Below, piece by piece: positions 1 through 64,000 of a stretch of 64,000 bases of DNA. Position numbers and translations under genes: made by a program. The DNA is from Vicinamibacterales bacterium (lineage in GTDB: Bacteria > Acidobacteriota > Vicinamibacteria > Vicinamibacterales > UBA8438). The notes under the pieces are model-generated. The model had not been told where the DNA came from. It did not search any database and worked only from the letters and a program-made list of their open reading frames with translations. The stretch covers positions 41,707 to 105,706 of the forward strand of contig OZ241896.1 of the NCBI GenBank assembly GCA_965203565.1, written 5' to 3'. How positions within the stretch are numbered: position 1 is the stretch's first letter; every line of letters starts with the position of its first letter.

Positions 1-96
1 TTTCTCGCGCGTCTGACGGGAGAAACCATATCGCCGGCATGCGCGGGCGTCAACGCGCATTCGTCCGCGCGGGCGGCGCCGCGGTAAACTCACGCC

Positions 97-1182
97 ATGG
101 CACTCACGCACTATCTCACGCTCGGCGATTCGGGCCTGCGCGTCAGCCCGTTCTGCCTCGGCGCCATGACGTTCGGCGAAGACTGGGGGTGGGGCTCCTC
201 CGTGGCCGATTCGGAGGCGATCCTGGCGCGGTACTTCGACCTCGGCGGCAACTTCGTCGACACGGCGAACGCGTACACCAAGGGGCACTCCGAAGCGATC
301 ATCGGCGACTACCTGCGCAAGGGCGGCCCCGGGCGCGACCGGGCGGTGATTGCGACGAAGTTCTTCGCGAACCTCTTTCCGGGCGATCCGAACGGGGGCG
401 GCGCCGGCCGGAAGTCGCTGACGGCGGCTTGCGACGAGTCGCTGCGGCGGCTCCGGACCGACTACATCGACCTGTACTGGATGCATCTGTGGGATCGGTT
501 CACGCCGATCGACGAGACGATGCGCGCGCTCGACGACCTCGTCCGCGCCGGCAAGGTCCGCTACGTCGGGTTCTCCGACACCCCGGCCTGGAAGACGACG
601 CAGGCGCAGGTGACGGCGCGCTTCCGGGGATGGACGCCGCTGGCGGCGATCCAGATCGAGTACTCGCTGATCGAGCGCACGGTCGAGGGGGAGCTGATGC
701 CGATGGCGCAGGAGCTCGGGCTGGGCGTCGCGCCCTGGTCGCCGCTGCGCGGCGGCGTCCTGACCGGCAAGTACACCCGCGAGAACGCGAAGACCGCCAG
801 TCCCGGGCGCGGGCAGCGGGTGACGGAGCACCTGAACGAACGGACGTTCGTCATCGTCGACGAGCTGGTCCGGATCGGCCGGGAGCTCGACGCGGCGCCG
901 GCGGCGGTGGCGCTCGCCTGGGTGCAGGCGCAGCCGGGCGTGACGTCGACCATCATCGGCGCCCGCACCCTGGAGCAGCTCGATCAGAACCTCGCCGGCC
1001 TCGACGTCACGCTCGCGCCGGACCACCTGCGGGCGCTCGACGAGGTGTCCCGGCCGGCGCTCGGTTTCCCGATGGCGTTCCTGCACGCGGCCCCGATGAT
1101 CATGCACTCGGGGGCGACCGTCGACGGCGCGCCGTCGGAGGTCTGGCCGCTGGCGCCGGCGAGCGACGGCGAGCGGTACTGA
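97..1182 (+). CDS. aldo/keto reductase family oxidoreductase
   Basis: 361-aa ORF. N-terminal LGDSGLRVSPFCLGAMTFG and internal IDLYWMH and YVGFSDTPAW motifs are typical of the AKR family. The overlapping 634-aa ORF is Arg/Gly-rich shadow. Confidence 0.85.
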   Translation: MALTHYLTLGDSGLRVSPFCLGAMTFGEDWGWGSSVADSEAILARYFDLGGNFVDTANAYTKGHSEAIIGDYLRKGGPGRDRAVIATKFFANLFPGDPNGGGAGRKSLTAACDESLRRLRTDYIDLYWMHLWDRFTPIDETMRALDDLVRAGKVRYVGFSDTPAWKTTQAQVTARFRGWTPLAAIQIEYSLIERTVEGELMPMAQELGLGVAPWSPLRGGVLTGKYTRENAKTASPGRGQRVTEHLNERTFVIVDELVRIGRELDAAPAAVALAWVQAQPGVTSTIIGARTLEQLDQNLAGLDVTLAPDHLRALDEVSRPALGFPMAFLHAAPMIMHSGATVDGAPSEVWPLAPASDGERY

Positions 1183-1194
1183 CGGAGGAGACCG

Positions 1195-2193
1195 ATGACA
1201 GCAGCCTGGATTCGCCGCGTCGCCGCCGGCGTCGCTGGCGCCGGAGTCGTCGCCGCCGCCGCGTGCGGCGCGGGCTCGTTCATGCAGCCGGAGGACCGGC
1301 AACCGGTCTCGGTCGAGCAGTTCGAGACGTGGATGGAGGAGCTGTCGAACTGGGGGCGGTGGGGCGACGACGACGAGCTGGGCGCCGCCAACCTGATGAC
1401 CGACGCCCGGCGGCGGGAGGCGGCGGCGGCCGTGCGGCACGGGACGACGGTGTCGCTGGCCCACGACTTCATCACCGAGGAGGCGGAGGACGCCCGCGAG
1501 CCGTACGAGCTTCAGATGCGGATCAACCCCGAAGGGCAGAACTCGGGCGACCGGATCGAGGTGTACTTCCACGGCGTCACCTTCTCGCACCTCGACGGGC
1601 TGTGCCACGTCTTCTACGAGGACAGGCTGTACAACGGCCACGACTACCGGGACGTGGTGACCGAGGACGGCTGCTTGCGGATGGACGTCACGGCGCTCAA
1701 GGACGGCCTGGTGACGCGCGGCGTCCTGTTCGACATGCCCCGGCTGAAAGGCGTGCCTTACCTGGAGCCGGGGACGAAGTTGTACCCGGAGGACATCGAG
1801 GCGTGGGAGGAGCAGGCGGGCGTCCGACTCGGCCCCGGCGACGCGCTGCTGCTCCGCACCGGCCGCTGGGCGCGCCGCGCGGCGACGGGGCCCACGCGCG
1901 CGATGTCCGGGTGGGACGCCTCGGTGATGCCGCTGATGGCTGAACGGGACGTCGCGCTGCTCGGCGCCGACTCGGTGCACGAAGCGCCCGACAGCGTGCC
2001 GGGCCTCGGCTTCAACCCGATCCACCGGTTCGCCATCGTCGCGCGCGGGATGAACCTGCTCGACAACCTCGACCTCGAAGCGGCGGCCGAGACCGCCGCC
2101 CGGTTGAACCAGTGGGATTTCATGCTGGTGATCGCGCCGCTGCGGGTGCCGGGGGGCACCGGCTCGCCGGTCAATCCGCTCGCCATCTTCTGA
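1195..2193 (+). CDS. cyclase-family (kynurenine formamidase-like) secreted protein
   Basis: 332-aa ORF starting 12 nt after the AKR stop. N-terminus is signal/lipobox-like (VVAAAACGAGS). HGVTFSHLDGLCH resembles the HxGTHxDxPxH motif of the cyclase family. Confidence 0.6.
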   Translation: MTAAWIRRVAAGVAGAGVVAAAACGAGSFMQPEDRQPVSVEQFETWMEELSNWGRWGDDDELGAANLMTDARRREAAAAVRHGTTVSLAHDFITEEAEDAREPYELQMRINPEGQNSGDRIEVYFHGVTFSHLDGLCHVFYEDRLYNGHDYRDVVTEDGCLRMDVTALKDGLVTRGVLFDMPRLKGVPYLEPGTKLYPEDIEAWEEQAGVRLGPGDALLLRTGRWARRAATGPTRAMSGWDASVMPLMAERDVALLGADSVHEAPDSVPGLGFNPIHRFAIVARGMNLLDNLDLEAAAETAARLNQWDFMLVIAPLRVPGGTGSPVNPLAIF

Positions 2194-2210
2194 CCGCCGA
2201 CCGCCCGGCG

Positions 2211-2684
2211 TCAGCGGCCGGCCGCGCAGGCGCCGTAGTACTGCTCCGGCCGCGACGTGAACCCGACGAGCGACACGTCGGTGTACTCGTGCCGGGTGTG
2301 GACCGCCATCAGCTTCCCGTCGGCGGTCTCGCGGCCGAAGACGGTGGTGGCGTACAGCGGGCCGGCGTTGAACGTCTGCAGGAAGTGCAGATAGTCGCCG
2401 GTCAGCCGGCTGACGACGTGCGACGGCCCGAACGGGCCGATCACGTCCGCCGTCGCTTCGTGCGCGTCGATCGACTCGAACCGCAGCGACAGCGTCGACG
2501 CCTCCAGCGCCGCCTCGGGCGCATCGGCGGTCCAGGTTCCGGCCGCCTTCAGCGTGAAGGCGCAGTCGAGGCTGCGGACGGCGGCCAACGCGATCTCCTG
2601 CGCGCCGCCGGGCCGGGCCGCCGGGCCGGCCGCGAGCGACCAGCCGAGCGCCGCAACCGCCGCCATCCGTCGGGTCGTCTCCAT
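2211..2684 (-). CDS. hypothetical secreted protein
   Basis: ORF 2211..2738. The internal ATG at 2682-2684 (METTRRMAAVAALGWSLAAG) gives a signal-peptide-like N-terminus. No family recognised. Confidence 0.45.
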   Translation of the reverse strand: METTRRMAAVAALGWSLAAGPAARPGGAQEIALAAVRSLDCAFTLKAAGTWTADAPEAALEASTLSLRFESIDAHEATADVIGPFGPSHVVSRLTGDYLHFLQTFNAGPLYATTVFGRETADGKLMAVHTRHEYTDVSLVGFTSRPEQYYGACAAGR

Positions 2685-2770
2685 TCCCGGTATTCTACCG
2701 GCGCGGTCTGACGGCCCGGGCAGGACTGTTGACCGCATGAACGGCGCGCCGCATAATCGGCGTTCCGGCC

Positions 2771-3316
2771 ATGAAGGTTCCCACTGCCCGCGGCAAGATT
2801 TCCGCTGCAGGCGCCCTCGCGCTGGCCGCGGCCGCAGGAATGGCGGCGGCGCAGGCGCCCGGCGCCGATCGGTTGCCGGATCAGCTCGCCCGCCTGTTCC
2901 CGTCCGCGACGGCGTTCTCGCCGAAGGAAGGCGACCCGCCGCACTTCAAGGCGTACGCGGAGAAGGACGGAGGACGGCGGGCGCTGCTCGGCTACGCCTT
3001 CTGGACCACCGAGCTCGAACCGCTCGAGCGCGGGTACGACGGGCCGATCAAGATCCTGACGGGGATCGATACGGACGGCGTGCTGACCGGCGTCGTCGTC
3101 GTCGACCATCACGAACCGTACGGGTACTTCTCCATCGACCTACCGCAGTACGCGGCGCAGTTCGTGCGGAAGAGCATCCGCGATCCGTTCCGGGTCGGCG
3201 GCGACGTCGACGCCGTCTCGACCGCCACGTTGACGGTGACGAGCGCGACGCGGGCGGTGCGGAACGGTTCGCGCCGGATAGCCCGGCGGTTCATCACGCC
3301 GCCGGAGTCGCGGTGA
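2771..3316 (+). CDS. periplasmic FMN-binding domain protein (NosR/RnfG/NqrC-like)
   Basis: 181-aa ORF with a signal peptide (ALALAAAAGMAAAQA). The C-terminal GGDVDAVSTATLTVTS resembles the flavinylation region of FMN_bind domains. Confidence 0.65.
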   Translation: MKVPTARGKISAAGALALAAAAGMAAAQAPGADRLPDQLARLFPSATAFSPKEGDPPHFKAYAEKDGGRRALLGYAFWTTELEPLERGYDGPIKILTGIDTDGVLTGVVVVDHHEPYGYFSIDLPQYAAQFVRKSIRDPFRVGGDVDAVSTATLTVTSATRAVRNGSRRIARRFITPPESR

Positions 3317-4344
3317 TGCGGCGCGTCGGGCGGGCGTTCGCGCTGCCGGCCGCGTTCGTCGCCGCCGCCGCCTGCGCCGCAGACGGCGCCCACGCCGGCC
3401 TTGCCGCCCAGTCCGCCCAGCCCGAATCAACCGCTCGACCCGAGCCTGGCATCCAACCCGAACCGGCCGCCGACCTGTGGCGGTTCGACGACGAGGTCGA
3501 AGAGGCCGAAACCTGGGCGGCGCTCCTGCGGGATCAGGCCGCGGACCTCACGCTGTTCGCCGGCTTCGCGGCCCTGACGCTGATCGGCTTCTTCCGCAAG
3601 AGCGTCGCGCTGAAGTACGTCACGCTCGCGGCGGCGGTCGCCTGGCTCGGATTCGCCAAGAGCCAGCTGATTTCGGTGGTCAACCTCCATGGAGTGATGA
3701 CCGGCAACCTGCCGGTCTTCCGGTACAACCTTGCCTGGTATCTGTTCGCCGGCTTCACCGTCGTGACGACGGTGCTGTGGGGCCGGCTGTACTGCGGCCG
3801 GGTCTGCGCGTTCGGCGCGCTGACGCAACTGATGGACCGGGTCGTGCCGGCGCGGCTGCGCGTGGAGGTCCCCCCGCGGCTGGAGCGGCGCGCGGCGCTG
3901 GTGAAGTACGGCCTGCTCGCCGCGGTCCTCCTGTACTTCCTCGCGACGTCGGACGTCGGCGCCTACCGGTACGTCGAGCCGTTCTGGATGTTCACGCGCA
4001 GGGCGTCGGCCGGGATGTGGGCGGGGCTGGCCGTGCTGCTCGTCGCCACCGTCTTCGTCCGGAACCTGTACTGCCGCTTCCTCTGCCCGGTCGGCGCCGC
4101 GCTGGGACTGCTGTCGAAGCTGACGGTGTTCCGTATCCGGCGCTGGCCGGAGTGCGGCGCCTGCCGGATCTGCGAGAAGACGTGCGAATGGGGCGCTATT
4201 CGCGGGCCGCGCATCGTCGAGACCGAATGCGTGCGGTGCGACGACTGCGAGCGGCTCTACGCGGACCGGGCCAAGTGCCCGCACTGGCTGATCCTCGCCC
4301 GGCGGGCGCGCGCGTCCCGCGCCGCATCGCAGCAGCCCGCGTAG
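3316..4344 (+). CDS. polytopic 4Fe-4S-binding membrane protein (NapH/MauN/NosR C-terminal-like)
   Basis: The ATG at 3316 overlaps the upstream stop (TGATG). It has several TM helices, membrane Cys motifs LYCGRVCAFG and LYCRFLCPVG, and C-terminal ferredoxin-type CGACRICEKTC and CVRCDDCERLY. Confidence 0.7.
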   Translation: MRRVGRAFALPAAFVAAAACAADGAHAGLAAQSAQPESTARPEPGIQPEPAADLWRFDDEVEEAETWAALLRDQAADLTLFAGFAALTLIGFFRKSVALKYVTLAAAVAWLGFAKSQLISVVNLHGVMTGNLPVFRYNLAWYLFAGFTVVTTVLWGRLYCGRVCAFGALTQLMDRVVPARLRVEVPPRLERRAALVKYGLLAAVLLYFLATSDVGAYRYVEPFWMFTRRASAGMWAGLAVLLVATVFVRNLYCRFLCPVGAALGLLSKLTVFRIRRWPECGACRICEKTCEWGAIRGPRIVETECVRCDDCERLYADRAKCPHWLILARRARASRAASQQPA

Positions 4345-4346
4345 CG

Positions 4347-5480
4347 CTACTGCGACATCCCCGCGAACAGGAACCGCTGCATCCGTTCGTTGCGCTGGGC
4401 CTCCGCGGTGTACAGGTTCCCCCGGCTGTCCACCGCGATGTGGTGCAGCGCGTCGAAGTCGCCCGGCGCGGTCCCGAGCTCGCCCCACGTGTCGAGCACT
4501 TCGAGCGTCCGCCGGTCGAGGACGTGGACGTGCAGGTTCGCCTGGTCGGCGACGTACAGGTACTGCTGCTCCGGGTCGGGAGAGAACGCCAGCCCCGCCG
4601 CGGTCAGCGACCGCCCTTCGAACTGGTTGACGAAGACCTGACGCTGGTAGTCGCCCTCGAGGTCGAAGATCTGGATCCGGCTGTTGTTCCGGTCGGCCAC
4701 GTAGACCAGCCCGTCGTTCGACACTTCGATGCCGTGCACCGTGCCGAACCAGGGCGGCCCGTCCGGCGCGTCCGGCTCGGCCTCCGGCTCCGTGTCGCTC
4801 GGCTCCTTGCCGAAGGCGGCCCACATCCGCTTGAACTCTCCGGTGTCGGCGTCGAACACGATGACGCGCCGGTTGCCGTAGCCGTCCGCCACGAACACCT
4901 CGTTCGTCGGCTCGTAGACGAACATCTCGGCCGACCTCCGCACGCTCTCGGTGTCGAGGTTCCCGCCGTTCACGTCACGCCCGCCGATCTGGAGCAGGAA
5001 CTCGCCGGTGTTCGTGAACTTCAGCAGCATGTCGTCCCGCACCTCGGAGGGCGGGGTGCGGCCGGTCGGGTTGTTCCCCCCGATCCAGACGTGGCCGTTG
5101 TGGTCGACGAACAGGCCGTGCTCGTTCCACGGCCAGTCGAACCCCTCGCCCGGACCGCCCCAGGCGTTGACGAACGCGCCCGCGGCGTCGAACTCGATCA
5201 CCGGCGGCGCCGCGTTGTCCCGCTCCGCCTCCGGCGCGGTGAGCGGCCGGTGCAGCACCCAGACGTGGTCGCGCCGGTCGACCGACACGGACGACACCTC
5301 CCCGGTGATCCAGCCGTTCGGAAGCTGGGGCCAGTCCGGGTCGAGCTCGAACGTCGGGAAGCTCGCACCGGCGGCCTCCGGCGCCGCCTCGGGCGCGGCC
5401 TCCTCCGCGGGCGGCGCGCCGCCGCAGGCCGCCATCGAGAGCGCAAGCGCAGACGCGCCGATCGTCACCGTCCAGTGCAT
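4347..5480 (-). CDS. NHL-repeat beta-propeller lipoprotein
   Basis: The ATG at 5478-5480 gives lipobox ALALSMAAC. It carries repeated NHL-like blades (VYVADRNNSRIQIFD, LYVADQANLHVHVLD, LYTAEAQRNERMQRF). The upstream part of the 474-aa ORF looks non-coding. Confidence 0.65.
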   Translation of the reverse strand: MHWTVTIGASALALSMAACGGAPPAEEAAPEAAPEAAGASFPTFELDPDWPQLPNGWITGEVSSVSVDRRDHVWVLHRPLTAPEAERDNAAPPVIEFDAAGAFVNAWGGPGEGFDWPWNEHGLFVDHNGHVWIGGNNPTGRTPPSEVRDDMLLKFTNTGEFLLQIGGRDVNGGNLDTESVRRSAEMFVYEPTNEVFVADGYGNRRVIVFDADTGEFKRMWAAFGKEPSDTEPEAEPDAPDGPPWFGTVHGIEVSNDGLVYVADRNNSRIQIFDLEGDYQRQVFVNQFEGRSLTAAGLAFSPDPEQQYLYVADQANLHVHVLDRRTLEVLDTWGELGTAPGDFDALHHIAVDSRGNLYTAEAQRNERMQRFLFAGMSQ

Positions 5481-5610
5481 GTCCGTTCCTCCTTGCACCG
5501 CGCAGCATACCACCTGCGCGCCGCAAGCCGCCCGGCAGGGTTGACGCATGCCGCCGCCGCACAAGCGGTAAAGGCGCAATGGACGCGGTTCGACAATGTA
5601 AGATGCCGCC

Positions 5611-8367
5611 GTGACCTTCAAGCGGCGCATCGACCCGCATTGGCATCGGGAGGTCCCCGGGGCGCGGTGGTTCAAGGCGGACCTGCACGTCCACACGATG
5701 GATGACATCCCGGGCGGCAGAGTCGGAATGCCGCCGGGAATTGACGGGCCGCCCGCTTCGGAAGAAGTCATTTCAGCCTACGCGCGGAGCTTCCTGCAGG
5801 GCGCGGTCGAGCGGCAGGTGCAGGTGATCGGCGTTACGCCGCATTCGCCCCGCGTGGCCGACAGCGCCGAGTCGAGCGCGGTCTGGCGAATCGTCGAAGA
5901 ATGGAGCCGCGGCGCGGACGACGACGGGAAGCCGTTCCGCGAGAAGATATACGCGGTTTTTCCCGGTTTCGAGCCGTGTCTGAAGAACGGCAGGAGCGGG
6001 CTCCACCTGCTGTTTCTTTTCGATCCGGAAATAGGACGGGACCTTTATCTCAAGGCGTTCGACCTCGTCATGGGAGGCGCGGCGCCGTGGCGGGAGAACC
6101 GACTCGCGATGTCCGGAAGGGACGCCGAGCAGGTTTTCGGCGAGCTCCGAACCCTGCAGGGCGGCCAGTCCGCCAGGAACCCGCACGACTCGACGCGGTG
6201 GAGCTATCTGACGCTGGCGCCGCATATCGAAAGCGACAAGGGGCTTCTGGGAGCGCAAAAGGCGCAAGTGCTGGAGCGATTTCAGCACGGGGAAATCGCC
6301 GGTCTCGAACTCGGCGACGACAAGACGCCTCAAGACGCGTTGAAGGCGCGGCCGTGGCTGCTGGAGGGCATGCGCAAGCACCGCCAGGCGTTCTTTCACG
6401 GCAGCGACGCCTGTTCGCCGGGCGACATCGGCAGGCGCCATACGTGGCTGAAGCTCGCGAGCCCCCGGATAGAAGCGCTGCGTCAGGCATTCATCGCCAG
6501 CGATTCGCGGATGCGCATCGGCTACGAGCGGAACGCCGCCGGAGGACTCGCCGAAATTGCGGCTCCCGACGTCACGGTGAACGAACGGCCGTGGTTGAAG
6601 TCCGTTGCAGTCAAGGGGCGCGCGTCGTTCTTCGGCGGCGCAGACGCCGGCAGCCGTTTCGAACTGAGCCCGGACCTCACCTGCATCATCGGCGGCAGCA
6701 TGACGGGCAAGAGCACGTTCCTGGACGGCTTGCGCGTGCACGCCGGCGCTCCGTTGCCCCAGGACGCCGGAATCAGGAAGCAGGTTGAAGCGCGCGGGCG
6801 GGATCGATTTCTCGGCGGTTCGCCGACGATCACGCTGGAGTGTCCCGGCCGCGATCCGACCGCGCCGACAGGGAAGCGATGGCCGGCCGTATTTCACGCC
6901 CAGAACGAGTTGCAGCGCCTCGCGCAGGAGCCCGAGGCCGTCGAGGAAGTGCTGGCCCGGCTGGTGGCGTCGGAGACGTCGGGCATCGAAGCGCGCGACC
7001 GGCGGTTGGGCGCTCTGGACCGGGAGCTTGGAGACGCGGTCAGGAGATTGGCGAAGCTCGACGAGGACGTGGCCGACGCCGAGCAAGCCTTCGAGCGCAG
7101 CAAGAGCGCCGCCAAGGCGCTGGATACGTTTTCGGACGCCGGCGTCGAAGACGTTCATCGGGCGTCCCGCGACCTGCGCGATTGGGAGAATGCGGCGCAG
7201 GCCGCCGAAGATCTGATGGCGAGCTTGCAGCGCGCACTGCAGACCGCCCAGGCGCTCGACGTCCCGGAGATCGGCCCTGACGTGGCGCGTGCGCTGCAAA
7301 CCGCGCTCGTGGAGGAATCGCAAGATGCGTTCGCCGCGCGCTGGAAGCGGCTCCGCGCGCACGTGAGCGCCGCCGCGGAAGAACTGACGGGCGCCATGGC
7401 GGTCATGAAGTCGGCCGCGGCCGCCCTGGCGGAGCGCGACCGGGCGGTGCGCACCGACGTGGACCGCGAGCTTGCCGCTCGCGGCGTGGACGGCGCGGCG
7501 ATCAGGGAGTTTCAGGTTCTGAGTCGTCAGGCTGCGCTTCTGAAGAGCTACGAGGCCAATCTGACGGAGGTGCGCGGCAAGCTCGCCGCCGCCGAGCGCT
7601 CGTTCGAGAAACAGCTCGACGAGCGGCGGAGCCTCGTCGGCCGGCAGCGAGCCGCCTTCGACCGCATTGCAGATGCGATCCGCACCCAGTTCGGCGGGCG
7701 GATTTCGGCCCGTCGGATCGACGACGGCGACCGGGCGCCTCTCGACAGATTTCTCAGAGGCCTGAACCAGCGCGGCATCACCCGCTGGTGGAACGATCTG
7801 GCGGACCGGAAGCGGCCGTCGGCGCAGGAGCTGCTTGACAAGTTCAACGCGGGCAAGCTGGCGAGCGTCGGGATGAGCGACGCCGTCCGGGCGACGTTTC
7901 GCGGATGTCTTGACCGACTGAAGCAGCGGGAGCTGGCGGCCGTTCGGTGTCGCGACAGATATTTCCTGGAACTCGAAACGGACGCCGGCGGACGCCGGCT
8001 GGACGACCTCTCCGGCGGCCAGCGGGTGAGCGTGCTGCTCTCGCTGCTGCTGGAGACGAACGACGAACGCCCCCTGGTGATCGATCAACCGGAGGACGAG
8101 CTGGACAATCGATTCCTTTTCGACACCGTCCTGCCGGCGCTGAAACGGCTCAAGGGACGCCGCCAGATCATCGTGGCCACGCACGACGCCAACATGGTGG
8201 TCAACGGCGACGCGGATCAGGTCATTCAACTGGAAGCGACTGCGGACCGCGGGCGCGTCGCGCAGGCGGGGGCCATCGAGGAGCCCGCCGTGCGGGATGC
8301 GATCGTTCGCACCGTCGACGGCGGCGACGACGCATTCCGGCTGCGCAGGCTGAAGTACGGATTCTGA
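5611..8367 (+). CDS. PHP-domain phosphoesterase fused to SMC/ABC-like ATPase (PplA-like architecture)
   Basis: 918-aa ORF with a GTG start. The N-terminal PHP motif is FKADLHVHT...IGVTPHS. Walker A IIGGSMTGKSTF sits mid-protein, followed by a long Ala/Glu/Arg-rich coiled-coil-like region. The C-terminus has the ABC signature LSGGQRVSV and Walker B PLVIDQPEDELD, then VATHDANMVVNGDAD. Confidence 0.8.
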   Translation: MTFKRRIDPHWHREVPGARWFKADLHVHTMDDIPGGRVGMPPGIDGPPASEEVISAYARSFLQGAVERQVQVIGVTPHSPRVADSAESSAVWRIVEEWSRGADDDGKPFREKIYAVFPGFEPCLKNGRSGLHLLFLFDPEIGRDLYLKAFDLVMGGAAPWRENRLAMSGRDAEQVFGELRTLQGGQSARNPHDSTRWSYLTLAPHIESDKGLLGAQKAQVLERFQHGEIAGLELGDDKTPQDALKARPWLLEGMRKHRQAFFHGSDACSPGDIGRRHTWLKLASPRIEALRQAFIASDSRMRIGYERNAAGGLAEIAAPDVTVNERPWLKSVAVKGRASFFGGADAGSRFELSPDLTCIIGGSMTGKSTFLDGLRVHAGAPLPQDAGIRKQVEARGRDRFLGGSPTITLECPGRDPTAPTGKRWPAVFHAQNELQRLAQEPEAVEEVLARLVASETSGIEARDRRLGALDRELGDAVRRLAKLDEDVADAEQAFERSKSAAKALDTFSDAGVEDVHRASRDLRDWENAAQAAEDLMASLQRALQTAQALDVPEIGPDVARALQTALVEESQDAFAARWKRLRAHVSAAAEELTGAMAVMKSAAAALAERDRAVRTDVDRELAARGVDGAAIREFQVLSRQAALLKSYEANLTEVRGKLAAAERSFEKQLDERRSLVGRQRAAFDRIADAIRTQFGGRISARRIDDGDRAPLDRFLRGLNQRGITRWWNDLADRKRPSAQELLDKFNAGKLASVGMSDAVRATFRGCLDRLKQRELAAVRCRDRYFLELETDAGGRRLDDLSGGQRVSVLLSLLLETNDERPLVIDQPEDELDNRFLFDTVLPALKRLKGRRQIIVATHDANMVVNGDADQVIQLEATADRGRVAQAGAIEEPAVRDAIVRTVDGGDDAFRLRRLKYGF

Positions 8368-8384
8368 ATTCCTGAAGCTCGAAC

Positions 8385-9587
8385 ATGGAGTGGCTCGACG
8401 TCCTGCGGCGCATCGAAGCGGGCGAAGGACGGCGTACGGAGTTCAAGCGCGCACTCGGCAACCTGTCGGCTGTCGGCAAGGCGATCTGCGCCTTCGCCAA
8501 CGGCGAGGGCGGCGTCGTCGTGCTCGGGGTCTCGGACCGCGGGGACATCGTCGGCGTCAACGAAAACGTCGATGCCGTTCAGGAACGCCTTGCTTCGTTC
8601 CTCCAGACGGGGTGCAGTGCGCCGGTGTCGGCCCGTACGGGACGCCACGAAGACCCGAACGGCTGGGTGCACTGGGTGGAGATTCCACGCCAACGCGGAT
8701 TCGAGCCGATGCGCCATGGCGGCCGCGTCTGGATCCGCCGCGAGCGCAGCAGCGTCGAGCCTTCGCCGACGGAGTTGCAGGAACTCTACAATGCGTTCGG
8801 CTACGTCCTGACCGAGGAACGCGCCATTCAGGACGCCGTTGCGGCGCACATCGACCTCGCCGCCTTTCGCGCCTACCTGCATCGCTTCGGGTTCGATACG
8901 GAGCAGGAGCCGCAACCTGACAGCGAGGACGACCTTCGCAACCGGAGCGTGCTGGCGGACCTCGGCGGCGCGTTGCGGGCGACGCTCTACGGCGCGATGG
9001 CGTTCGGCAAAGACCCGCAGCGCTATCCGCAGACCCGGAATTTCCGCATCGAGTGCGTCGCATACGCCGGCGGCGACCGGGCGTCGGACGTGCTGCAGGT
9101 CGCCGACGCCGCCGGCCGGCTGAATGAACAGGTCGAACGGGCCAGCGGCTGGTTCCTGGGCTTGGGCCGTCTGGAGTCGTACGGGCATCTGATTCGCGAC
9201 GACCGCTACCTGCTGCCGCGCGCCGCGGTGCGCGAGGCGCTGGTCAATGCCGTGACGCATCGCGACTACGCCCTCACCGGGTCGAAAGTGTTCCTGGAGG
9301 CGTTCGCCGATCGCGTGGACGTGACGAGTCCCGGCGCCCTGCCGAATCAGATGACCGTCGAACGGGTTCGCGCAGGCGCCAATCCGCGGGCGAGAAACGA
9401 CTCCATGGGGCACTTCATGGCGGCGATGGGACTCATGGAGCAGCGCGGCCGAGGCTGGTTGATCATGCGCCGGGAAATGCGCGCGTTCAACGGCACGGAG
9501 CCGGAGCTCGTCCACGCCGAACAGGACCGGTTCGTCAAGGTGACGTTTCGTCTCGATGACCATGCGCCGGCCGCGCCCGCTCAGTAG
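8385..9587 (+). CDS. AlbA_2 (Schlafen-like) domain plus HATPase_c_4-like ATP-binding protein
   Basis: 400-aa ORF starting 18 nt after the PHP-ATPase stop. The N-terminal TEFKRALGNLSAVGKAICAFANGEGGVVVLGVSDRGDIVGV is the AlbA_2/Schlafen core. The C-terminal NAVTHRDYALTGSKVFLEAFADRVDVTSPGALP...RNDSM...EQRGRG matches the RecG-C-like HATPase_c_4 module. Confidence 0.75.
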   Translation: MEWLDVLRRIEAGEGRRTEFKRALGNLSAVGKAICAFANGEGGVVVLGVSDRGDIVGVNENVDAVQERLASFLQTGCSAPVSARTGRHEDPNGWVHWVEIPRQRGFEPMRHGGRVWIRRERSSVEPSPTELQELYNAFGYVLTEERAIQDAVAAHIDLAAFRAYLHRFGFDTEQEPQPDSEDDLRNRSVLADLGGALRATLYGAMAFGKDPQRYPQTRNFRIECVAYAGGDRASDVLQVADAAGRLNEQVERASGWFLGLGRLESYGHLIRDDRYLLPRAAVREALVNAVTHRDYALTGSKVFLEAFADRVDVTSPGALPNQMTVERVRAGANPRARNDSMGHFMAAMGLMEQRGRGWLIMRREMRAFNGTEPELVHAEQDRFVKVTFRLDDHAPAAPAQ

Positions 9588-9870
9588 TACTGCCGGACGT
9601 AGCCGTAGGCCCGGTCGAAGAGCCCCGTACAGGGACGCCCGACCGCTGAAATCGCCGTCCTTCGACACGATGGTGAAGCCGTGTCGCTGTGCGAAAGTAC
9701 AGATGGCAACGGCCCACTTCAGGTCAACCGGCCGAAGCCCCGTCAACCGTCGTTCGTGTCTGGCCGACGGGCTGTCCTCGAAGGCGCCTTCGCATCGGCG
9801 ACGTTGACCCGGTCACGTTCCGATGCCAGGATCAGCAACACGCCCTCGCCAACGGACGCCGCCGCGCCCT
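9581..9870 (-). pseudogene. possible PIN-like (DUF5615-type) toxin gene remnant, frameshifted
   Basis: Minus-strand pieces in different frames read GVLLILASERDRVNVADA / EGAFEDSPSARHERRLTGLRPVDLKWAVAICTFAQRHGFTIVSKDGDF / GLFDRAYGYVRQYY-stop. The ...A..HGF.IVSKDGDF segment looks like the C-terminal acidic motif of PIN-like toxins. At least two frameshifts are needed. Confidence 0.25.
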
Positions 9871-10004
9871 GGGTCGTTCGGTTGCGCGTCGTGTGCGCGC
9901 CAAGTTGATCCGTCGGGCCATGATTCAGTCGTTCGCCGATGACACCGCCGCCGATCATCGCCAGAGACCCCGGTTGGCCGGGACCCGCCATCTCGCCCGG
10001 AGAG

Positions 10005-10787
10005 ATGCTGCTGACGGTGAACCGCCGTCTGGACGCCATCGAGCGCGAAGAGGGCGTGCGGGTGCTGTTCGCCTGCGAGTCCGGCAGCCGCGCCTGGGGG
10101 TTCGCCTCGCCCGACAGCGACTACGACGTACGGTTCGTCTACGCGCATCCGCGCGACTGGTACCTCTCCATCGGCGACCAGCGCGACGTGATCGAGCGCC
10201 CGATCGTGGATCTGTACGACGTCAACGGCTGGGACCTGCGGAAGGCGCTGCGGCTCTTCAGGAAATCGAATCCGCCGATGCTCGAATGGCTCGGCTCGCC
10301 GATCGTCTACCGCGAGCGCACGGCCGCCGCCGCCAACCTGCGCCGGATCGCCGCGCGCAGCTTTTCGCCGCGCGCCTGCGCGTTCCATTACCTGCACATG
10401 GCGAGAGGCAACTACCGCGAGCACCTGCGGGCCGATGCCGTGCCCCTCAAGAAATACCTGTACGTCCTGCGCCCGCTGCTGGCCGTCCGGTGGATCGAGC
10501 GGAATCCGGGAATCGTTCCGACCGAGTTCCATCGCCTGGTCGACGCGATGGTCGACGACCCGCGACTCCGCGCGGCGATAGACGGCCTGCTCGAAAAGAA
10601 GCGGCGCACCCCGGAACTCGCCCGCGGCCCGCGAATCGAAGCGATCGGCGCGTTCATCGAAGCGGAGCTCGCCCGGCACGAGTCCGGCTTCGCTATCGAC
10701 GCCGCGCCGCCGCCCGCGCTGGAGGAACTGGACGCGCTGTTCCGGACCGCGCTGCAGGAAGCGTGGTCCGCGGCCCCCGGACCCTGA
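10005..10787 (+). CDS. nucleotidyltransferase domain protein (RlaP/COG3541-like)
   Basis: The ORF opens at 9939, and the ATG at 10005 (MLLTVNRRLDAIE) is a likely start. CESGSRAWGFASPDSDYDVRFVY is the hG[GS]...D.D minimal NTase motif. The tail is a helical WDLRKAL...PPMLEWL region. Confidence 0.7.
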   Translation: MLLTVNRRLDAIEREEGVRVLFACESGSRAWGFASPDSDYDVRFVYAHPRDWYLSIGDQRDVIERPIVDLYDVNGWDLRKALRLFRKSNPPMLEWLGSPIVYRERTAAAANLRRIAARSFSPRACAFHYLHMARGNYREHLRADAVPLKKYLYVLRPLLAVRWIERNPGIVPTEFHRLVDAMVDDPRLRAAIDGLLEKKRRTPELARGPRIEAIGAFIEAELARHESGFAIDAAPPPALEELDALFRTALQEAWSAAPGP

Positions 10788-10905
10788 CGCGGGCGCGCGG
10801 CGCCTTGCCGCGAAGGTCACGGCGTGGCGGCTTCACGGAGACCGGCTCGGTCACTCAGTTCTTCCCGGGCTGCGCGCCGTCGTTCCATGCGGTAGACTGC
10901 CAGGC

Positions 10906-12306
10906 ATGCACGAGCCTCCGCTGCTGCGACTCCAACGTATCGAGGTCGACGGCCTCTTCGGTATCTACGACCACCGTATCGACCTCAACCTCCGTGATCG
11001 GGTCACGCTCCTGCATGGCCCGAACGGCGTCGGGAAGACCTCCGTGCTGCGTATGGTCGATGCCCTGCTGCGAAACGACTTCGCCTGTTTCAAGCGCATA
11101 CCGCTCACGCGCTTTCTTCTGGGTTTCGAGGACGGCAGCACTCTGGAACTGCAGGCGTCCCGCGGCCCCGAAAACCACGAGGGATCAGGTGCAGGCGAAC
11201 TGAAGTTGACGAGGGCGGACGGCACTTCCAACACCGACCCAGTGGACCTCCGCCCGTCCGAAGCGGCATCCATCGCCGCCCGAATCGAGTACCTCCAACC
11301 CCATCACCACCGCCGGGACGCCTGGATTGACGTGCGCGACGGCGAGGTGCTCTCCGAGCTCGACGTGCTTTCGCGGTTCGGCAACAATCGCGGCGAAGCA
11401 AGGCCCAGGCTCGGCTCCTTTTCCTTGTTCGATCATCCTCAGCTTTCCGGACCCGTGGACAGCTCGTCGAGCGGAAAATCACCGTGGCTCGACGCATTTC
11501 TGAAGAACACGAACGCCTTCCTGATCGAGGCGCAACGACTCGTGCGGACCGAATCGAGCATCCGGCCGAAAACCGGACTCTCGCGCGGTTCCTTCGCTTT
11601 CGTTTCCAGTGTCCTCGAGTGCAGCCTGGACTTTCAGCGACGTCTCGGCGACACGATGGCGGCGTATGGACGACACGCGCAGACCCTGGACCAGTCGTTT
11701 CCGCAGCGTCTGATTTCGCCGACGAACGAACTCGCTCCCGACGAACTCCGGGAACGCATGACGGCGCTCGACGAAAAGACGGACGAGCTTCGGGCGCTCG
11801 GCATCCTCCCAGCCATGTCTCAGGCCGAGCAGCCGGACGAGACACCCAATCGTCCTTTCGACGCCGCCAGCCTGGACAAAATGGATTCCACGCAGGCCCG
11901 GGTCATGACGCTCTACGTCGAGGACACCGAGCACAAACTCCGGGCCCTGGAGGATCTGGCGAACCGGCTCCATCTTCTTCTGAACAGCGTGAACGGAAAG
12001 TTCCGGAACAAGCGTGTGCGCCTCGACAGAGAAGAAAAGAGCCTTGTGGCGGAAGACCTGGGCCGCCACCAGCTACCGCTGGACTCGCTCTCGTCCGGCG
12101 AACAGCACGAGCTCGTGCTGCACTACGATCTTCTGTTCCGAGCTGCGCCCAACACCGTCGTCCTGCTCGATGAGCCGGAGCTCTCCCTGCACGTCGGATG
12201 GCAGAAGAAGTTTCTGTCCGATCTGACGGCCATCGTCGAACTGTCCGGTCTGGACGCCGTGGTCGCCACGCACTCGCCTTTCATCGTCGGCGATCGGACG
12301 ACCTGA
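10906..12306 (+). CDS. AAA_15/21-type ABC-like ATPase (AriA-like, PARIS-type)
   Basis: 466-aa ORF. Walker A is LLHGPNGVGKTS. The C-terminus has LSSGEQHELVLHYDLLF, Walker B VVLLDEPELSLH and ATHSPFIV. It is immediately followed by a DUF4435-like gene. Confidence 0.75.
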   Translation: MHEPPLLRLQRIEVDGLFGIYDHRIDLNLRDRVTLLHGPNGVGKTSVLRMVDALLRNDFACFKRIPLTRFLLGFEDGSTLELQASRGPENHEGSGAGELKLTRADGTSNTDPVDLRPSEAASIAARIEYLQPHHHRRDAWIDVRDGEVLSELDVLSRFGNNRGEARPRLGSFSLFDHPQLSGPVDSSSSGKSPWLDAFLKNTNAFLIEAQRLVRTESSIRPKTGLSRGSFAFVSSVLECSLDFQRRLGDTMAAYGRHAQTLDQSFPQRLISPTNELAPDELRERMTALDEKTDELRALGILPAMSQAEQPDETPNRPFDAASLDKMDSTQARVMTLYVEDTEHKLRALEDLANRLHLLLNSVNGKFRNKRVRLDREEKSLVAEDLGRHQLPLDSLSSGEQHELVLHYDLLFRAAPNTVVLLDEPELSLHVGWQKKFLSDLTAIVELSGLDAVVATHSPFIVGDRTT

Positions 12307-12353
12307 TGGTCGGTCTGGGCGACTGACAGCCCGGTTCCCCGGCAGACCCGACG

Positions 12354-13028
12354 ATGCAGGGACACAAGTCTCCCGGCATTCTGGTTGCCGAGATCACGAT
12401 GAGCCGCATGTCCCACGACGGCGCCTTTCTGCTGCTCGAAGGCAAGGACGACATCCGGTTCTGGCGATCGCGGCGCCACTCGAACTGCGAACTCGTCGAC
12501 GGCGAGGGCAAACCGAACGTCGTCGGAGCGATTCGACAGATCGACACGGCGCGGATCAGAGGCGCTCTCGGCATCGTGGACGCGGACTACGAGCTCCCGA
12601 CGAGCCCGCGCACCGAATCCAACAACTTGCTGTACACGGACGCCCACGACCTGGAGTGCCTTCTGTGTCGTTCGTCCGCACTCGACAAGGTGCTTGCCGA
12701 GCACGGCGATGCCGCGAAGATCCAGCGATTCGAGCACGACGCGGGCATCGACGTCCGCACCGCCCTTCTGGAACGGGCGCTGGCCTTCGGACGCCTGCGG
12801 TGGGTGGCCCGCGCCCGACGACCGGCGATTGCGCTGCGCGGAATAGCGGCGCCGCGGTTCGTGGACGAGAAAACGTGGACGGTAGACGGCGAGAAGTTGA
12901 TCCGCGAAACCGTTTCCGACGCCGATGCCCGGGCGGCCATCAAGATGCGCCTCGCGCAGCCCTGCAGGTCGCAGTGCTCACCGCCGCCAGCTTGGCCAAG
13001 CGCTGTTTTCCGGGCGCAGTGCGAGTAG
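12354..13028 (+). CDS. DUF4435/TOPRIM-like protein (AriB-like)
   Basis: 224-aa ORF. FLLLEGKDDIRFW...GIVDADYE is the Toprim-like E...DxD pattern of DUF4435/OLD-type nucleases. The C-terminal ~30 aa look frame-corrupted and overlap the start region of the next gene. Confidence 0.6.
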   Translation: MQGHKSPGILVAEITMSRMSHDGAFLLLEGKDDIRFWRSRRHSNCELVDGEGKPNVVGAIRQIDTARIRGALGIVDADYELPTSPRTESNNLLYTDAHDLECLLCRSSALDKVLAEHGDAAKIQRFEHDAGIDVRTALLERALAFGRLRWVARARRPAIALRGIAAPRFVDEKTWTVDGEKLIRETVSDADARAAIKMRLAQPCRSQCSPPPAWPSAVFRAQCE

Positions 13029-13075
13029 TTCTCGACGACCGGCTGGCCGCTTCTCCGCTCCTGCCGTGGCCGTCA

Positions 13076-14393
13076 ATGGGTCTGACGTTCGGCCAAGCAT
13101 TGTCGCGGGCCGCAGGAAGGCGACGGCTGCTTTCCGGTCACCGTGATCACAGCCGTGAACGCGACGGTACTGCCATCGTCTTTGGCGACGCAAATGCGCC
13201 GGACACGGCATTGCGCGTCACGTTCGACGGCTGGATCGCAGCTACCGGTCCGGCCGAAATGGTGGCTCGGTTGCCGGAACGCAGCAATTGCGTGCTCTCG
13301 GGCATCCTCGCCTCGTCGCTGGCGGTGTCGGAGATCTTCATGTCCTGCATGGGCGTCAGCGTGGCGGCGACCCGACGTCGGATTACACACTCTCTTTGGC
13401 GTCCCGGCGCGGACGTGCTTGATCCAGAAGCGCGGGGCGTGTCGATCGAGTTTCTGCCGAGAGCACTGTGGGTGTTGGGCCTGGGACACCTTGGCAACGC
13501 ATACCTGTGGGCGATCGCCGCCTTGCAACATCCCGATCCTGGCGAGGTCGAGGTGGTCCTGAACGACTTCGATCGGGTGGAGCCCGAAAACGTCGAAACC
13601 GGTCTGCTCTTCACGAACGTCGCACGCGGACAGTTCAAGACGCGGGTGTGCAGCGCATGGCTGGAAAAGCGAGGATTCCGGACGAGGATCGTCGAACGGC
13701 GGTTCGACGAGCATTTTCGCTGTCAAGCCGACGAGCCCCGGCTCGCGCTGTGCGGCTTCGACAACAACGCTGCACGAAGGCATCTGAAGGCGGCGGAGTT
13801 CGATCGCGTGCTCGAAAGCGGTCTCGGCGGGAAGGCCGATAATTTCGACACGCTTGCCGTTCACACCTTTCCGCAGTTCCGGCGCGTGGAGGAGTTATGG
13901 CGGGACGCTTCGCCAGAAGAAATTGCCGCCGACCATGAACACCGGATGCGCGCCGCGCAACAAAGCGCGGCCTATCAGCCCGTGGCGAAAGTCCCCGCTG
14001 CATTCGAGCGGCGATGCATCCCGCCTGACGGCGTTGTTCGTCGGTTGCGTATGCCCAATATGCGCCCTCCTCACGCCTTGTCAGCCGGGCGCCTCACCGC
14101 TCTCGGCGCGACGCGGGGATTCCACCACGGGCTGCTATGCCGGTATCGGGCACGACGAGTGCGGCAGATTCACGCTGGCAGGAAAGTCCATCGCCGTGCC
14201 GTTCGTCGGAACCGCGGCGGCGAGTTTCGTGCTTGCCGAAGCGATTCGACTTTTTCATCGGGGACCCGCGTGCAACGCCGTCAAGTTGCGGATGGCCACA
14301 CCGGCCCGTACACAGGTCGTGTCGGAACGGACGTATGTCGACAGTGATATCGAACGGCTCCTCTATTCACAGGCTCCAAAAGCGCGGTTCTGA
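13076..14393 (+). pseudogene. ThiF/E1-like adenylyltransferase gene interrupted by a MITE-like insertion
   Basis: The N-part (frame of 12656..) contains the Rossmann motif LWVLGLGHLGNAYLWAIAAL and LCGFDNNAARRHL. The C-part (frame of 13854..14393) reads YAGIGHDECGRFTLAGKSIAVPFVGTAAASFVLAEAIRL. Removing 13976-14134 plus one CTAT copy (163 nt) rejoins the frames into a 384-aa ORF. The true start is uncertain (ATG 13076 or GTG 12974). Confidence 0.75.
13976..14134 (+). mobile_element. MITE-like hairpin repeat, copy 1 (159 bp)
   Basis: Begins CAGCCCGTGGCGAAAGTCCCCGC and ends GCGGGGATTCCACCACGGGCTG. Flanked by direct CTAT (13972-13975 and 14135-14138). Confidence 0.85.
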
Positions 14394-14605
14394 TTGAAGT
14401 TAGAGCGCCAACGGTTGATCGCCGAGTGGACGGCTCGCGAGTAGCGTCTGATACGCAGGTCGTCGGTATCCATGTGTTCGCCGGCAACGTAGCGTTCAAG
14501 ACCTGCCTTGACGGGATCGACACGATCCTTGACTTGCCGCACCATGTCCCCGAACGCGACGCGCGTCCAGCCGGCCTTCACGCTTCCGGCCCGCAACCGT
14601 GTCAT
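14363..14605 (-). pseudogene. hsdS: type I R-M specificity subunit (hsdS) N-terminal fragment
   Basis: The 80-aa ORF starts immediately after the vapC stop (TGAATG). GWTRVAFGDMVRQVKDRVDPVKAGLERYVAGEHMDTDDLRIRRY resembles the first target-recognition-domain opening of HsdS. Similarity is lost after about 55 aa. Confidence 0.4.
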
Positions 14606-14983
14606 TCAGAACGCGATACGCTCGATGCGATCCACCCGGTCGAAGTGCGTGTCGTTGCTCAGAACCGGAAGATCGTATTGAAGGGCGAGCGCTGCTATCC
14701 AGGCGTCGTTGGTCGGAATTGGGTTGGCTGACCGTTTCAAATCCAGACGGATGTCAGCGTAGATCCCGGCAGCCGCGTGGGTGACGGCAGCGATCTCCAC
14801 ATCTGGGAGATGGTGGCGGAGCCAGTTTTCATAACGCCGACGGCGGCTGGATTGCCGGATGCCGAAGTAGTACTCGCCGAGGACGATGCAGGGAACGACG
14901 AGACGGTGAGCGGCTCGAAGAGCGGGTTCAACGGCCGGGAGTCCTTCGGCCCATGCCGACAAGGCGTTGGTGTCGAGGATCAT
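14606..14983 (-). CDS. vapC: PIN-domain toxin VapC
   Basis: MILDTNALSAW...LGEYYFG...NDAWIAALALQYDLPVLSNDTHFDRV carries the PIN acidic residues. The start overlaps the antitoxin stop by 4 nt (ATGA). Confidence 0.85.
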   Translation of the reverse strand: MILDTNALSAWAEGLPAVEPALRAAHRLVVPCIVLGEYYFGIRQSSRRRRYENWLRHHLPDVEIAAVTHAAAGIYADIRLDLKRSANPIPTNDAWIAALALQYDLPVLSNDTHFDRVDRIERIAF

Positions 14984-15249
14984 GCGACCTCGTCGGCGGG
15001 CAGCTTCTCGAACTCGTCCTCTATCAAGGCGGCGATGCGACGGTTCTCGTCCCGGAGATCGGCCAGCGCACCGAACCCGGCCATCCAGGGCGGCTCGGCG
15101 TCGCCACCGGATGTCGTGGGCGCGGAAGCGCGGCGCAGTTTTTCGTCGAGTGCTTCGGTGACGAACTGCTTCAGAGTCACGCCGCGGTCGGCGGCCACGG
15201 CCTTCGCCTGCCGGAGCGCGGCGGCGGGCAGATCGAGCGTGGTCTTCAT
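14980..15249 (-). CDS. vapB: VapB-type antitoxin
   Basis: 89-aa ORF MKTTLDLPAAALRQAKAVAADRGVTLKQFVTEAL..., a typical small antitoxin N-terminus, translationally coupled to vapC. Confidence 0.75.
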   Translation of the reverse strand: MKTTLDLPAAALRQAKAVAADRGVTLKQFVTEALDEKLRRASAPTTSGGDAEPPWMAGFGALADLRDENRRIAALIEDEFEKLPADEVA

Positions 15250-15419
15250 GCCGGCATGTTCCCACATCCACGGGGAGCCAGGCAATTTTCCAGGCGCAAC
15301 CGACGCGGCCACGCTTGCAACCCGACCTTCACGCCGAACCCGCGAGCCGGATCGTCTTCGGCGGGCGCGCGGCCACGCTTGCAACCGGGCCCTGTGCCGA
15401 GCCCAGCCCGCGCCGGCCG

Positions 15420-16411
15420 CTACCCATCGGCCTTCTGCTCCGCCACCACGCCGTCGAGCATCTCCACCACTTCGTCCATCCGCCGCCAGAAGTCCCGGCT
15501 GCCGGCGTCGAACTCGGCCCACGCGCTCCGCAGGTCGCCGGCCGGCCGCCGCACGTAGCGCGGGATCGACAGGTTCCCGTCGTTGGCGAGCACGTCGGCC
15601 GTCGTGGCCACCGCGGCGAAGCCCGGCTCGTCGGCGAACGCCCGGTACGCCTTCAGAATCCGCTGCTGGTGCGCCGCCGTGCAGGAAGCTCTGCGCGCGC
15701 TCGCGCGCCACTTCGCGCACCGCGTCGAGGAACAGCACCCGGCCGCGGCGCTTCGGCGGCTTGCGGGTGCGGCAGACGACGACGCACGCCTCCATCGGCG
15801 AGTTGTAGAACAGGTTCGGCCCGAGGCCGAGCACGCAGTCGACGAGGTCGCGCTCGATCAGGGCGCGGCGCATCGCGGCCTCCTCGTTGCGGAACAGGAC
15901 GCCGTGCGGGAAGAGGATGGCGCAGCGGCCGGTCCGCGCGGAACGCGTTCCGCAGCGCCCGGCCGACGTCGCGCGCCGCCCCGCGGACGTCGGACCAGTG
16001 GGCGCCGTCCGGGATGGCGAACCGGTCGTCGGCCGGCGCCCGCGCGTAGCCTTCGTCGCCGGTCTCGTCGAGGGCGGCGCGGCGCTCCTCGTCCCAGACG
16101 TCGGAGAGGCGCTTGAAGAAGAGCAGCGTGAAGGCGTATTGCTTGTAGTCGCCGGCGTCGACCAGCCCGCGCAGGAGGTTGGCGGCGCCCCAGAGGTACG
16201 ACTCCAGCGCCGGCCGGCCGAGGCGTTCGACGGGTGCGCTTACCAGCCCGTGGCGGAAGTCCCCGCTGCATTCGAGCGGCGATGCATCCCGCCTGACGGC
16301 GTTGTTCGTCGGTTGCGTATGCCCAATATGCGCCCTCCTCACGCCTTGTCAGCCGGGCGCCTCGCCGCTCTCGGTGCGACGCGGGGTTCCACCACGGGCT
16401 GTTACGGTCAC
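15420..16411 (-). pseudogene. hsdM: type I R-M methyltransferase hsdM, degraded (MITE insertion, internal deletion, frameshift)
   Basis: The HsdM_N-like part reads LESYLWGAANLLRGLVDAGDYKQYAFTLLFFKRLSD. It joins near 15930-15950 directly to GRCAILFPHGVLFRNEEAAMRRALIERDLVDCVLGLGPNLFYNSPMEACVVVCR...RGRVLFLDA. After a 1-nt frameshift near 15665 comes TAAHQQRILKAYRAFADEPGFAAVATTADVLANDGNLSIPRYV. Only about 276 codons remain, against roughly 500 expected. The GTG start overlaps the upstream vapC stop, and the MITE sits after codon 3. Confidence 0.75.
16244..16401 (+). mobile_element. MITE-like hairpin repeat, copy 2 (158 bp)
   Basis: Same termini as copy 1. Flanked by direct TTAC (16240-16243 and 16402-16405). 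Four differences from copy 1. Confidence 0.85.
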
Positions 16412-16836
16412 GCCAGCGGATTCTTCCACCGCAGGCCGGGGAACCGCGCCATGTCGGCATCGGTCGAGTGGAGCTCCGCCTGGTGCTCGATCGCCAGGGC
16501 CGCCAAGTGCGCGTCAGTGGTCAGGTTGCCCGCCACGCCGACTGCGTCGAGAAGGTCGAACAGGATGTCGGCGTGACGGTCGCCCGGGTGGATGAGGATG
16601 GCCTGCGGCCGGGCAATCCACGAGCGGACGCGGCTGCATGCGCCGCCGACGTCAAGGGGGTTCTGGAGGATCCTCCCATGCGTCGTGACACGAATGAAAC
16701 CGAGGATGGCGTTCCAGGGAAGGCCCACGCTGGTCGTCCCGCTCAACAGCGTTTCCCACCAAGCTCGCGCGGCGTCGTGTCGGCGCGACGTCGCATCGTG
16801 GGCGTAGACCAGCAGGTTGACGTCGGGAACGATCAT
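16408..16836 (-). CDS. vapC: PIN-domain toxin VapC
   Basis: MIVPDVNLLVYAHD...WNAILGFIRVTT...NLTTDAHLAALAIEHQAELHSTDADMARF. The start overlaps the antitoxin stop by 4 nt. Confidence 0.85.
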   Translation of the reverse strand: MIVPDVNLLVYAHDATSRRHDAARAWWETLLSGTTSVGLPWNAILGFIRVTTHGRILQNPLDVGGACSRVRSWIARPQAILIHPGDRHADILFDLLDAVGVAGNLTTDAHLAALAIEHQAELHSTDADMARFPGLRWKNPLA

Positions 16837-17180
16837 CGGCGCAGCTTCCCGGCGACCTCCTCGGCCTCCAGCTCGTCCGCGAGCTGGTTGAGCCGGTCGA
16901 CGTCGACGCCCGGCTTGAAGCCGAAAGCGTGCGGCTTCACCTTGAACCGCGCTTCGACCTCTTCCATGATGGCCGGAACCGTCTTCCCGCTCGGGCCGCT
17001 GCCGAGACCTTCCCGGACCGCGGCCCCGAGGGCTTCCATCCCCGCGCTCCGTTCCTGGTCGCGACGAATCAGGTCCCGGATGTACTCGCTGTCGTTGGTG
17101 AAACGGCCGGCGACGATCTGCGCCTTGATCCACCCATCCTGCAGATCGGTCAGTGTGATGGTCTTGCGGACGGTTCCCAT
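16833..17180 (-). CDS. ParD/CopG-like RHH antitoxin
   Basis: 115-aa ORF. TITLTDLQDGWIKAQIVAGRFTNDSEYIRDLIRRDQER matches the ParD-family ribbon-helix-helix N-terminus. It is coupled to the downstream PIN gene. Confidence 0.65.
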   Translation of the reverse strand: MGTVRKTITLTDLQDGWIKAQIVAGRFTNDSEYIRDLIRRDQERSAGMEALGAAVREGLGSGPSGKTVPAIMEEVEARFKVKPHAFGFKPGVDVDRLNQLADELEAEEVAGKLRR

Positions 17181-17470
17181 TTTGCGACCTCCAGAAATGC
17201 TCTCGCAGTCATACTATCGGTGCATGTTAGCACGATCCGTCGTTTCCAGCGCGCTCCGAGCCACTCGCGCCCGGCGGCGAGGAACAGCGTCTTGCCGCGG
17301 CGCTTCGCCGGCGAGCAACTGGGTCATATACTCGTTCCGGTGTCCGGTTCCCCCGCGATGATGCAGGATGACGGAATGCGTATGACGCTGAACCTCCCGC
17401 CGGAACTGCTCGACGAAGCGCATCGGTCCGACGCGCGCTGCGGCGTCGGGCGCGCTGCTCGCGCTCAGCA

Positions 17471-17742
17471 TTCTCGCTCATCGGCCGCATCGGGTTCGGC
17501 GCGCCTCGGCCGGCGCTCCCGCCCTCGCCCTGGCTGGATCGGGCGCCTTTGCCCTACCAGCCCGTGGCGAAAGTCCCCGCTGCATTCGAGCGGCGATGCA
17601 TCCCGCCTGACGGCGTTGTTCGTCGGTTGCGTATGCCCAATATGCGCCCTCCTCACGCCTTGTCAGGCGGGCGCCTCACCGCTCTCGGTGCGACGCGGGG
17701 ATTCCACCACGGGCTGCTACGCGCAGGTGGACGCCGCCGCCG
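17471..17742 (+). pseudogene. 3-prime remnant of a second autotransporter-like adhesin gene, carrying MITE copy 3
   Basis: 17471-17557 aligns to 23615-23701 (76 of 87 nt by manual alignment). It translates FSLIGRIGFGAPRPALPPSPWLDRAPLPY, against FSLIGRIGFGAPRTALPPAPWMNPPSLHY in the intact gene. 17717-17742 continues the match to 23698-23725. Confidence 0.7.
17558..17716 (+). mobile_element. MITE-like hairpin repeat, copy 3 (159 bp)
   Basis: Flanked by direct CTAC (17554-17557 and 17717-17720). Two differences from copy 1. Confidence 0.85.
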
Positions 17743-17896
17743 GCCTCCTCGCCACGCCTCCGGGCGCAGAAGGCGAATGCGGGTCACCTCGAAATCGGGA
17801 TCACTGCAAGTGATGAATCCATGCTATTGTGGACCGTTTGCCTCGTGCCGGTTTCTTCTTCTGTGGCCAACATGCTCATGAATTCCCTGCGGCCCC

Positions 17897-20800
17897 ATGC
17901 TGACTCCCCCCCCCCCCCCCCCGGATTTGATTCCCGCTGACGCTCGCCGGCGGCCTTTTCGCGCAACCCGACTCGCCGTCGGGCTGCTGATCGCCGCCGT
18001 CCCGTGGACGTTCGCCGCCGACGCGGACGCGCAGACGCTGCCGGTGCTGTCGATCGATTCGCCGAGCGTGGTCGAGGGCGACAGCGGTTCGACGAACCTG
18101 AACTTCACCGTGACTCTGAGCGCGTCCAGCACCAGCCAGGTGACGGTGGCCTACGCCGACGCCGGGACGGGGACGGCGACGAGCGGCACGGACTACACGG
18201 CGCTGACGGCGGGGATGCTGACGTTCGCGGCGGGGACGACGAGCCGGACGATCACGGTGTCGGTGACGGGCGACACGAGCCACGAGTCGCACGAGACCGT
18301 GGTGGTCACCCTGAGCAACCCGACGAACGCGACGGTGTCGGCGACGGCGGGCAGCGGGACGGGGACGATCCGGGACGACGAGGGGCTGACGCTGTCGGTC
18401 AATTCGCCGACCGTGGCCGAAGGGGACAGCGGCTCGACGAACCTGAACTTCACGGTGAGTCTGAGCGCGGCGAGCACGCAGAACGTCAACGTGATATTCG
18501 GGATCACGGGGGGCACGGCGACGGCGGGCACGGACTACACGACGTCCTTGACGAACAACCGGATACGGCTGCGCTTCAGGCCGGGCCAGACGAGCAAGAC
18601 GATCACGCTGGCGGTGCAGGGAGACACGCTCGACGAGCCGGACGAGACGGTGTTGGTGGCCTTGAGCGGGGCTTCCTTCAACGCGCGGATTACGACGGGC
18701 ACGGGGACCGGCACGATCACCGACGACGACCCTTTGCCGACCCTCTCGATCGATTCGCCGAGCGTGACCGAGGGCGACAGCGGCTCGACGGACATGATCT
18801 TCACGATAAGCCTGAGCGCGGCGAGCGGCAGGGAGGTGAGGATGGCGTACGGGATCTATCCGGGGGACGGTACGGCCACTGCTAACACGGACTTCACGGG
18901 GATAGACGGCTTTCGGTTCTTCACGTTCGCGCCGGGGGAGACGAGCAAGACGTTCACGGTGGAGGTGCTGGGGGACACGGACCCCGAGGCGGACGAGACG
19001 GTGGGAATCAGGCTTGCGGCCGGGCCGGCAAACGCAGTGCTCGGGGGAAACGGGAGGGGAGTCGGGACCATCACGGACGACGACATCGCGTTTCTGCGGA
19101 CCGGCCCGGCGAGCGTGGCGGAGGGGGACAGCGGCTCGACGAACCTGAACTTCACGGTGAGTCTGGCGGCGGCGAGCGGGAAGACGGTGACGGTGGACTA
19201 CGCCGACACCGGCAGGGGAACGGCGACGAGCGGTACGGACTACACGGCGTTGGCCGCGGGTACCTTGACCATTGCGCCGGGGGATACGAGCGGGACGATC
19301 ACGGTGGAGGTGACGGGGGACGAAGTTGTCGAGCGGCCCGAGACGGTGCTGCTGACCCTGAGCAATCCGACGAACGCGCGGTTCCTGATAGCAAGCATGG
19401 CCAGCTTGACGGGGACGATCCGGGACGACGACGGCTTCCCGGTGGCGAACGCGGGAGCGGACCAGACGGTGAGCGAGGGCGCCACGGTGACCCTGTCGGG
19501 GAGCGGTTCGGACCCTGACGGCACTCCGGTGAGCGGCTATCGGTGGACCCAGACGGCCGGCCCGGCGGTGACGCTGACGAGCGCGACGACGGCGACGACG
19601 AGCTTCACGGCGCCGACCGGTCTGGCGGCCGACGAGACGTTGCGGTTTTCGCTGGTGGTGACGGCGGGCTTCGAAGGCGGGTCGGACTCGGTGGACATCC
19701 TGGTGAACGCGGCCAACCCGAACTGGACGGCGGAAGCGGGGCCGAACCAGACGGTGGAGGAAGACGACGCGGTGACCCTGTCGGGGAGGACCCTGTCGGG
19801 GGGCGCCGATCTGACCCTGCAGGGCGTGATGCAGCCGGGCTATTCGTGGCGCCATACGAGCGGCGGCGGCTCGACGGTGCGTCTGACGGGGGCGGCGACG
19901 GCGTCGCCGCGCTTCACGGCGCCGAACCTGTTGGCGGACGCGACGTTGACGTTCACGCTGACGGTGACGGTGGGCAACGACACCATGACGGACACGGTGG
20001 ACGTCACGGTGCAGGCGGACAACGACGATCCGGCGGCGAACGCGGGTCCGGACCAGACGGTGTACGAGGGCGGCGCGGTGACGCTGCCGGGGAGAGGTTC
20101 GGATCCCGAGGGCGAGTCGCTGAGCTACTCGTGGAGCCAGACGGAGGGTCCGAACGTGACGCTGACGGGCGCGCTGTCGCCGACGGCGCGCTTCACGGCG
20201 CCGTTGGTGACGTCGGACGTGACGCTGACGTTCACGCTGACGGTGACGGCGGGCGGGGCCACCGCCACGGACACGGTGGCGGTGACGGTCGAACCCCTCG
20301 TGCTGATGGCGAACGCGGGCCCGGACCAGGTGGTGGACGAGGGCGACGCGGTGCGCCTGGACGGGACCGGTTCGACGGCGCCGCTCGGGGCCGGCCCGCT
20401 GATCTACTCGTGGAGCCAGACGGGCGGCAGCCCGAGCGTGACGCTGACGGGGGCGACGACGGCGACGCCGAGCTTCACGGCGCCGTCGGGTCTGACGGCG
20501 GACGTGACGCTGACGTTCACGCTGACGGTGACGGTGGGCGGAGAGGGGGCGGCCAGCGAAACGGACACGGTGGAGGTGACGGTCGAGTGGATTGGCCCGG
20601 TTGGCGCGCCCACGGTGCTGACGGCGGACGCGGGAGAGGACCGGACGGTGGACGGCGGCGACGCGGTGCGCCTGGACGGGAGCGGCTCGACGGCGCCGCC
20701 CGGCGAGGAGCTGCGCTGGTCGTGGCGCCAGACGGGGGGCGGCCCGAGCGTGACGCTGACGGGGGCGACGACGGCGACGCCGAGCTTCACGGCGCCGGAC

Positions 20801-23734
20801 GTGACGTCGAACGTGACGTTGACGTTCACGCTGACGGTGACGGCGGGCGGGGACAGCGTGACGGACACGGTGGACGTCACGGTGACGCCGCGGGCGCCGG
20901 GGACGCCGGTGAACCGGCCGCCGGCGATCACGCTCTCCGGCGACCGGACGTATCGGCAAGGGGAGCGGGTCTCGCCGTTCATCGTCGCGGCGAGCGACCC
21001 GGACGGCGACGCGGTGGAGGTGGAGGTGGTCGGTCTGCCGCCGGGCCTGCGGCACGGGGGCGGGCTGGTGGAAGGGACGGTGGCGGCCGACGCGGCGGCG
21101 CAGGTCCACCGGGTGACGGTGACGGCTTCCGACGGCGTGGCGGCTCCGGTGCGGGCGACGTTCACGGTGACGGTGACGGCGCCGGATCGGGAGCCGGACC
21201 GGCCGCCGACGGGGGAGGCGCCTCCGGACCTGCGGCCGTCGTTCGCGGGGGTTCCGCCGGTTTCGCGGCAGTACCGGGTGGGCCGTCCGGCGGCCGGTTC
21301 GGCGCTGCCGGCGGCCGCAGGGGGCGACCGGCCGCTGCGGTACGAGCTGACGCCGGCGCCGCCGGCGGGCCTGCGGTTCGACGGCGGGAGCCGGACGTTG
21401 ACGGGGACGCCGACGGCCGAGCAGCGGCCGGCGCCCTGGACGCTGACGGCGACCGACGCGGACGGCGACACGGCGACGCTGGAGGTGACGATGGCGGTGC
21501 TCGACCCGCCGGTGGTGACCGGCCTGCGGCTGGTGTCGCAGCCGGCGGCGGGGGACACGTACGGGTACGGGGAAGCGGTCGCGGCGGAGGTGGCGTTCAG
21601 CGAGCCGGTCGAGGTGGCGGGGGCGCCGACGCTGGGACTGACGGTCGGCTCGGCGGTGCGGACGATGCGTCTGACGGGCGCCGAGGGTCCGCGGCTGCGG
21701 TTCGGGTACCGGGTGTCGGAGACCGACCTGGACGAGGACGGCGTGAGCGTGTCGGCGGACGCGCTGGCGCTGGGCGGCGGCCGGATCACGGACGCGCTGG
21801 GGACGGCGGCCGAGTTGGGGCATGCGGGTCTGGCGGGCCAGGCGGGACACCGGGTGGACGGGCGGCCTCGGGCGGTGGGGACGCTGCGCACGGTGACGGT
21901 GGTGCTGGGCGGCGCGGCGGCGCGGGTCGAGCTGTCGGGCGCGTTCCGGGGAGCGGAGACGTATGCGGCGGCGGTGGCGGACGGGTCGCTGGCGGCGGTG
22001 GAGGTGGACGGTTCGTCGGCGGTGGTGACCGGGTTGGCGGAGGGGACGACGACGGTGACGGTGACGGGCCGGAACGCGGGAGGTTCGGCGGAGCAGCGGT
22101 TCGGGGTGGTGGTGACGGCGTCGGCGGCGGAGCGCGAAGTGATGGTGTCGACGCTGGCGGGGGTGGGACGGAGCCTCCTGGCCGGCGCGTCCGCGACGGT
22201 GGGACGCCGTCTGGACGGGAGCGGCGGCGGCGGGGCGCCCGAGGCGCAGGCGTCGCTGGCGGGCCGGACGCTGCCGCTGGCGGGCGGCCCGGCGTCGGCG
22301 GCGGGGCGGACGGCGTGGCTGCGTCCGGAGGCGGGGACGTGGTCGCCGGCGGCGGCGTCTGCGGCGCCGGCGCTGGACCGGCCGCGGGCGGCGGCGCGGC
22401 GGGCGGCGGTGCGGGCGGGACTGACCACGGCGCAGGGCGGGCGGCTGACGGGCGAGGAGCTGCTGTTCGGCAGCGCGTTCACCTTCTCCGGCGGCGGGAC
22501 CGGCCAGGCGGCGGCCGAGGCCGGGCCGGGCGCGGGCGGCGGGCTGCGGTGGACGGCGTGGGGAGCGGGCGACCGGCAGTCGTTCCAGGGAACGGCCGGC
22601 TCGGGTGCGACCTACGACGGGCGGCCGGCGACGGCGGCGGCGGGGGTGGACGTCGAGCGGGGCCGCCTGCTGGCGGGGGTGGCGGTGGCGCGGAGCGTGG
22701 CCGATGCAAACTATGCGTTCCGCGACGCGGCGGAGGGCGTGAGCGGGCAGGGCGCGGTGGCGACGCGGCTGGTGACGGCGCAGCCGTATGCGCGGTGGGC
22801 GCTGGACGAGCGGACGTCGGTGTGGGGCGTGTTCGGCGCCGGCTGGGGCCGGGCGGAGGTGGCGCGGTCGGTGACGGCGGCGGCCGAATCGGCCGACCTG
22901 GCGGTGCTGATGGGACTCGGCGGCGTGCGGCGGGAACTCGGGCCGGCCGGCGGGCTGGAACTGGCGCTGCGGGGCGACGTGGGCGGGGCGTGGCTGGAGA
23001 CCGGCGGCGGCGGCGGCGGCCTGCTGGCGGGGCGGCGGGTGGCGGTGCACCAGTCGCGGCTGGGCCTGGAGATCGGACGGACGTTCGGAACGGGGCTGAC
23101 GGTGCGGCCGTTCGCGGCGGTGAGCGGACGGTACGACGGCGGGGCGGGGGCGACGGGGACGGGGCTGGAGGTGGCGGGCGGATTGCGGGCGTCGGACGGG
23201 GCGGGACGCGTCGAGGTGGAGGCGTCGGGGCGGGTGCTGGCGCTGCACACGGAGTCGGGATACCGGGAGCGGGGAGTGAGCGTGCGGGCGCGGCTGACGC
23301 CGGGAGGCGACCCCGGACGGGGGCTGTCGGTCGAGGTGACGCCGCGGTGGGGGGCGCCGCAGATCGGCGCGGAGACGCTGTGGCGGGACCAGGCGCTCGG
23401 CGCGGCGGCGGGCGGCGGCCGGCCGGAGACCGGCGCGCTCGATGCGCGGGTGGGATACGGACTCGGACTGCTGGCGCCGTTCGCGGAGATGGGATGGGCG
23501 GAGGACGCGCAGCGGCAGCGGCTCGGCCTGCGGGTGGGGCAGTTCGGCGACGCCGTCGACGTCGAGGTGACCGGCGAACGGTACGCCTTGCTCGGACGCC
23601 CGACCGACCACCGCTTCTCGCTCATCGGCCGCATCGGGTTCGGAGCGCCTCGGACGGCGCTCCCCCCCGCGCCCTGGATGAATCCGCCGTCCTTGCACTA
23701 CGCGCAGGCGGACGACGCCGCCGAGACGCCGTAG
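17897..23734 (+). CDS. giant surface adhesin: signal peptide, 4 Calx-beta, 5 PKD-like, Ig-like repeats, autotransporter-like beta-barrel
   Basis: 1945-aa ORF.
- The signal-like N-terminus is RRRPFRATRLAVGLLIAAVPWTFAADA.
- Four ~115-aa repeats match Calx-beta: SV.EGDSGSTNLNFTV.LSAAS...TATSGTDYT...F..G.TS.TITV.V.GD...E..ETV.
- Five ~95-aa repeats are PKD-like: ANAGPDQTV.EG..V.L.G.GS...Y.W.QT.G..VTLTGATTATPSFTAP....TLTFTLTVT.
- Two putative Ig (PPGL...GT) domains and a Big_2-like domain follow.
- The C-terminal ~500 aa are Gly/Ala/Arg-rich with alternating-pattern strands ending FSLIGRIGF. Confidence 0.85.
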   Translation: MLTPPPPPPDLIPADARRRPFRATRLAVGLLIAAVPWTFAADADAQTLPVLSIDSPSVVEGDSGSTNLNFTVTLSASSTSQVTVAYADAGTGTATSGTDYTALTAGMLTFAAGTTSRTITVSVTGDTSHESHETVVVTLSNPTNATVSATAGSGTGTIRDDEGLTLSVNSPTVAEGDSGSTNLNFTVSLSAASTQNVNVIFGITGGTATAGTDYTTSLTNNRIRLRFRPGQTSKTITLAVQGDTLDEPDETVLVALSGASFNARITTGTGTGTITDDDPLPTLSIDSPSVTEGDSGSTDMIFTISLSAASGREVRMAYGIYPGDGTATANTDFTGIDGFRFFTFAPGETSKTFTVEVLGDTDPEADETVGIRLAAGPANAVLGGNGRGVGTITDDDIAFLRTGPASVAEGDSGSTNLNFTVSLAAASGKTVTVDYADTGRGTATSGTDYTALAAGTLTIAPGDTSGTITVEVTGDEVVERPETVLLTLSNPTNARFLIASMASLTGTIRDDDGFPVANAGADQTVSEGATVTLSGSGSDPDGTPVSGYRWTQTAGPAVTLTSATTATTSFTAPTGLAADETLRFSLVVTAGFEGGSDSVDILVNAANPNWTAEAGPNQTVEEDDAVTLSGRTLSGGADLTLQGVMQPGYSWRHTSGGGSTVRLTGAATASPRFTAPNLLADATLTFTLTVTVGNDTMTDTVDVTVQADNDDPAANAGPDQTVYEGGAVTLPGRGSDPEGESLSYSWSQTEGPNVTLTGALSPTARFTAPLVTSDVTLTFTLTVTAGGATATDTVAVTVEPLVLMANAGPDQVVDEGDAVRLDGTGSTAPLGAGPLIYSWSQTGGSPSVTLTGATTATPSFTAPSGLTADVTLTFTLTVTVGGEGAASETDTVEVTVEWIGPVGAPTVLTADAGEDRTVDGGDAVRLDGSGSTAPPGEELRWSWRQTGGGPSVTLTGATTATPSFTAPDVTSNVTLTFTLTVTAGGDSVTDTVDVTVTPRAPGTPVNRPPAITLSGDRTYRQGERVSPFIVAASDPDGDAVEVEVVGLPPGLRHGGGLVEGTVAADAAAQVHRVTVTASDGVAAPVRATFTVTVTAPDREPDRPPTGEAPPDLRPSFAGVPPVSRQYRVGRPAAGSALPAAAGGDRPLRYELTPAPPAGLRFDGGSRTLTGTPTAEQRPAPWTLTATDADGDTATLEVTMAVLDPPVVTGLRLVSQPAAGDTYGYGEAVAAEVAFSEPVEVAGAPTLGLTVGSAVRTMRLTGAEGPRLRFGYRVSETDLDEDGVSVSADALALGGGRITDALGTAAELGHAGLAGQAGHRVDGRPRAVGTLRTVTVVLGGAAARVELSGAFRGAETYAAAVADGSLAAVEVDGSSAVVTGLAEGTTTVTVTGRNAGGSAEQRFGVVVTASAAEREVMVSTLAGVGRSLLAGASATVGRRLDGSGGGGAPEAQASLAGRTLPLAGGPASAAGRTAWLRPEAGTWSPAAASAAPALDRPRAAARRAAVRAGLTTAQGGRLTGEELLFGSAFTFSGGGTGQAAAEAGPGAGGGLRWTAWGAGDRQSFQGTAGSGATYDGRPATAAAGVDVERGRLLAGVAVARSVADANYAFRDAAEGVSGQGAVATRLVTAQPYARWALDERTSVWGVFGAGWGRAEVARSVTAAAESADLAVLMGLGGVRRELGPAGGLELALRGDVGGAWLETGGGGGGLLAGRRVAVHQSRLGLEIGRTFGTGLTVRPFAAVSGRYDGGAGATGTGLEVAGGLRASDGAGRVEVEASGRVLALHTESGYRERGVSVRARLTPGGDPGRGLSVEVTPRWGAPQIGAETLWRDQALGAAAGGGRPETGALDARVGYGLGLLAPFAEMGWAEDAQRQRLGLRVGQFGDAVDVEVTGERYALLGRPTDHRFSLIGRIGFGAPRTALPPAPWMNPPSLHYAQADDAAETP
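17906..17922 (+). repeat. C17 homopolymeric tract at codons 4-9 of the adhesin ORF
   Basis: Counted directly: 5+10+2 consecutive C. It encodes PPPPPP in the frame of ATG 17897. Confidence 0.95.
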
Positions 23735-23740
23735 CGCGTC

Positions 23741-24436
23741 ATGAGCCAGCCGTTTTCACCGCCTCCTTACCCGCGCCACTGTAAGGGGGACGCCATGGAC
23801 TTCGACGTCGAAGGTCACCTCGCCGCCATGGAGCGGTCCGTTTCGACCCTGGAACGCAATGGACGGCCCGCGTACGCGGTCTCTCTCGCCCGCGGCCATG
23901 CGACGACGCTGGACAACCTCTGGGGCGCGGCGACCGACCGCGCGCGCATCCCGCGCTGGTTCCTGCCGATCAGCGGCGATCTCGAGCCGGGCGGCCGCTT
24001 CCAGTTGGAGGGCAACGCGGGGGGCGTGATCACGGCGTGCGAACGGCTGTCGCACTTCGCGCTCACCTGGGAGTTCGGCGGCGACACGAGCTGGGTGGAG
24101 GTGCGGTTCTCGGAAGACCCGGCCGGGGGCGCGCGGGTCGCGCTGACCCACGTTGCGCACCGTTCGATGCACTGGGACGAGTACGGGCCGGGCGCGCTCG
24201 GCGTCGGCTGGGAGCAGGCGCTGCTCGGACTCGCAATGCACGTCGATCGGCCGGACGGGCCGAAGCCGGACGAAGCGGCCTTCGCGGCCTCCCGGAACGG
24301 CCGGGCGTTCATCGCCGGCAGCGGCGCAGGGTGGGAGCGGGCGGCGGTGGCGGCCGGAACCGACCCCGCCGCCGCGCGCGCCGCGGCGCGGCGCACGGTC
24401 GCGTTCTACACCGGCGAGCCGGTCGGCGCCGAATGA
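23741..24436 (+). CDS. SRPBCC/AHSA1-like domain protein
   Basis: 231-aa ORF; the ATG at 23795 (MDFDVEGH) is an alternative start. LWGAATDRARIPRWFLPISGDLEPGGRFQLEGNAGGVITACE...FALTWEFGG resembles the START/AHSA1 (SRPBCC) fold family. Confidence 0.6.
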   Translation: MSQPFSPPPYPRHCKGDAMDFDVEGHLAAMERSVSTLERNGRPAYAVSLARGHATTLDNLWGAATDRARIPRWFLPISGDLEPGGRFQLEGNAGGVITACERLSHFALTWEFGGDTSWVEVRFSEDPAGGARVALTHVAHRSMHWDEYGPGALGVGWEQALLGLAMHVDRPDGPKPDEAAFAASRNGRAFIAGSGAGWERAAVAAGTDPAAARAAARRTVAFYTGEPVGAE

Positions 24437-24578
24437 CCCGTTGCGCGTCATGAAACACCGAATCGCGGCGGCGGATCTGCGCGCAGCTCCGGAGGTCGGA
24501 CTTCAGGTCCAGCAGGCGATCGGGCATCGGCCGGCGCCGGTGATGCTCCCGCGTGCGGCCGTCTCGGTTCCCTCGGGA

Positions 24579-26252
24579 CTACGACTCCGGCCAGTCGAAG
24601 ATGCGGTCGAACAGGTCGAGCTTCGCCTTGCGGACCCCCTCGACCACCCGGACCTCGGCGCCGAACTCTATCGACCGGTCGGTGGCGCGCTCGTAGCGCG
24701 GCCATGCGGGCAACCCTTCGCCGTTCGGGTCGCCGGTCCGCGCGAAGTTGGTCCAGTACCGGGTGATGACGCGCGCCAGCTCGTGGTCCCAGTCGGTCCA
24801 GTCGAGCCCGACGAGGCCGGTGTTCCCGAAGACGTACGCCAGCTCGCCCGAGTGGTAGGCGCCGTAGGACCGCCGGCCGCCCTCCACCCGGAGGTCCGGC
24901 TGGTCGTGGACGTAGAGCCGGAAAACCGGCGGCGCGTGGCTGAAGAAATACAGGTAGGCGTCGTTGCCCGCCGCTTCGACGGCGCGCGCCCAGGCGCGCA
25001 TCTCCCAGACGAACCGGCGGTCGGTCCGGATCTGCCGGGCGGCGGTCGTCGGCGAGTCGTCGAGCTCGCCGGCGTACGCCGCCAGCAGCGCGTCGGCCGC
25101 CGAGCCGTACTCGCTCCGCACCGACGCCTCCAGCTCGTCCCGCGTCGGCGCGCCGCCTGCGAGGTCGGCGTTGATCTCGTCCGCCGTCGCGCCGACCACG
25201 ACCGGGACGTCGTTGTGCTCCCCGGCGGCGAAGATGGCGCGCGGCGGCCTGGGAACCACCCACCCGTCGATGACGGCGCCCGACCCGAGCGTCTCGTCCA
25301 GCACCGTTTCGGGCGCCAGCGCCCGCAGCGCCGCCGCGGCCTCCGGGCCTTCGCCCTCCACGCCCAGCGCGGACGCCGCGGCCAGGCCGGCGGCGTGCGC
25401 CGACCGCTCCGCGTCCGGCTCGTCCGGCGCGTCGGCCAGGTGCGGGCGCTCGCCCTCGAAGCAGCCGCCCGACTGGCCGATCGCCTTGTGGAACAGCCCC
25501 TTGGCCAGCGGCGACGCCATGAGGTAGCAGACGGTCCACGACCCGGCCGACTGCCCGAAGATCGTCACGTTCCCCGGGTCGCCGCCGAACGCCGCGGCGT
25601 TGTCGCGCACCCATTCGAGCGCGGCGATCTGATCGAGCAGGCCGTAGTTGCCGGACGACGCCCGCGGCGACTCGGCCGTCAGCGCGGGGTGGGCCAGGAA
25701 GCCGAACGGCCCGAGCCGGTAGTTGAGCGTCACGAGCACGACGCCGCGCCGCGCCAGCGCCGCGCCGTCGAAGATGCGCGGGCTGCCGACGCCGGCGTTG
25801 TGGCCGCCGCCGTGGTACCAGACCATCACCGGCAGGGCCGCCCCGGCGTCGGCGGCGGGCGTCCAGACGTTGAGGTGCAGGCAGTCCTCGCTCCGGTCCA
25901 GGCCGCCCCGCGCGTAGAGCGACGACATGTCGTTCGGGCGCTGCCAGCAGGCGGGGGCGAACGCCTGCGCCGGGCGGACGCCGTCCCACGGCTCGACCGG
26001 CGCCGGGGGACGCCAGCGGGCGTCGCCGACCGGCGGTTGCGCGTACGGGACGCCGCGGAAGACGAGCAGGCTGCGCGCGTCATCGGCGTACTCCCCTTCG
26101 AGCGCGCCGGCCGACGTCTCCACCGTCGTTCCGAGCGGAACGGCGCTGCCGGCGCTGCCGGCCGAGCCGGCCGCCGCGTCGCCGCCGCCGGACGGCCCGC
26201 AGGCGGCGAGCGCCAGAAGCGGGGCGAGCGCCAGAAGCTTTGACCATTGCAT
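24579..26252 (-). CDS. type-B carboxylesterase/lipase lipoprotein
   Basis: FRGVPYAQPPVGDARWRPP, EDCLHLNVW, and the nucleophile elbow IFGQSAGS. The start at 26250-26252 gives lipobox LLALAAC (the ORF opens at 26282). Confidence 0.85.
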   Translation of the reverse strand: MQWSKLLALAPLLALAACGPSGGGDAAAGSAGSAGSAVPLGTTVETSAGALEGEYADDARSLLVFRGVPYAQPPVGDARWRPPAPVEPWDGVRPAQAFAPACWQRPNDMSSLYARGGLDRSEDCLHLNVWTPAADAGAALPVMVWYHGGGHNAGVGSPRIFDGAALARRGVVLVTLNYRLGPFGFLAHPALTAESPRASSGNYGLLDQIAALEWVRDNAAAFGGDPGNVTIFGQSAGSWTVCYLMASPLAKGLFHKAIGQSGGCFEGERPHLADAPDEPDAERSAHAAGLAAASALGVEGEGPEAAAALRALAPETVLDETLGSGAVIDGWVVPRPPRAIFAAGEHNDVPVVVGATADEINADLAGGAPTRDELEASVRSEYGSAADALLAAYAGELDDSPTTAARQIRTDRRFVWEMRAWARAVEAAGNDAYLYFFSHAPPVFRLYVHDQPDLRVEGGRRSYGAYHSGELAYVFGNTGLVGLDWTDWDHELARVITRYWTNFARTGDPNGEGLPAWPRYERATDRSIEFGAEVRVVEGVRKAKLDLFDRIFDWPES

Positions 26253-26334
26253 TGCAGTCCCTCCAGTCGTCGGCGCCATCATAACCGCGTTGCACTACAA
26301 TCGGCGTCGCACCGCACGGGAAAGGAGCGGACGG

Positions 26335-27801
26335 ATGGCTGCGGCGGCCCGGCTCCGGCGCGCGAAGCCTGCGGCCCTGGCCGGCGCAGGGGTCGCGGGG
26401 TTCGCACTGCTCGGCCTCCTGTCGTACGCCTGGGTCCGGGCCGCCCCCGGCGGCGGCGCGGCGCAGCAGGACGCTCAGCCCGGCGACGTCCATCCCGACA
26501 TCGAGCTGTTCATCACCGCGGCGACGGCCGGCGACGAGCGGGCCGAACGCGCCCTCGACGAGATCCGCGCGCGGTGGCGCCCCGGCTACGCCGGGATGAT
26601 CTGGGACATGGCGCGGCTCCTCCGCCCGCCCAGCCCGCGGCTGATCGGGTTCGTCACGCTCGTCCGCTTCCTCGAGCAGCAGACCGGCCAGCGGTTCGGC
26701 CGGAACCTCGCCCGGTGGAGCCAGTGGGCGTGGGACCAGCCGTACGACCCGCACCCGGACTACGGCTACCTCAAGGGACAGTGGTACGGCCGGATCGACC
26801 CCCGGTTCGCCCACTTCTTCCCGCGCGGCGTCCGCTCGTCGATACGCCTGGACGAGATCGAGTGGGGCGGCGTGGCGGTCAACGGCATCCCGCCGCTCGA
26901 GTACCCCGAGAAGCTGCCGGCGGCGGAGGCCGGCTACCTGGAGGACGGCCACGTCGTCTTCGGCGTCGCGCTGAACGGCGAGGCGCGGGCCTATCCGAAG
27001 CGGATACTGGCGTGGCACGAGATGGCGCTCGACCGGGTCGGCGGCGTCGAGCTGACCGTCGTCTACTGCACGCTGTGCGGCACGGTGATCCCGTTCGAGA
27101 GCGTGGCGGAGGGGAGTCGTCGCACGTTCGGCACCAGCGGTCTGCTGTACCGCTCGAACAAGCTGATGTTCGACCACGAGACGCGCAGCCTGTGGAACAC
27201 GTTCGAAGGCGAGCCGGTGGTCGGCCCGCTGGTCGGGAGCGGCCTGCGGCTCACCGCCCGCGCCGTGGTGACGACCACCTGGGGCGAGTGGAGGGCGCGG
27301 CACCCGGCCACCACGGTCCTGTCGCTCGACACCGGCCACCGCCGCAACTACGACGAAGGGGCGGCGTACCGCGCGTACTTCGCCACCGACGACCTGATGT
27401 TCCAGGTCTCGACGACCGACCCCGAACGGCACCTGAAGAACAAGGCGGAGGTGCTGGTGATGCGGTTCGACGACCCCGACTCCGGCGCGCGCCGGCCGCT
27501 GGCGATAGCCGCCGACCTGCTCGCCGCCCGCCGGGTCTTCCGGCATCGGTTCGCCGGCCGCGACCTGGTGGTGGTGACGAGCGCGCGGGGCGCCAACCGG
27601 GTGTACGACGCAGGCGGCGTCCGGTTCGCGCGCCACGTCGGCGGCGCGGTGGTCGACGAGGACGGCCGGCGGTGGCGCGTCACCGAAGCGGCGCTGGAGC
27701 TGGCGTCCGACCGGTCGGTGCGCCGTCCCAGGCTGCCGGCTCAGCGCGCGTTCTGGTTCGGCTGGTACGCCCAGTTCCCCGACACCGCGCTGATCCGATA
27801 A
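26335..27801 (+). CDS. DUF3179 domain protein with N-terminal membrane anchor
   Basis: AAAGGAG lies 8 nt upstream of ATG 26335. GIPPLEYPE...VFGVALNGEARAYPKRILAWHEM...VVYCTLCGT...LYRSNKLMFDHET.SLWN is the DUF3179 pattern. Confidence 0.75.
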   Translation: MAAAARLRRAKPAALAGAGVAGFALLGLLSYAWVRAAPGGGAAQQDAQPGDVHPDIELFITAATAGDERAERALDEIRARWRPGYAGMIWDMARLLRPPSPRLIGFVTLVRFLEQQTGQRFGRNLARWSQWAWDQPYDPHPDYGYLKGQWYGRIDPRFAHFFPRGVRSSIRLDEIEWGGVAVNGIPPLEYPEKLPAAEAGYLEDGHVVFGVALNGEARAYPKRILAWHEMALDRVGGVELTVVYCTLCGTVIPFESVAEGSRRTFGTSGLLYRSNKLMFDHETRSLWNTFEGEPVVGPLVGSGLRLTARAVVTTTWGEWRARHPATTVLSLDTGHRRNYDEGAAYRAYFATDDLMFQVSTTDPERHLKNKAEVLVMRFDDPDSGARRPLAIAADLLAARRVFRHRFAGRDLVVVTSARGANRVYDAGGVRFARHVGGAVVDEDGRRWRVTEAALELASDRSVRRPRLPAQRAFWFGWYAQFPDTALIR

Positions 27802-27814
27802 TCCTGATATTCCT

Positions 27815-27842
27815 TTGTCCCCGGCGGCCGAAGTACTATAAT
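27815..27842 (+). promoter_or_regulatory. putative sigma70-like promoter of the paralog cluster
   Basis: TTGTCC (27815-27820), a 16-nt spacer, then TATAAT (27837-27842). It sits in an unusually AT-rich 90-nt intergenic stretch, about 50 nt upstream of ATG 27894. Confidence 0.4.
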
Positions 27843-27893
27843 TCGGATGATCCTGTCGAATCTTTCCGGAAGGGTTGGCGAAGGAGTACGCGG

Positions 27894-28964
27894 ATGACTC
27901 ATCGACGTCTCGGCCTTCTGCTGGGCGCCGCCGCGGCGGCGCTGCTGCTCCCCGCGGCCGGCCGCGCGCAGCCCGCCGCGGCGGAGGGCTGGACCGCGCC
28001 CCGGACCGCGGACGGCCGGCCCGACCTGCAGGGCCGGTGGACGATGGCGACGTACACGCCGCTCCAGCGGCCGGACCGTTTCGCGGGCCGCGAGATGCTG
28101 ACCGAGGAGGAGGCGGCCGAGCTCAGGAAACTGCTCACCGCCGACGGCGTCGACCCGCTGACGCGGAACGTGCTGGGCGACGATCCGGAGCGGCTGCGCG
28201 AGCGGGTCATCCAGACGAAGGAGAACATCCATTACGACAACGCGATCTGGCTGACCGAGGAGCGGCCGAAGAGTCTGTCGAGCCTGCGGACGTCGCTGAT
28301 CGTGGACCCGCCGGACGGGCGCATCCCGCCGATGACGGCGGAAGGAAAGGCGCGCCGGGCCGAGCGCGAGAGGCTCAGCCGTCACCTGATGACCAACCTT
28401 CCCGAGCCGGTCTACGACGGCTACCACACCCGTACGCTCGCCGAGCGGTGCATCGTCTGGCGCCACGAAGGACCGCCGATGGCGCCGCCCGCCTACAACG
28501 ACATCCTCCAGATCTTCCAGACGCCCGACTACGTGGTGATCTTCCAGGAGATGAGCAACAACAACCCGCGCATCGTCCCGATGGACGGCCGGCCGCGCCT
28601 GCCCGCGCGGGTCCGCCTCTGGCCGGGCGACTCGCGCGGCCGGTGGGAGGGCGACACGCTGGTGGTCGAGACCACGAACTTCAACGGCAAGACCCACTAC
28701 CAGGGAGCGAGCGAGGACCTGCGCGTGGTGGAGCGGTTCGTCCGGGTCGCCGCCGACCGTATCCATTACGAGTGGACGGTCGAGGACCCCCGCACGTGGG
28801 AGCGGCCGTGGACCGCGGAGATACCGATGGTCGCCACCGACGAGCTGATGTACGAGTACGCGTGCCACGAAGGGAACCACGACCTGCCGAACATCCTCTC
28901 CATCGCCCGCAACCTCGAGCGGCAGGCTGCGGAGAAGGCGGCGGCGGCCGGCGGCTCCCGGTGA
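27894..28964 (+). CDS. secreted protein of unknown function, paralog 1 of 4
   Basis: AAGGAG lies 8 nt upstream and a Sec signal is present. Shared family motifs are PDLQGRWT, SLIVDPPDGRIP, ERCI, YNDILQIFQTP, PRIVPMDGRP, WPGDSRGRWEGDTLVVETTNF, ERF.RV and YEYACHEGN. Confidence 0.8.
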   Translation: MTHRRLGLLLGAAAAALLLPAAGRAQPAAAEGWTAPRTADGRPDLQGRWTMATYTPLQRPDRFAGREMLTEEEAAELRKLLTADGVDPLTRNVLGDDPERLRERVIQTKENIHYDNAIWLTEERPKSLSSLRTSLIVDPPDGRIPPMTAEGKARRAERERLSRHLMTNLPEPVYDGYHTRTLAERCIVWRHEGPPMAPPAYNDILQIFQTPDYVVIFQEMSNNNPRIVPMDGRPRLPARVRLWPGDSRGRWEGDTLVVETTNFNGKTHYQGASEDLRVVERFVRVAADRIHYEWTVEDPRTWERPWTAEIPMVATDELMYEYACHEGNHDLPNILSIARNLERQAAEKAAAAGGSR

Positions 28965-29029
28965 CGCGGACCCGGCCGGACCCACCGGGCAGGGAGAGCA
29001 GGAAGCAGCAGGAAGAAGGAGCCGGAGAG

Positions 29030-29497
29030 ATGGCGCACTCACGCCGGGACGTCGCGCGGAGGACGTTTCTCGCCGCGGCCGGCGCCGGCGCCGCCGCGGC
29101 GGCGTTGCCGCGGCCGGCCGCAGCGGCGGCCCCCACCGCCGCCGAGCAGGCGAACCTCGACGCGGTGAACGCCTTCTGCGCCGACTGGAAGGTCCCGTTC
29201 GACTGGGATCGGCTCGCCTCGGCGCTCGCCGCGGACTGCAAGTACCGCCCGACGCAGGAGGCGCCGCTGATCGAGGGGCGCGACGCGAGCATCGCCATGC
29301 TGCGCGATTTCGCCGGCGCCGCCACCGCATGCGCGTTCGAGGTGATCGATTCGTGGGCGCGCGGGCCGGTGGTGGTCAACGACCGGCTCGACCGGTTCGT
29401 CCTGCCGGACCGCACCCTGGAGATCCCGGTCGTCGGGATCTTCTTCCTCGTCGACGGCAAGATCGTCGAATGGACCGACTACACGTTCGAGATTTGA
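29030..29497 (+). CDS. Tat-exported NTF2-fold protein (limonene-1,2-epoxide hydrolase/SnoaL-like)
   Basis: 155-aa ORF. The twin-arginine motif is SRRDVARRTFLAAAGAG. NLDAVNAFCADW...IEGRDA...VVNDRLDRF...VVGIFFLVDGKIVEWTDY is the LEH/SnoaL-type pattern. Confidence 0.7.
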   Translation: MAHSRRDVARRTFLAAAGAGAAAAALPRPAAAAAPTAAEQANLDAVNAFCADWKVPFDWDRLASALAADCKYRPTQEAPLIEGRDASIAMLRDFAGAATACAFEVIDSWARGPVVVNDRLDRFVLPDRTLEIPVVGIFFLVDGKIVEWTDYTFEI

Positions 29498-29508
29498 GGA
29501 GACTGGCG

Positions 29509-30489
29509 ATGAGACATCGGATGGTGACGGCGGCGGCGATCGCGATCGGGCTGCTGGCGGCGGCGCCGGCCGCCGCGCAGGACGACGCGCGCCGCGCGCC
29601 GCGCACGGCGTGGGGCGACCCCGATCTGGCGGGCGTCTGGGACTTCCGCACTCTGACGCCGCTGGAGCGTCCCGACGGGCTCGGCGACAAGGAGTTCCTG
29701 ACGCCCGAGGAGGCCGCCGCCTTCGAGGAGCAGTCGCTGCGCGAGCGGAACGCCGACCGCCGCGACGGCGCCGACCGGTCGTTCGGGATCGGGAGCGACA
29801 TCGAGCGCGCCTACAACGACTTCTGGTGGGACTACGGCAGCAGCATCAACGACGACCGGCGCACGTCGCTGATCGTCGACCCGCCCGACGGCCGGATTCC
29901 GTGGACGCCGGCGGGGAAGGCCCGGCCCGGCACGTTCGCCCGAGCGTTCTCGGGGATCCCGGCCGCGGGGCCGGAAGACCGGGCGCTGTCGGAGCGGTGC
30001 ATCCTCGGGTTCAACTCCGGGCCGCCGATGGGGCCGAGCGCGTACAACAACAACGTGCAGCTCTTCCAGACGCCCGACACCGTCGTGATCTTCAACGAGA
30101 TGATCCACGACGCCCGGATCGTCCCGCTCGACGGCCGGCCGCACCTGCCGGACGGGGTCCGGCAATGGATGGGCGATCCGCGCGGGCGGTGGGAGGGGGA
30201 CACCCTGGTGGTGGAGACCGCCAACTTCCTGCGGGAGACCCACTTCGCCGGTTCGAGCGCCAACCTGCACTTGGTGGAGCGGTTCACGCGGGTCGAAGAC
30301 GGCGCGCTGCTCTACGAGTTCACCGCGTCCGACCCGGCCACGTTCACCCGGCCGTGGACGGCGCAGATCCCGATGAAGCGGTCGGACGGCCCGCTGTTCG
30401 AGTACGCCTGCCACGAGGGGAACTACGGGATGCACAACCTGCTGGCCGGGGCGCGCGCCGACGAGAAGGCCGCGGCCGGCAAGCAGTAG
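29509..30489 (+). CDS. secreted protein of unknown function, paralog 2 of 4
   Basis: GAGGAG lies upstream and a signal peptide ends AAPAAAQD. Motifs are WGDPDLAGVW, SLIVDPPDGRIP, ERCI, YNNNVQLFQTP, IHDARIVPLDGRPH, WMGDPRGRWEGDTLVVET and FEYACHEGNY. Confidence 0.8.
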   Translation: MRHRMVTAAAIAIGLLAAAPAAAQDDARRAPRTAWGDPDLAGVWDFRTLTPLERPDGLGDKEFLTPEEAAAFEEQSLRERNADRRDGADRSFGIGSDIERAYNDFWWDYGSSINDDRRTSLIVDPPDGRIPWTPAGKARPGTFARAFSGIPAAGPEDRALSERCILGFNSGPPMGPSAYNNNVQLFQTPDTVVIFNEMIHDARIVPLDGRPHLPDGVRQWMGDPRGRWEGDTLVVETANFLRETHFAGSSANLHLVERFTRVEDGALLYEFTASDPATFTRPWTAQIPMKRSDGPLFEYACHEGNYGMHNLLAGARADEKAAAGKQ

Positions 30490-30536
30490 CAGCGCCCGCG
30501 CGAGAACGCGGAGCGCGCATGCGAGGAGACTCCGGA

Positions 30537-31499
30537 ATGACCAATCGCACGCTGGTCGCGGCCTGTCTGGCGGCGGCGCTCGGAGCGGCGCCCCCGGCGG
30601 CGGACGCCCAGGACGGGGCGGCGCCGCGGACGCCGTGGGGCGACCCGGACCTGCAGGGCACGTGGACGAACACCACCACCACGCCGCTGGAGCGGCCGGC
30701 GGCGCTCGCCGGCAAGACGGCGCTCACCCACGAGGAACGGGCGGCGATAGACGAGGAGAACGCGCCGGGGATCGACGCCGCGCCCGGCGTCGGGGCGTAC
30801 AACAACTTCTGGATGGAGCGCGGCTACGTCTACGAGCAGACGTCGCTCGTCGTCGATCCGCCGGACGGCCGGCTGCCGGCCGTCCTGCCGAAGGCGCGGC
30901 GGCGGCAGGACGCGCTGCGCGCGTCGCGCCGGTCGCCGTCGTACCCGACCACCTACGAGGAGCCGAGCCTGATGGAGCGGTGCATCACGCGGGGCGTGCC
31001 CGGCGTGATGCTGCCCGGCAACTACAACCACAACTACAACATCCTGCAGACGCCGAGCCACGTGGCGATCTTCGCCGAGATGATCCACGACGCGCGGATC
31101 ATCCCGATCGACGGACGCCCGCACGTCGACCGGTCGATCCGGCAGTGGATGGGCGACTCGCGGGGCCGGTGGGAAGGCGACACGCTGGTGGTGGAGACGG
31201 CCGGCTTCACCGACAAGCTGTACGAGCGGCGCGGCTCGCTGCTGGTCTGGGGCACCGGAAGGAACATGTCGGTGGTGGAGCGGTTCACCCGCGTCGGCGA
31301 GAGGATCGACTACCGGTTCACGCTGTCCGACCCGACCACCTTCGAGCGCCCGTTCACGGCGTCGATCCCGATGGTCCCCTTGCACGAGCCGATGTTCGAG
31401 TACGCCTGCCACGAGGGGAACTACGCGATGGCGAACATGCTGCGCGGCGCCCGCGAGGACGACCGGGCCGCCGAAGCCGCGCTCACCGGGTCGGAGTGA
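30537..31499 (+). CDS. secreted protein of unknown function, paralog 3 of 4
   Basis: GAGGAG lies 9 nt upstream of ATG 30537. Motifs are WGDPDLQGTW, SLVVDPPDGRLP, ERCI, YNHNYNILQTP, IHDARIIPIDGRPH, WMGDSRGRWEGDTLVVET and FEYACHEGNY. Confidence 0.8.
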   Translation: MTNRTLVAACLAAALGAAPPAADAQDGAAPRTPWGDPDLQGTWTNTTTTPLERPAALAGKTALTHEERAAIDEENAPGIDAAPGVGAYNNFWMERGYVYEQTSLVVDPPDGRLPAVLPKARRRQDALRASRRSPSYPTTYEEPSLMERCITRGVPGVMLPGNYNHNYNILQTPSHVAIFAEMIHDARIIPIDGRPHVDRSIRQWMGDSRGRWEGDTLVVETAGFTDKLYERRGSLLVWGTGRNMSVVERFTRVGERIDYRFTLSDPTTFERPFTASIPMVPLHEPMFEYACHEGNYAMANMLRGAREDDRAAEAALTGSE

Positions 31500-31609
31500 A
31501 CAGGAGCAATCGCATGCGACGAGGAATCGGGGTACGCCGAGCCGCAGCCGGAGCGGCTCCGGGCGTACGTCGAAGTGGTCTGCGGCGAGATCGACTGAGG
31601 AGCGTGAAG

Positions 31610-32635
31610 ATGACCCATCGACGTCCCGGACCGCCCGTCCGCGCAGCGCTGGCGGCGGCTGTCGTCCTGGCGGCGGCGGCCGGCGCCGCGGCCCAGGGCG
31701 CCGCGTGGACGACGCCCCTCACGCCCTGGGGCGACCCGGACCTGCAGGGGGTCTGGACCACCGACTGGGAGCGGAGCGTCCCGGTCGAACGGCCGGCCGA
31801 GTTCGGCCGGCGGGCGGACCTGAGCGCCGCGGAGATCGCCGCGCGCGCCGACGACGAGGCGCGCCGGGCGGCGGACGACAAGGCCGAGCGCAACCGCCGG
31901 CCGGACGACCCCGAGGCCGGACCGGAGCACTGGTACGAGTTCGGCGACCGGGTTTCCCCGCGCACGTCGCTGATCGTCGATCCGCCGGACGGCCGGGTCC
32001 CCGCGCTGACGCTCGGCGCGCAGACGCGCTACGTCGACCCCGGCTCCCGGCTTGGCTTCGTCGGGGGGAGCATGGGCGACGGCCCGTTCGACGGGCCGGA
32101 AGACCTCCACCTGGCCGACCGGTGCATCACGCGGGGCCTCCCGCAGACCTGGTTCCCGAGCGCCTACAACAACGGCTTCCAGATAGTGCAGAGTCCGGGT
32201 TACGTGGCCGTGCTGTACGAACGGCTGCACGAGCACCGGATCATCCCGCTCGACGGGCGCCCGCCGCTCACGCCGGCCGTCGGCCAGTGGTTCGGCGACT
32301 CGCGCGGCCGGTGGGAAGGCGACACGCTGGTGGTCGAGGTCGCCAATTTCAGCGACCGGACGAACTTCCGCGGATCGGGGGCCACGCGCCGCCTGATCGA
32401 GCGGTACACCCGCGTGGACGCCGACACCGTCCGCGTGGAGATCACGATAGACGACCCCACCACCTGGACGCGGCCCTGGACCGCGGTGGTCAACGGCGTC
32501 CACGACCCCGACTACTGGCAGGTGTTCGAGTACGCCTGCCACGAGGGGAACTACGGGATGACGAACATCCTGAGCGCCGCCCGCAACCTGGAGAAGGCGG
32601 CGGCGGAGAAGGCGGCGGCCGCGTCAGGCCGGTAG
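31610..32635 (+). CDS. secreted protein of unknown function, paralog 4 of 4
   Basis: GAGGAG lies upstream of ATG 31610. Motifs are WGDPDLQGVW, SLIVDPPDGRVP, DRCI, YNNGFQIVQSP, HEHRIIPLDGRPP, WFGDSRGRWEGDTLVVEV and FEYACHEGNY. Confidence 0.8.
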   Translation: MTHRRPGPPVRAALAAAVVLAAAAGAAAQGAAWTTPLTPWGDPDLQGVWTTDWERSVPVERPAEFGRRADLSAAEIAARADDEARRAADDKAERNRRPDDPEAGPEHWYEFGDRVSPRTSLIVDPPDGRVPALTLGAQTRYVDPGSRLGFVGGSMGDGPFDGPEDLHLADRCITRGLPQTWFPSAYNNGFQIVQSPGYVAVLYERLHEHRIIPLDGRPPLTPAVGQWFGDSRGRWEGDTLVVEVANFSDRTNFRGSGATRRLIERYTRVDADTVRVEITIDDPTTWTRPWTAVVNGVHDPDYWQVFEYACHEGNYGMTNILSAARNLEKAAAEKAAAASGR

Positions 32636-32715
32636 CAGGCCGCGCGCCCGGACCGCGCCTCCCGGTGATCTCCACGTCATCGCGCGCGTCTTGCGGACGG
32701 ACCGCCCGGAGCGGA

Positions 32716-33813
32716 ATGCTGGCGATCGCGCTGGCGGCCGGCGGCGGGGCGACCGCCGAGGCCCAGCCGCTCGACCCGGCCACCGTCGGCCGGTTCGCGC
32801 AGCTTGCGCTCGACTGCGTGCACCGGGAGTATCCGAACAAGCTCGCGCACGTCCTGGCCGGCGACGCCGACGTCAAGCCGCCGCGCGAACTCACGCCCGC
32901 CTTCTTCGGCTGCTACGACTGGCACTCCGCCGTGCACGGGCACTGGCTGCTGGTCCGCCTCGCCCGGCTCGCAGGCGACAGCGCACTGGCGCCCGCGGCG
33001 CGCCGCGCGCTGTCGCGCAGCCTGACGCCCGGCAACGTCGAAGCCGAGCTCGGGTACCTGAACGGGCGCGGCCGGCTCGCGTTCGAGCGCCCGTACGGCT
33101 TGGCGTGGCTGCTGCAGCTGGCGGCCGAGCTGCGCGAATGGCGGGACGACGACGCGGCCCGATGGCGCGCAGCCCTGGCGCCGCTGGAGCGCGAGGCGGC
33201 CCGCCGGTTCGCCGACTGGCTCCCCAAGCTGACCTACCCGATCCGCGGCGGCGAGCACAGCCAGACCGCGTTCGCCTTCGGCCTGGCGCTCGACTGGGCG
33301 CGGGTCGCCGGCGACGAGGCGATGCAGTGGCTGCTCCGCTCGCGGACCGAGGACTACTACGGGCGCGACCGCGACTGCCCGATCGCCTACGAGCCGTCGG
33401 GGCAGGACTTCCTCTCACCCTGCCTGGCCGAGGCCGACCTGATGCGCCGGGTCCGGCCGCCGGCCGAGTTCGCGGTCTGGCTCGACGAGTTCCTCCCGGC
33501 GATTCCGGCCCGGGACGGCTCCGACGGCGACGACGGCTCCGGCGGCCGCGCGTGGCTCGAACCGGCGGTGGTGACCGACCCGATGGACGGCAAGCTCGCG
33601 CACCTCGACGGCCTCAACCTCAGCCGGGCCTGGATGCTGGAGGGGATCGCGGCCGGCCTTCCGCCGGGCGACGGCCGCCGCCCGGCGCTCCGTCGGGCGG
33701 CCCGCCGGCACCGGGAGGCCGGCCTGGCCGCGGTCACCGGGGAGCACTACGCCGGCGGCCACTGGCTCGCCAGCTTCGCGACGTACCTGGTGACCGGGCG
33801 GGGGATCCGCTGA
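32716..33813 (+). CDS. DUF2891 family protein
   Basis: FAQLALDCVHREYPNK...FFGCYDWHSAVHGHWLL...ERPYGLAWLLQLAAEL...YPIRGGEHSQTAFA is the DUF2891 pattern. The start is uncertain (ATG 32716 or the upstream GTG 32665). Confidence 0.7.
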   Translation: MLAIALAAGGGATAEAQPLDPATVGRFAQLALDCVHREYPNKLAHVLAGDADVKPPRELTPAFFGCYDWHSAVHGHWLLVRLARLAGDSALAPAARRALSRSLTPGNVEAELGYLNGRGRLAFERPYGLAWLLQLAAELREWRDDDAARWRAALAPLEREAARRFADWLPKLTYPIRGGEHSQTAFAFGLALDWARVAGDEAMQWLLRSRTEDYYGRDRDCPIAYEPSGQDFLSPCLAEADLMRRVRPPAEFAVWLDEFLPAIPARDGSDGDDGSGGRAWLEPAVVTDPMDGKLAHLDGLNLSRAWMLEGIAAGLPPGDGRRPALRRAARRHREAGLAAVTGEHYAGGHWLASFATYLVTGRGIR

Positions 33814-33826
33814 CGCGAACGGAACG

Positions 33827-35824
33827 ATGCAGTTCGCCGCGAAGCGTCCGGCGCGGCGGCGCCGGCTTCTGTTTGCGTTCCCCGCAGGCATTGCGGGCGT
33901 CGCCCTCCTGGGAACGCTCCTGATCCTGCTTCGCGAACTGAATTGGGGCGTCGGCCTGTGGTTCGATTCGCTCAGCTACCTGTTGCGCGCACGACGGATG
34001 CTGGCGGGCCCCGGCTGGCTGGTCAGCATCTCCGGCACACAAGCTCCTTTCTATCCGCTCCTGCTGGCGCTGCTGGGAACGTCGGGATTCGATCTGGTCC
34101 GCATCGCCGGGCTCGTGAACGCCGCGGCGTTCGGCCTGACGATTCTGGTCTCGGCCCTGTGGCTGAAGAACAGGCTCGAATCCCGCCTGATCGTCCTGTG
34201 GGCGGCCGCCGCCATCATGCTGTCGGTCCCGCTCACGAACTTGGCGTCGCAGGTGATGTCCGAGCCGGTATGCATCCTGTTCACGGTGCTTGCCCTGATG
34301 CGGGCGGAGAAGTTCCTGAGATCCGGACATTCCGGCGAGCGTTCGTCGTTGGTGTGGGCGGCGTTGTTTTCCGCGCTCGCTTTTCTGACGCGTTACATCG
34401 GCGGCGCCGTCGTTCCCGTCGTCGCAGCGCTGCTTCTGATCCGCAAGGGCGCGAGCCTCACGGAAAAGACGCGGCAGGCCGCGATCTACTCGGCCATTTC
34501 CATCGCGCCGACCGGTCTTTGGCTGTTGCGCAACTTCCTGTTGTCGGGATCGCTCACGTGGGATGCATCCACGCTCTACCGTCCGCGCACGGGGTTGCCG
34601 CAAAACCTGGTCTGGACGTTCGAGGCGCTTGCCGGCTGGATCTTTCCCCTGTCGCGGTCCGGCGAATCCGCGGCGCCGATGCTGTGCCTCCTGTCCGCGG
34701 CCGCGGCGGGATGCCTGCTGCGCCTGTCGGGTTCGGAGTCCGGGTCCGCCGGCGGGGCCGCGGCTCGATCCGGCCGGATATTCCTGCTCTTTTCGTCGGC
34801 CTACGTCGTCCTGCTCGTCGCATCCGGGTTCGTCGTGGAGATCGAAAGCGGAAATTTCAGCAGGTATCTCTCGCAAGTCTACGTCCCGATGGTCATCGCC
34901 GCGGCGCTTGCCGCGGACCGGCTGCTGACCCGCGCCGGTCGTCCGCTCTCGGCGCGACGCGGGATTCCACCACGGGCCGTGAAGCCCGCCGGCGCCGTCC
35001 TGATCGCATCGATGCTCCTCTGGCTGCACTACCCGGCCATGGAAAACGCCCGAGCGGCGGCCACGCACTTCACCCGCGGTTTCGGGTATGCATCCGAGCG
35101 CTGGCGCCATCACGACGTGCTGGAATACCTCGCGAGGAATCCGGTGGACGACCCGGTCCACACCAACCTGTTCGAACTGGCGGAATTTCATACCGGCCTT
35201 CGAACCAGGATGATGCGAGTGCGGTTTCAACTGGACGAGGCGCTGAACGGGCCGCCGGCCTTCATCGTCTACTTCCGGGAAACGCGGTCGGAGGATCTCG
35301 CGCCGCTCATCGAGAGTCTGCCGGAGGTGGAGACGAAGTTTCGCGGCCGCGACGGGGCCGTCTACCACTTCGCGCTGCGCGGGCGGCGCAGCCTGGACCA
35401 GATAGTCGGGGAGTCCGAGCCGATCATCCGCTCCGGCCGCTACGCCGTCCATCTCGACGAAGACCGGTTGGTGTACGTGCGGAATGCGCCCGACAGAGGC
35501 GACGACGCCGGCCTCCGGTTCTTCCTGCACGTCGTCCCGGCGCAGACGGAGAACCTGCACTGGGCGAGGCGGTGGCTCGGGCGCCGGCAATTCGATTGGG
35601 GAGAGTCCTGCGCCTGGCGAAGCGGCGGGAGATGCGCGGTGGTGGTCGGGCTGCCGAAGTACGACGTCGCATCGATCACGACCGGTCAATACCGGGCGGG
35701 GCCGAACCGGGAGTATGGAGACCTGACGTACGGCCGTTCGGCGAAGGTCGTCTGGAACTTCATCACCACCGGTCGATTCGCTCTCGAGGACCGCGTATGG
35801 GAAGGCGAATACCGTTTTCCCTGA
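33827..35824 (+). CDS. GT-C/ArnT-like polytopic membrane protein with soluble C-terminal domain
   Basis: 665-aa ORF with about 10 or more hydrophobic helices in the first 400 aa. The C-terminal domain carries RFFLHVVP...LP.YDVASITTGQY, shared with ORF 47002..49011. It is visibly lower in GC than its neighbours. Confidence 0.7.
   Translation: MQFAAKRPARRRRLLFAFPAGIAGVALLGTLLILLRELNWGVGLWFDSLSYLLRARRMLAGPGWLVSISGTQAPFYPLLLALLGTSGFDLVRIAGLVNAAAFGLTILVSALWLKNRLESRLIVLWAAAAIMLSVPLTNLASQVMSEPVCILFTVLALMRAEKFLRSGHSGERSSLVWAALFSALAFLTRYIGGAVVPVVAALLLIRKGASLTEKTRQAAIYSAISIAPTGLWLLRNFLLSGSLTWDASTLYRPRTGLPQNLVWTFEALAGWIFPLSRSGESAAPMLCLLSAAAAGCLLRLSGSESGSAGGAAARSGRIFLLFSSAYVVLLVASGFVVEIESGNFSRYLSQVYVPMVIAAALAADRLLTRAGRPLSARRGIPPRAVKPAGAVLIASMLLWLHYPAMENARAAATHFTRGFGYASERWRHHDVLEYLARNPVDDPVHTNLFELAEFHTGLRTRMMRVRFQLDEALNGPPAFIVYFRETRSEDLAPLIESLPEVETKFRGRDGAVYHFALRGRRSLDQIVGESEPIIRSGRYAVHLDEDRLVYVRNAPDRGDDAGLRFFLHVVPAQTENLHWARRWLGRRQFDWGESCAWRSGGRCAVVVGLPKYDVASITTGQYRAGPNREYGDLTYGRSAKVVWNFITTGRFALEDRVWEGEYRFP
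34943..34977 (+). repeat. 35-nt relic of the MITE right arm embedded in-frame in a CDS
   Basis: CCGCTCTCGGCGCGACGCGGGATTCCACCACGGGC matches the last 36 nt (minus the terminal TG) of the repeat with one 1-nt deletion. It is translated as LSARRGIPPRA in a predicted loop. Confidence 0.7.
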
Positions 35825-35906
35825 CGCCGTTCAGGCGCGCCGCGCGCAGGTGTTGTAGTATTTCCGTGCGCCTGCAGCTTGGGCGAACTCGGCGGCCCAG
35901 GCGTTC

Positions 35907-37442
35907 ATGCGCATTCATCTGATCAACCCAAGCCACATCGCGTTCGGACTCGCGGTCATCACGCCGCGCTGGCTCTACGTCCTGGCCCACGCCACTCCCC
36001 GGAAGTGGGGCGACCCGCGCCTTGTCGACGAGACGCTCGAACTGCTCGACCCGGAAACGATCGAGGCCGGCGACGTCGTGGGCATCAGCATCCATACCGG
36101 CAACGCGCTGCGGGGCTACGAGGTGGGCCGGCTCTGCCGCAAGCGGGGCGCGCACGTCGTCTTCGGGGGCATCCACGCCACGCTGTATCCCGACGAGGCG
36201 CACGAGCGGGGCGGCGCGCATGCCGCGGTCAAGGGGGACGGCGACGAAATCTGGCCGCAGGTGCTCGAAGACATCGCGGCCGGACGGCCTGAGCGGGTCT
36301 ACGAGGGGGGGCGGGCGCCCGGAGCCTCGCTGCAGAAGGCGCGCTGGGACCTGATGCCGCGCGACCGTTACATGTGGGCCTCGGTGCAGACCGTGCGGGG
36401 CTGTCCCAAGCACTGCTCCTTCTGCTCGGTCTGGCGCACCGACGGGCAGGAGCCCCGCCAGCGGACCGTCGACGCCGTCATCGGGGAGATCGTCGAGCTG
36501 CGCCGGATGGGATTCCGCTTCATCGCGCTGGCCGACGACAACTTCTATCCGGTCACGCTGGACGACCTGGCGATGGCTCGCCGGCGCGAGTCCCCCTCCC
36601 GGCTGCACGAGCTCGAGTCGCTGCGCGAGGAGCGTTTCGAGCTGATGGAGCAGCTCGCGAAGCTGCCCGGCGACACGGTCTTCTTCACGCAGATCACGAT
36701 GGAGGCGGCTGAGGATCCGGCGTTTCTCGACGCCATGCGCAACGCGCGCGTCCGCGGCGCCCTGATAGGCGTGGAGGCAATCACCGAGGAAGGCCTGAAG
36801 GACGTCTACAAGGGGTTCAACCTGGCCGGCGACGCCCTTGTGAAACGACTTCGGAAGTTCCGCGAGCATGGCGTGCAGGTGCTCGGATCGTTCATCTTCG
36901 GCCTGCCGAGCGACCGGCCGGACAGCTTCGAGGCGACCGCCGCGCTGGCCCATGCCGCCGACATCGACTTCGCGCAGTTCCTGACCCTGACGCCGTTCCC
37001 CGGCACGGTCGACTTTCTGAAATGGGAGAAGAACGAGGCGGCGGGGTTGCCCGACGTGGACGGCGTCCCGGTAAGCCGCTACTGGTTGATCCCGCCGATC
37101 ATGCGGCCGAAGATCTTCTCGCCGCATCCGGTGATGACGGCCGAGGAGATCCGAGTCGGCGTCCAGCGCGCGTGGGACCGCTTCTACTCGCTCGGCAAGG
37201 TCTGGCGGCGCTCGCGCTGCGTCCGCTCCCTTCGCCATCGTCTGGCCTTCATGCTGGTTTCCAAGCTGTATCGTCAGATGTACGGCAACACCGGCATCGC
37301 CACCGACAGCGCCCGGGTCGCGCGCTCCGCCGCATGGGCCCGGTGGCTGGCCATCCCGCTCAAGCGCCTGTTCTCGGCCCCCCCGATGCCGGACCTGCAG
37401 GCGCCGGCGCGGCGGAGCAGCCGCCGGGCGGACGCAGCGTGA
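35907..37442 (+). CDS. B12-binding radical SAM protein (DUF4070-type C-terminus)
   Basis: The N-terminal cobalamin-binding-like domain reads VVGISIHTGNALRGYEV...VVFGGIHAT. The radical SAM cluster motif is GCPKHCSFCS (CX3CX2C). 511 aa. Confidence 0.8.
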   Translation: MRIHLINPSHIAFGLAVITPRWLYVLAHATPRKWGDPRLVDETLELLDPETIEAGDVVGISIHTGNALRGYEVGRLCRKRGAHVVFGGIHATLYPDEAHERGGAHAAVKGDGDEIWPQVLEDIAAGRPERVYEGGRAPGASLQKARWDLMPRDRYMWASVQTVRGCPKHCSFCSVWRTDGQEPRQRTVDAVIGEIVELRRMGFRFIALADDNFYPVTLDDLAMARRRESPSRLHELESLREERFELMEQLAKLPGDTVFFTQITMEAAEDPAFLDAMRNARVRGALIGVEAITEEGLKDVYKGFNLAGDALVKRLRKFREHGVQVLGSFIFGLPSDRPDSFEATAALAHAADIDFAQFLTLTPFPGTVDFLKWEKNEAAGLPDVDGVPVSRYWLIPPIMRPKIFSPHPVMTAEEIRVGVQRAWDRFYSLGKVWRRSRCVRSLRHRLAFMLVSKLYRQMYGNTGIATDSARVARSAAWARWLAIPLKRLFSAPPMPDLQAPARRSSRRADAA

Positions 37443-37458
37443 CGATTCTCCCGTCTTG

Positions 37459-37480
37459 ACGTCCCCGACTTCGGACGTCT
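37459..37480 (+). terminator. possible terminator hairpin after the radical SAM gene
   Basis: GACGTCC-ccgacttc-GGACGTC, a 7-bp stem, lies 17 nt after the stop. There is no U-tract, so the call is weak. Confidence 0.25.
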
Positions 37481-37506
37481 CGAATCGGCCAGGCGGCTGG
37501 TTTCAC

Positions 37507-37664
37507 AGCCCGTGGTGGAATCCCCGCGTCGCGCCGAGAGCGGTGAGGCGCCCGCCTGACAAGGCGTGAGGAGGGCGCATATTGGGCATATGCAACCGAC
37601 GAACAACGCCGTCAGGCGGGATGCATCGCCGCTCGAATGCAGCGGGGATTTTCGCCACGGGCTG
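37507..37664 (-). mobile_element. MITE-like hairpin repeat, copy 4 (158 bp, inverted orientation)
   Basis: Flanked by direct TTCA (37503-37506 and 37665-37668). The right-hand TSD contains the mfd stop codon (TCA = TGA on the minus strand). Confidence 0.85.
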
Positions 37665-37665
37665 T

Positions 37666-40600
37666 TCAGCCGCCGGGCGCCGCGTCGCGCAGTTCCTCCA
37701 ACAGCGCGCCGACCTGCCGCAGGAGCGCGTCGTCGTCGTCGCCGGCGCCGCGGCCGGCCCGGCCCTCGCCGCCGGGCGGCGGGGCCAGCGCGTCGAGGTC
37801 GATGCGGAGCACCGCCGGCGGGGTGACGGCGACGGCCGGCCGGGCCTGGACGAAGGCGACGAGCTGCGCCGGGTCGAGCCGGGCGCGCTCGCCGAAGCGC
37901 ACGACGAGCCGCCGCCGCTCCCGTTCTATCGACTCCGCGCCCAGGCGGTCGGCCAGCAGCCGGATCCGGCCGTACTGCGCCAGGCGCAGGACGGAGGGGG
38001 GCGCGGGACCGTAGCGGTCCGCGGTCTCGTCGAGCACCGCGGCCAGCGCGGCCTCGTCCCGCGCGCCCGCCACCCGCCGGTACAGCGCCAGCCGCTGGTT
38101 CGTCTCCGCGACGTACCGCTCGTCTATCCGCAGGTCGACCCCCAGGTTGACGGCGGACCGGTGGTCGTCCTCCACCTCCTCCCCCTTCAGCTCGCGCACC
38201 GTCTGATCGAGCAGCTTCACGTACAGGTCGAACCCGATAGCCTCGATGTGGCCGCTCTGCTGCGCGCCGAGCAGGTTGCCGGCGCCGCGGATCTCCAGGT
38301 CGAGCGCGGCCACGCGGAAGCCGCTCCCGAGATCGCTGAACTCCCGGATGGCGGCCAGCCGGCGGCGGGCGACGTCCGACAGGGCGTCGCCGGGCGGAAC
38401 CAGCAGGTAGGCGTAGGCGCGCCGTCCGGACCGTCCGACCCGGCCGCGCAACTGGTAGAGCTGCGACAGGCCGTACCGCTCGGCGTGGTTGACGATGATC
38501 GTGTTGACGTTCGGGATGTCGAGGCCGTTCTCGATGATGGTGGTCGCCAGCAGCACGTCGTACTCGCGGGCGACGAAATCGAGCATCACCTGCTCGAGCG
38601 CCGCCTCGCTCGACTGGCCGTGCGCCACGGCCAGCCGGGCCTCGGGCGCTATCCGCCGGATCATGGCGGCCACCGAGTGGATCGAGTCGATCCGGTTGTG
38701 GACGAAGTAGACCTGCCCGTTCCGCTCCAGCTCCGCCCGGATCGCGCGCGCCGCCACCGCCGTGTCGAACTGGACGACGTTCGTCTGGATCGCCAGCCGG
38801 TCCTTGGGCGGCGTCTCGATGACCGACATGTCGCGGATACCCATCAGCGACATGTTCAGCGTGCGGGGGATCGGCGTGGCGGTCAGCGTCAGCACGTCCA
38901 CCTTCCGGCGCAGCCGCTTGATCCGCTCCTTGTGCGCGACGCCGAACCGCTGCTCCTCGTCGACGACGAGCAGCCCGAGGTCGTGGAACCGCACGTCCTT
39001 CGACAGCAGGCGGTGGGTGCCGATCATCACGTCGACCTTGCCGGCCGCGAGGTCGGCCAGGACCGCCCGCTGCTCGGCGCGGCTCCGGAACCGGCTCACC
39101 ATCTCGATCCGGACCGGGAACGCCGCGAAGCGCGCCGTCACCGTCTTCAGGTGCTGGAACGCCAGCACGGTGGTCGGGGCGAGCAGCGCCACCTGCTTGC
39201 CGTCGATGACCGCCTTGAAGGCGGCCCGCAGCGCCACCTCGGTCTTGCCGTACCCGACGTCGCCGCACAGCAGGCGGTCCATCGGCGACGGCGCCTCCAT
39301 GTCCCGCTTGACGTCGGCGACCGCCGCCGCCTGATCGGGCGTGAGCGGGTGCTCGAACGCCGCGTCGAACTCCTCCTGCCAGTGGCTGTCGGGGCTGAAG
39401 CGGTGGCCGGCGGCCGCCTTGCGGGCGGCGTACAGCCGGAGCAGCTCCTGCGCCATGTCGCGCATGGCGCGCCGCACGCGGGTCTTCGCCTTCTCCCACG
39501 TCGCCCCGCCCAGCTTGTCGACCGTCGGCCGCTGGCCGCCGGTGTACTTCTGAACCAGGTCGAGCTGCTCGACCGGCACGAACAGCTTGTCGCCGGCGGC
39601 GTACCGGAGCTCCATCAGCTCGTGCGCCGCGCCGCCGACCGCCATCCGCCGCAAGCCGACGAAGGCGCCCACTCCGTGGTCCACGTGCACCACGTGGTCG
39701 CCCACCTTCAGGTCGCGCAGGTCGGACAGGAACGACCGGGCCGCCGGCCGGCCGGCGTCGCGGCGCTGTTCGGCGAACAGGTCGGTCTCGGCATGCAGGC
39801 GGAGGCCCGCTTCGGGCAGCCGGAACCCCTGCGACAGCCGCCCGGTCGCCACCAGCAGCGACGCGCCGGCCGCCGCGTCCGGATCCCCGACCGAGACGGC
39901 GCGCAGGTCGTACTCCCGGAGGAGCTCCGCGATCCGCTCGGCGCGGCCGGCGGTGGCCGCAAAGAAGAGCTGCGTCTCGCCCCGGTCGCGGCCGGCCCGG
40001 ACCTCCGCGACCCAGTCGGCCAGCCGGCCGTGGCGCCGGACCGCAGGCTGGCACGAAACGCGGCGCGCGCCGGCCCGTGCGCCCGCTCCTTCCCCGGCGC
40101 CGGCCGGACCGGCGCCGGGATCGTCCAGGTCAAGCGTCTCGAACCGCGTCGACGCCGCCGCAATCACGCGGGCCGCCTCCGGCCCGGCCAGCAGCGCCTC
40201 CGGCGGCAGGACGCTGCGGCCCTGGTCCACCGCGGTCCGGTGGCTCCGCTCGATCTGCTCCATCCGGTCCGCCGTCCGGCGGGCGCACGCCTCGGCCTCC
40301 CGGATGACCACCCGCATCGACGCCGCGGCCAGATAGTCGAGGATGCTGGCGCCGCGGTCGAGGGCCGGCTCGGCCAGGTCCTCCGCCGGCTCGACGTCCG
40401 CATCACGGCCGCCGCCGAGCCGATCGAACAGGTCGCGAAGCGGAACGACGGCGGTGCGGTCCAGCTGCGCGATCGACCGTTGGGAGCCGGGGTCGTACCG
40501 CCGGAGCGACTCGATCACGTCGCCGGCGAACTCCACCCGCACCGGATGCTCCTCCCCGGCCGGGAAGAAGTCCACGACTCCGCCGCGCACGCAGTACTCG

Positions 40601-41139
40601 CCGTGCCGATCGACCGGGTCACCCGGCGTGAAGCCGCCGTCGGCGAGCAGCGCGCCGAGCGCGGTCGGCGACGAGAAGCCGCCCACGACCAGCGTCTCCG
40701 CGGCGGCGAGCAGGCGCGCCGGCGGACTGAGGCGCGGCAGCAGCGCCGCCGCCGACGCCACGACGAGGCGCGCCGTCCCCTGCGCCATCGCGGTCAGCGC
40801 GCGCGCCCGGGTCGCCGTCACGTCCAGGTGCGGCGCGATGGCGTGGTACGGATCGACCTCCGGCGACGGCAGCGGCAGGACCGCCCGCGCCGGGTCGCGC
40901 GCCGCCGCGCCGAGCAGCGCGGCGGCGAACAGCCGCGCGTCGGCGGCCGCCGCCTCCATCTCGGCGTCGGACGGCGCCACCAGGAGAACCGGCGCCTCGG
41001 CCGCCATCGCGGCGGCGGCCAGCGCCTGGGCCGGCGGCGACAGGCCGGCCACCACCGGCGCGGCGGCGGCGAGTCCGGCCCGGTCGGCGGCCGACTTGAG
41101 GGCCGCCTTCAGCGTGAGCGGCGTCGCGGCAAGCGGCAC
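37666..41139 (-). CDS. mfd: transcription-repair coupling factor
   Basis: 1157-aa ORF. The helicase motif is LLCGDVGYGKTEVA, followed by DLGLLVVDEEQRFGV. The layout is UvrB-homology N-terminus, CarD-like VGDHVVHVDHGVG, and a TRG-type C-terminus. Confidence 0.95.
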   Translation of the reverse strand: MPLAATPLTLKAALKSAADRAGLAAAAPVVAGLSPPAQALAAAAMAAEAPVLLVAPSDAEMEAAAADARLFAAALLGAAARDPARAVLPLPSPEVDPYHAIAPHLDVTATRARALTAMAQGTARLVVASAAALLPRLSPPARLLAAAETLVVGGFSSPTALGALLADGGFTPGDPVDRHGEYCVRGGVVDFFPAGEEHPVRVEFAGDVIESLRRYDPGSQRSIAQLDRTAVVPLRDLFDRLGGGRDADVEPAEDLAEPALDRGASILDYLAAASMRVVIREAEACARRTADRMEQIERSHRTAVDQGRSVLPPEALLAGPEAARVIAAASTRFETLDLDDPGAGPAGAGEGAGARAGARRVSCQPAVRRHGRLADWVAEVRAGRDRGETQLFFAATAGRAERIAELLREYDLRAVSVGDPDAAAGASLLVATGRLSQGFRLPEAGLRLHAETDLFAEQRRDAGRPAARSFLSDLRDLKVGDHVVHVDHGVGAFVGLRRMAVGGAAHELMELRYAAGDKLFVPVEQLDLVQKYTGGQRPTVDKLGGATWEKAKTRVRRAMRDMAQELLRLYAARKAAAGHRFSPDSHWQEEFDAAFEHPLTPDQAAAVADVKRDMEAPSPMDRLLCGDVGYGKTEVALRAAFKAVIDGKQVALLAPTTVLAFQHLKTVTARFAAFPVRIEMVSRFRSRAEQRAVLADLAAGKVDVMIGTHRLLSKDVRFHDLGLLVVDEEQRFGVAHKERIKRLRRKVDVLTLTATPIPRTLNMSLMGIRDMSVIETPPKDRLAIQTNVVQFDTAVAARAIRAELERNGQVYFVHNRIDSIHSVAAMIRRIAPEARLAVAHGQSSEAALEQVMLDFVAREYDVLLATTIIENGLDIPNVNTIIVNHAERYGLSQLYQLRGRVGRSGRRAYAYLLVPPGDALSDVARRRLAAIREFSDLGSGFRVAALDLEIRGAGNLLGAQQSGHIEAIGFDLYVKLLDQTVRELKGEEVEDDHRSAVNLGVDLRIDERYVAETNQRLALYRRVAGARDEAALAAVLDETADRYGPAPPSVLRLAQYGRIRLLADRLGAESIERERRRLVVRFGERARLDPAQLVAFVQARPAVAVTPPAVLRIDLDALAPPPGGEGRAGRGAGDDDDALLRQVGALLEELRDAAPGG

Positions 41140-41156
41140 GTCGTCACCACGGGCGG

Positions 41157-42530
41157 TCAGGACTCCGCCGGCGCGCGGAACCGGATGTTCGGCGTGAACG
41201 TCCAGGAATGGGCCGGCCGGTAGATCCCGGCGTCCTTCGTGCGCGACTTCACGCGGAAGGTGTACAGCAGGCGGTGGTAGTCGTACGGCGCGCCGTCATG
41301 GCGGTGGGCGGCGACGTCGAGCTTGTACGTCCCCTCCACCAGGTCGAGGCGGTCGATGGTGAACACGACCTCGCCGGCGCCGGCCATCGTCTCCGGCGTC
41401 ATCCGCTCGATGTCGGTGTTGGTGCCGTAGCAGCAGACCCCTTCGGCGTTGAAGATGCTGACGCCGAAGACGAAGTCGGTCACCGCGGCCGGGGCGGCGA
41501 CCCGCATCCGGACCGCCATCCGTGCGCCGGACGGGAACAGGTGGGCCGGCCCGTCGTCCCCCTCCAGCGCGACCGCCTCTATCGTGACCGGCCCGTCGCC
41601 CCACCGCCCCGGCGCCGCCCGGAACATGTCGGCCTGCTGATCGGCGGGGGCCTGCGCCGCGGCGCCGGGGATCGCGGCGCCGGGAGCCGCGCCGCCGGAG
41701 GCCGCGCCGGCGCCGTCCCCCTTCCGGGCCGCCTCCTGCATGCGCCGGTCGCTCGCGGCCAGCGTCCGCTCCTCCGCCTTCTCCACCTGGCTCACGTACG
41801 CCTGCACCACCCGCCGCGGGTCGCCGAGGGCCCGTTCGGCCCCTCGGTCGATCCAGAGCGCCTCGTCGCAGAAACGCTCCACCATCCCCAGCCCGTGAGT
41901 GACCAGGACGATCGTCTTCCCCCGGCGCTTGTACTCGGCGAACTTGTCGAGGCACTTCAGGCTGAACGCCTCGTCGCCGACCGCCAGCACCTCGTCGACC
42001 AGCAGGACGTCGGGGTCCACGTGCACCGCGACGGCGAACCCGAGCCGCATGTACATCCCGGACGAGTACGTCTTGACGGGAGCATCGATGAACGCCTCCA
42101 GCTCGGCGAACTCGACGATCTCGTCGAAGCGGCGCGCGATCTCCCGCTTCGTCAGCCCAAGCATCACCCCGTTGACGAAGACGTTCTCGCGACCCGATAT
42201 CTCCGGGTGGAAACCGGCGCCGAGCTCGATCAGGGCCGAGATCCGCCCCGATATCCGGACGCGGCCGGAGGTCGGCTTCGTGATGCCGGCGATCAGCTTC
42301 AGCGTGGTGCTCTTGCCCGAACCGTTTCGGCCGATGACGCCGAACGCGCAGCCGGCGGGAACGGCGAGCGACAGCCGGTCGACCGCCAGGAACGTCTCCT
42401 CGGGGCCGAGGCCGCCCGCCAGGCTCCCCTTCAGGATGGCGCTCTTGAGCGTGGCGAACCGCCGCCGGTGGGCGTAACGGCGGTACACCTTCGAGACTTC
42501 CTCGAACTCGACGGCGACGGCGGCGCTCAT
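41157..42530 (-). CDS. wzt: polysaccharide/O-antigen ABC exporter ATP-binding protein with Wzt_C-like domain
   Basis: The start at 42528-42530 (MSAAVAVEFEEVSK) overlaps wzm by 4 nt. It has Walker A GRNGSGKST, signature YSSGMYMRLGFA and Walker B LLVDEVLAVGD. The C-terminal beta-rich domain ends YTFRV. Confidence 0.85.
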   Translation of the reverse strand: MSAAVAVEFEEVSKVYRRYAHRRRFATLKSAILKGSLAGGLGPEETFLAVDRLSLAVPAGCAFGVIGRNGSGKSTTLKLIAGITKPTSGRVRISGRISALIELGAGFHPEISGRENVFVNGVMLGLTKREIARRFDEIVEFAELEAFIDAPVKTYSSGMYMRLGFAVAVHVDPDVLLVDEVLAVGDEAFSLKCLDKFAEYKRRGKTIVLVTHGLGMVERFCDEALWIDRGAERALGDPRRVVQAYVSQVEKAEERTLAASDRRMQEAARKGDGAGAASGGAAPGAAIPGAAAQAPADQQADMFRAAPGRWGDGPVTIEAVALEGDDGPAHLFPSGARMAVRMRVAAPAAVTDFVFGVSIFNAEGVCCYGTNTDIERMTPETMAGAGEVVFTIDRLDLVEGTYKLDVAAHRHDGAPYDYHRLLYTFRVKSRTKDAGIYRPAHSWTFTPNIRFRAPAES

Positions 42531-43336
42531 ACCTCCTCCGCGAACGAGTCGCGCAGCCGGTCGAACAGCGCGTAGCCGAGCGCCATCAGCGCCACCGACA
42601 GCGCCGCGAGCGCGAGGAGCCACTTCCAGTGTCCGAACGGCCCGTCGTAGAACAGGATCTCCTGGTACGAGATGGCGAGGTGCGCGAACGGGTTCAGGTC
42701 CATGAAGACCTTCCCGCCCGGCGGGATCATCGACATCGGGTAGATGATCGGCGTCGAGAAGAACCAGAGCGTCAGGAGGTTGCCCAGCAGGTCGCGGATG
42801 TCCCGGAAATGGACGGTCAGCGCCGACAGGACCAGGCCGAGCCCCAGCGTCAGCAGCAGCTGCACGGCGATCACCACCGGTATCCAGGCCAGCTCGGCCG
42901 CGCGCAGCGGACCGGGCAGCTCGCCGATGGCGGCGTAGAACGCGAGGAACCCGCCCAGCACCGGCAGCGCGAAGAAGAAGTGGAACATGTTCGCGAGCAC
43001 CGAGACTATCGGAAGGATCTCGGCCGGGAACATCACCTTCTTGATCAGGTTCCCGTTGGCGATCAGCACGTTCGACGTTTCGAGCAGCGACGACGAGAAC
43101 CAGGTCCACGGGAGCAGCCCGCAGAAGAGGAACAGCGCGTACGGCTCCAGGTCGGCCCGGAAGCCGGGCAGGATCACCGAGAAGACGAACGAATAGACCA
43201 GCAGCAGCAGCAGCGGGTTGGCGAACGACCAGAAGAACCCGAGGATCGACCCGCGGTAGCGCGCCTTCAGCTCGCGGACGACGAGCGTCCGGACGAGGCC
43301 GCGGCACCGGAGAAGCTGCCGGAGGTTAGCCAGCAT
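42527..43336 (-). CDS. wzm: ABC-2 type exporter permease
   Basis: 269-aa ORF. The N-terminus is LVVRELKARYRGSILGFFWSF, followed by six hydrophobic helices. Confidence 0.85.
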   Translation of the reverse strand: MLANLRQLLRCRGLVRTLVVRELKARYRGSILGFFWSFANPLLLLLVYSFVFSVILPGFRADLEPYALFLFCGLLPWTWFSSSLLETSNVLIANGNLIKKVMFPAEILPIVSVLANMFHFFFALPVLGGFLAFYAAIGELPGPLRAAELAWIPVVIAVQLLLTLGLGLVLSALTVHFRDIRDLLGNLLTLWFFSTPIIYPMSMIPPGGKVFMDLNPFAHLAISYQEILFYDGPFGHWKWLLALAALSVALMALGYALFDRLRDSFAEEV

Positions 43337-44102
43337 CGACGTCGATCATGACCACGGTGACGTTGTCCGGTCCGCCGCGCGCGTTGACCAGCCGCACCAG
43401 CTCGTCGCACGCCGCCTGCCGGTCTGCGCGCCCCGATGCGACGTCGCCGATTTCCGGGTCCGGCAGCACCGACGAGAGGCCGTCGGAGCAGAGGAGCAGG
43501 CGGTCGCCCGGCCGGAGCGCCAGGTCCTCCGCGTCCGCTTCCACCCCCGGCTCGCCGGTGAGCGCCCGCGTGACGAAGTGGCGCCACGGATGCGCGCGCG
43601 CGGCGGTCTCCGTCATCCGTCCCTCCCGCACCTGGTCCTCCACCCACGAGTGGTCGCGCGTGAGACGGGTCAGGCCGCCCGCTCGGCACAGGTACGCCCG
43701 GCTGTCGCCTACGTGGGCGAGCGCGCCGCCCGGGTCGGCCGTCAGCACCGCCACGGCGGTCGTCGCCATCCCGCGCAGCTCCGCCGCGGCCGCCGCGCGA
43801 TCCGCTATCCGCCGATTCGCCCGGTCGAAGCCGGCGCGCAGCCGGTTGCCCCCCCGGCCGAGCGCCGCATCGAACGGGACGGGCCATGCGTCGTCAGCGC
43901 CGAGCGCCGCCGTCGCCTCCACCACCCCGGAGATCGCCTCCACTGCGAGCTGCGCCGCCACCTCGCCGGCCGCATGTCCGCCCATCCCGTCGGCCACCAC
44001 GAACAGCCCCAGCTCCGGGCGTGCGCAGTAGCAATCTTCGTTGTGGGAGCGGCGGCGGCCGACGTCGGTGCGGGCGGCCCAGGATGCGTGCATCGATCTC
44101 AT
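43326..44102 (-). CDS. PP2C-family Ser/Thr phosphatase
   Basis: RTDVGRRRSHNEDCY...FVVADGMGGHAAGEVA...LCSDGLS...GGPDNVTVVMIDV. The stop overlaps the wzm start by 11 nt. The remainder of the 798-aa ORF is shadow. Confidence 0.85.
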   Translation of the reverse strand: MRSMHASWAARTDVGRRRSHNEDCYCARPELGLFVVADGMGGHAAGEVAAQLAVEAISGVVEATAALGADDAWPVPFDAALGRGGNRLRAGFDRANRRIADRAAAAAELRGMATTAVAVLTADPGGALAHVGDSRAYLCRAGGLTRLTRDHSWVEDQVREGRMTETAARAHPWRHFVTRALTGEPGVEADAEDLALRPGDRLLLCSDGLSSVLPDPEIGDVASGRADRQAACDELVRLVNARGGPDNVTVVMIDVDAG

Positions 44103-44164
44103 CCGCGGACGCGAGGCCCCGGGCGGCGCCCCCCGCAACCCGGCGGGGCCGCGCCGGCGGGCCG

Positions 44165-44599
44165 CTACAGTCCCGCCCGCGGCCGCACCCGGACCTTCGA
44201 CGCCACCTGCAACCGGACGAGCGACTTGAGGAGCGCGATGCGGGCCCGTTCGAAGTCGACGTCGACGGCGCGCGTTTCGAGGCGTTCGCGCGCGCGGCGC
44301 TCGGCCGCCCTCGCGCGGTCCACGTCTATCGTCTCGGCGCGTTCGGCGATCCGCGCCAGGACCGTGACGCGGTCCGGAAGGATCTCGGCGAACCCGAACG
44401 CCACCGAGGCGAACAGCCGCTCCTCGCCCTGCCGGAACCAGAGCTCGCCGACCCGGAGCGCCGTCACCAGCGGCGTATGCCCCGGCAGCACGCCGAGGAA
44501 CCCTTCTGCTCCCGGGATCTGAACCTCGTCCACCGACTCGTGGACCATCGAGCGATCGGGCGTGACCAGCTCGAACCGGAGTGACGACGGAAGCGCCAT
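44165..44599 (-). CDS. atpC: F1 ATP synthase epsilon subunit
   Basis: 144 aa. LRFELVTPDRSMVHESVDEVQIPGAEGFLGVLPGHTPL is a typical epsilon N-terminus. Confidence 0.9.
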   Translation of the reverse strand: MALPSSLRFELVTPDRSMVHESVDEVQIPGAEGFLGVLPGHTPLVTALRVGELWFRQGEERLFASVAFGFAEILPDRVTVLARIAERAETIDVDRARAAERRARERLETRAVDVDFERARIALLKSLVRLQVASKVRVRPRAGL

Positions 44600-44620
44600 G
44601 TCGATTCGCCTCGGACCGGG

Positions 44621-46120
<1,500 letters not shown>

Positions 46121-46121
46121 T

Positions 46122-46138
46122 CAGCCCGCCACGGGCTG
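46122..46138. repeat. 17-bp mini-hairpin made of the fused tips of the MITE terminal repeats
   Basis: CAGCCCG-CCA-CGGGCTG equals the first 7 nt plus the last 10 nt of the repeat. It directly abuts the atpG stop codon (CTA at 46139-46141). Confidence 0.6.
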
Positions 46139-47017
46139 CTACAGCGCCTCGGCGCCCGACACCACCTCGATCAGCTCGTGCGTGATGGCGGCCTGCCGCA
46201 CCTTGTTCATGTGCAGCGTCAGCCCGTCGATCATCTCGCCCGCGTTCCGGGTGGCCGCGTCCATCGCCGTCATCCGCGACGCATGCTCGGCCGCCGCCGA
46301 CTCCAGCAGCGCGTGGAAAAGCTGCGTCTCGACGTAGCGGGGCAGCAGGTCGGCGAAGATCCGTTCCGGGGACGGCTCGAACAGATAGTCGGCCGGCGCC
46401 GCTTCCGCCGCGTCTTCCGGCGCCTCGATCGGCGGGACCGGCAGCACCTGGTCGATCGTCACCTTCTGCTGCAGCACGCTCTTGAACTCGTTGTAGAGGA
46501 CCGCGACTTCGGAGACCTCGCCCGACTCGTACTGCGCAACGGCCGTCTCGGCCATCGCCTCGGCATGGGCGTACCGGAGGTCGCCGAACAGGTTCACCAG
46601 CTCGAACCGGACGTCGGCGCCGGCCCAGCGGCGGGTGAAGAAGTCACGCCCCTTGCGCCCGACCAGGCCGAGCGCGACCTCACGGCCGGCGGCGGTGGCG
46701 GCGAAGCCGGCCGCGCGGCGGATCAGCGCGGAGTTGAAGCTGCCGCACAGCCCCTTGTCGGCCGTCACGACGAACAGCAGGATCGGCGCGTCGGGCGACG
46801 ACGGCGGCGCGAGGAGCGGATGCCCGGCGGCCGACCCGCCGCGGGCCGCGAGGCCGCTCAGCATCCGCTGCATCCGCTCGGCGAACGGCCGCGCGCCGAC
46901 TATCCGGTCCTGCGCGCGGCGCAGCTTCGAGGCGGCGACCGTCTTCATCGCCTTCGTGATCTGCTCCGTCGACTTGACGGCCCGGATCCGGCGCCGGAGG
47001 TCTATGAGAGACGGCAT
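46139..47017 (-). CDS. atpG: F1 ATP synthase gamma subunit
   Basis: 292 aa. MPSLIDLRRRIRAVKSTEQITKAMKTVAASKLRRAQ is the canonical gamma N-terminus. Confidence 0.95.
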   Translation of the reverse strand: MPSLIDLRRRIRAVKSTEQITKAMKTVAASKLRRAQDRIVGARPFAERMQRMLSGLAARGGSAAGHPLLAPPSSPDAPILLFVVTADKGLCGSFNSALIRRAAGFAATAAGREVALGLVGRKGRDFFTRRWAGADVRFELVNLFGDLRYAHAEAMAETAVAQYESGEVSEVAVLYNEFKSVLQQKVTIDQVLPVPPIEAPEDAAEAAPADYLFEPSPERIFADLLPRYVETQLFHALLESAAAEHASRMTAMDAATRNAGEMIDGLTLHMNKVRQAAITHELIEVVSGAEAL

Positions 47018-49011
47018 TGGCGATCACTCGGCGAGAAGCTGCCCGCCCAGACTTGTTCGTACCCTTCCCGACGCCCCACGAACTGTCCGGTGCGGATGCT
47101 GGCGATGCCGTAATCGGGCAGAGAACGCACGGCGTAGCATTTGCCGTCCCGCCGCCAGAAGTGCAGGTGACCGAAGTCCCGGTTCTCGAATCCGTGCCGT
47201 CGCCTGTCTGCGGGAAGATCGTTCGCATCGACAGGGTGCACGTGCAGGAAGAATCTCGGCCAGCCCTGCAGGTCCATCGCCGCCGGGCACTCGCGGCGGA
47301 GATAAAGCAGCTCCCCCCCTCCCCCCCTCTCGTTCCTGAAGAAGTGGACGTCGTAGTCAGGAGACTGCAGAACGGGGCGTTGCGCGTCCGCGCGCCGCTC
47401 GTATCGAGTCAGAGCGGCTTCGTAAACGCTGCTGTCGTAGAGAAACGACGACCGGTTGTCAGGAGTCAGGGAACGCACGCCTGCGAGCCGATCACCCAGG
47501 ACGAAATCGGCGAGATGCCTCTTGTTCAAGTCCGTCTTCACGACGCCCCTGGAATAGTAGTACAGACGCGTCAGGACAGTGACCGTCTTTCCTTCCGCCA
47601 GATTCCAGATGGCGTCGGAGTCGGCCGCCCTCATCCTTTCGAGCTCCGCGAGTTCCGGGTCGTGGGTGGTCCGGGCCATGAGGAAGCACGACAGCACGAA
47701 AGTCGCCGCCGCCGCGAGCACCGTGACGCGGCGGCGAACGCCCGGCCGGCCAGGACGCGGCAGCGTCAGTGCGAACAGCACGAGCGGGACGCCAGTATAG
47801 AACATGCCATTGAATTCGTGCCCGCCAAATCTGACCGTCTCGCGCATGATTATCGCCCAGCACGGTCCGGACAGCGCGAGCGCCGCCAGCGGAAGGCGGC
47901 AGCGGACAGTCGGCCGAACCACCAGGACCAGCGTCGTCAACACCGCCAGCACGGACACGGCGACGAGACTCGGCGTCCCGTACCGACGCGCCACGGGAGT
48001 CTCGCCGACGTCGACGACGAAGCGGCTGACGGCGTAAGGGACCGACGCCAGCCCGATGCGGCTGAACTGCTGCTCGGCGAAGCCCGGCCAGTTGAACGCG
48101 CCGCCACGCGATACGACGCTGGTGCGATAGAGCGCCGACTGCACCGAAGGCAGCTCCGCCAGCGGCGTCTCGCCGCCGAGCGCCGCATGCTCCCGCGCGA
48201 CGTTCGTCCCCAGCACCACCGACCCGAACAGCACCGCAACCACCCCCAGCGTCAGGCAGCGGCGGGCGGCGAGACCGTCCCCGCGGCGCCACGCCGACGC
48301 CAGACCGAGCGCCACGAACGGACCGACCAGCGCATAGACCTTCCAGTCCAGCAGCAGCGCCCCGCACGTCTTCGCCACCAGCTGCCCATACCGCCCTTCG
48401 GTCGCGAACACCGCCATGCCGTGAAAGACCAGCAGCAGGCCGAACAGGCCGACGGCCCCCTCCGTCGCGACCATGTCGGCGAAGTAGAGGGCGTGGAACG
48501 ACGAGAACGCCAGCAGCGTGGCCGCCAGCGCCGTCCAGGGGTCGCGCACCAGCCGGCGCAGGGCGAGCCAGGCGAGCGCCGCCGCGGCGGCATGCAGCGC
48601 CAGCATCAGCAGCCGCGCGGCGCGCAACCGGGCCCACGCATCGTCCGCGAACGGCAGCGTGACGAGCTTGATCAGCAGGTGTCCGAGCACGGGGAAGCGG
48701 TTGTACGGCACGTAGCGGCGGCGGCCTTCGTCGTCCAGCCGCTGCGCGTAGAAACCGAGAAAACGGTGCTCCGGCGACAGGCTCTCGGCCACCAGCATGT
48801 TGTTCCACGTGATCCCGAGTTCCGAACCGGAGGTCCACCGGTCGGGGTCGCTGCCGAGAAGCAGCGCCGCCGCCAGCGCCAGCAGCAGGACGAGCGCCGG
48901 CGCCGCCGAACGCGGCGTCACGGCGCCGGCGCCGGCCGGAGCGGGAGACCGGGGCCGCGGGCCGGCGCTTTCGACAGGAGATCGCTGCGGCGGAGAGTCG
49001 GGGTTCAGCAA
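47002..49011 (-). CDS. GT-C-like polytopic membrane protein inserted between atpA and atpG (paralog of 33827..35824)
   Basis: 669-aa ORF with many hydrophobic helices. The C-terminal domain PRFFLHVHP...LPDYGIASIRTGQF aligns to RFFLHVVP...LPKYDVASITTGQY of the other copy. The stop overlaps the atpG start by 16 nt. Its 3-prime half is visibly lower in GC. Confidence 0.7.
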   Translation of the reverse strand: MLNPDSPPQRSPVESAGPRPRSPAPAGAGAVTPRSAAPALVLLLALAAALLLGSDPDRWTSGSELGITWNNMLVAESLSPEHRFLGFYAQRLDDEGRRRYVPYNRFPVLGHLLIKLVTLPFADDAWARLRAARLLMLALHAAAAALAWLALRRLVRDPWTALAATLLAFSSFHALYFADMVATEGAVGLFGLLLVFHGMAVFATEGRYGQLVAKTCGALLLDWKVYALVGPFVALGLASAWRRGDGLAARRCLTLGVVAVLFGSVVLGTNVAREHAALGGETPLAELPSVQSALYRTSVVSRGGAFNWPGFAEQQFSRIGLASVPYAVSRFVVDVGETPVARRYGTPSLVAVSVLAVLTTLVLVVRPTVRCRLPLAALALSGPCWAIIMRETVRFGGHEFNGMFYTGVPLVLFALTLPRPGRPGVRRRVTVLAAAATFVLSCFLMARTTHDPELAELERMRAADSDAIWNLAEGKTVTVLTRLYYYSRGVVKTDLNKRHLADFVLGDRLAGVRSLTPDNRSSFLYDSSVYEAALTRYERRADAQRPVLQSPDYDVHFFRNERGGGGELLYLRRECPAAMDLQGWPRFFLHVHPVDANDLPADRRRHGFENRDFGHLHFWRRDGKCYAVRSLPDYGIASIRTGQFVGRREGYEQVWAGSFSPSDRQCRLS

Positions 49012-49023
49012 GAGATGGCTACG

Positions 49024-49038
49024 CAGCCCGTGGTGAAA
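49024..49038 (+). repeat. solo MITE left terminal repeat (15 nt)
   Basis: CAGCCCGTGGTGAAA is identical to the first 15 nt of copy 5. It lies 3 nt from the atpA stop codon (49042-49044). Confidence 0.55.
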
Positions 49039-49041
49039 CGC

Positions 49042-50571
<1,530 letters not shown>

Positions 50572-50584
50572 GCCTCGACTCCGT

Positions 50585-51139
50585 TCACCCCGCCGCGCCG
50601 CCGAGCAGCCGCTCCCGCAGCCGCGCGAGATGCCGCGCAACGCTGCCGTCCCACACCGTGCTCCCGATCCGGGCGACCACGCCGCCGATCACCTCGGGGT
50701 CCACTTCGGTCTCCACGGTGACCTGCCTGCCGGTGGCCGCTTCGAGCCTCCGGGCGATCTCCTGCATACGGCCGTCCGGGAGCGGCGACGCCGTGGTGAT
50801 CCGCGCGCGGACCTCGCCGCGGAGCTCCATCAGCCGCTCGCGGTAGACGTCGAGGATCTCGGGCAGCAGCGAGAGCCGGTCGTGCTCCGCCAGCAGGTTC
50901 AACAGCCGCCCGGTGATCGGCGACAGGTCGCCGGCGCGCTCGAGGAGGGCGGCCACCACGGCCCGCTTCGGGGCGGGCGGCACGGACGGCCCGAGGAGAC
51001 TCTTGCGCAGCAAGGGATGCTCGTCCAGCAGACCGGCGAACGCCGACGCCTCGCGCTCGACGCGTTCGAGCGCGCCTTCCTGCTCGCAAACGTCAAGGAG
51101 AGCACGTGCGTACCGCCGGGCGGCCGCGCGATTCGCCAT
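50585..51139 (-). CDS. atpH: F1 ATP synthase delta (OSCP) subunit
   Basis: 184 aa. The N-terminus is [12 protein letters not shown], and the C-terminus [17 protein letters not shown] is typical of OSCP. Confidence 0.85.
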
Positions 51140-51273
51140 CTTTCAAACGACTCGCCTGGAGCTGCGCACGCGGGACCTGTTGCTTGGGGATGCTCCGCGG
51201 CTGGCCAAACCGAAGAGTTATACCACTCACCCGCGGCCGGGGCAAGTTGAACGGGTGGATCGCGCCGGCCGGA

Positions 51274-52143
51274 CTACCGGGCGGTGAGCTGCTCGAACAG
51301 CCGCTGGAGCTCCGCTTCGGAGCCGAAGTGGATCTGGATCCGCCCCCCCTCGCGCCGCCGGACTATCTCCACTCGGGCGCCGAGTGCGACGCGCAGCCGT
51401 TCGGCCGCCGCCTGCGTGTTCGGGTCGGAAGACGCGGGCGGCGGGGACGGAACGGGCGCAAGGCGCTTCTTGACCAGCAGCTCGGTGTCGCGGACCGACA
51501 GGCCGCGGACCCGGACGTCGTGCGCGGCCCGGCGCTGCGCGGCGGCGTCGGGCAGGCCGAGCAGGGCCCGCGCGTGCCCCATGCTGAGCGCGCCCGACGA
51601 GACGTCGGACTGCACTTCGGGCGGCAACGCCAGCAGGCGCTGGTAGTTGGCCACCGTCGCCCGGTCCTTGCCGACCGCCTGGGCGATCTCCTCCTGGGTC
51701 AGGCGCAGCTCGTCGGCCAGCCGCTTGTACGCGCGGGCCTCCTCGATCGGGCTGAGGTCTTCCCGCTGGACGTTCTCGACCAGCGCCATCTCGAGCCGCT
51801 TCGCATCCGGCACGTCCCGGACGACGACCGGGACCTTCAGCAGTCCCGCCCGCTGCGCGGCGCGCCACCGCCGCTCGCCCGCGACGATCTCGTAGGCTCC
51901 GCCATCTCCGGGGCGGACCACGATCGGCTGGATGACGCCGCTCCCGCGAATCGACTGCGCCAGCTCGTCCAGCCTGGCGTCGTCCATGATGCGGCGCGGC
52001 TGATCGCGGTTCGGCGCGAGCAGGTCGAGATCGACTTCGGCCGGGGCGTCCGCGGGCGCCCGCCCCGGAGCGGCCTCCGGAGCGGGGACCTCCGGAATCA
52101 GCGCGCGCAGGCCGCGGCCGAGCGCGGGGCGTTTGTCAGGCAC
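51274..52143 (-). CDS. parB: chromosome partitioning protein ParB
   Basis: LGRGLRALIP, NRDQPR, GVIQPIVVRP, and the HTH region TQEEIAQAVGKDRATVANYQRLL. Confidence 0.95.
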   Translation of the reverse strand: MPDKRPALGRGLRALIPEVPAPEAAPGRAPADAPAEVDLDLLAPNRDQPRRIMDDARLDELAQSIRGSGVIQPIVVRPGDGGAYEIVAGERRWRAAQRAGLLKVPVVVRDVPDAKRLEMALVENVQREDLSPIEEARAYKRLADELRLTQEEIAQAVGKDRATVANYQRLLALPPEVQSDVSSGALSMGHARALLGLPDAAAQRRAAHDVRVRGLSVRDTELLVKKRLAPVPSPPPASSDPNTQAAAERLRVALGARVEIVRRREGGRIQIHFGSEAELQRLFEQLTAR

Positions 52144-52957
52144 GCTCTATTCTCCTCGGGTCTTCCCTTCCGGCGTCTTCGGGGCGCGCCGCCGCGCCGA
52201 GTATCTCGCGGGCCAGGGCGAGATACGCTTCCGCGCCCCGAGATTTTCTGTCGTATGACAGAGCAGGGAGTCCGTGACTGGGCGCCTCACCCAGACGGAC
52301 GTTGCGCGGAATGACGGTGTCGAACACCTTCTTCGCAAAGAATTCCCGCACGTCGGCCGCCACCTGCCGGCCGAGGTTCGTGCGCGAATCGGCCATCGTC
52401 AGGAGCACGCCGCCGATCTCCAGATCGGGGTTGAGGCTGGCGCGGACCCGCTGCAGCGTCGCCGTCAGCTCGGCCAACCCCTCGAGAGCGAAGAATTCGC
52501 AGGTGAGCGGGATCAAGACCTCGTCGACCGCGACGAGGGCGTTGAGCGTGAGCAGGCCAAGCGAAGGGGGAGTATCGACGAGCACGTAGTCGAACCGGCG
52601 TCGGGCCGCGGCGACGAACGGGCGCAGACGCAACTCGCGTCTCGGCAGGTTCACCAGCTCGATCTCCGCACCGGTCAGGTGGCGGTTGGCGGGCGCCAGC
52701 GACAGGTTGGTGACCGCCGTCGGGATGACGAAGTCGTCCACGTCGATCTCGACGTCGGTCGTCAGCGCGTCATAGACCGTTCCCCCCGGCGCCGGCCGGC
52801 CTTTCAGCCCGACGCCGCTGGTCAGATTCGACTGCGGGTCGAGGTCGACGAGCAGCACCGTGCGGCCGAGACGGCAAAGCGACGCCGCCAGATTGATGGC
52901 CGTCGTCGTCTTGCCGACGCCGCCTTTCTGGTTCGCGACGGCGACCGCCCGCTTCAT
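52136..52957 (-). CDS. parA: chromosome partitioning ATPase ParA/Soj
   Basis: The deviant Walker A is NQKGGVGKTTTAINLAA, and DYVLVDTPPSLG is present. It overlaps parB by 8 nt. Confidence 0.95.
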   Translation of the reverse strand: MKRAVAVANQKGGVGKTTTAINLAASLCRLGRTVLLVDLDPQSNLTSGVGLKGRPAPGGTVYDALTTDVEIDVDDFVIPTAVTNLSLAPANRHLTGAEIELVNLPRRELRLRPFVAAARRRFDYVLVDTPPSLGLLTLNALVAVDEVLIPLTCEFFALEGLAELTATLQRVRASLNPDLEIGGVLLTMADSRTNLGRQVAADVREFFAKKVFDTVIPRNVRLGEAPSHGLPALSYDRKSRGAEAYLALAREILGAAARPEDAGREDPRRIERA

Positions 52958-52999
52958 CGCCGGGTCTCATGGCGCGGCAGGGCCGGCGAAAAAGCGCAC

Positions 53000-53047
53000 C
53001 AGCCCGCGCAGGAATTCTCCGCTGCATTCAAGCGGCGCTGCATCACC
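53000..53047 (+). repeat. degenerate left half of the MITE-like repeat
   Basis: CAGCCCGCGCAGGAATTCTCCGCTGCATTCAAGCGGCGCTGCATCAC compares with the consensus CAGCCCGTGGCGAAAGTCCCCGCTGCATTCGAGCGGCGATGCATCCC. It lies 43 nt upstream of the parA start. Confidence 0.5.
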
Positions 53048-53248
53048 GGATGGAACCCAAACCGACAACGAGAAACAAGGCCCACAACATCAGCAAACCA
53101 CCGGGAACATGAGGCCGAGAGCGGATCTGCCAGCCGTCGAAACCGCCTCGTTCCCGAAAGCTATCACCGCTACGCCCCGCGTGGGACTCCACCACTGACT
53201 TGGTAAAAAGTACCGACTTTCCCAAGCCGTCGTCAACCGCAGGTGAAT

Positions 53249-53264
53249 TGTTCCACGTGGAACG
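53249..53264. promoter_or_regulatory. parS: parS-like centromere site
   Basis: TGTTCCACGTGGAACG contains the perfect 14-bp palindrome GTTCCACGTGGAAC. This is a GC-shifted version of the parS consensus TGTTTCACGTGAAACA. It lies about 290 nt upstream of parA. Confidence 0.7.
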
Positions 53265-53330
53265 TCGGGCGCCGGCCCGACGACGCTGCTGGTCGAGGCG
53301 GGGTTGTATTTTCGTATTTTGTTCGTTTTT

Positions 53331-53987
53331 TCAATCCGGCAGCTTGCGCAGCACCACGAGCTGACTGCCCGGACTCTCCGTCAGGGGGTGCGCCGCCCGC
53401 AATGCAAGGCGCGGCGACGACGACCAGGCCGCCCCCGTTCCGTCGTCGCCCGCGGTGAACAGCAACAGATCTCCGCCGTCGCGCACGAACGTCCGCCACG
53501 TCCGCAACGCCGGCCCGTCCGCGCGGACGCCGCGGACAGTGAGCGCGTCGAACGTCCCGCGCAGCGCCGGGCGCCGGGCGAGCACGTCCTTGAACCGCCC
53601 GGTCTCGACCGACGTGCGCGGCAATCCGAGCCGCCGGACCACGTCGCGCAGGAAGGCGGCCTTCCGCGCCTTCGCCTCGATCATCACCATCGAGCCCCCT
53701 CGCATCGCCAGTCGGAGCGGAATGGCGGGCGACCCGCCGCCGGATCCGACGTCGAGCACCTTGCCGGCGGAACCGGCGAGATGCCGGGCGGCCAGCAGCG
53801 GTTCGACGATCAGCCGGTCCACGCCCCGGTCGTCATCGCCCAGCGCCGTCAGGTTCATCCGTGCGTTCCAGCGCCGCAGCGCCGCGACGTAGGCGCACAA
53901 ACCGTCCAGCACGGGGCCGGGAACGTCCTCCAACCCCACGCGGGCTGCGCGTCGCCGGATCCGTTCCGCCAACTCGCCGCCGGCCAT
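53331..53987 (-). CDS. rsmG: 16S rRNA (guanine527-N7)-methyltransferase
   Basis: The start at 53985-53987 is MAGGELAERI. The SAM motif is VLDVGSGGGSPAIPL, and NLTA is present. The upstream part of the ORF-track ORF is read through the MITE. Confidence 0.85.
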   Translation of the reverse strand: MAGGELAERIRRRAARVGLEDVPGPVLDGLCAYVAALRRWNARMNLTALGDDDRGVDRLIVEPLLAARHLAGSAGKVLDVGSGGGSPAIPLRLAMRGGSMVMIEAKARKAAFLRDVVRRLGLPRTSVETGRFKDVLARRPALRGTFDALTVRGVRADGPALRTWRTFVRDGGDLLLFTAGDDGTGAAWSSSPRLALRAAHPLTESPGSQLVVLRKLPD

Positions 53988-54058
53988 TTTCCGTCTGCGC
54001 GAAGCCCGTGGCCCGGCGGGTCGCCAGGTCGTCCTCGAGCGGCCCGGCCGCTGACTAG

Positions 54059-54216
54059 CAGCCCGTGGTGAAAGTCCCCGCTGCATTCGAGCGGCGATGC
54101 ATCCCGCCTGACGGCGTTGTTCGTCGGTTGCGTATGCCCAATATGCGCCCTCCTCACGCCTTGTCAGCCGGGCGCCTCGCCGCTCTCGGTGCGACGCGGG
54201 ATTCCACCACGGGCTG
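54059..54216 (+). mobile_element. MITE-like hairpin repeat, copy 5 (158 bp)
   Basis: Flanked by direct CTAG (54055-54058 and 54217-54220). The right-hand TSD contains the jag stop codon (CTA = TAG on the minus strand). Confidence 0.85.
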
Positions 54217-54684
54217 CTAGGCGCGGCCGGGCGCGTCCGCGGTGATCAGGACCGTCTTCATGAACGCATCGCCGATGCTCTCCGACGAGGCGTCCGGGAC
54301 CTCGGCGACAGCGAGGTGCACGACGCGGCGGGCGTACGGGTTGAGGGGACCGATCTCCTGCGGCTCGCCTGTCTCGCGCGCCCGGTCGGCCAGCAACCGG
54401 GCGGTCTCCCGGAGCTCGGCGTCCTTCCCCTTCCGGTAGTCGAGGCAGTCCACGACGATGCGCCGGTCCGGATGACGCCGGCGAAAGGCGGCGTTGACGA
54501 GATGCTGCAGCGCGTCGAGGGCCGCGGCCCTGCGGCGCAGAAACGCCTCGCTCCCGCCGCCGGCAATCACGACCCGCGTCCCGTCGTCGATCGGCTCGGC
54601 CGAGACCGTCGAATCGAGTCCCATGGCCGCCGTGACCGACTGCACGAACTCGACCAGTTGCGTATTCAGTTCGTCTCCCACCAT
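54217..54684 (-). CDS. jag: Jag/KhpB-type RNA-binding protein (KH + R3H)
   Basis: 155 aa, immediately downstream of yidC. The R3H-like LNPYARRVVHLAV is present. Confidence 0.8.
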   Translation of the reverse strand: MVGDELNTQLVEFVQSVTAAMGLDSTVSAEPIDDGTRVVIAGGGSEAFLRRRAAALDALQHLVNAAFRRRHPDRRIVVDCLDYRKGKDAELRETARLLADRARETGEPQEIGPLNPYARRVVHLAVAEVPDASSESIGDAFMKTVLITADAPGRA

Positions 54685-54708
54685 CCTCCGCTCCCGGAAC
54701 TCCGCGGC

Positions 54709-56490
54709 TCAGCTCGACGACGACGCCCGCTTGCCGCCTTTGCCCGTTCGGGCGCTCCTGAGCCGGCGCTCCGCCGGCGGCCGCACCGTGCGCACCTTGG
54801 GCGGTCCGATCAATCGGTTCGTGACGACCTGCTGGCCGATCCCGAGCAGGTTGCTCGTGAGCCAGTAGATCACCAGGCCGCTCGGGGCCCACAGGAACAT
54901 GAACGTGAAGACGATCGGCATCAGCATCATGATCCGCTGCTGCATCGGGTCGGCCTGGGTCGGGGTCATCCGCTGCTGCAGCACCATCGAGCCGCCCATC
55001 ACGATCGGCGTGATGTAGAGCGGATCGTGCACCGAAAGGTCGGATATCCAGAGCATGAAGGGCGCGCCCCGGATCTCTATCGCCATCGAGAGCAACCGGT
55101 AGAACGCGAACAGGATCGGCATGGTGGCCAGCATCGGCAGGCATCCGCTGGCCGGGTTCACGCCGCGTTCGCGGTAGAGCGCCATCACCTCCTGGTTCAT
55201 CTTCTGCTTGTCGGGGTCGGTCGCCTTCAGGTGCTTGTAGCGCTCCTGGATCGCCTTCATCTCCGGCTGGAGCTCCTGCATCTTCCGCATCGAGACGACG
55301 CTCTTGTGCCGCAGCGGGAAGATCACGACGTTGATCAGGATCGTCAGGATGATGATGGCGAAGCCCCAGTTGCCGACCCCCGCATGCACCCAGCTCAGCG
55401 ATCGGTGCAGCGGGACGACCAGCCACGCCAGGAACCCGAACTCGATCGCCTGGGGAAGGGCCGGGTCGGCCGCCTCCAGCACGTCGAAGTCCTTGGGACC
55501 GAGATAGAACGGCAGGTCGCGAATCCCGGCCGGCAGCGCGAGGTCGAACGCCATCAGGTCTCGCGGGTCGCCGTTCGGCAGGCGCGGCGGCAGCGGGACC
55601 GGCCGGTATCGGACCGCCGCCTCCTGCGCGCCCGGCAGCGCCGCCGCCAGGAAGTAATGGTTGTCGACCCCCAGGAACGTCATCTGTCCTTCGTACGTCG
55701 GCTGGCGGGCGGCGTCGGCCGCGTCGGGGCGCGTGACGTCGATCGGCTGCATGACGCCGCCTTCGAACAGGCGGCCGTACACGATGCCGCGCGGCCCCTG
55801 GCGGAAAGCGAATCCGGACGTGGTGTGCTCGCCGCCGCCGAGCGCCGGCCCCCATCGGAGCACCGGATCGAGCGGCTGATCCCCCTGCGCCGCCTCGACT
55901 GTCAGGGTCAGCAGATACGGGCTGGCCGACGGGTCGAACCGGAACGTCTTCCGGATCCGGAGGCCCGCCGCGTCCTCGTAGTCGAAACTCAGGCTCCCGG
56001 TCCGATCGCCCAACTGCACCCGCCCGGCGCTCGTCCGGAAGAGCGCTTCGCCGGCCAGCCGGGTCAGCTGCGGGTCGTCGAACGCCAGCGCGAACGGCGC
56101 CGGGGCGGCGTCAGGCAGGTCGCGGGGAACGAGCTCCACCGGTTCGCCGTCGTCCAGGTACTCCGCCAGCCGCCAGCTCGTCAGTACGGCGCCGCGATTG
56201 GCGAAAGCCGCACGGAACCGGGAACTTTCGACGACGATCTCCCTCGGCGCGTCGTCCGCCACCACCGGCTCCGGGGCGGCGGCGGATTCGGCGTCCGGCG
56301 CGCCCGGCGGCGCGGCAGGAGCCGCCGGCGGGTCCGCGGCGACAGCGGCCGGCGGCGCCGCGACAGGAGCGCCCGGCGCACCGGAGGCCGCATCGGGCCG
56401 CGGCGCGTCGGGCGGGGGCCCGATCAGCGACTGGTACGCGTAGAGCACCAGAAAGGACAGAAAGACGGCAAGCAGAACCCTTCGCTCCAT
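54709..56490 (-). CDS. yidC: membrane protein insertase YidC
   Basis: 593 aa. It has an N-terminal TM helix, a large periplasmic domain, and the C-terminal core GNWGFAIIILTILINVVIFPL...GCLPMLATMPILFAFY. Confidence 0.95.
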   Translation of the reverse strand: MERRVLLAVFLSFLVLYAYQSLIGPPPDAPRPDAASGAPGAPVAAPPAAVAADPPAAPAAPPGAPDAESAAAPEPVVADDAPREIVVESSRFRAAFANRGAVLTSWRLAEYLDDGEPVELVPRDLPDAAPAPFALAFDDPQLTRLAGEALFRTSAGRVQLGDRTGSLSFDYEDAAGLRIRKTFRFDPSASPYLLTLTVEAAQGDQPLDPVLRWGPALGGGEHTTSGFAFRQGPRGIVYGRLFEGGVMQPIDVTRPDAADAARQPTYEGQMTFLGVDNHYFLAAALPGAQEAAVRYRPVPLPPRLPNGDPRDLMAFDLALPAGIRDLPFYLGPKDFDVLEAADPALPQAIEFGFLAWLVVPLHRSLSWVHAGVGNWGFAIIILTILINVVIFPLRHKSVVSMRKMQELQPEMKAIQERYKHLKATDPDKQKMNQEVMALYRERGVNPASGCLPMLATMPILFAFYRLLSMAIEIRGAPFMLWISDLSVHDPLYITPIVMGGSMVLQQRMTPTQADPMQQRIMMLMPIVFTFMFLWAPSGLVIYWLTSNLLGIGQQVVTNRLIGPPKVRTVRPPAERRLRSARTGKGGKRASSSS

Positions 56491-56529
56491 GATGCTTCGA
56501 TGATGCTCGTGCGGCCCTGATCCGCGTAA

Positions 56530-56811
56530 TCAGCGCGCCTTCGGACCGGGCGGGGCAGGCACCTGGTCGAGCCCTCCGTCGCACAGCGGGTGGCACCGCG
56601 CCAGGCGGCGCGCCGCGAGCCAGCCTCCCCGCAACGTCCCATGTCGGGAAATCGCCTCGCGGGCATATTCCGAGCACGAAGGCACGAACCGGCACGACCC
56701 GGCGAACAGCGGCGACAGGAGAATCCTGTACGCCGATATCGCGGCCAGAAGCCCCGCCGCCGGCAGCCGGACGAGCCGCGCCCTCACGCCGTCACCCTCA
56801 CAGCCGTCCAT
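56530..56811 (-). CDS. yidD: membrane protein insertion efficiency factor YidD
   Basis: [27 protein letters not shown]...RCHP. The start is taken at the ATG 56809-56811. Confidence 0.85.
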
Positions 56812-57160
56812 GCGCTCGACCGAAATCCTGTCCGAAACGCCGCAAGGTGGCCCGGTAGTCGGCCTGGAGCTCGGCGAACGGCGCATCGAGGAGCTCCGGG
56901 CGCGGCAGCACGACCAGATCGAACCCGGGCCGGCGCTCTTCGAGGCGGAAGAGCTCCCGGACCAGACGCTTGAACCGGTTCCGGCGCACCGCGTCGCCCA
57001 GCCGCCGCGGCGCGACGACGCCCAGCCGGCTCGCGTCCCGGCCGTTCGGCAGGCCCAGCATCGTCAGGTAGCGTCCGCGGCGCCGGACGCCCGATCGTTG
57101 CACCTTCAGAAATTCCGGCCGGCGGCGGATCCGGTCCCGGCGGGCCAGTGTCCGGATCAA
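56798..57160 (-). CDS. rnpA: ribonuclease P protein component
   Basis: 120 aa, basic. It carries the RNR motif [12 protein letters not shown] and overlaps the rpmH stop by 4 nt. Confidence 0.9.
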
Positions 57161-57294
57161 GAGACCGCCAGCCGCTTGCGGCCCTTCGCCCGCCGGTTCT
57201 TCAGAATGAGGCGCCCGCTCCTGGTGCTCATGCGCGTGCGGAACCCGTGCGTGCGCTTCCGGCGGCGGCGATTCGGCTGGTACGTGCGTTTCAT
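57157..57294 (-). CDS. rpmH: 50S ribosomal protein L34
   Basis: [44 protein letters not shown], from the internal ATG at 57292-57294. Confidence 0.95.
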
Positions 57295-57439
57295 GGCGTC
57301 GCCTGCTGTGAAAACGAGTCGTTCATGGTAGTCAACCGCCGGCGAAAGTGTCAACGCGCCGTCTCGATCCGCCCTGTTTGCGAACCGGCAGCAAGTGTGT
57401 TACATTCACGGCCCTTCGGGGAAAATCCCTTTCCTGCAG

Positions 57440-57471
57440 TTTTCCACACCTGTGGAAACATTTGTGGAAAT
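57440..57471. promoter_or_regulatory. cluster of three DnaA boxes upstream of dnaA
   Basis: TTTTCCACA (57440-57448), TGTGGAAAC (57451-57459) and TGTGGAAAT (57463-57471). Each matches the TTATCCACA consensus at 7-8 of 9 positions. Confidence 0.75.
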
Positions 57472-57513
57472 CCAGGGCTTTTGCCCAGGTTCCTGAGGGC
57501 GCGCGTACAACCG

Positions 57514-58827
57514 ATGACCGAGAACGTCTGGGACGCCATCCTGTCGCGCGTCGAAACCAAGATCAACCGCCACAGCTATCACACCTGGTTCAAGCCCACC
57601 GCCCTCATGAAAGAGGGCGCCGAACGGCTCACGGTTCTCGTGCCCGACGGCCACTTTCGGGACTGGCTCACGAAGCATTACTCGGGCATCATCAACGACG
57701 CGGCGGCGGAGATCCACCACGACGGCGTCCGCATCGATTTCGTGACCGCCGCCGACGCGCCGCCGGACGAAGCCGCCCCGGACCTTCCGCGTCCTCCCGC
57801 CGAGCAGCCGCCGCACGGGATACTGAGCCCCCGCTACACGTTCGACTCGTTCGTCGTCGGACCGTCGAACCAATTCGCTCACGCCGCGTCGTTGGCGGTG
57901 GCGGAGGCGCCGTCACGTTCGTACAACCCGCTGTTCATCTACGGCGCGGTGGGGCTGGGCAAGACCCATCTGATGCACGCGATCGGACATTTCCTGCTCG
58001 TCAAGTCGCCGCACCTCACGTTGAACTACATCTCGTCCGAACGGTTCATGAACGAGATGATCAACGCGGTTCGGCGGGAACGGATCCTGGAGTTCCGGGA
58101 GCGGTACCGCAGCATGGACGTTCTGCTCGTCGACGACATCCAGTTCCTCGCCGGCAAGGAGGGCACCCAGACCGAATTTTTTCACACGTTCAACTCGCTG
58201 TACGACGCGCAGAAGCAGATCGTGATCAGCAGCGACTGCCCCGCCAGCGAGATACCCGCCCTCGAAGATCGGCTCCGGTCCCGGTTCGCGTGGGGGCTGA
58301 TCGCCGACATCCAGCCGCCGGACCTCGAGACCAAGGTGGCCATTCTCAAGAAGAAGGCGTGGGCGGAGCGCGTCCCGCTGCCCGACGACGTCGCGCTGTA
58401 CATCGCGGGACGGATCAAGTCGAACATCCGGGAGCTGGAAAGTTCGCTGATCCGCCTGATCGCGTACGCGTCGCTGACGAACCTGGAGATCTCGCTGCCG
58501 GTCGCCAAGGAAGTCCTCCGGGACCTGATCGACCGGCCCGAAGCGGTCACGATCGACATGATCCAGAAGTCCGTGGCGAACCACTACAAGCTCCGGCTGA
58601 CGGACCTCAAGTCGCGCAATCGGTCGAAGTCGGTGATGCTGCCGCGTCAGGTCGCCATGTATCTGTCGAAATCGCTCACCGGCGCATCTCTGCCCCAGAT
58701 CGGGAAGAGCTTCGGAGGGAAGAACCACGCGACGGTGCTTCACTCGATCCGGAAGGTCGAGGATCTGCGCAAGCGGGATCGGGATTTCAACAAGCTCGTC
58801 AACAGCCTCGCCGAGTCGCTTCGGTAG
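57514..58827 (+). CDS. dnaA: chromosomal replication initiator protein DnaA
   Basis: WDAILSRVETKINRHSYHTWFKPT is the N-terminus. The AAA+ core is LFIYGAVGLGKTHL with LLVDDIQF. The C-terminal DNA-binding signature is LPRQVAMYLSKSLT..SLPQIGKSFGGKNHATVLH. Confidence 0.97.
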   Translation: MTENVWDAILSRVETKINRHSYHTWFKPTALMKEGAERLTVLVPDGHFRDWLTKHYSGIINDAAAEIHHDGVRIDFVTAADAPPDEAAPDLPRPPAEQPPHGILSPRYTFDSFVVGPSNQFAHAASLAVAEAPSRSYNPLFIYGAVGLGKTHLMHAIGHFLLVKSPHLTLNYISSERFMNEMINAVRRERILEFRERYRSMDVLLVDDIQFLAGKEGTQTEFFHTFNSLYDAQKQIVISSDCPASEIPALEDRLRSRFAWGLIADIQPPDLETKVAILKKKAWAERVPLPDDVALYIAGRIKSNIRELESSLIRLIAYASLTNLEISLPVAKEVLRDLIDRPEAVTIDMIQKSVANHYKLRLTDLKSRNRSKSVMLPRQVAMYLSKSLTGASLPQIGKSFGGKNHATVLHSIRKVEDLRKRDRDFNKLVNSLAESLR

Positions 58828-58902
58828 CGCCGGACGGGCCCGGAGCCGGCGTGTCGACAACGCCCACAACGGTCTGCGGGCTGAAAACCGCACCGAACCG
58901 GG

Positions 58903-59035
58903 CCGTCCACAGCCGCCGGCCGCGGAATCCACAACCGGGCGTCTTCGTAAACTGTTGATCCACAGCAAGTTACAAAAAACCCAACCCTTTCGAAATGCTT
59001 TCTTTTTCCTGTATAATCCTTTTTGTTTTTTCGAT
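58903..59035. other. oriC: putative oriC core: three same-orientation DnaA boxes plus an AT-rich unwinding element
   Basis: CCGTCCACA (58903-58911), GAATCCACA (58925-58933) and TGATCCACA (58956-58964) come first. About 70 nt of AT-rich sequence follows (GCAAGTTACAAAAAACCCAACCCTTTCGAAATGCTTTCTTTTTCCTGTATAATCCTTTTTGTTTTTTCGATC), the most AT-rich stretch in the window. It includes a TATAAT at 59012-59017 that could serve dnaN. Confidence 0.7.
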
Positions 59036-59089
59036 CGGATCCGTACACTCCGGTCGCCGGTCACGTTCTCCGACCGAGGGCTTCACCGC

Positions 59090-62807
<3,718 letters not shown>

Positions 62808-62856
62808 CCAGCGCCCGTGGCCATGCCCCGCGCCGCGGCGCCGCACACCGGAACCC

Positions 62857-64000
62857 ATGCCTGAACCGACCCGTTCCAGCGTGCCCGTCAGCATCGAAGA
62901 CGAGATGCGGCGGTCCTACATGGATTACGCCATGAGCGTCATCATCGGGCGCGCGCTGCCCGACGTGCGCGACGGGCTGAAGCCGGCCCATCGCCGCGTC
63001 ATCTACGGCATGCGCCTGATGGGGCTGGCCGCGAACCGGCCGTACCGCAAGTGCGCCAAGATCGTCGGCGAGGTGATGGGCAACTTCCATCCGCACGGCG
63101 ACGCGTCGATCTACGACACGCTCGTCCGTCTCGCCCAGGACTTCAACATGCGGTACCCCCTGGTCGACGGCCAGGGCAACTTCGGGTCGGTCGACGGCGA
63201 CCCGCCCGCCGCGATGCGGTACACCGAGGCGCGCCTGGAGGCGCTGGCCGGCGACCTGATGGCCGATCTCGACAAGGAGACGGTCGACTTCGTCCCGAAC
63301 TACGACGAGACGTCCGAAGAGCCGACCGTGCTGCCGGCGCCCTATCCGAACCTGCTGGTCAACGGCTCGGCCGGCATCGCGGTGGGGATGGCCACCAACG
63401 TCCCGCCTCACAACCTGCGGGAGGTGGTCGACGGCATCGTCTGGGTGGCGGAGCATCCCGGCGAGCCGTCCGACGTCAAGGCGCGCCGGCTCGCGAGCCT
63501 GATTCCCGGACCCGACTTCCCGACCGGCGGATTCATCGTCGGGCGGGCGGGGATCGCGCAGGCGTACCACGAGGGGCGCGGTTCGATCATGCTCCGCGCC
63601 CGCACGCAGATCGAGACCGCCGACAAGGGCGACAAAAGCGCGATCGTCGTGACCGAGATCCCGTACCAGCTCAACAAGGCGAGGCTGATCGAGAAGATCG
63701 CCGAACTGGTGCGCAGCAAGGTCGTCGAGGGGATCACCGAGCTCCGGGACGAGTCGGACCGGGACGGGATGCGGATAGTGATCGAGCTGCGGCGCGGCGA
63801 GATTCCCGAGGTGGTGCTGAACAACCTGTACAAACACACGCAGCTGCAGACCTCGTTCGGCGTCATCATGCTCGCGATCGTCGAGGGGCGGCCGAAAGTG
63901 CTGCCGCTGCTCGCCATGGTCGAGCAGTTCGTCGAGTTCCGCCGCGGCGTGGTGCGGCGGCGGACCGAGTTCGAGCTCCGGAAGGCGGAAGCGCGGGCCC
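62857..64000 (+). CDS. gyrA: DNA gyrase subunit A (5-prime partial, runs off window)
   Basis: Not in the ORF track because no stop falls in the window. Translation from ATG 62857 gives [52 protein letters not shown]...[22 protein letters not shown]...AAMRYTE. Confidence 0.95.

Follow-up and report, generated by a model that had tools for sequence, protein, structure and literature searches.

The genes at 5611–8367 and 8385–9587 of the window (the whole 64,000-nt stretch of DNA analysed here) form a tightly linked pair that moves as a unit across about ten phyla. Judged from its sequence, the locus is a divergent member of the known trlF–trlG operon, distantly related to the published genes. 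An anti-phage defence role of the TrlF–TrlG pair is likely, and the best explanation, with a somewhat better than even chance of being correct, is that the pair is a horizontally mobile TrlF–TrlG cassette, most likely an anti-phage module of the abortive-infection style.

Domain organization of the two proteins

Both open reading frames lie where the first-pass annotation had placed them (Table 1), and both have a coding-type base composition (GC3 of 0.83–0.84 vs about 0.48 at codon position 2). Its statement that gene 2 starts 18 nt downstream fits the position of the gene 2 start codon; the intergenic gap itself is one nucleotide shorter. The upstream neighbour of gene 1 is a divergent NHL-repeat lipoprotein gene on the minus strand (start at 5480, AGGAGG-N-ATG); no sigma-70 consensus was found in the presumed promoter region between them.

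Table 1. Coordinates of the two genes, their predicted domains and the adjoining intergenic regions
Feature	Positions	Strand	Description
Upstream intergenic region	5481..5610	+	presumed promoter region of the pair; promoter role inferred only
Gene 1, TrlF-family PHP–ABC/SMC-like ATPase	5611..8367	+	GTG start, 918 aa
PHP-like phosphoesterase domain (gene 1)	5659..6510	+	residues ~17–300; motif conservation and Foldseek
ABC ATPase N-lobe (gene 1)	6616..6930	+	Walker A, Q-loop; weak Pfam AAA_29/AAA_23 at residues 339–376
Long coiled-coil-like helical insert between ATPase lobes (gene 1)	6931..7950	+	residues ~441–780
ABC ATPase C-lobe (gene 1)	7951..8364	+	signature, Walker B, D-loop, H-loop; AAA_21
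Spacer between gene 1 and gene 2	8368..8384	+	17 nt; gene 2 ATG at 18th base past the stop codon
Gene 2, TrlG-like stand-alone Schlafen–GHKL ('Schlatpase') protein	8385..9587	+	ATG start, 400 aa
Schlafen/AlbA_2 nuclease-type domain (gene 2)	8424..8756	+	residues 14–124; SLFN_AlbA_2 68.1 bits
GHKL/HATPase_c_4 ATP-binding domain (gene 2)	9210..9554	+	residues ~276–390

The PHP–SMC/ABC ATPase architecture proposed earlier for gene 1 can be read in its sequence, with a DLHVHT motif (residues 24–29), a Walker A motif (GGSMTGKS, G361–S368), a coiled-coil-like spacer, an LSGGQ signature (800–804) and a Walker B/E segment (LVIDQPEDE, 822–830). The protein passes the NCBIfam model TrlF_fam_ATP (NF045780; 355.7 bits, cut-off 350) in an alignment of residues 17–917, is colinear with Yersinia TrlF (22% identity, E = 8e-31) and has more than 120 full-length homologues with identities of 63–96%. 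Pfam AAA_21 matches residues 702–862 with 37.7 bits (cut-off 27), and SMC_N reaches 24.9 bits, under its cut-off of 40. The suggested link to Ppl holds as a resemblance in architecture, but not as orthology; in particular, the TrlF model is passed whereas the Ppl equivalog model gives 146 bits vs a cut-off of 1000, which rules out gene 1 as a Ppl orthologue. Ppl is the top PADLOC match of gene 1 (E = 4e-32), essentially over the C-terminus only.

Among the Pfam models, AAA_21, SLFN_AlbA_2 and HATPase_c_4 score above their cut-offs, while the Pfam PHP model has no match to the window's gene 1 protein at E <= 0.1. The PHP assignment is based instead on conserved motif residues, on faint precomputed PF02811 matches in distant relatives, and on a Foldseek search of the PDB with a low-confidence model (pLDDT 54), whose top five matches are all PHP phosphoesterases (3o0f, 3e0f, 2yb1 and RNase AM 7ug9/9etk). 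The AlphaFold models are poor (pLDDT 54 and 37). The putative metal ligands are H26, H28, D32, H78, E121, H132, H205, H263 and D266, and C268 stands at the canonical position of the last His ligand.

In the ATPase part, the Walker A K367 and the Q-loop residue Q431 are unchanged in 65 of 65 sequences, as are the motif residues of the C-lobe (including Walker B D825, catalytic E828, D-loop D832 and H-loop H858), save Q804 (61/65). The solved chains nearest to the C-lobe include Lmo0919 and AriA. The insert between the lobes is spanned by PADLOC JetC and LmuB and NCBIfam SMC matches, and in a profile search, positions 445–532 of the profile match keratin coiled coils.

The AlbA_2 and HATPase_c_4 domains reported for gene 2 are borne out, as both exceed their gathering scores (HATPase_c_4 with 65 bits over residues 299–388). 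The Ex4ExK motif, defined as catalytic in prokaryotic Schlafens (PMC13056530), is intact (E14…E19-F-K21), and its E14, E/D19 and K21 positions are each kept in 65/65 sequences. The gene 2 profile matches SLFN8, 14, 12, 5 and 11 in the PDB, while chain 3lmm matches the GHKL domain (E = 2.8e-13). The N-box reads E284-x3-N288-A-x2-H-R-D-Y, with E284 and N288 in 65/65 sequences; by this motif, they would be the equivalents of RzAgo E314 and N318, which bind Mg-ATP (bioRxiv 10.64898/2026.05.29.728809). In PADLOC, a pAgo model scores best for gene 2, with the match in the N-terminal part of that model. Gene 2 has 27% identity to Yersinia TrlG across residues 1–372 (E = 2e-36), and homologues at 72–96% identity are known.

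Relation to the trl operon and mobility of the pair

The pairing, which the first-pass annotation took to be undescribed, is that of trlF–trlG in the trlR–trlF–trlG temperature restriction locus of Photorhabdus laumondii (Hapeshi et al. 2020; bioRxiv 10.1101/2020.06.02.129163 = PMC7554251), also present on Yersinia ruckeri pYR3 and in Vibrio anguillarum (PMC7554251). As in the window, a PHP ('histidinol phosphatase') ATPase is immediately followed by an AlbA_2+HATPase_c_4 protein. However, the window proteins have identities of only 22% and 27% to the pYR3-type TrlF and TrlG, and a TrlR-like small gene is absent from the window and from all 80 related loci; the described operons are gammaproteobacterial, whereas the window's clade consists of MAGs of Acidobacteriota, Chloroflexota, Actinomycetota and others.

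In Photorhabdus, about thirty independent temperature-tolerant clones had missense, stop or IS mutations in trlG, which bring back growth at 36 °C, and none in trlF, a gene more than twofold larger; deleting the operon gave the same tolerance, and the pair is dispensable and missing in many Photorhabdus strains (PMC7554251). Both a temperature upshift and stationary phase induce trl transcription, and polA adjoins the locus (PMC7554251). Phage is nowhere mentioned in that paper, and temperature-dependent growth arrest is the sole published TrlF–TrlG phenotype (PMC7554251).

This phenotype, together with the induction pattern and the polA neighbour, would suit a housekeeping-type regulator of growth under stress or temperature, and the combination of a coiled-coil-split ABC ATPase head with a metal-dependent nuclease would suit a DNA-repair module resembling SbcCD or Rad50–Mre11, in either case without a role in phage defence. 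The nuclease of SbcCD and Rad50–Mre11 is separate and Mre11/calcineurin-like, whereas that of gene 1 is a fused PHP domain, and no CxxC or zinc hook is visible in the gene 1 sequence. Against both readings, the pair's distribution is patchy and incongruent with phylogeny, with identities of 49–75% spanning about ten phyla; it is found on plasmids of the Pseudomonas syringae group and of Vibrio and in several metagenome loci, its flanks vary from locus to locus, and its dispensability in Photorhabdus also argues against a housekeeping function.

The neighbouring genes point the same way. The window island holds the PARIS-like, restriction–modification and toxin–antitoxin genes noted earlier, with AriA-like and AriB-like genes at 10906–13028 (1.3 kb downstream of the pair) and PIN and ParD toxin–antitoxin genes and a frameshifted hsdM (a decayed type I R-M system) at 14.6–17.2 kb. 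Elsewhere, the pair is directly preceded by type III R-M genes in seven loci that belong to several phyla, and type II R-M genes or AAA_21 ATPases flank it in others. Because such neighbours recur and both protein families have proven anti-phage members, defence is the preferred reading and a purely housekeeping role is unlikely.

Linkage and co-evolution across genomes

Adjacency of the two genes is near-obligate. A set of 80 loci from about ten phyla encodes gene 1 relatives at 49–75% identity; a gene 2 homologue follows gene 1 directly in 73 of them and is lacking in five of about 78 evaluable loci. Contig ends truncate loci L020 and L004, and the gene 2 copy of L074 is decayed. In the 64 complete homologous pairs, the genes have the same orientation and a spacer of 5–22 nt (median 9), and the two proteins co-evolve; their pairwise distances correlate with r = 0.78, a value reached in none of 999 Mantel permutations. 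These data decisively support the first-pass proposal of a two-gene module, which a lack of conserved co-occurrence would have refuted. The arrangement persists at 22–28% identity. For example, a gene 1 relative with 28% identity is followed after 11 nt by a 400-aa SLFN+HATPase_c_4 gene, and the trlF and trlG genes of the Yersinia ruckeri pYR3 type overlap by 22 nt. No third conserved gene was found around the pair among the related loci, and RlaP and the window's AriA/AriB-like genes are absent from all 80.

The two genes could still be defence systems of one gene each (a nuclease-ATPase resembling Ppl and a stand-alone Schlafen–GHKL protein) that work independently and were brought together by the clustering and joint transfer of defence genes. 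Ppl functions as a single gene, and solo TrlF genes are seen on plasmids of E. coli and Klebsiella as well as in five loci of the window's clade. Schlafen–GHKL is the commonest pSlfn architecture and mostly lacks TrlF, and gene 2 homologues at 50–56% identity are preceded instead by an AIPR protein or by a HEAT-repeat protein of 883 aa. Yet the fixed orientation and spacing, the rarity of loci without gene 2 across ten phyla, the co-evolution without any other conserved neighbour, and the gene overlap kept even at 22–27% identity make coincidental clustering improbable.

The constraint on the motifs further argues against it. Across 65 pairs, gene 1 keeps its Walker A, Q-loop, Walker B, E828 and H-loop without exception, and gene 2 its Ex4(E/D)xK, E284 and N288, while ten paired loci have each replaced 3–6 of the PHP ligands; all solo-TrlF loci keep the full set. 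Decay in paired loci only is hard to fit with an autonomous TrlF nuclease. Since the PHP ligands decay in ten pairs while the ATPase and Schlafen/GHKL motifs do not vary, the pattern points to TrlG as the probable effector, with the ATPase of TrlF as a partner or controller.

Comparison with known defence systems and proposed mechanism

Like gene 1, the single-gene Ppl system of E. coli fuses an N-terminal PHP domain to an ATPase, but it acts singly, whereas the gene 1 family is nearly always paired with a Schlafen–GHKL gene and has lost PHP ligands in the ten paired loci. Ppl acts on ssDNA as a 3'-5' exonuclease, is inhibited by NTPs and senses 3'-OH ends (PMC12904381); TrlF proteins whose PHP site is intact could plausibly have such an activity.

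Gene 2 shares its SLFN_AlbA_2 Ex4(E/D)xK motif and its PF13749 GHKL E…N Mg-ATP motif with the pSlfn–HisKinase class and with the Schlatpase of SLFN-pAgo. It differs from them in being a stand-alone 400-aa protein without an Argonaute, NACHT, Ig-like or HTH domain and in having a PHP–ABC ATPase, encoded by a separate gene, as its conserved partner. The Ex4(E/D)xK nucleases of pSlfns cut tRNA in phage defence, and only one Schlafen of the DUF262 type and one of the Ig-like type protected E. coli (PMC13056530), so that, by elimination, histidine-kinase-type Schlafens expressed alone gave no protection on that phage panel. The SLFN+PF13749 Schlatpase of SLFN-pAgo requires ATP-driven tetramerisation for its tRNase activity (bioRxiv 10.64898/2026.05.29.728809). 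A TrlF or PHP–ABC ATPase partner of Schlafen–GHKL proteins is reported in neither PMC13056530 nor bioRxiv 10.64898/2026.05.29.728809, and the literature searched held no relevant joint treatment of PHP, Schlafen and phage.

PARIS resembles the pair in placing an AAA_21-type ABC ATPase gene before a nuclease effector gene, and its growth arrest via tRNA matches the one presumed for the pair. Its effector AriB, however, is a DUF4435/Toprim protein rather than a Schlafen–GHKL protein, and TrlF differs further by a PHP domain of its own and by its long coiled-coil insert.

Least probable is an addiction module of the toxin–antitoxin kind, with TrlG as toxin and TrlF as protein antitoxin, that mainly stabilises plasmids or genomic islands rather than sensing phage. 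In its favour, growth arrest depends on TrlG, the Photorhabdus selection yielded no trlF mutants, plasmid-borne copies of the pair lie beside recombinases, and toxin–antitoxin genes abound in the window island. Against it, a 918-aa ATPase-nuclease with invariant catalytic motifs far exceeds the size of a simple antitoxin, the entire operon can be deleted without harm, solo TrlF loci exist (five of the clade entirely without gene 2), and addiction is in any case compatible with defence, as PARIS is itself described in toxin–antitoxin terms ('AriA antitoxin' being a depositor's name).

In the anti-phage TrlF–TrlG module favoured here, TrlF would combine a Ppl-like PHP phosphoesterase/nuclease with an SMC/ABC-type ATPase bearing a coiled-coil insert, and TrlG would be a stand-alone Schlafen–GHKL effector, whose presumed tRNase role is drawn from its homologues. 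The two proteins would interact physically, with the invariant ATPase part of TrlF acting as a sensor or controller of TrlG. TrlF may restrain TrlG until a trigger arrives, as AriA does AriB in PARIS, a direction of control suggested only by a single selection experiment that yielded no trlF mutants, and an intact PHP domain may add a Ppl-like DNA exonuclease activity. Overall, the pair most likely stops cells from growing, probably when phage attack, through activation of a Schlafen enzyme that cuts RNA.

Composition of the two genes

Mechanical ORF lists for this DNA are crowded because its G+C content is ~70%, and third-position GC (GC3 0.83–0.84) singles out gene 1 (918 aa, GTG start) and gene 2 (400 aa), separated by a gap of 17 nt. 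The motifs that the first-pass annotation quoted for gene 1 are all found in its protein sequence, and its ABC/SMC-type ATPase is complete, with Walker A, Q-loop, signature, Walker B and H-loop; in Pfam, AAA_21 scores over its gathering score and SMC_N under the cut-off. Gene 1 matches NCBIfam NF045780 ('TrlF family AAA-like ATPase') with 355.7 bits, aligning residues 17–917 to model positions 2–944 of 944, which makes it a peripheral member of the TrlF family, only ~6 bits over the curated whole-protein cut-off of 350 bits. The family is of moderate size, with 238 cluster representatives at E <= 1e-30 among 1.84 billion.

Against the equivalog model of Ppl, the anti-phage PHP–ATPase (NCBIfam NF042955), gene 1 scores 146 bits with a cut-off of 1000, which rules out Ppl orthology, and the best stretch covers residues 761–912 only; the PADLOC Ppl model gives 109 bits and matches best over residues 745–912, hardly beyond the C-terminal ATPase lobe. 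With the TrlF model passed, the Ppl model failed and the PADLOC match C-terminal, gene 1 is therefore Ppl-like in architecture and not a Ppl orthologue, so that the earlier comparison holds for the architecture but not for membership. Further, Ppl is a single-gene system, whereas the gene 1 clade has a near-obligate downstream partner.

The PHP domain of gene 1 is putative. Pfam PHP has no match in the window's gene 1 protein at E <= 0.1, and profile searches of the PDB with full-length and N-terminal gene 1 alignments retrieved ABC ATPases and coiled coils only, with no PHP chain. The assignment draws on ligand motifs, on faint PF02811 hits among the precomputed Pfam matches of relatives at 28–31% identity, and on the fold matches of a weak structural model. 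In particular, HxH, (T)xH, PGxE, HxL, AxH and SDA motifs are present and largely invariant; the ligand positions H26, H28, D32, H78, E121, H132, H205 and D266 do not vary among close homologues, and they line up with HxH, TDHN, PGxE, HxL, AH and SDxH of very distant TrlF-like proteins. At the final canonical His position of the DxH motif, gene 1 has C268 and most relatives have Tyr. Residues 1–335 gave a weak AlphaFold model (pLDDT 54), whose five best Foldseek matches in the PDB are all PHP phosphoesterases at TM scores of 0.3–0.5 (3o0f, 3e0f, 2yb1 and RNase AM 7ug9/9etk).

The make-up proposed earlier for gene 2 was confirmed, with both domains well over their gathering scores: SLFN_AlbA_2 at residues 14–124 (68.1 bits versus 25.3) and a C-terminal HATPase_c_4 (PF13749) at residues 299–388 (65 bits versus 26). 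The family profile matches the catalytic lobe of eukaryotic SLFN8, 14, 12, 5 and 11 in the PDB, as well as the C-terminal domain of chain 3lmm, and the best PADLOC match is to the N-terminal part of a pAgo model; an AlphaFold2 model of the protein (pLDDT 37) was discarded. Its residues E14-GRRT-E19-F-K21 form the Ex4(E/D)xK motif, the active site of prokaryotic Schlafen tRNases (2026 Nature Microbiology, PMC13056530). The fusion of SLFN with a PF13749 GHKL domain has been named the 'Schlatpase' supradomain, which in SLFN-pAgo binds ATP via Glu and Asn, leading to tetramerisation and an active tRNase (2026 preprint, bioRxiv 10.64898/2026.05.29.728809). Gene 2 carries a matching GHKL box, E284-x3-N288, and from the ExxxN motif we infer that E284 and N288 correspond to E314 and N318 of RzAgo. 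Both tRNA cleavage and phage protection have been demonstrated for RorSlfn5, EcoSlfn7 and RzAgo only. In PARIS, an AriB DUF4435/Toprim effector adjoins the ATPase; in contrast, gene 2 is not of that type, and has no match to DUF4435 or AriB in Pfam or PADLOC.

Conserved linkage of trlF and trlG

The gene 1 homologue alignment yielded 288 relatives from species-representative genomes, of which the best 80 were examined. These 80 loci come from Acidobacteriota, Latescibacterota, Spirochaetia, Opitutales, Chloroflexota, Acidimicrobiia, Alpha- and Gammaproteobacteria, Longimicrobiales, Rhodothermales and Poribacteria, and many of the records are titled as sponge-associated candidate taxa. A gene 2 homologue lies immediately 3′ of gene 1 in 73 of the 80 (tblastn), counting one locus (L004) that is cut by a contig end and holds a gene 2 fragment only; gene 2 is absent altogether from five, decayed to a partial match in one (L074), and not evaluable in another that is truncated by its contig end (L020). 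In 64 complete pairs, 5–22 nt (median 9) separate the two genes, and the distance matrices of the TrlF and TrlG homologues correlate at r = 0.78, with 0 of 999 Mantel permutations as high.

All-against-all clustering of the flanking ORFs in the related loci revealed no third conserved gene, and the RlaP and AriA/AriB-like genes of the window, found in none of the 80 loci, are ruled out as further members of the module. Rfam and ARAGORN searches across the window gave no match that would add a non-coding RNA or tRNA to the module; the search for promoter-like sites was negative, and terminator-like sites are at chance level. The tight pairing and the lack of any other conserved neighbour therefore indicate a self-contained, horizontally mobile cassette. 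Conserved co-occurrence was the key test of the earlier module hypothesis, and it leaves that hypothesis well supported and the finding real; the TrlF and TrlG genes very probably work together.

Relation to the temperature restriction locus

The first-pass annotation knew of no published system coupling the two proteins; the pairing is already known as trlF–trlG of the 'temperature restriction locus' of Photorhabdus laumondii, from which TrlF takes its name (Hapeshi et al. 2020, PMC7554251). That locus has three genes, trlR (79 aa), trlF ('histidinol phosphatase') and trlG (AlbA_2 + HATPase_c_4, misannotated as recG), and the trl genes also occur on Yersinia ruckeri pYR3 (PMC7554251). In about thirty independent clones tolerant of 36 °C, trlG had acquired missense, stop or IS mutations and trlF had none; deletion of the operon gave the same tolerance, and a temperature upshift induces the operon (PMC7554251). 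The trlG-dependent growth arrest at raised temperature is known from Photorhabdus genetics only, and the paper makes no mention of phage, toxin–antitoxin or abortive infection (PMC7554251). The literature searched contained no defence paper on the TrlF–TrlG pair and none joining PHP and Schlafen in a phage context.

The window proteins are colinear with the Yersinia pYR3-type TrlF (22% identity, E = 8e-31) and TrlG (27% identity, E = 2e-36), whose genes overlap by 22 nt. The pair is also found on plasmids of the Pseudomonas syringae group and Vibrio, and a metagenomic TrlF relative (28% identity) is paired likewise with an 11-nt gap. The window shares the trlF–trlG order of the TRL operon but is without the small upstream trlR: tblastn with Yersinia TrlR found no match in the window or any related locus, and the 130-nt spacer upstream of gene 1 holds no TrlR-like ORF. 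The operon type is already named, and gene 1 would receive its label from NCBI's pipeline; what is new here is a very divergent trlFG clade without trlR that extends across phyla, evidence in favour of TrlFG being a Ppl-like/Schlafen two-component system, and a previously undescribed pattern of PHP decay.

Loss of the PHP site in paired loci

Across 65 pairs, the residues of the other motifs are conserved almost without exception. In particular, gene 2 E14, E/D19 and K21 are each present in 65/65, the GHKL residues E284 and N288 do not vary, nor do K367 (Walker A), Q431, D825 (Walker B), E828 and H858 of gene 1, and the signature residue Q804 is kept in 61. The PHP ligands are retained in 53–58 of the 65 pairs, and their losses fall mostly in ten paired loci, mainly Acidimicrobiia-type MAGs, with 3–6 ligands replaced in each (for example E121K, H132D/R, H205D and D266A/G), while the downstream Schlafen–GHKL gene is intact and so is every ATPase motif. 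Every solo-TrlF locus has the full set of PHP ligands. Because the ligands are lost in paired loci and kept in all solo ones, PHP chemistry appears dispensable when the partner is present, and this natural loss of the site marks the TrlF ATPase and the Schlafen–GHKL motifs as the constrained core of the system.

Where the pairing breaks

Solo TrlF-family genes occur on plasmids of E. coli, Klebsiella and Raoultella. On enterobacterial plasmids, TrlF genes adjoin small serine recombinase genes, a class used as markers of defence systems (2026 PLoS Biology, PMC13552941). A metagenome search with gene 2 found about fourteen Schlafen–GHKL loci with a TrlF-like gene directly upstream, and most distant Schlafen–GHKL genes without TrlF. 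Two loci, L085 and L087, carry gene 2 homologues (50–56% identity) away from any TrlF gene and rule out that gene 2 is exclusive to TrlF: the homologue at 56% identity lies between an AIPR (abortive infection) protein, on its 5′ side, and an AAA_21 ATPase, and the one at 50% follows an 883-aa HEAT-repeat protein after a 34-nt gap. The AIPR and HEAT-repeat proteins are possible alternative partners of the same Schlatpase. These homologues without TrlF or with other neighbours thus describe a partner-switching module, as the SLFN-pAgo preprint likewise argued (bioRxiv 10.64898/2026.05.29.728809).

Genomic neighbourhood

The island described in the first-pass annotation is present, with PARIS-like, toxin–antitoxin and R-M genes downstream of the pair and housekeeping genes upstream. 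In order, an RlaP nucleotidyltransferase gene is followed by the PARIS-like AriA/AriB genes, and then by PIN/ParD genes and a frameshifted hsdM that looks like a decayed type I R-M system. The PARIS-like pair begins 1.3 kb beyond gene 2 and shows no co-conservation with TrlFG. A dispersed element of ~175 nt, with a near-identical core of ~165 nt and no Rfam match, has five copies in the window, three of them separating the island's toxin–antitoxin and R-M cassettes; it is a candidate MITE, REP-like element or cassette boundary. At the end of the island is a 1945-aa ORF with strongly positive GC skew, tandem repeats of 351 nt and Calx-beta, PKD and He_PIG domains; it probably encodes a giant surface or adhesion protein of repetitive sequence.

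Elsewhere, a metagenome contig (L165, ENA ERZ23495747 scaffold_1596) carries the pair at 96% identity, matches the window in its upstream genes (aldo-keto reductase, cyclase, FMN_bind, NosR-like and NHL lipoprotein), and probably comes from a close relative of the window organism; among named genomes, Vicinamibacterales MAGs come nearest, at 74–75% identity.

A type III R-M pair (Res + Mod), made up of a ResIII+RE_endonuc gene (~1050 aa) and an N6_N4_Mtase gene (~950 aa), ends ~70 nt upstream of the cassette in seven related loci (Latescibacterota, Terriglobia, Dehalococcoidia and Opitutales), which suggests a recurrent four-gene island. One related locus has an MjaI-type R-M system directly 3′ of the pair, and several have AAA_21 ATPases close by. 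Among 2.9 million viral contigs, there were two weak TrlF-like matches and one weak Schlafen–GHKL match, none paired, and this near absence rules out a phage-borne origin of the cassette. A defence role is supported by the R-M and AAA_21 neighbours and by the near absence from viral contigs.

Coordinates of features in the window and in related loci (L-numbers denote homologous loci compared with the window)
Feature	Location	Strand	Evidence or remark
Gene 1 (trlF-like)	window 5611..8367	+	
DLHVHT	gene 1 residues 24–29		protein sequence
Walker A GGSMTGKS	gene 1 residues 361–368		protein sequence
LSGGQ signature	gene 1 residues 800–804		protein sequence
Walker B/E LVIDQPEDE	gene 1 residues 822–830		protein sequence
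H-loop	gene 1 H858		protein sequence
Gene 2 (trlG-like)	window 8385..9587	+	
350-nt stretch before RlaP gene	window 9588–9938		no convincing ORF
RlaP family nucleotidyltransferase	window 9939–10787		PF10127, E = 1.2e-92; 'RNA repair pathway DNA polymerase beta family'
PARIS-like pair	window 10906–13028		
AriA-like ATPase, 466 aa	within window 10906–13028		PADLOC AriA, 4e-22
AriB-like DUF4435 protein, 224 aa	window 12354–13028		PADLOC AriB, 3.6e-15
Two PIN-domain genes, one then ParD/RHH antitoxin gene	window 14606–17180	−	
hsdM, N6_Mtase frame	window 14980–15870	−	
hsdM, HsdM_N frame	window 15653–16339	−	
~175-nt element	window 13971–14145, 16239–16413, 17553–17727	+	
~175-nt element	window ~37596–37649	−	
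~175-nt element	window ~54074–54127	+	
1945-aa repetitive ORF	window 17897–23734		
Type III R-M upstream of pair	~350–7935 in L004, L005, L007, L013, L017, L024, L045		
PHP-degenerate paired loci	L059, L061, L064, L067, L070, L071, L072, L077, L078, L080		gene 1 at ~8001–10750 in most
Gene 2 homologues away from TrlF	L085 1076–5236; L087 567–4443		
Small serine recombinases beside plasmid TrlF genes	L081 10467–11087; L083 1000–1620, 7848–8444		

A candidate mechanism and its implications

By analogy, TrlG would be the effector of the system, as it is required for the Photorhabdus growth arrest and its homologues are growth-stopping tRNases. Although trlF is over twofold larger than trlG, none of the tolerant mutants was hit in it, and TrlF is therefore not required for the arrest. 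TrlF may even restrain TrlG, as AriA restrains AriB in PARIS; in a profile search of the PDB, AriA ranks with the solved proteins nearest to the TrlF ATPase lobe. Ppl itself is reported to be an ssDNA 3′-5′ exonuclease that is inhibited by NTPs and activated by 3′-OH ends (PMC12904381); a TrlF with an intact PHP site may likewise join Ppl-like sensing and degradation with control of TrlG, and the Ppl-like ABC ATPase could sense infection through, for example, DNA ends or the collapse of the NTP pool.

These elements carry different weights. On balance we lean towards an anti-phage role for TrlFG, and the specific guard-and-release model, in which TrlF holds TrlG in check, is rather unlikely. 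Only tentatively do we propose the combined reading: an unrecognised two-component anti-phage system in which an ATPase sensor licenses or releases a Schlafen–GHKL tRNase, with an accessory PHP domain lost in one subclade.

If the two-component reading is true, the block to growth of Photorhabdus laumondii at 36–37 °C would be the auto-activation of an immune tRNase, giving temperature restriction a testable molecular explanation. Moreover, TrlFG would tie together two separately studied defence families, Ppl and Schlafen. Schlafen–GHKL proteins are the commonest bacterial Schlafen class, at 34–59% of prokaryotic Schlafens in two recent papers, and the stand-alone members have had no known trigger or partner so far; TrlF, kept as a partner from Gammaproteobacteria to Acidobacteria and Chloroflexota, would be the first candidate sensor for this class.

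What the first reader, a model, noticed from the sequence alone, without database searches (positions are those of the whole stretch)
13976..54216. Unclassified 159-bp hairpin MITE-like repeat: five near-identical full copies plus four relics in 64 kb
Full copies lie at 13976-14134, 16244-16401, 17558-17716, 37507-37664 (inverted) and 54059-54216.
- By my manual alignment they differ from one another by only 2-5 substitutions or 1-nt indels, about 97-99% identity.
- Each begins CAGCCCGTGG(C/T)G(A/G)AA(G/A)TCCCCGC and ends GCGGG(G)(A)TTCCACCACGGGCTG. These are roughly 22-bp imperfect terminal inverted repeats.
- The interior is itself an imperfect palindrome. GAGCGGCG pairs with C(G/A)CCGCTC, and CCCGCCTGAC pairs with GTCAG(G/C)CGGG. 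The whole unit can therefore fold into one long hairpin, as DNA or RNA.
- Every full copy is flanked by a perfect 4-bp direct duplication: CTAT, TTAC, CTAC, TTCA, CTAG.
- No transposase, integrase or reverse transcriptase gene is in the window, so the element looks non-autonomous.

I do not recognise it as a known IS end, REP/BIME unit or named RNA family. High copy identity suggests recent activity. The T/A-containing 4-bp duplications are reminiscent of DDE transposases with YTAR-type targets (for example some IS5-family members), but that link is only an inference.
Basis: seen in the sequence. Interest (0 to 1): 0.8.

Follow-up and report, generated by a model that had tools for sequence, protein, structure and literature searches.

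The report
Active hairpin MITE of soil Acidobacteria
The repeat is a real, recently mobile, non-coding "miniature" transposon (MITE) of uncultured soil Acidobacteria (Vicinamibacterales) that shares its ends and its 4-bp CTAG-type target with a 1.46-kb IS5/IS1182-type insertion sequence. It is a well-supported but ordinary kind of element.

Summary
Five 158-159-bp copies are present (95-98.7% identical), and each is flanked by a perfect 4-bp direct duplication. Each folds into one long hairpin (z = -8 to -9).

The family is not confined to this window. It occurs in about two dozen species-level Vicinamibacterales MAGs, in size variants from 56 to 319 bp that all keep the same ~23-bp termini. 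Flanking 4-bp duplications are perfect in 46 of 92 elements, against 1-2 of 92 in shifted controls. The target consensus is C-T-A/G-G.

Two window copies are insertion polymorphisms. Other assemblies that encode the identical neighbouring protein carry exact empty sites with a single TTCA, or with GTAG where the filled alleles have CTAG.

A partner element was found. It is a 1458-bp IS with 16-bp inverted repeats CAGCCCGTGGTGAAAG and CTAG/TTAG duplications. It encodes a 455-aa DUF772 + DDE_Tnp_1 transposase of the IS5/IS1182 superfamily. Its left end matches a window copy at 23 of 23 bases. A decayed copy of this IS lies in a MITE-rich Vicinamibacterales MAG.

This is a new member of a known kind.

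Side findings:
- The hairpin shows compensatory changes.
- 23% of copies sit exactly on a stop codon.
- A group II intron homes into the MITE terminus.

The parts
13976..14134 (+). MITE copy 1 (159 bp). 4-bp duplication CTAT at 13972-13975 and 14135-14138.
16244..16401 (+). MITE copy 2 (158 bp). Duplication TTAC on both sides.
17558..17716 (+). MITE copy 3 (159 bp; used as the reference copy). Duplication CTAC on both sides.
23615..23730 (+). Paralogous 'empty site'. This stretch matches the left flank of copy 3 (17471-17557) joined directly to its right flank, with a single CTAC and no element.
   Evidence: family D20; alignment A5
37506..37664 (-). MITE copy 4 (159 bp), between the convergent radical-SAM gene and mfd. 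Duplication TTCA at 37502-37505 and 37665-37668. The copy is absent from 7 other assemblies that encode the identical radical-SAM protein; four of them were aligned and show an exact empty site with a single TTCA.
54059..54216 (+). MITE copy 5 (158 bp), inserted on the TAG stop codon of jag (R3H protein), upstream of rsmG. Duplication CTAG. Filled in 5 and empty in 3 other assemblies that encode the identical R3H protein. Its first 23 nt are identical to the left end of the 1458-bp IS.
34943..34979 (+). Relic: 37 nt of the right end of the element (positions 122-157, 94% identity). It lies inside a 665-aa ORF.
   Evidence: (D18)
53000..53200 (+). Degenerate old copy in the rsmG-parA spacer. 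The left end matches at 82% over 45 nt; the right end reads ...GGGACTCCACCACTGAC. The end coordinate is approximate.
49025..49040 (+). Solo terminus CAGCCCGTGGTGAAAC between two minus-strand genes (weak relic).

Best explanation
[quoted passage not shown] It has no coding capacity. All it carries is two copies, in inverted orientation, of a ~23-bp terminus, CAGCCCGTGG(C/T)G(A/G)AA(G)TCCCCGC. This terminus is the left-end inverted repeat of a 1.46-kb insertion sequence of the IS5/IS1182 (DDE_Tnp_1) superfamily.

**Proposed mechanism.** The IS transposase, supplied in trans from elsewhere in the genome, binds the two termini. It inserts the element at CTAG-like tetranucleotides (consensus C-T-A/G-G) with a 4-bp staggered cut, and repair of the cut gives the 4-bp duplication.

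**Why copies sit at gene ends.** CTAG contains the TAG stop codon and is otherwise rare in a 70% G+C genome. Many copies therefore land exactly on the stop codon of a gene. The duplication preserves that stop codon, so such insertions are tolerated.

**The hairpin.** The interior is a nested palindrome, so the whole element is one hairpin. The apex can be deleted (56-92-bp minis) or extended by further small palindromes (176-319 bp) without loss of the termini or the duplications.

**Shown:** the structure, the duplications, the target consensus, the insertion polymorphisms, the identity of termini and target between MITE and IS, and the conserved DDE triad.

**Inferred:** that this particular transposase mobilises the MITE, and that it does so in the window's genome.
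For: **Mobility**
- Exact filled and empty alleles exist in assemblies that encode identical neighbouring proteins. For copy 4, seven other assemblies have the short 60-bp spacer. The four that were aligned show an exact empty site with a single TTCA.
- Copy 5 is filled in 5 and empty in 3 other assemblies.
- A paralogous empty site with a single CTAC exists for copy 3.

**Target duplication**
- 46 of 92 complete elements are flanked by a perfect 4-bp repeat and 25 of 92 by a repeat with one mismatch. Shifting the register by 1 or 2 bases gives 2 of 92 and 1 of 92. Only 2 of 92 extend to 5 bp.
- All size classes carry duplications, including the 56-92-bp minis.
- Target composition is C 31/46, T 35/46, A 28/46 (G 12/46), G 25/46.

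**Partner IS**
- L108 2419-3876 is 1458 bp, flanked by CTAG on both sides. Its ends are CAGCCCGTGGTGAAAG / CAGTCCGTGGTGAAAG.
- Its ORF has DUF772 (65 bits), DDE_Tnp_1 (35.7 bits) and DDE_Tnp_1_6 domains.
- The same IS lies at 5 different CTAG sites.
- A 92%-identical transposase sits in 1458-bp copies with perfect 16-bp inverted repeats and CTAG or TTAG duplications.
- A 57%-identical transposase (L111) has a left end that matches the MITE consensus at 23 of 23 bases, next to CTAG.
- The first 23 nt of the IS are identical to window 54059-54081.
- D149, D292 and E357 are invariant in 7 relatives.

**Same host lineage.** An internally deleted copy of the IS (TTAG|CAGCCTGTGGCGAAAGTC...ATGGCGATGGGCAAG...) lies in L081. 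This MAG, Vicinamibacterales bab29b19, carries many MITE copies.

**Amplification within lineages.** Identity is 97-98% within a genome against 90.5% between genomes.

**Relatives behave the same way**
- The pLB1 element, annotated 'IS5 family transposase' and 50% identical, has CAG... termini and a CTAA duplication.
- Planctomycetota copies have CTAG on both sides.
- ISPse1 of the IS1182 family has 16/16 inverted repeats and a 4-bp repeat (PMC3281130).
Against: - No intact transposase gene with these termini was found in the window or in the 95 eight-kb genome stretches. The Vicinamibacterales copy that was found is decayed.
- The intact IS copies sit on short soil-metagenome contigs of unknown taxonomy, some with lower G+C (61-64%) than the MAGs.
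- The right end of the IS shares only 16 nt with the MITE. Both MITE ends look like the IS left end, so the MITE is not a simple internal-deletion derivative.
- The transposase scores below the curated NCBIfam cut-offs for IS1182 (166 bits against 270) and IS5_4 (104 against 140).
- No experiment shows trans-mobilisation.
Confidence: 0.88

Rival explanations
1. It is a REP/REPIN-type extragenic palindrome. Such elements are spread by a RAYT (an IS200/IS605-like HUH tyrosine transposase) acting on single-stranded hairpins.
For: - The whole element is a hairpin, and it is intergenic and abundant.
- Compensatory changes keep the stem.
Against: - REP/REPIN insertion does not make target duplications (own knowledge of the family). 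Here 4-bp duplications are the rule, and the empty sites are exact.
- The termini equal those of a DDE-type IS.
- The element is 56-319 bp with 23-bp terminal inverted repeats, not a 20-40-bp unit with a GTAG or CGTC head (compare PMC3733652, listed).
Confidence: 0.02
2. It is primarily a functional structured RNA or regulatory module, such as a 3'-end stabiliser, a terminator or a small RNA. Its hairpin is under selection, and mobility is secondary or historical.
For: - 11 stem pairs show changes on both sides, against 3.2 in shuffles and 2-5 in slid controls.
- 21 of 92 copies abut a stop codon.
- Copies are enriched between convergent genes (28) and tandem genes (37) over divergent genes (10).
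- A conserved promoter-like CTGACA-N16-CATATT lies inside every copy tested.
Against: - No Rfam match.
- No T-tract or terminator-like site (0 found).
- The placement on stop codons follows from the CTAG/TGA-like target itself.
- Insertions are polymorphic between near-identical strains, so individual copies are not needed.
- The double changes can also arise from DNA-level processes in a palindrome, or from shared ancestry of subfamilies. The tool's own caveat is that related sequences can beat every shuffle.
Confidence: 0.07
3. It is a MITE, but it is mobilised by a different transposase from the one found here. For example, by another IS that happens to share the first ~16-23 nt, or by a now-extinct IS.
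For: - No intact partner was found in a Vicinamibacterales genome stretch.
- The IS clade is very large (at least 8000 homologues) and occurs in several phyla with similar CAG..GTGG termini.
- L107 shows the same 23-nt terminus next to unrelated DNA.
Against: - The 23 of 23 identity of termini, the identical 4-bp CTAG/TTAG target and the decayed copy in a MITE-rich MAG all point to this clade.
- Copy 4 is private to one strain, so an active enzyme must exist now.
Confidence: 0.1

Closest known systems
Bacterial MITEs derived from IS5-superfamily insertion sequences (for example MITEAba12 of Acinetobacter, PMC6382973, listed)
   Same: - Short and non-coding.
- Terminal inverted repeats are shared with an IS that encodes a DDE transposase.
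- Target duplication has the same length as that of the IS.
- Many dispersed copies, mostly intergenic.
   Different: - The duplication here is 4 bp at CTAG-like sites.
- The whole element, not only its ends, is a hairpin.
- Both ends copy the IS left end.
- The family spans 56-319 bp through apical deletions and added palindromic modules.
- The host is an uncultured order of Acidobacteria.

Details of MITEAba12 beyond its abstract are from my own knowledge and were not checked.
The 1458-bp IS found here and its annotated relatives: the 'IS5 family transposase' element of plasmid pLB1 (AB244976) and ISPse1 (IS1182 family)
   Same: - 16-bp inverted repeats that begin with CAG.
- 4-bp duplications at CTAG, TTAG or CTAA.
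- A DUF772 + DDE_Tnp_1 transposase of about 450 aa.
   Different: - The MITE lacks the gene.
- It shares 23 nt with the IS left end but only 16 nt with the right end.
- The transposase is only 50% identical to the pLB1 protein and is below the curated cut-offs of both NCBIfam models.
Correia elements of Neisseria and ERIC/YPAL elements of enterobacteria (own knowledge)
   Same: - About 100-170 bp.
- The entire unit is an imperfect palindrome.
- High copy number and intergenic location.
- Size variants exist.
- Some copies carry promoter-like sequences.
   Different: - Those elements duplicate TA, and no parent transposase is known for them.
- Here the duplication is 4 bp and a matching IS exists.
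- There is no sequence similarity, and Rfam and plasmid searches found nothing.
REP / BIME / REPIN elements with RAYT transposases
   Same: - Extragenic palindromes.
- Mosaic build from small palindromic modules.
- Location at the 3' ends of genes.
   Different: - REP elements lack terminal inverted repeats of the IS type and lack target duplications.
- They depend on an HUH enzyme. Here a DDE-type mechanism is indicated.

Membership tests
MITE (miniature inverted-repeat transposable element) | Small size (tens to a few hundred bp) and no coding capacity | tested here: met
   The 92 complete elements are 56-319 bp, with a mode of 158-159 bp. A 159-bp all-hairpin unit leaves no room for a gene.
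MITE (miniature inverted-repeat transposable element) | Terminal inverted repeats | tested here: met
   The ~22-23-bp termini are conserved in all size classes. Columns 1-10 and 17-23 are nearly invariant in 39 copies.
MITE (miniature inverted-repeat transposable element) | Target-site duplication of fixed length | tested here: met
   The duplication is 4 bp. 46 of 92 are perfect and 25 of 92 have one mismatch; shifted controls give 1-2 of 92; only 2 of 92 reach 5 bp.
MITE (miniature inverted-repeat transposable element) | Multiple dispersed copies and insertion polymorphism (filled and empty sites) | tested here: met
   More than 95 matching stretches in about 24 MAGs. Exact empty sites exist for copies 4 and 5, and a paralogous empty site for copy 3.
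MITE (miniature inverted-repeat transposable element) | An autonomous element with the same termini and the same target duplication | tested here: met
   A 1458-bp IS whose left end matches at 23 of 23 bases, with CTAG/TTAG duplications. Co-residence of an intact copy with active MITEs in one genome was not shown; only a decayed copy was found in L081.
MITE (miniature inverted-repeat transposable element) | Mobilisation in trans by that transposase | not testable with these tools
   Needs a transposition assay or in-vitro binding.
IS1182 family (partner IS) | Transposase reaches the curated NCBIfam score for NF033551 | tested here: not met
   166.4 bits against a cut-off of 270. It is nevertheless the best-scoring model.
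IS5 family (partner IS) | Transposase reaches the curated NCBIfam score for an IS5 model | tested here: not met
   IS5_4 scores 104.4 bits against a cut-off of 140. The other IS5 models score far lower.
IS5/IS1182 superfamily (Pfam DDE_Tnp_1 type) | DUF772 N-terminal domain plus a DDE_Tnp_1 catalytic domain above Pfam gathering scores, with a conserved D, D, E triad | tested here: met
   DUF772 scores 65.3 bits (cut-off 23.1). DDE_Tnp_1 scores 35.7 (cut-off 23). DDE_Tnp_1_6 scores 26.9 (cut-off 25.1). D149, D292 and E357 are invariant in 7 relatives. Assigning these residues as the catalytic triad is an inference from the motif context.
IS5/IS1182 superfamily (Pfam DDE_Tnp_1 type) | 4-bp duplication at YTAR-like targets with short inverted repeats, as in the IS5 group and some IS1182 members | tested here: met
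   CTAG/TTAG in the IS copies. CTAA in the pLB1 relative. ISPse1 has a 4-bp repeat and 16/16 inverted repeats. E. coli IS5 ends were read for comparison; they show only a loose resemblance (GTGCGAA..AAGTCCC) that did not score above noise in my alignment.
REP/REPIN-RAYT | No target duplication; a 20-40-bp palindromic unit with a conserved tetranucleotide head; an associated RAYT gene | tested here: not met
   Duplications are present. The termini are those of a DDE IS. No RAYT gene was looked for beyond the ORFs that adjoin unpaired termini.
Rfam RNA families | Match at the gathering score to any covariance model | tested here: not met
   0 matches in the 64-kb window.

The most novel reading that the evidence does not exclude
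Beyond being a parasite, the element may have been co-opted. Its full-length hairpin is kept by compensatory changes across about two dozen species. A quarter of the copies sit exactly on stop codons. Every copy carries a promoter-like CTGACA-N16-CATATT.

The family could therefore act as a portable 3'-end RNA stabiliser or attenuator, or as an outward promoter, shaping gene expression across a whole order of abundant soil bacteria. In addition, its terminus serves as the dedicated multicopy homing site of a group II intron, that is, one mobile element specialised on another.
Probability: 0.15. Interest if true: 0.55.

Novelty: new member of a known kind. Interest (0 to 1): 0.35.

Why it matters
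- **A marker for an uncultured group.** Vicinamibacterales are among the most abundant soil bacteria and are hardly cultured. A currently active, high-density MITE (5 full copies and 3 relics in 64 kb) with a defined partner IS provides strain-level markers, because filled and empty sites differ between near-identical populations.
- **Assembly.** It explains assembly breaks and intergenic length variation in these MAGs.
- **A testable system.** A 56-bp minimal substrate with a 455-aa transposase and a 4-bp CTAG-type target is simple enough to test directly.
- **Tolerated insertions.** Insertion on stop codons shows how a target preference can make a transposon nearly harmless in a G+C-rich genome.
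- **Conceptual value.** None of this changes how MITEs are understood. The value is descriptive and practical.

Tried and rejected
- **Paired termini in the genome stretches.** I looked for pairs of termini 0.6-6 kb apart in the 95 genome stretches. The recurrent ~2.15-kb pairs turned out to be MITE copies split by a group II intron, not an autonomous element.
- **ORFs next to unpaired termini.** I tested these ORFs in L006, L028, L030, L045, L072, L082, L083, L084, L088 and L091 with Pfam. They are ordinary genes (hydrolase, nucleoside transporter, TelA, QueF and others), with no transposase.
- **E. coli IS5.** tblastn with the E. coli IS5 transposase against all loci found nothing. Direct alignment of the IS5 ends with the MITE ends gave a loose resemblance that did not exceed noise.
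- **Other collections.** blastn of the consensus against 72,556 plasmids and a pattern scan of viral contigs gave no hit.
- **Syntenic locus L090.** It is too diverged to serve as an exact empty site. It shows only that insertions are not orthologous between species.
- **Cluster names.** Names for the transposase homologues gave no taxonomy.
- **Long contigs with relatives of the L111 transposase.** One of these contigs carries a Planctomycetota bin label and the other is a GenBank assembly (GCA_029260315.1) of unstated taxonomy. Neither contains a MITE copy.
- **Literature.** Searches for the terminus sequence and for MITEs in Acidobacteria or Vicinamibacter found no description of this family.
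- **Terminator idea.** No stem plus T-tract was found at the copies.

Full report

Yes. The repeat finder and blastn recover five full copies: 13976-14134, 16244-16401, 17558-17716, 37506-37664 (inverted) and 54059-54216.

In the alignment with flanks, similarity starts and stops sharply at CAGCCCGTGG... and ...CCACGGGCTG. Each copy is bracketed by a perfect 4-bp direct repeat: CTAT, TTAC, CTAC, TTCA and CTAG. Pairwise identity is 95.0-98.7%.

Either strand folds into one hairpin that spans the whole unit. The energies are -97.4 and -104.5 kcal/mol (z = -8.4 and -9.3), and none of 200 shuffles folded as well. The terminus is strongly over-represented, with 9 matches against 0.27 expected.

Of the 'four relics' I can vouch for three:
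- a 37-nt right end at 34943-34979;
- a degenerate whole copy at about 53000-53200;
- a solo 16-nt terminus at 49025-49040.

The window has about 70% G+C.

**2. Distribution**

Nearly all come from MAGs labelled Vicinamibacterales or Vicinamibacteria (Acidobacteriota), about 24 different species-level genomes. Two isolated 22-nt matches, in a 'delta proteobacterium' MAG and in Novosphingobium, are not elements.

These stretches and the window together hold 92 complete elements, of 56-319 bp:
- 158-159 bp is the commonest size;
- further clusters lie at about 90, 176-179 and 215-217 bp.

All variants share the outer ~25-50 bp of both arms. Short variants lack the apex symmetrically (for example positions 1-51 joined to 115-159). 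Long variants carry extra small palindromes near the apex. No Rfam family matches. The plasmid and viral collections have no hit.

**3. Evidence for transposition**

*Target duplications.* The 4 bp on either side are identical in 46 of 92 elements and differ at one base in 25 of 92. Shifting the register by 1 or 2 bases gives 2 of 92 and 1 of 92. Only 2 of 92 extend to 5 bp. Every size class shows duplications, down to 56 bp.

*Target preference.* The duplicated tetranucleotide is biased: C 31/46, T 35/46, A 28/46 (G 12/46), G 25/46. CTAG is the commonest, followed by CTGG/CCAG.

*Copy 4.* Seven other assemblies encode the identical 511-aa radical-SAM protein, including a 1.15-Mb contig of a close relative. 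All have a 60-bp spacer to mfd, where the window has 223 bp. Four of them were aligned. They show that the window equals the empty allele plus the element plus a second TTCA, with identical flanks.

*Copy 5.* Among assemblies that encode the identical 155-aa R3H (jag) protein, five are filled and three are empty. The empty alleles read GTAG where the filled ones have CTAG on both sides. This is a synonymous difference in the last codon of jag, so the element sits in a haplotype that offered CTAG.

*Copy 3.* Window 23615-23730 is a paralogue of the two flanks of copy 3 joined together, with one CTAC.

*Lineage-specific amplification.* Copies are more alike within a genome (97.2% in the window; 98.0% among nine copies in MAG CAXXVU02) than between genomes (90.5%). 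A syntenic but diverged locus (L090) has an element where the window has none.

Insertions are therefore lineage-specific and recent.

**4. The partner**

*Negative results first.* No pair of termini in the 95 stretches enclosed a transposase.

*The scan that worked.* I scanned metagenome contigs for the 23-nt terminus followed by two bases that no MITE end has. This gave nine stretches. Five of them carry the same continuation, each next to CTAG at a different site.

*The IS itself.* In L108 the element is complete:
- it spans 2419-3876, 1458 bp, with CTAG on both sides;
- its ends are CAGCCCGTGGTGAAAG and CAGTCCGTGGTGAAAG;
- it has one ORF of 455 aa.

The protein has DUF772, DDE_Tnp_1 and DDE_Tnp_1_6 domains above the Pfam thresholds. 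In NCBIfam it is closest to the IS1182 model (166 bits, cut-off 270) and then to IS5_4 (104 bits, cut-off 140). It belongs to the IS5/IS1182 superfamily but passes neither curated family test.

*Close relatives.*
- A transposase 92% identical lies in 1458-bp copies with perfect 16-bp inverted repeats and CTAG or TTAG duplications at several sites.
- A second lineage (L111, 57% identity) has a left end identical to the MITE consensus over 23 nt, again next to CTAG.
- Three residues that fit the DDE triad (D149, D292, E357) are invariant in seven relatives.

*Wider clade.*
- The clade is very large, with at least 8000 homologues at E < 1e-30.
- It occurs in other phyla with the same CAG...GTGG termini and CTAG target.
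- The nearest annotated plasmid relative (pLB1, 'IS5 family transposase', 50% identity) has CAG... termini and a CTAA duplication.
- ISPse1 of the IS1182 family has 16/16 inverted repeats and a 4-bp repeat (PMC3281130).

*Link to the MITE.* The first 23 nt of the L108 IS are identical to the left end of window copy 5. A decayed, internally deleted copy of this IS lies in L081, a stretch of a MITE-rich Vicinamibacterales MAG. It has a TTAG flank, terminus CAGCCTGTGGCGAAAGTC, the start codon context ATGGCGATGGGCAAG, and 65% identity over a 60-aa fragment.

*Origin of the MITE.* The IS right end shares only 16 nt with the MITE. Both MITE ends resemble the IS left end. The MITE therefore looks like a fold-back of one IS end rather than a simple deletion derivative. 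This last step is inference.

**5. How it most likely works**

A DDE transposase of this IS clade, made elsewhere in the genome, recognises the two ~23-bp termini. It integrates the element at CTAG-like sites with a 4-bp stagger.

The steps shown are the termini, the target, the duplications, the polymorphism and the existence of a matching IS. The steps inferred are that this enzyme is the one acting, and that an intact copy is present in the window's genome.

Placement of copies relative to genes:
- In 21 of 92 elements the duplicated tetranucleotide contains the stop codon of a long, high-GC3 ORF. One example is window copy 5 on the TAG of jag.
- Elements are more frequent between convergent genes (28) or tandem genes (37) than between divergent genes (10). 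This count rests on a crude ORF caller.

I read this as the target preference meeting selection against harmful insertions, not as evidence of function.

**6. The hairpin**

On 39 copies of the 158-159-bp class, 93.8% of stem cells pair. Eleven pairs show changes on both sides (for example GAGCGGCG/CGCCGCTC becoming GAGCAGCG/CGCTGCTC, GACGGGCG/CGCCCGTC or GAGCCGCG/CGCGGCTC). Shuffles give 3.2 such pairs and slid controls give 2-5.

Palindromy is therefore maintained. This could reflect a requirement of the element, DNA-level correction within a palindrome, or shared descent of subfamilies. The data do not separate these.

There is no terminator-like stem plus T-tract at the copies. Each of the three copies in the scanned region contains the same weak promoter-like CTGACA-N16-CATATT.

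**7. Comparison with known systems, and verdict**

The element meets every sequence-level criterion of a MITE. Its partner is a member of the IS5/IS1182 superfamily.

It resembles Correia and ERIC elements in being a full-length hairpin. It differs from them in its 4-bp target and in having an identifiable parent IS. It is not a REP/REPIN element, because it makes target duplications.

I found no description of this family in the searchable literature. ISfinder could not be queried.

The novelty is that of a new family of a well-known kind. The interest is modest. It is raised somewhat by the clean evidence of current activity in an uncultured, ecologically dominant group, and by the group II intron that targets the MITE terminus.

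**8. Side finding**

In three different MITE copies, from two MAGs, a group II intron is inserted at the same point of the terminus: CAGCCCGTGGTG^AAACCCCGCG.
- It encodes a protein with RVT_1 and GIIM domains.
- Rfam matches RF02003 in all three copies and RF00029 in one.
- It begins GTGCG and ends CTAC.

The MITE terminus thus serves as a multicopy homing site. The intron splits the transposase-binding end of the copy it occupies.

Noticed in passing
L048 ~4310-6300 (-), L032 ~130-2125 (+), L089 from ~6508 (+): A group II intron (RVT_1 + GIIM protein; Rfam RF02003 in all three, RF00029 in L032) is inserted at the identical position of the MITE terminus (CAGCCCGTGGTG^AAACCCCGCG). This occurs in three different MITE copies from two MAGs. 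The MITE end appears to be the intron's multicopy homing site.
   Followed up: partly
window 14057-14084, 16325-16352, 17639-17666 (minus strand, inside copies 1-3): Each of these three copies carries the same weak sigma-70-like motif, CTGACA-N16-CATATT (9 of 12 positions match the consensus). The region has 3 such sites against 0.4 expected. No terminator-like site is present. This is a consensus match only; whether it drives transcription is untested.
   Followed up: no
window 34943-34979: A 37-nt fragment of the MITE right end lies inside a 665-aa ORF (33827-35824, no Pfam match). Gene callers also call this ORF in other assemblies. It may be an old insertion absorbed into a coding region.
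   Followed up: no
window 13028-17880: Three MITE copies cluster in a 4.8-kb stretch with weak coding signal. The stretch holds two PIN-domain (VapC-like) ORFs and a fragment of an N6 DNA methylase. It looks like a decaying variable island.
   Followed up: partly
window ~51300-57300 (minus strand): This is the chromosomal origin-proximal gene cluster rpmH-rnpA-yidD-yidC-jag(R3H)-rsmG-parA-parB, and related contigs show dnaA next to it. MITE copy 5 and the degenerate copy at about 53000-53200 sit in its spacers. The rsmG-parA spacer varies in length (302, 313 or 375 bp) between near-identical assemblies.
   Followed up: partly
window 47002-49060 compared with L090: The window has about 2 kb that the syntenic Vicinamibacterales locus L090 lacks. 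This stretch holds a 669-aa ORF with no Pfam match. A solo MITE terminus lies at its edge (49025-49040).
   Followed up: no
window 17897-23734 and 27875-32635: A 1945-aa protein made of Calx-beta and PKD-like repeats accounts for many of the direct-repeat families in the window. Separately, there is a run of four diverged paralogous genes spaced 1.0-1.5 kb apart.
   Followed up: partly
L092 223-541, L094 7549-7774, L035 5076-5273: Long MITE variants contain copies of other short repeat modules (GTAGGGGCAACCCTTGTGGTTGCCC... and CAGCAGAATTC...GCAGAATTCTGCGGGG). A second small repeat family appears to be nested in the MITE apex.
   Followed up: no
L107 ~1100-2616 (-): The same 23-nt terminus, next to CTAG, is followed by DNA with a 602-aa ORF instead of a transposase gene. 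From my reading of its sequence, the ORF resembles DUF222/HNH-type proteins. It may be another non-autonomous passenger of the same IS ends.
   Followed up: no

Follow-up and report, generated by a model that had tools for sequence, protein, structure and literature searches.

The window discussed here is a stretch of 64,000 nucleotides from a Vicinamibacterales bacterium (Acidobacteriota). It contains a gene for an E1-like protein that is interrupted by a short repeat and is preceded, on the same strand, by genes for an ATPase and a DUF4435 protein. The locus comprises the following features.

10906 to 12306, plus strand: ariA-like ABC/AAA_21 ATPase gene (Pfam AAA_21/AAA_15; PADLOC AriA, E 4e-22)
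12354 to 12959, plus strand: ariB-like DUF4435 gene, truncated at its 3' end (codons 1-202 of 278; DUF4435 and AriB matches)
12960 to 12961, no strand: deletion junction, at which 3,649 bp of the related contig L018 (about 6512-10161) are absent, with 1-nt microhomology (C at 12960)
12962 to 13975, plus strand: upstream piece of the bilD relic, codons 55-392 of the intact 476-codon gene
13076 to 13078, plus strand: ATG, internal Met93 of the intact 476-aa protein
13972 to 13975: left copy of the CTAT target-site duplication, a single CTAT in relatives
13976 to 14134, plus strand: MITE of 159 bp with imperfect terminal inverted repeats of ~23 bp and a rod-like fold
14135 to 14138: right copy of the CTAT target-site duplication, a single CTAT in relatives
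14139 to 14393, plus strand: downstream piece of the bilD relic, codons 393-476 plus the stop
14363 to 14605, minus strand: 5' fragment of hsdS, 80 codons (blastn to hsdS of contig L001), overlapping the end of bilD, as in the relatives

An earlier note on this DNA described a CTAT-flanked 159-bp repeat that splits an E1-like frame, and this description is borne out. Deletion of 163 nt (13976-14138) connects ...AAQQSAAY with AGIGHDECG... in an open frame of 1155 nt, which starts with the ATG at 13076, ends with the TGA at 14391-14393 and contains the motif LGLGHLGNAYL. The joined sequence, with a single CTAT, is found exactly in seven public contigs that encode either of two proteins, P0241 and P0242.

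The only PADLOC match of the 384-aa joined frame is BilD (E 2e-116), and the frame extended to 12962 matches the BilD model PDLC03847 with E 4.3e-125 over positions 52-440 of 453. BilD homologues number 628 at E <= 1e-10; the full-length proteins among the best matches mostly have about 455-495 aa, and the matches listed among the homologues carry the Pfam BilD_N domain. A Pfam search of the joined protein did not return BilD_N and gave only a sub-threshold ThiF match (PF00899; E 1.4e-4, 21.5 bits where the cut-off is 28.1, covering only residues 133-238). The protein is related to ThiF by fold and, lying below the Pfam threshold, is not a member of PF00899. The earlier identification as an E1-type protein is supported by the BilD profile and by the fold of an orthologue. 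No NCBIfam model matched the protein, a PDB sequence search with an orthologue alone gave no match, and a search with a 30-sequence profile gave only weak matches to UBA3, MccB and ThiF.

An AF2 model of the 89%-identical orthologue P0001 (pLDDT 86.8, pTM 0.91) found E. aridi BilD as its best PDB match in a fold search (8TZ0_A, E 2e-15, TM 0.66-0.68), followed by the ISG15 E1 UBA7/UBE1L and other eukaryotic E1s. This orthologue is predicted to have the two adenylation domains and the Cys-bearing insertion of the fold. The motifs GLGHLG, NDFDRVEPEN, KTR and CGFDNN and the residue Cys400 are all present in the relic and invariant in 30 homologues. Judged by its sequence, the split gene is bilD, encoding the E1 of type I BilABCD, an anti-phage system that is ubiquitin-like.

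In the literature, BilD adenylates the C-terminal glycine of the ubiquitin-like protein (Ubl) BilA and takes BilA onto a cysteine of a mobile helical insertion; it then hands BilA to the E2 BilB, which conjugates it to a phage tail protein. BilA is processed by the JAB protease BilC, and the operon is regulated by capH and capP. Published BilD proteins consist of an inactive and an active adenylation domain and the mobile helical insertion with the catalytic cysteine. This architecture is shared with the type II BilABCD system of Ensifer aridi TW10 (8TZ0/8TYZ; bioRxiv 10.1101/2023.09.26.559546), whose locus also has the divergent capH/capP regulators seen in the bil loci of the window's lineage, but identity to E. 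aridi BilD is only 14-15%, and the type I protein is shorter (476 versus 505 aa). Compared with the type I BilABCD system of Collimonas sp. OK412 (Hor et al., bioRxiv 10.1101/2023.09.04.556158), the relic matches the same BilD profile and its relatives carry bilA-D; the window, in a Vicinamibacterales (Acidobacteriota) host, keeps only bilD codons 55-476, split by the MITE. CBASS Cap2, ThiF, MoeB and MccB share the Rossmann-type adenylation domain, and weak profile matches to UBA3, MccB and ThiF were seen. These proteins are reported to form homodimers with a single adenylation domain per chain; BilD instead has two such domains in tandem, which make up a pseudo-dimer, and is not fused to an E2.

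The 384-codon frame had been taken for the gene itself, and in this respect the earlier description has to be revised. The intact allele P0242 has 476 aa, the 90% cluster of P0001 holds proteins of this length, and the ATG at 13076 falls at Met93 of the intact allele. From 12962 onwards, the joined translation is the same as P0242 residues 55-476, letter for letter (422 shared residues). Homologues begin with M(R/L)LSRISKL...GADVG.SHTLQVAVLT, and the window has nothing before LQVAVLT. DNA homology to every orthologous bilD locus starts abruptly at 12960/12961, leaving the first 53-54 codons missing, so the repeat is not the only lesion, as had been supposed. Anchors flanking this junction map to positions 6511 and 10162 of L018, and comparison with L002, L003 and L005 gives the same break. 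On the other side, DNA identity of ariB to L018 and L005 ends at 12959/12960. The deletion fuses ariB codon 202 to bilD codon 54, and the ariB ORF runs out of frame into bilD sequence for 22 codons and stops at 13028. Homologues of the ariB product (276-281 aa) cover only 90% of the query.

What the deletion removed can be read from relatives. Contigs L017 (1.15 Mb) and L018 are syntenic with the window from a trlF-like ATPase through a Calx-beta adhesin, and in both of them ariB and bilD are separated by capP and capH, encoded on the minus strand, followed by bilA, bilB and bilC. PADLOC searches of the orthologues confirmed these gene families. In L017-L020 the order is bilA (two-Ubl, BilA_UBL_2), bilB, bilC (JAB) and bilD, and in the orthologous loci capP/capH diverge from bilA-bilB-bilC-bilD, which is the published arrangement. 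Relative to L018, the window has lost ariB codons 203-278, capP, capH, bilA, bilB, bilC and bilD codons 1-53/54. The codons of bilD that survive are identical to those of intact alleles, which indicates that the deletion, too, is recent. Another short repeat, ~95 bp long and present in at least 8 genome copies at ~85% identity (e.g., 3850105-3850201 and 495908-496002), lies just 3' of ariB in relatives (L005 3812-3905), within the segment deleted from the window.

These data bear directly on the proposal that the E1 is a lone protein at the end of a defence operon, that is, a stand-alone E1 encoded by the last gene of a PARIS-like operon, intact until a recent MITE insertion and working without partners. 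Its frame does follow ariB without a gap and on the same strand, partners are absent from both window and genome, and the insertion is recent. The adjacency, however, was created by the 3,649-bp deletion, which truncated both genes; L017 and L018 have a complete bil operon between ariB and bilD; and distant ariA-ariB pairs have no E1. The close orthologues that were checked adjoin other bil genes, and the ATG that would start such a protein is the internal Met93. We regard a lone E1 as extremely improbable, and prefer to read the frame as a remnant of the bil operon.

The statement that no E2, JAB or Ubl partner is visible is correct for the window and extends to the whole genome. Searches by tblastn with 85-90% orthologues found bilA, bilB and bilC in neither the window nor the 3.95-Mb genome, and BilA, BilB and BilC HMMs, which recognise the proteins of the orthologous loci, found nothing in the complete genome. 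In 40 species-level relatives from the same genus, family and order, no bilD was found save for one weak partial match, and the near-identical relatives of bilD came from metagenome contigs. Such a patchy distribution would fit a horizontally acquired gene. At a 77%-identical orthologous locus (L001 1519-17712), capPH-bilABCD lie inside a type I restriction-modification (R-M) locus, between hsdR and hsdS-hsdM-hsdM, which also has insertions of a DruA/DDE gene and an ISAZ013-type transposase. The association of bil with type I R-M thus predates the lineage of the window.

The 159-bp element in bilD is short and non-coding, has inverted repeats and a target duplication, and occurs in many copies; it is a MITE. 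Its imperfect inverted-repeat ends are CAGCCCGTGG...CCACGGGCTG, and its fold is rod-like (-41.7 kcal/mol, z -2.9); an Rfam search of the element and the surrounding region found no family match. The 71% G+C genome has 167 full-length copies (a family of ~165), five of them in the window. A perfect 4-bp duplication is present at 124 of the 160 copies with exact ends (~75% of the full-length copies), and the target logo is a palindrome, GC|YTRR|GC. The element resembles small IS-derived MITEs with 4-bp CTAG-like target duplications, and the family may be IS5-like. The same MITE was found in Vicinamibacteraceae and Vicinamibacterales MAGs. Among pairs of matching MITE ends 0.6-6 kb apart in this genome, none encloses a transposase gene. 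A 4,963-bp CTGA-flanked segment, considered as a candidate autonomous partner, contains only ordinary genes and was rejected. The family falls into two subfamilies, a main one whose copies are 93-100% identical and a smaller one of about 25 copies at 85-88%. Relics with the same CAGCCCGTGG termini, either solo or very short (41-64 bp, end to end), are also numerous in the genome.

The insertion in bilD is recent, as the earlier note had suggested, because the near-identical relatives that cover the site are all empty. The seven contigs L014-L020 (99.4-100% DNA identity) have one CTAT and no element, and L002 and L003 likewise have a single CTAT at this position. The copy in bilD has 3 differences from the family consensus, against a mode of 5, and the copy at genome position 3,590,302 is identical to it. 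It sits between codons 392 and 393, where it shifts the frame 8 codons before Cys400.

An alternative is that the deletion junction, the MITE or both were mis-joined in assembly, and that the real strain has an intact bil operon. A MITE with ~165 copies could confuse an assembler, and L005, which is 99.5% identical over ariA-ariB and has the same bilD sequence, breaks off 40 bp ahead of the MITE site, as assemblies often do at repeats. The genome, however, is a single 3.95-Mb contig rated 100% complete, and the deletion junction lies in non-repeat DNA. A mis-join would leave unexplained the perfect duplication of 4 bp that relatives have only once, and sequence of bilA, bilB or bilC was found nowhere in the assembly. 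An assembly artefact is therefore very unlikely, and we treat both lesions as real.

The two pieces of bilD retain recognisable parts of the protein. The upstream piece matches positions 42-369 of the PADLOC BilD model (E 2e-105) and is identical to P0242 residues 55-392. It holds most of the inactive adenylation domain, the Gly-rich ATP loop GLGHLG (from residue 227), CGFDNN (from residue 318) and, by the secondary structure of the orthologue model, the first helices of the Cys-bearing insertion. The downstream piece matches positions 380-440 (E 8e-18) and is identical to P0242 residues 393-476. It contains Cys400 (in HDECG), 8 codons past the insertion point and invariant in 30 of 30 homologues; its position makes it the likely catalytic cysteine of BilD. 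With residues 1-54 gone and the helical insertion split, a complete E1 fold is not expected to form. The relic belongs to the BilD family by sequence and has neither the gene context nor the integrity of that family.

The surviving coding sequence (1,266 nt) has no stop or frameshift beyond the two lesions. As its codons are protein-identical to the intact allele, a very recent loss cannot be distinguished from a retained fragment by this measure. Measured against intact L002, the relic has a dN/dS of 0.46, only slightly above the baseline of 0.33 between two intact orthologues, which hints at relaxation. At 14370-14393, every allele of the lineage, whether intact or not, carries one extra nucleotide compared with L001 and L002, which turns the BilD tail from VQKRGSD to APKARF and brings the stop 4 nt further upstream. 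The altered tail falls in a low-confidence part of the model (the last 7 residues average 55, and residues 475-477 are below 50). It was considered as an extra lesion of this copy and dropped, being common to all intact near-identical alleles.

Were the MITE absent, a GTG at 12974 could begin a 418-residue protein. One could accordingly suppose that a BilD with a short N-terminus became a functional, exapted adenylating enzyme after the deletion and was killed by the MITE only. The active-domain motifs GLGHLG, NDFDRVEPEN and CGFDNN and Cys400 are intact, and there are no further stops. Yet the deletion would remove the first helices and strand of the inactive domain (residues 16-51 of the orthologue model), E. 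aridi BilD was insoluble when its partners were not co-expressed (Chambers et al., bioRxiv 10.1101/2023.09.26.559546), and the substrate Ubl is absent from the genome. The identity of the fragment to the alleles of intact relatives also leaves no time for adaptation. We consider exaptation of this kind very improbable.

Our preferred reading, to which we assign a probability of about 0.92 on the sequence comparisons, is that the split frame is a dead bilD remnant broken by the 3,649-bp deletion and the MITE insertion. An illegitimate deletion, shown by comparison with the syntenic contigs, joined ariB to bilD and removed capP, capH, bilA, bilB, bilC and the start of bilD; a 159-bp MITE, shown by the empty sites in seven contigs, inserted within the Cys-bearing insertion, duplicating CTAT. 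No order of the two events is implied. The native start is lacking with the first 53-54 codons, and the MITE shifts the frame after codon 392. We infer that the relic makes no functional product, because the native start and the first beta-alpha units of the inactive domain are missing and the substrate and the E2 are absent. Given both lesions, excision of the MITE would restore neither a working gene nor a working system.

The genes upstream of the remnant match both profiles of PARIS, which consists of the AriA ATPase and AriB (DUF4435/Toprim); the E1 is a neighbour only, and the ariA-like gene is not functionally tied to it. In distant genomes the ATPase-DUF4435 pair is a stand-alone two-gene unit with no E1. 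The ariA-like gene in the window looks complete, and the ariB-like gene keeps 202 of about 278 codons. This PARIS-like pair is probably dead as well, since ariB was cut by the same deletion. RlaP was considered as a third member of the pair and rejected, as distant ariA-ariB pairs lack it. Further upstream, at 5611-9587, a 918-aa PHP-ATPase that reaches the TrlF-family threshold of NCBIfam (355.7 bits, cut-off 350) is followed by a Schlafen AlbA_2/HATPase_c_4 protein; the two genes look intact and are conserved in L017/L018.

Damage extends beyond bilD, both within the window and among its relatives. Compared with L017, the window lacks 343 bp at 9706/9707 (343-348 bp when L018 is included), a deletion that takes away most of a DUF433 antitoxin-like gene, and 665 bp inside hsdM (15936-15938). 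MITEs are present at 16244-16401 and 17558-17716, and both sites are empty in L017. The type I R-M operon 3' of bilD is thus being wrecked like the bil locus. The 80-aa ORF that represents the hsdS fragment follows bilD in L014, L015 and L018 as well. Three MITEs lie within 3.7 kb, where the genome average is one per about 24 kb, a density that would fit insertion into DNA no longer under selection. Relative to L004/L005, the window also has a 286-bp deletion at 10013-10014 that fuses codons 1-25 of an HTH gene to codon 19 of a gene for an RlaP nucleotidyltransferase; 10013/10014 is unbroken relative to L017 or L018, and L017 encodes a 282-aa RlaP.

In L005, L014 and L015, a 2.3-kb deletion extends from inside capP to the end of bilB, and the 5' part of capP, capH, bilA and bilB are gone. 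In these contigs bilC is damaged at the same spot, by a 45-nt in-frame deletion of the JAMM HxH in L005 (region 4214-4651) and by a frameshift in L014 and L015. The spot may be prone to mutation locally, or a JAB protease without partners may have been selected against repeatedly. In L004, ariB is followed by a MITE and remnants of hsdM, and bilD is absent. The locus is seen in four states: a complete capPH-bilABCD (L018; the only variation in L019 and L020 concerns whether capP has its full length), absence of bilA and bilB together with a damaged bilC (L005, L014, L015), the MITE-hit bilD stump of the window, and no bil gene (L004). Small illegitimate deletions and an active MITE, concentrated in the island, may drive these changes. 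At about even odds, the window and its 96.5-100%-identical metagenome relatives capture the stepwise loss of a defence system in a natural Vicinamibacterales population.

The bilD relic is a twice-broken pseudogene in an eroding defence island, in which a known system undergoes ordinary decay, and no new mechanism is required to explain the locus. A false lead is thereby removed, as this DNA contains neither an E1-only defence module nor an E1 partner of PARIS. The locus also calls for caution in annotation, since a gene caller lists the relic as a protein of 457 aa (P0004). The comparison documents type I Bil systems in Acidobacteriota (Vicinamibacterales), a phylum that has received little attention for Bil, and one lineage of soil Vicinamibacterales is losing its system piecewise through kilobase deletions and an active 159-bp MITE. 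Should these variants occur together in the same soils, the locus would offer a natural time series of how a defence island erodes.

Follow-up and report, generated by a model that had tools for sequence, protein, structure and literature searches.

The 159-bp element at 17558-17716 of the window (the whole 64,000-nt stretch analysed, to which coordinates refer unless they are given as genome positions) is, to judge from its sequence, an insertion made by transposition into a leftover 3' scrap of a surface-protein gene. The 87 nt that precede the element (17471-17557) align without gaps to 23615-23701, at the 3' end of the intact gene A, with 76 of 87 positions identical (87%; family D20 of the repeat finder), and BLAST against the whole 3.95-Mb genome returns this pair at E = 2.7e-24, while unrelated matches to the same 87 nt start only above E = 0.001. 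The right flank (17717-17742) matches 23698-23723 at 24 of 26 positions (92.3%). Gene A contains CTAC once (23698-23701), whereas the 17.5-kb locus has it twice (17554-17557 and 17717-17720) with both copies abutting the element. With the element and one CTAC taken out in silico, the joined flanks run collinear and gapless across the junction with the 3' ends of all intact paralogues. The preliminary description had read these relations from the letters, namely a 76/87 match before the element, about 26 aligned nucleotides after it, CTAC at the equivalent position and hence a paralogous pair of filled and empty sites. Repeat finder and whole-genome BLAST agree on the first of these, the alignment across the junction bears out the others, and the pairwise alignment places the homology of the flanks to 23615-23725 far beyond chance. 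A fortuitous resemblance of low-complexity, GC-rich sequence, which would leave the element between unrelated sequences, has next to no probability in our view: short GC-rich matches are common in a genome of 71% G+C, but neither the E-value of the 87-nt block nor an alignment that keeps the reading frame and stays collinear from one flank to the other fits such an origin.

The neighbouring gene A is not the only empty site. The genome (3,949,503 bp, one contig) contains exactly eight copies of this 3'-terminal tail module, in genes A, B and D, twice each in genes C (C1, C2) and E (E1, E2), and at the filled site, so that seven others are available for comparison and the orphan is the only one of the eight without a gene. 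Paralogous empty sites are found in A, B, D, tail 1 of C and the tails of E, and the one closest in sequence to the orphan is E1, in the giant gene at 1.879 Mb (83/87, 95.4%). A search of 13 same-genus genomes with the joined flanks gave no orthologous empty site, as locus and tail are both absent there and the matches were confined to the housekeeping lnt start and an antitoxin stub; every empty site used here is thus paralogous. The reasoning is that of the related empty sites of plant MITEs, in which a duplicated host sequence without the element shows the pre-insertion state and the length of the duplication. The same logic is applied here to bacterial adhesin paralogues with seven comparison sites, one of which apparently carries a deletion relic. 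The filled and empty pair amounts to a textbook-quality internal proof of 4-bp-duplicating transposition for this abundant Vicinamibacterales MITE, and it fixes the exact ends of the element (159 bp, CAG...CTG).

Table 1. Positions of the features discussed (window positions unless marked as genome)
Feature	Position	Strand	Description
Antitoxin stub, VapB/RHH-type	17376..17422	+	first 16 codons, MRMTLNLPPELLDEAH; cut off at 17422/17423
SPOR-gene S 3' flank and first lnt codons	17423..17469	+	47 nt; same order as at S-lnt
Single extra A	17470	+	junction of lnt-start fragment and tail
Orphan tail, left part	17471..17557	+	encodes FSLIGRIGFGAPRPALPPSPWLDRAPLPY; last beta-strand and proline-rich extension; ends in CTAC 17554-17557
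159-bp foldback MITE	17558..17716	+	imperfect terminal inverted repeats CAGCCCGTGGCGAAAGTCCCCGC ... GCGGGGATTCCACCACGGGCTG
Target copy 2, rest of tail, own downstream flank	17717..17764	+	target copy 17717-17720; tail continues YAQVDAAAG...
Shared upstream (promoter/leader) region of gene A	17761..17896	+	common to paralogues B and D
Gene A, intact family gene	17897..23734	+	1945 aa; ORF, ATG to stop
Gene A intact tail	23615..23725	+	empty target CTAC 23698-23701
Gene B	genome 685692-691610		about 1,970 codons, stop to stop
Gene C	genome 922202-950626		giant, 9,474 codons
Gene D	genome 950774-956605		about 1,940 codons, stop to stop
Gene E	genome 1845639-1880207		giant, 11,522 codons
IS of IS5/IS1182 type, 1470 bp	genome 184132-185601 and six other places		seven copies, 99-100% identity

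The element is a MITE by its sequence features: it is short and non-coding, with terminal inverted repeats, a fixed-length target duplication, many dispersed copies and recognisable empty sites. The only ORFs within it run through from outside, the first 10 nt (CAGCCCGTGG) are common to both ends, and the whole is predicted to fold back into one long rod (-49.8 kcal/mol, z = -5.3). BLAST matches of at least 140 nt number 174 in the genome (roughly 84-100% identity), with about 116 fragments in addition, and 160 copies span base 1 to base 159. A perfect 4-bp duplication flanks 124 of these 160 end-to-end copies, most of the others being off at one base. The 124 empty sites rebuilt from them give a palindromic target, GC-YTRR-GC (the duplicated tetranucleotide standing between hyphens), with G at -2 in 72/124, C at -1 in 95/124, Y-T-R-R at the duplicated positions, then G at +1 in 84/124 and C after it in 62/124. 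The site in the orphan tail, CC-CTAC-GC, is a good fit to this logo, and that in gene A, CA-CTAC-GC, a poorer one at -1. Transposition with a 4-bp duplication, which had been proposed from the single pair, is thereby seen across the genome, together with an IS that agrees in terminus, duplication and target (see below). Within the window the family has four direct copies and one inverted copy, with duplications CTAT, TTAC, CTAC, CTAG and TGAA. The copy in the orphan tail is 100% identical to five others in the genome, so that its insertion appears young and the youngest event at the locus. Rfam matched no family in the whole window at gathering thresholds; the MITE is thus not a described RNA. 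A scan for promoters and terminators returned one promoter-like site on the minus strand inside the MITE and no terminator. The family also occurs in 25 of 31 related genomes, in several genera and families of the order, at 85-94% identity, and the whole 159 nt is kept at this level, beyond what transposase binding alone would require.

The transposase that most likely drives the MITE is encoded by a 1470-bp IS, which was found from recurring 1470- and 1252-bp spacings of the termini; scans for paired termini of an autonomous element gave mainly neighbouring MITEs and fortuitous matches. Of one IS end (CAGCCCGTGGTAAAAGTC) the first 10 nt are identical to both MITE ends, 4-bp duplications flank six of the seven copies, and the duplicated tetranucleotide is preceded by C in 6/6 and followed by G in 5/6. 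The predicted transposase (458 aa) contains DUF772 and DDE_Tnp_1, both above the Pfam cut-offs, and shares these domains and the 4-bp duplication with the IS1182/IS5 superfamily. Its best NCBIfam match, IS1182 (NF033551), reaches 178.4 bits, below the curated cut-off of 270, and the next best, IS5_4, 90.6 bits, below 140; it is therefore called an IS5/IS1182-superfamily element and not a certified IS1182 member. Only the termini (10 nt exact, about 17/23 overall) are common to IS and MITE, so that the IS is a putative partner.

Elements of this general kind are well known in bacteria. The Correia elements (CREE/NEMIS) of Neisseria are abundant foldback MITEs of about 100-160 bp that lie near gene ends and sometimes inside genes, were likewise recognised by comparing filled with empty sites, and duplicate TA; we know of no transposase identified for them. 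In contrast, the MITE described here makes a 4-bp duplication and has a candidate transposase. The closest published analogue found, the MITEPsy1 element of Pseudomonas syringae pv. phaseolicola, probably derives from an IS5-family element (ISPsy2), is 100 nt long, occurs in about six copies with a 4-nt duplication of CTAG or YTAA, and was shown experimentally to move in a sacB trap (PMC3189936). Both MITEPsy1 and the present element are short and non-coding with terminal inverted repeats and a 4-nt duplication (here YTRR), and for both an IS with matching ends is presumed to act in trans. The present element differs in its length of 159 nt, its about 160 full copies and many fragments, its long foldback and a partner whose best score is to IS1182, and we infer its mobility from sequence only. 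A literature search on Vicinamibacter MITEs found only papers on mites (animals). The element is a new member of a familiar type, found in an unusually informative place, and leaves general knowledge of MITEs unchanged.

The gene that supplied the target belongs to a family of surface proteins of which gene A is the intact member in the window. The gene A protein carries four Calx-beta domains, five PKD-like domains and He_PIG (Pfam and NCBIfam). Its C-terminal 419 residues show no match to PF03797, nor to any Pfam family even at E up to 10, and a PDB sequence-profile search with the C-terminal domain returned noise only and no relative. Two of six aligned relatives match PF03797 at 1e-8 (39% identical, tblastn 1e-36), and the best relatives of the domain among species-representative genomes are Vicinamibacterales MAGs (60-65%) and a Pseudomonadales MAG (39%). 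In an AlphaFold2 model of low confidence (mean pLDDT 46.7) the domain has an all-beta fold of about 17 strands, with the tail disordered. The two matching relatives suggest, by transitive homology only, that the C-terminal ~400 residues form a divergent autotransporter-type barrel. The term autotransporter-like, used in the preliminary description, can accordingly be kept on the strength of the two relatives, while the gene A protein itself misses PF03797. The arrangement of a large N-terminal repeat passenger (Calx-beta, PKD) before a C-terminal all-beta domain resembles that of type Va autotransporters. A terminal aromatic residue is typical of outer-membrane barrels, and the MAG relatives end in ...FSLIGYVAF and a stop, or shortly after. 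Unlike them, the proteins of this genome extend past the last strand. In a protein-level search of 30 relatives the tail was absent and the homologues matched only up to the last strand, so that the 30-aa proline-rich tail is specific to this genome; the extension is presumably periplasmic.

Searching the genome for further tail copies, with the two meanings in mind that had been suggested for the tail, shows that it marks a five-gene adhesin family; a recombination cassette is disfavoured, as there is one orphan only. Genes A, B and D are close paralogues over about 5.9 kb (A-D 97.0%, A-B 96.8% identity). The giant genes C and E contain the same Calx-beta/PKD repeat units followed by the barrel, a tandem pair of tail modules and two SPOR domains (Pfam PF05036, E = 2.4e-23, in two stretches at the C-terminal ends). 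The part that follows the tails in C and E derives from a small membrane-anchored SPOR protein, S (genome 1842621-1843382), whose gene adjoins lnt. Similarity to S begins right after its membrane helix (GQGTARRQG-EAD): S reads VLVGQGTARRQGGEAD where C reads VLAGQGTARRQ...QGPARRQGDEADQGG, and in C it runs 43 nt past the stop, the last SPOR domain of C and its flank being 89.7% identical to S and its flank. It is unusual in an autotransporter-type protein for an outer-membrane barrel to precede periplasmic peptidoglycan-binding domains. Two SPOR peptidoglycan-binding domains at the end of the giant members set them apart from type Va autotransporters, and to our knowledge the combination of barrel, tail and SPOR does not occur in described autotransporters. 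These very large surface proteins form a fast-evolving family, in a soil acidobacterium that has been little studied, and the 3' ends of their genes have been duplicated, truncated, fused to a SPOR-protein sequence and hit by MITEs; the remodelling of adhesin genes by illegitimate recombination and mobile elements is thus recorded here in compact natural form. The interest of the locus lies mainly in these giant SPOR-tailed adhesins, in their poly-C tracts and in a probable healed insertion, both described below.

While the MITE event is real but ordinary, the history of the locus is more complicated than first proposed, since the orphan tail is embedded in a mosaic (17376-17800). At its left edge lie the first codons of a VapB/RHH-type antitoxin gene, of which an intact 65-aa homologue (VRITLDLPAELLDEAQRLLGFKSK...) is found in a same-genus genome; homology in the window ends at ...DEAH(R). 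The next 47 nt (17423-17469) match the 3' flank of S and the start of lnt at genome 1843398-1843444 (44/47, 93.6%), and also the intergenic region between C and D at genome 950642-950677 (33/36). An RHH-like start at 17376 had been considered as the left end of a gene-body deletion and was dropped, 17423-17469 being SPOR-flank/lnt sequence. The tail itself is closer to the giant genes than to the short ones: its left part matches E tail 1 at 83 and C tail 1 at 80 of 87 positions (92-95%), compared with 76 for A, 77 for B and 75 for D (86-88%), which assigns the orphan to the giant-gene lineage. To the right of the MITE, 17717-17742 matches both A and B at 24/26, the tail runs to about 17745, and 17732-17764 is 97% identical to the 33 nt just after the D stop (genome 956609-956641). 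Thereafter 17761-17781 is 95% identical to the region upstream of B and 17795-17900 is 98% identical to that upstream of D, and from 17852 onward the sequence is contiguous with B. Immediately left of the mosaic lie genes for a ParD-like antitoxin (16833-17180, minus strand) and a PIN-domain toxin (about 16408-16835, minus strand), and to the left of this pair fragments of a type I methylase gene and MITE copies at 13971-14140 and 16239-16408.

A mosaic of this kind could be produced by an assembly that collapsed or mis-joined paralogous repeats, and material for it is present in the 6-kb paralogues, which are 97% identical, and in the giant genes with their many repeats. Such an artefact is nevertheless highly improbable, because reads from other loci, if joined into a chimera, would match those loci at 100%, whereas each piece of the mosaic is 3-13% off its closest paralogue and never an exact copy, and the assembly consists of one 3.95-Mb contig with a completeness rating of 100%. 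Almost as improbable is that the orphan tail is itself functional, as a silent cassette for recombinational variation of the adhesin C-terminus, or as a regulatory element or small gene retained upstream of the adhesin. The reshuffling of tail modules among the paralogues, and a position 140-430 nt upstream of a probably phase-variable gene, are what such a role might lead one to expect, but the orphan is alone of its kind in the genome, lacks an upstream start codon in frame, has an in-frame stop 33 codons upstream and is split by the MITE. It is also missing from the equivalent position upstream of D and B, and its absence from all 30 relatives leaves no sign of conservation.

The reading that we consider very probable is that the MITE inserted into a dead tail, that the body of the gene had been lost by illegitimate recombination, and that the whole was imported with a 6.3-kb block. 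In this history, recombination between the first codons of lnt and the first codon of the last barrel strand would have removed the gene body. Both partners carry GCTTC at the crossover and have 15 of 22 nt in common around it (manual count). The resulting order would be the flank of the SPOR gene, the lnt start, the tail, the tail's downstream flank and the upstream region of the next gene. Next the block (17423 to about 23762, 6.3 kb), broken on the left within the SPOR-gene flank, would have been copied, and one copy would have landed in the VapB-type antitoxin gene at the window locus; a search to the right of the block (after about 23762) gave no convincing homology to the rest of that antitoxin gene. 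Subsequently the orphan would have disappeared from the D locus, and the MITE entered the A locus. Its DDE transposase is proposed to have cut and pasted the element into CC-CTAC-GC inside the dead fragment, which comprised the last beta-strand and proline-rich extension of a lost family member, and fill-in of the staggered 4-bp cut would have produced the two CTAC copies.

The relation to the C-D intergenic region bears on the order of these events. At the C-D junction ...GGCGTCGGG passes directly into ATCACTGC..., while in the window ...GGCGTCGGG is followed by CGCGCTGC..., the tail, the MITE and the flank up to ...AAATCGGG, and only then by ATCACTGC.... TCGGG stands on both sides of the extra segment of the window, and at C-D the flank runs straight into the D upstream region at this point, so that a window-like precursor seems to have undergone a deletion from TCGGG to TCGGG to give the C-D junction. 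Since the same S flank lies between C and D and TCGGG lies on both sides, the orphan structure probably predates the split of A and D, which have diverged by 3%, and probably arrived as the left end of the copied block. Because the left edge of the tail is joined to SPOR-flank/lnt sequence and not to local sequence, and the same flank is present at C-D, the deletion most likely predates the copying. The earlier proposal that a second gene once ended just upstream of gene A therefore holds in so far as a 3' remnant of a family gene stands in tandem with gene A, whereas the body of that gene was most likely not deleted in situ. We infer the order of the rearrangements from very short segments (36-47 nt) and parsimony, and an identical junction would also result if a tandem duplication (lnt start joined to tail start) were followed by more deletions. 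The extra A at 17470 is not accounted for by this history.

A different origin of the orphan, which we think unlikely though well worth weighing, makes it the displaced original 3' end of a giant gene and not the remnant of a deletion. A segment of the S-lnt region (the periplasmic part with SPOR, the stop, the flank and the lnt start) would have been inserted, or tandemly duplicated, into the tail, giving the giant gene its SPOR end and pushing the old end downstream. This would account for the continuation of C and E after the tail into S-derived sequence from right after the membrane helix, for the 89.7% identity of the C end and flank with S and its flank, and for the position of the orphan exactly downstream of the S flank; the tail module is moreover present twice in tandem in C and E, so that the region does duplicate. 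Displacement, however, presupposes a tail module at either side of the inserted segment, the 3' part of the orphan is of the short A/B/D type with the downstream flank of D, and the complete order that it predicts is found at no extant locus. Loss of the gene body by illegitimate recombination remains the reading that we prefer.

A second encounter of the same target with the MITE is suggested by tail 2 of gene C. At genome 949939-949957, CTAC is followed by the first 10 nt of the MITE (CAGCCCGTGG) and then by ACGAC, the normal continuation of the tail, within the context ...TTGTC CTAC CAGCCCGTGG ACGACGAC..., and the BLAST alignment of the orphan with C2 extends through these 10 nt (17475-17567 against genome 949863-949952, 87%). 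The tetranucleotide GTGG occurs at bases 7-10 of the MITE and at the end of GCGCAGGTGG in the target, and a deletion between the two would remove exactly 163 nt. This equals the 159 + 4 nt added by an insertion, so that the frame into the two SPOR domains would be restored, with the peptide YAQV turned into YQPV. Ordinary divergence would require four specific substitutions in six bases, with a chance of roughly 1e-5 (our own estimate for about 80% per-site identity). C2 is 86% identical to the orphan and 88% to C1; it does not derive from the orphan and would thus be an independent hit on a paralogous site. It is therefore rather likely, in our judgement, that the CC-CTAC-GC site of the tail was hit at least twice independently and that the hit in C2 was healed, under selection, by a frame-restoring 163-nt deletion. 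In that case a giant surface protein now includes codons that came from a MITE, and the filled, empty and healed states of one target stand side by side in one genome. Among 59 solo CAGCCCGTGG termini, 23 follow a YTR or Y[TCG]RR tetranucleotide, against about 7 expected (our own estimate), and by this count deletion relics of the MITE are common. Solo termini of 10-16 nt beside a target-like tetranucleotide occur at 46122-46138 of the window (a relic with fused tips) and at about 20 other sites in the genome.

All five family genes have a poly-C tract right after, or about 20 nt after, a conserved ATGCTGAC start. In gene A the tract (17906-17922) has 17 C and is in frame; those of B (genome 685777, 15 C) and D (genome 950767, 16 C) are both out of frame from the conserved ATG, and C (about genome 922190) and E (about genome 1845150) have 17 and 14 C, respectively. 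The tracts look like sites of slipped-strand phase variation of the surface proteins, subject to the unreliability of homopolymer lengths in long-read assemblies. In gene E the conserved start and poly-C lie about 500 nt upstream of the long open frame (genome 1845135-1845639), with an 80-nt fragment of the 1470-bp IS between the two (1845314-1845393), and the gene may be disrupted at its 5' end. A further MITE copy lies at genome 921992-922148, about 50 nt upstream of the open frame of gene C, so that, counting the copy before gene A, a MITE stands less than 200 nt upstream of two of the five family members.
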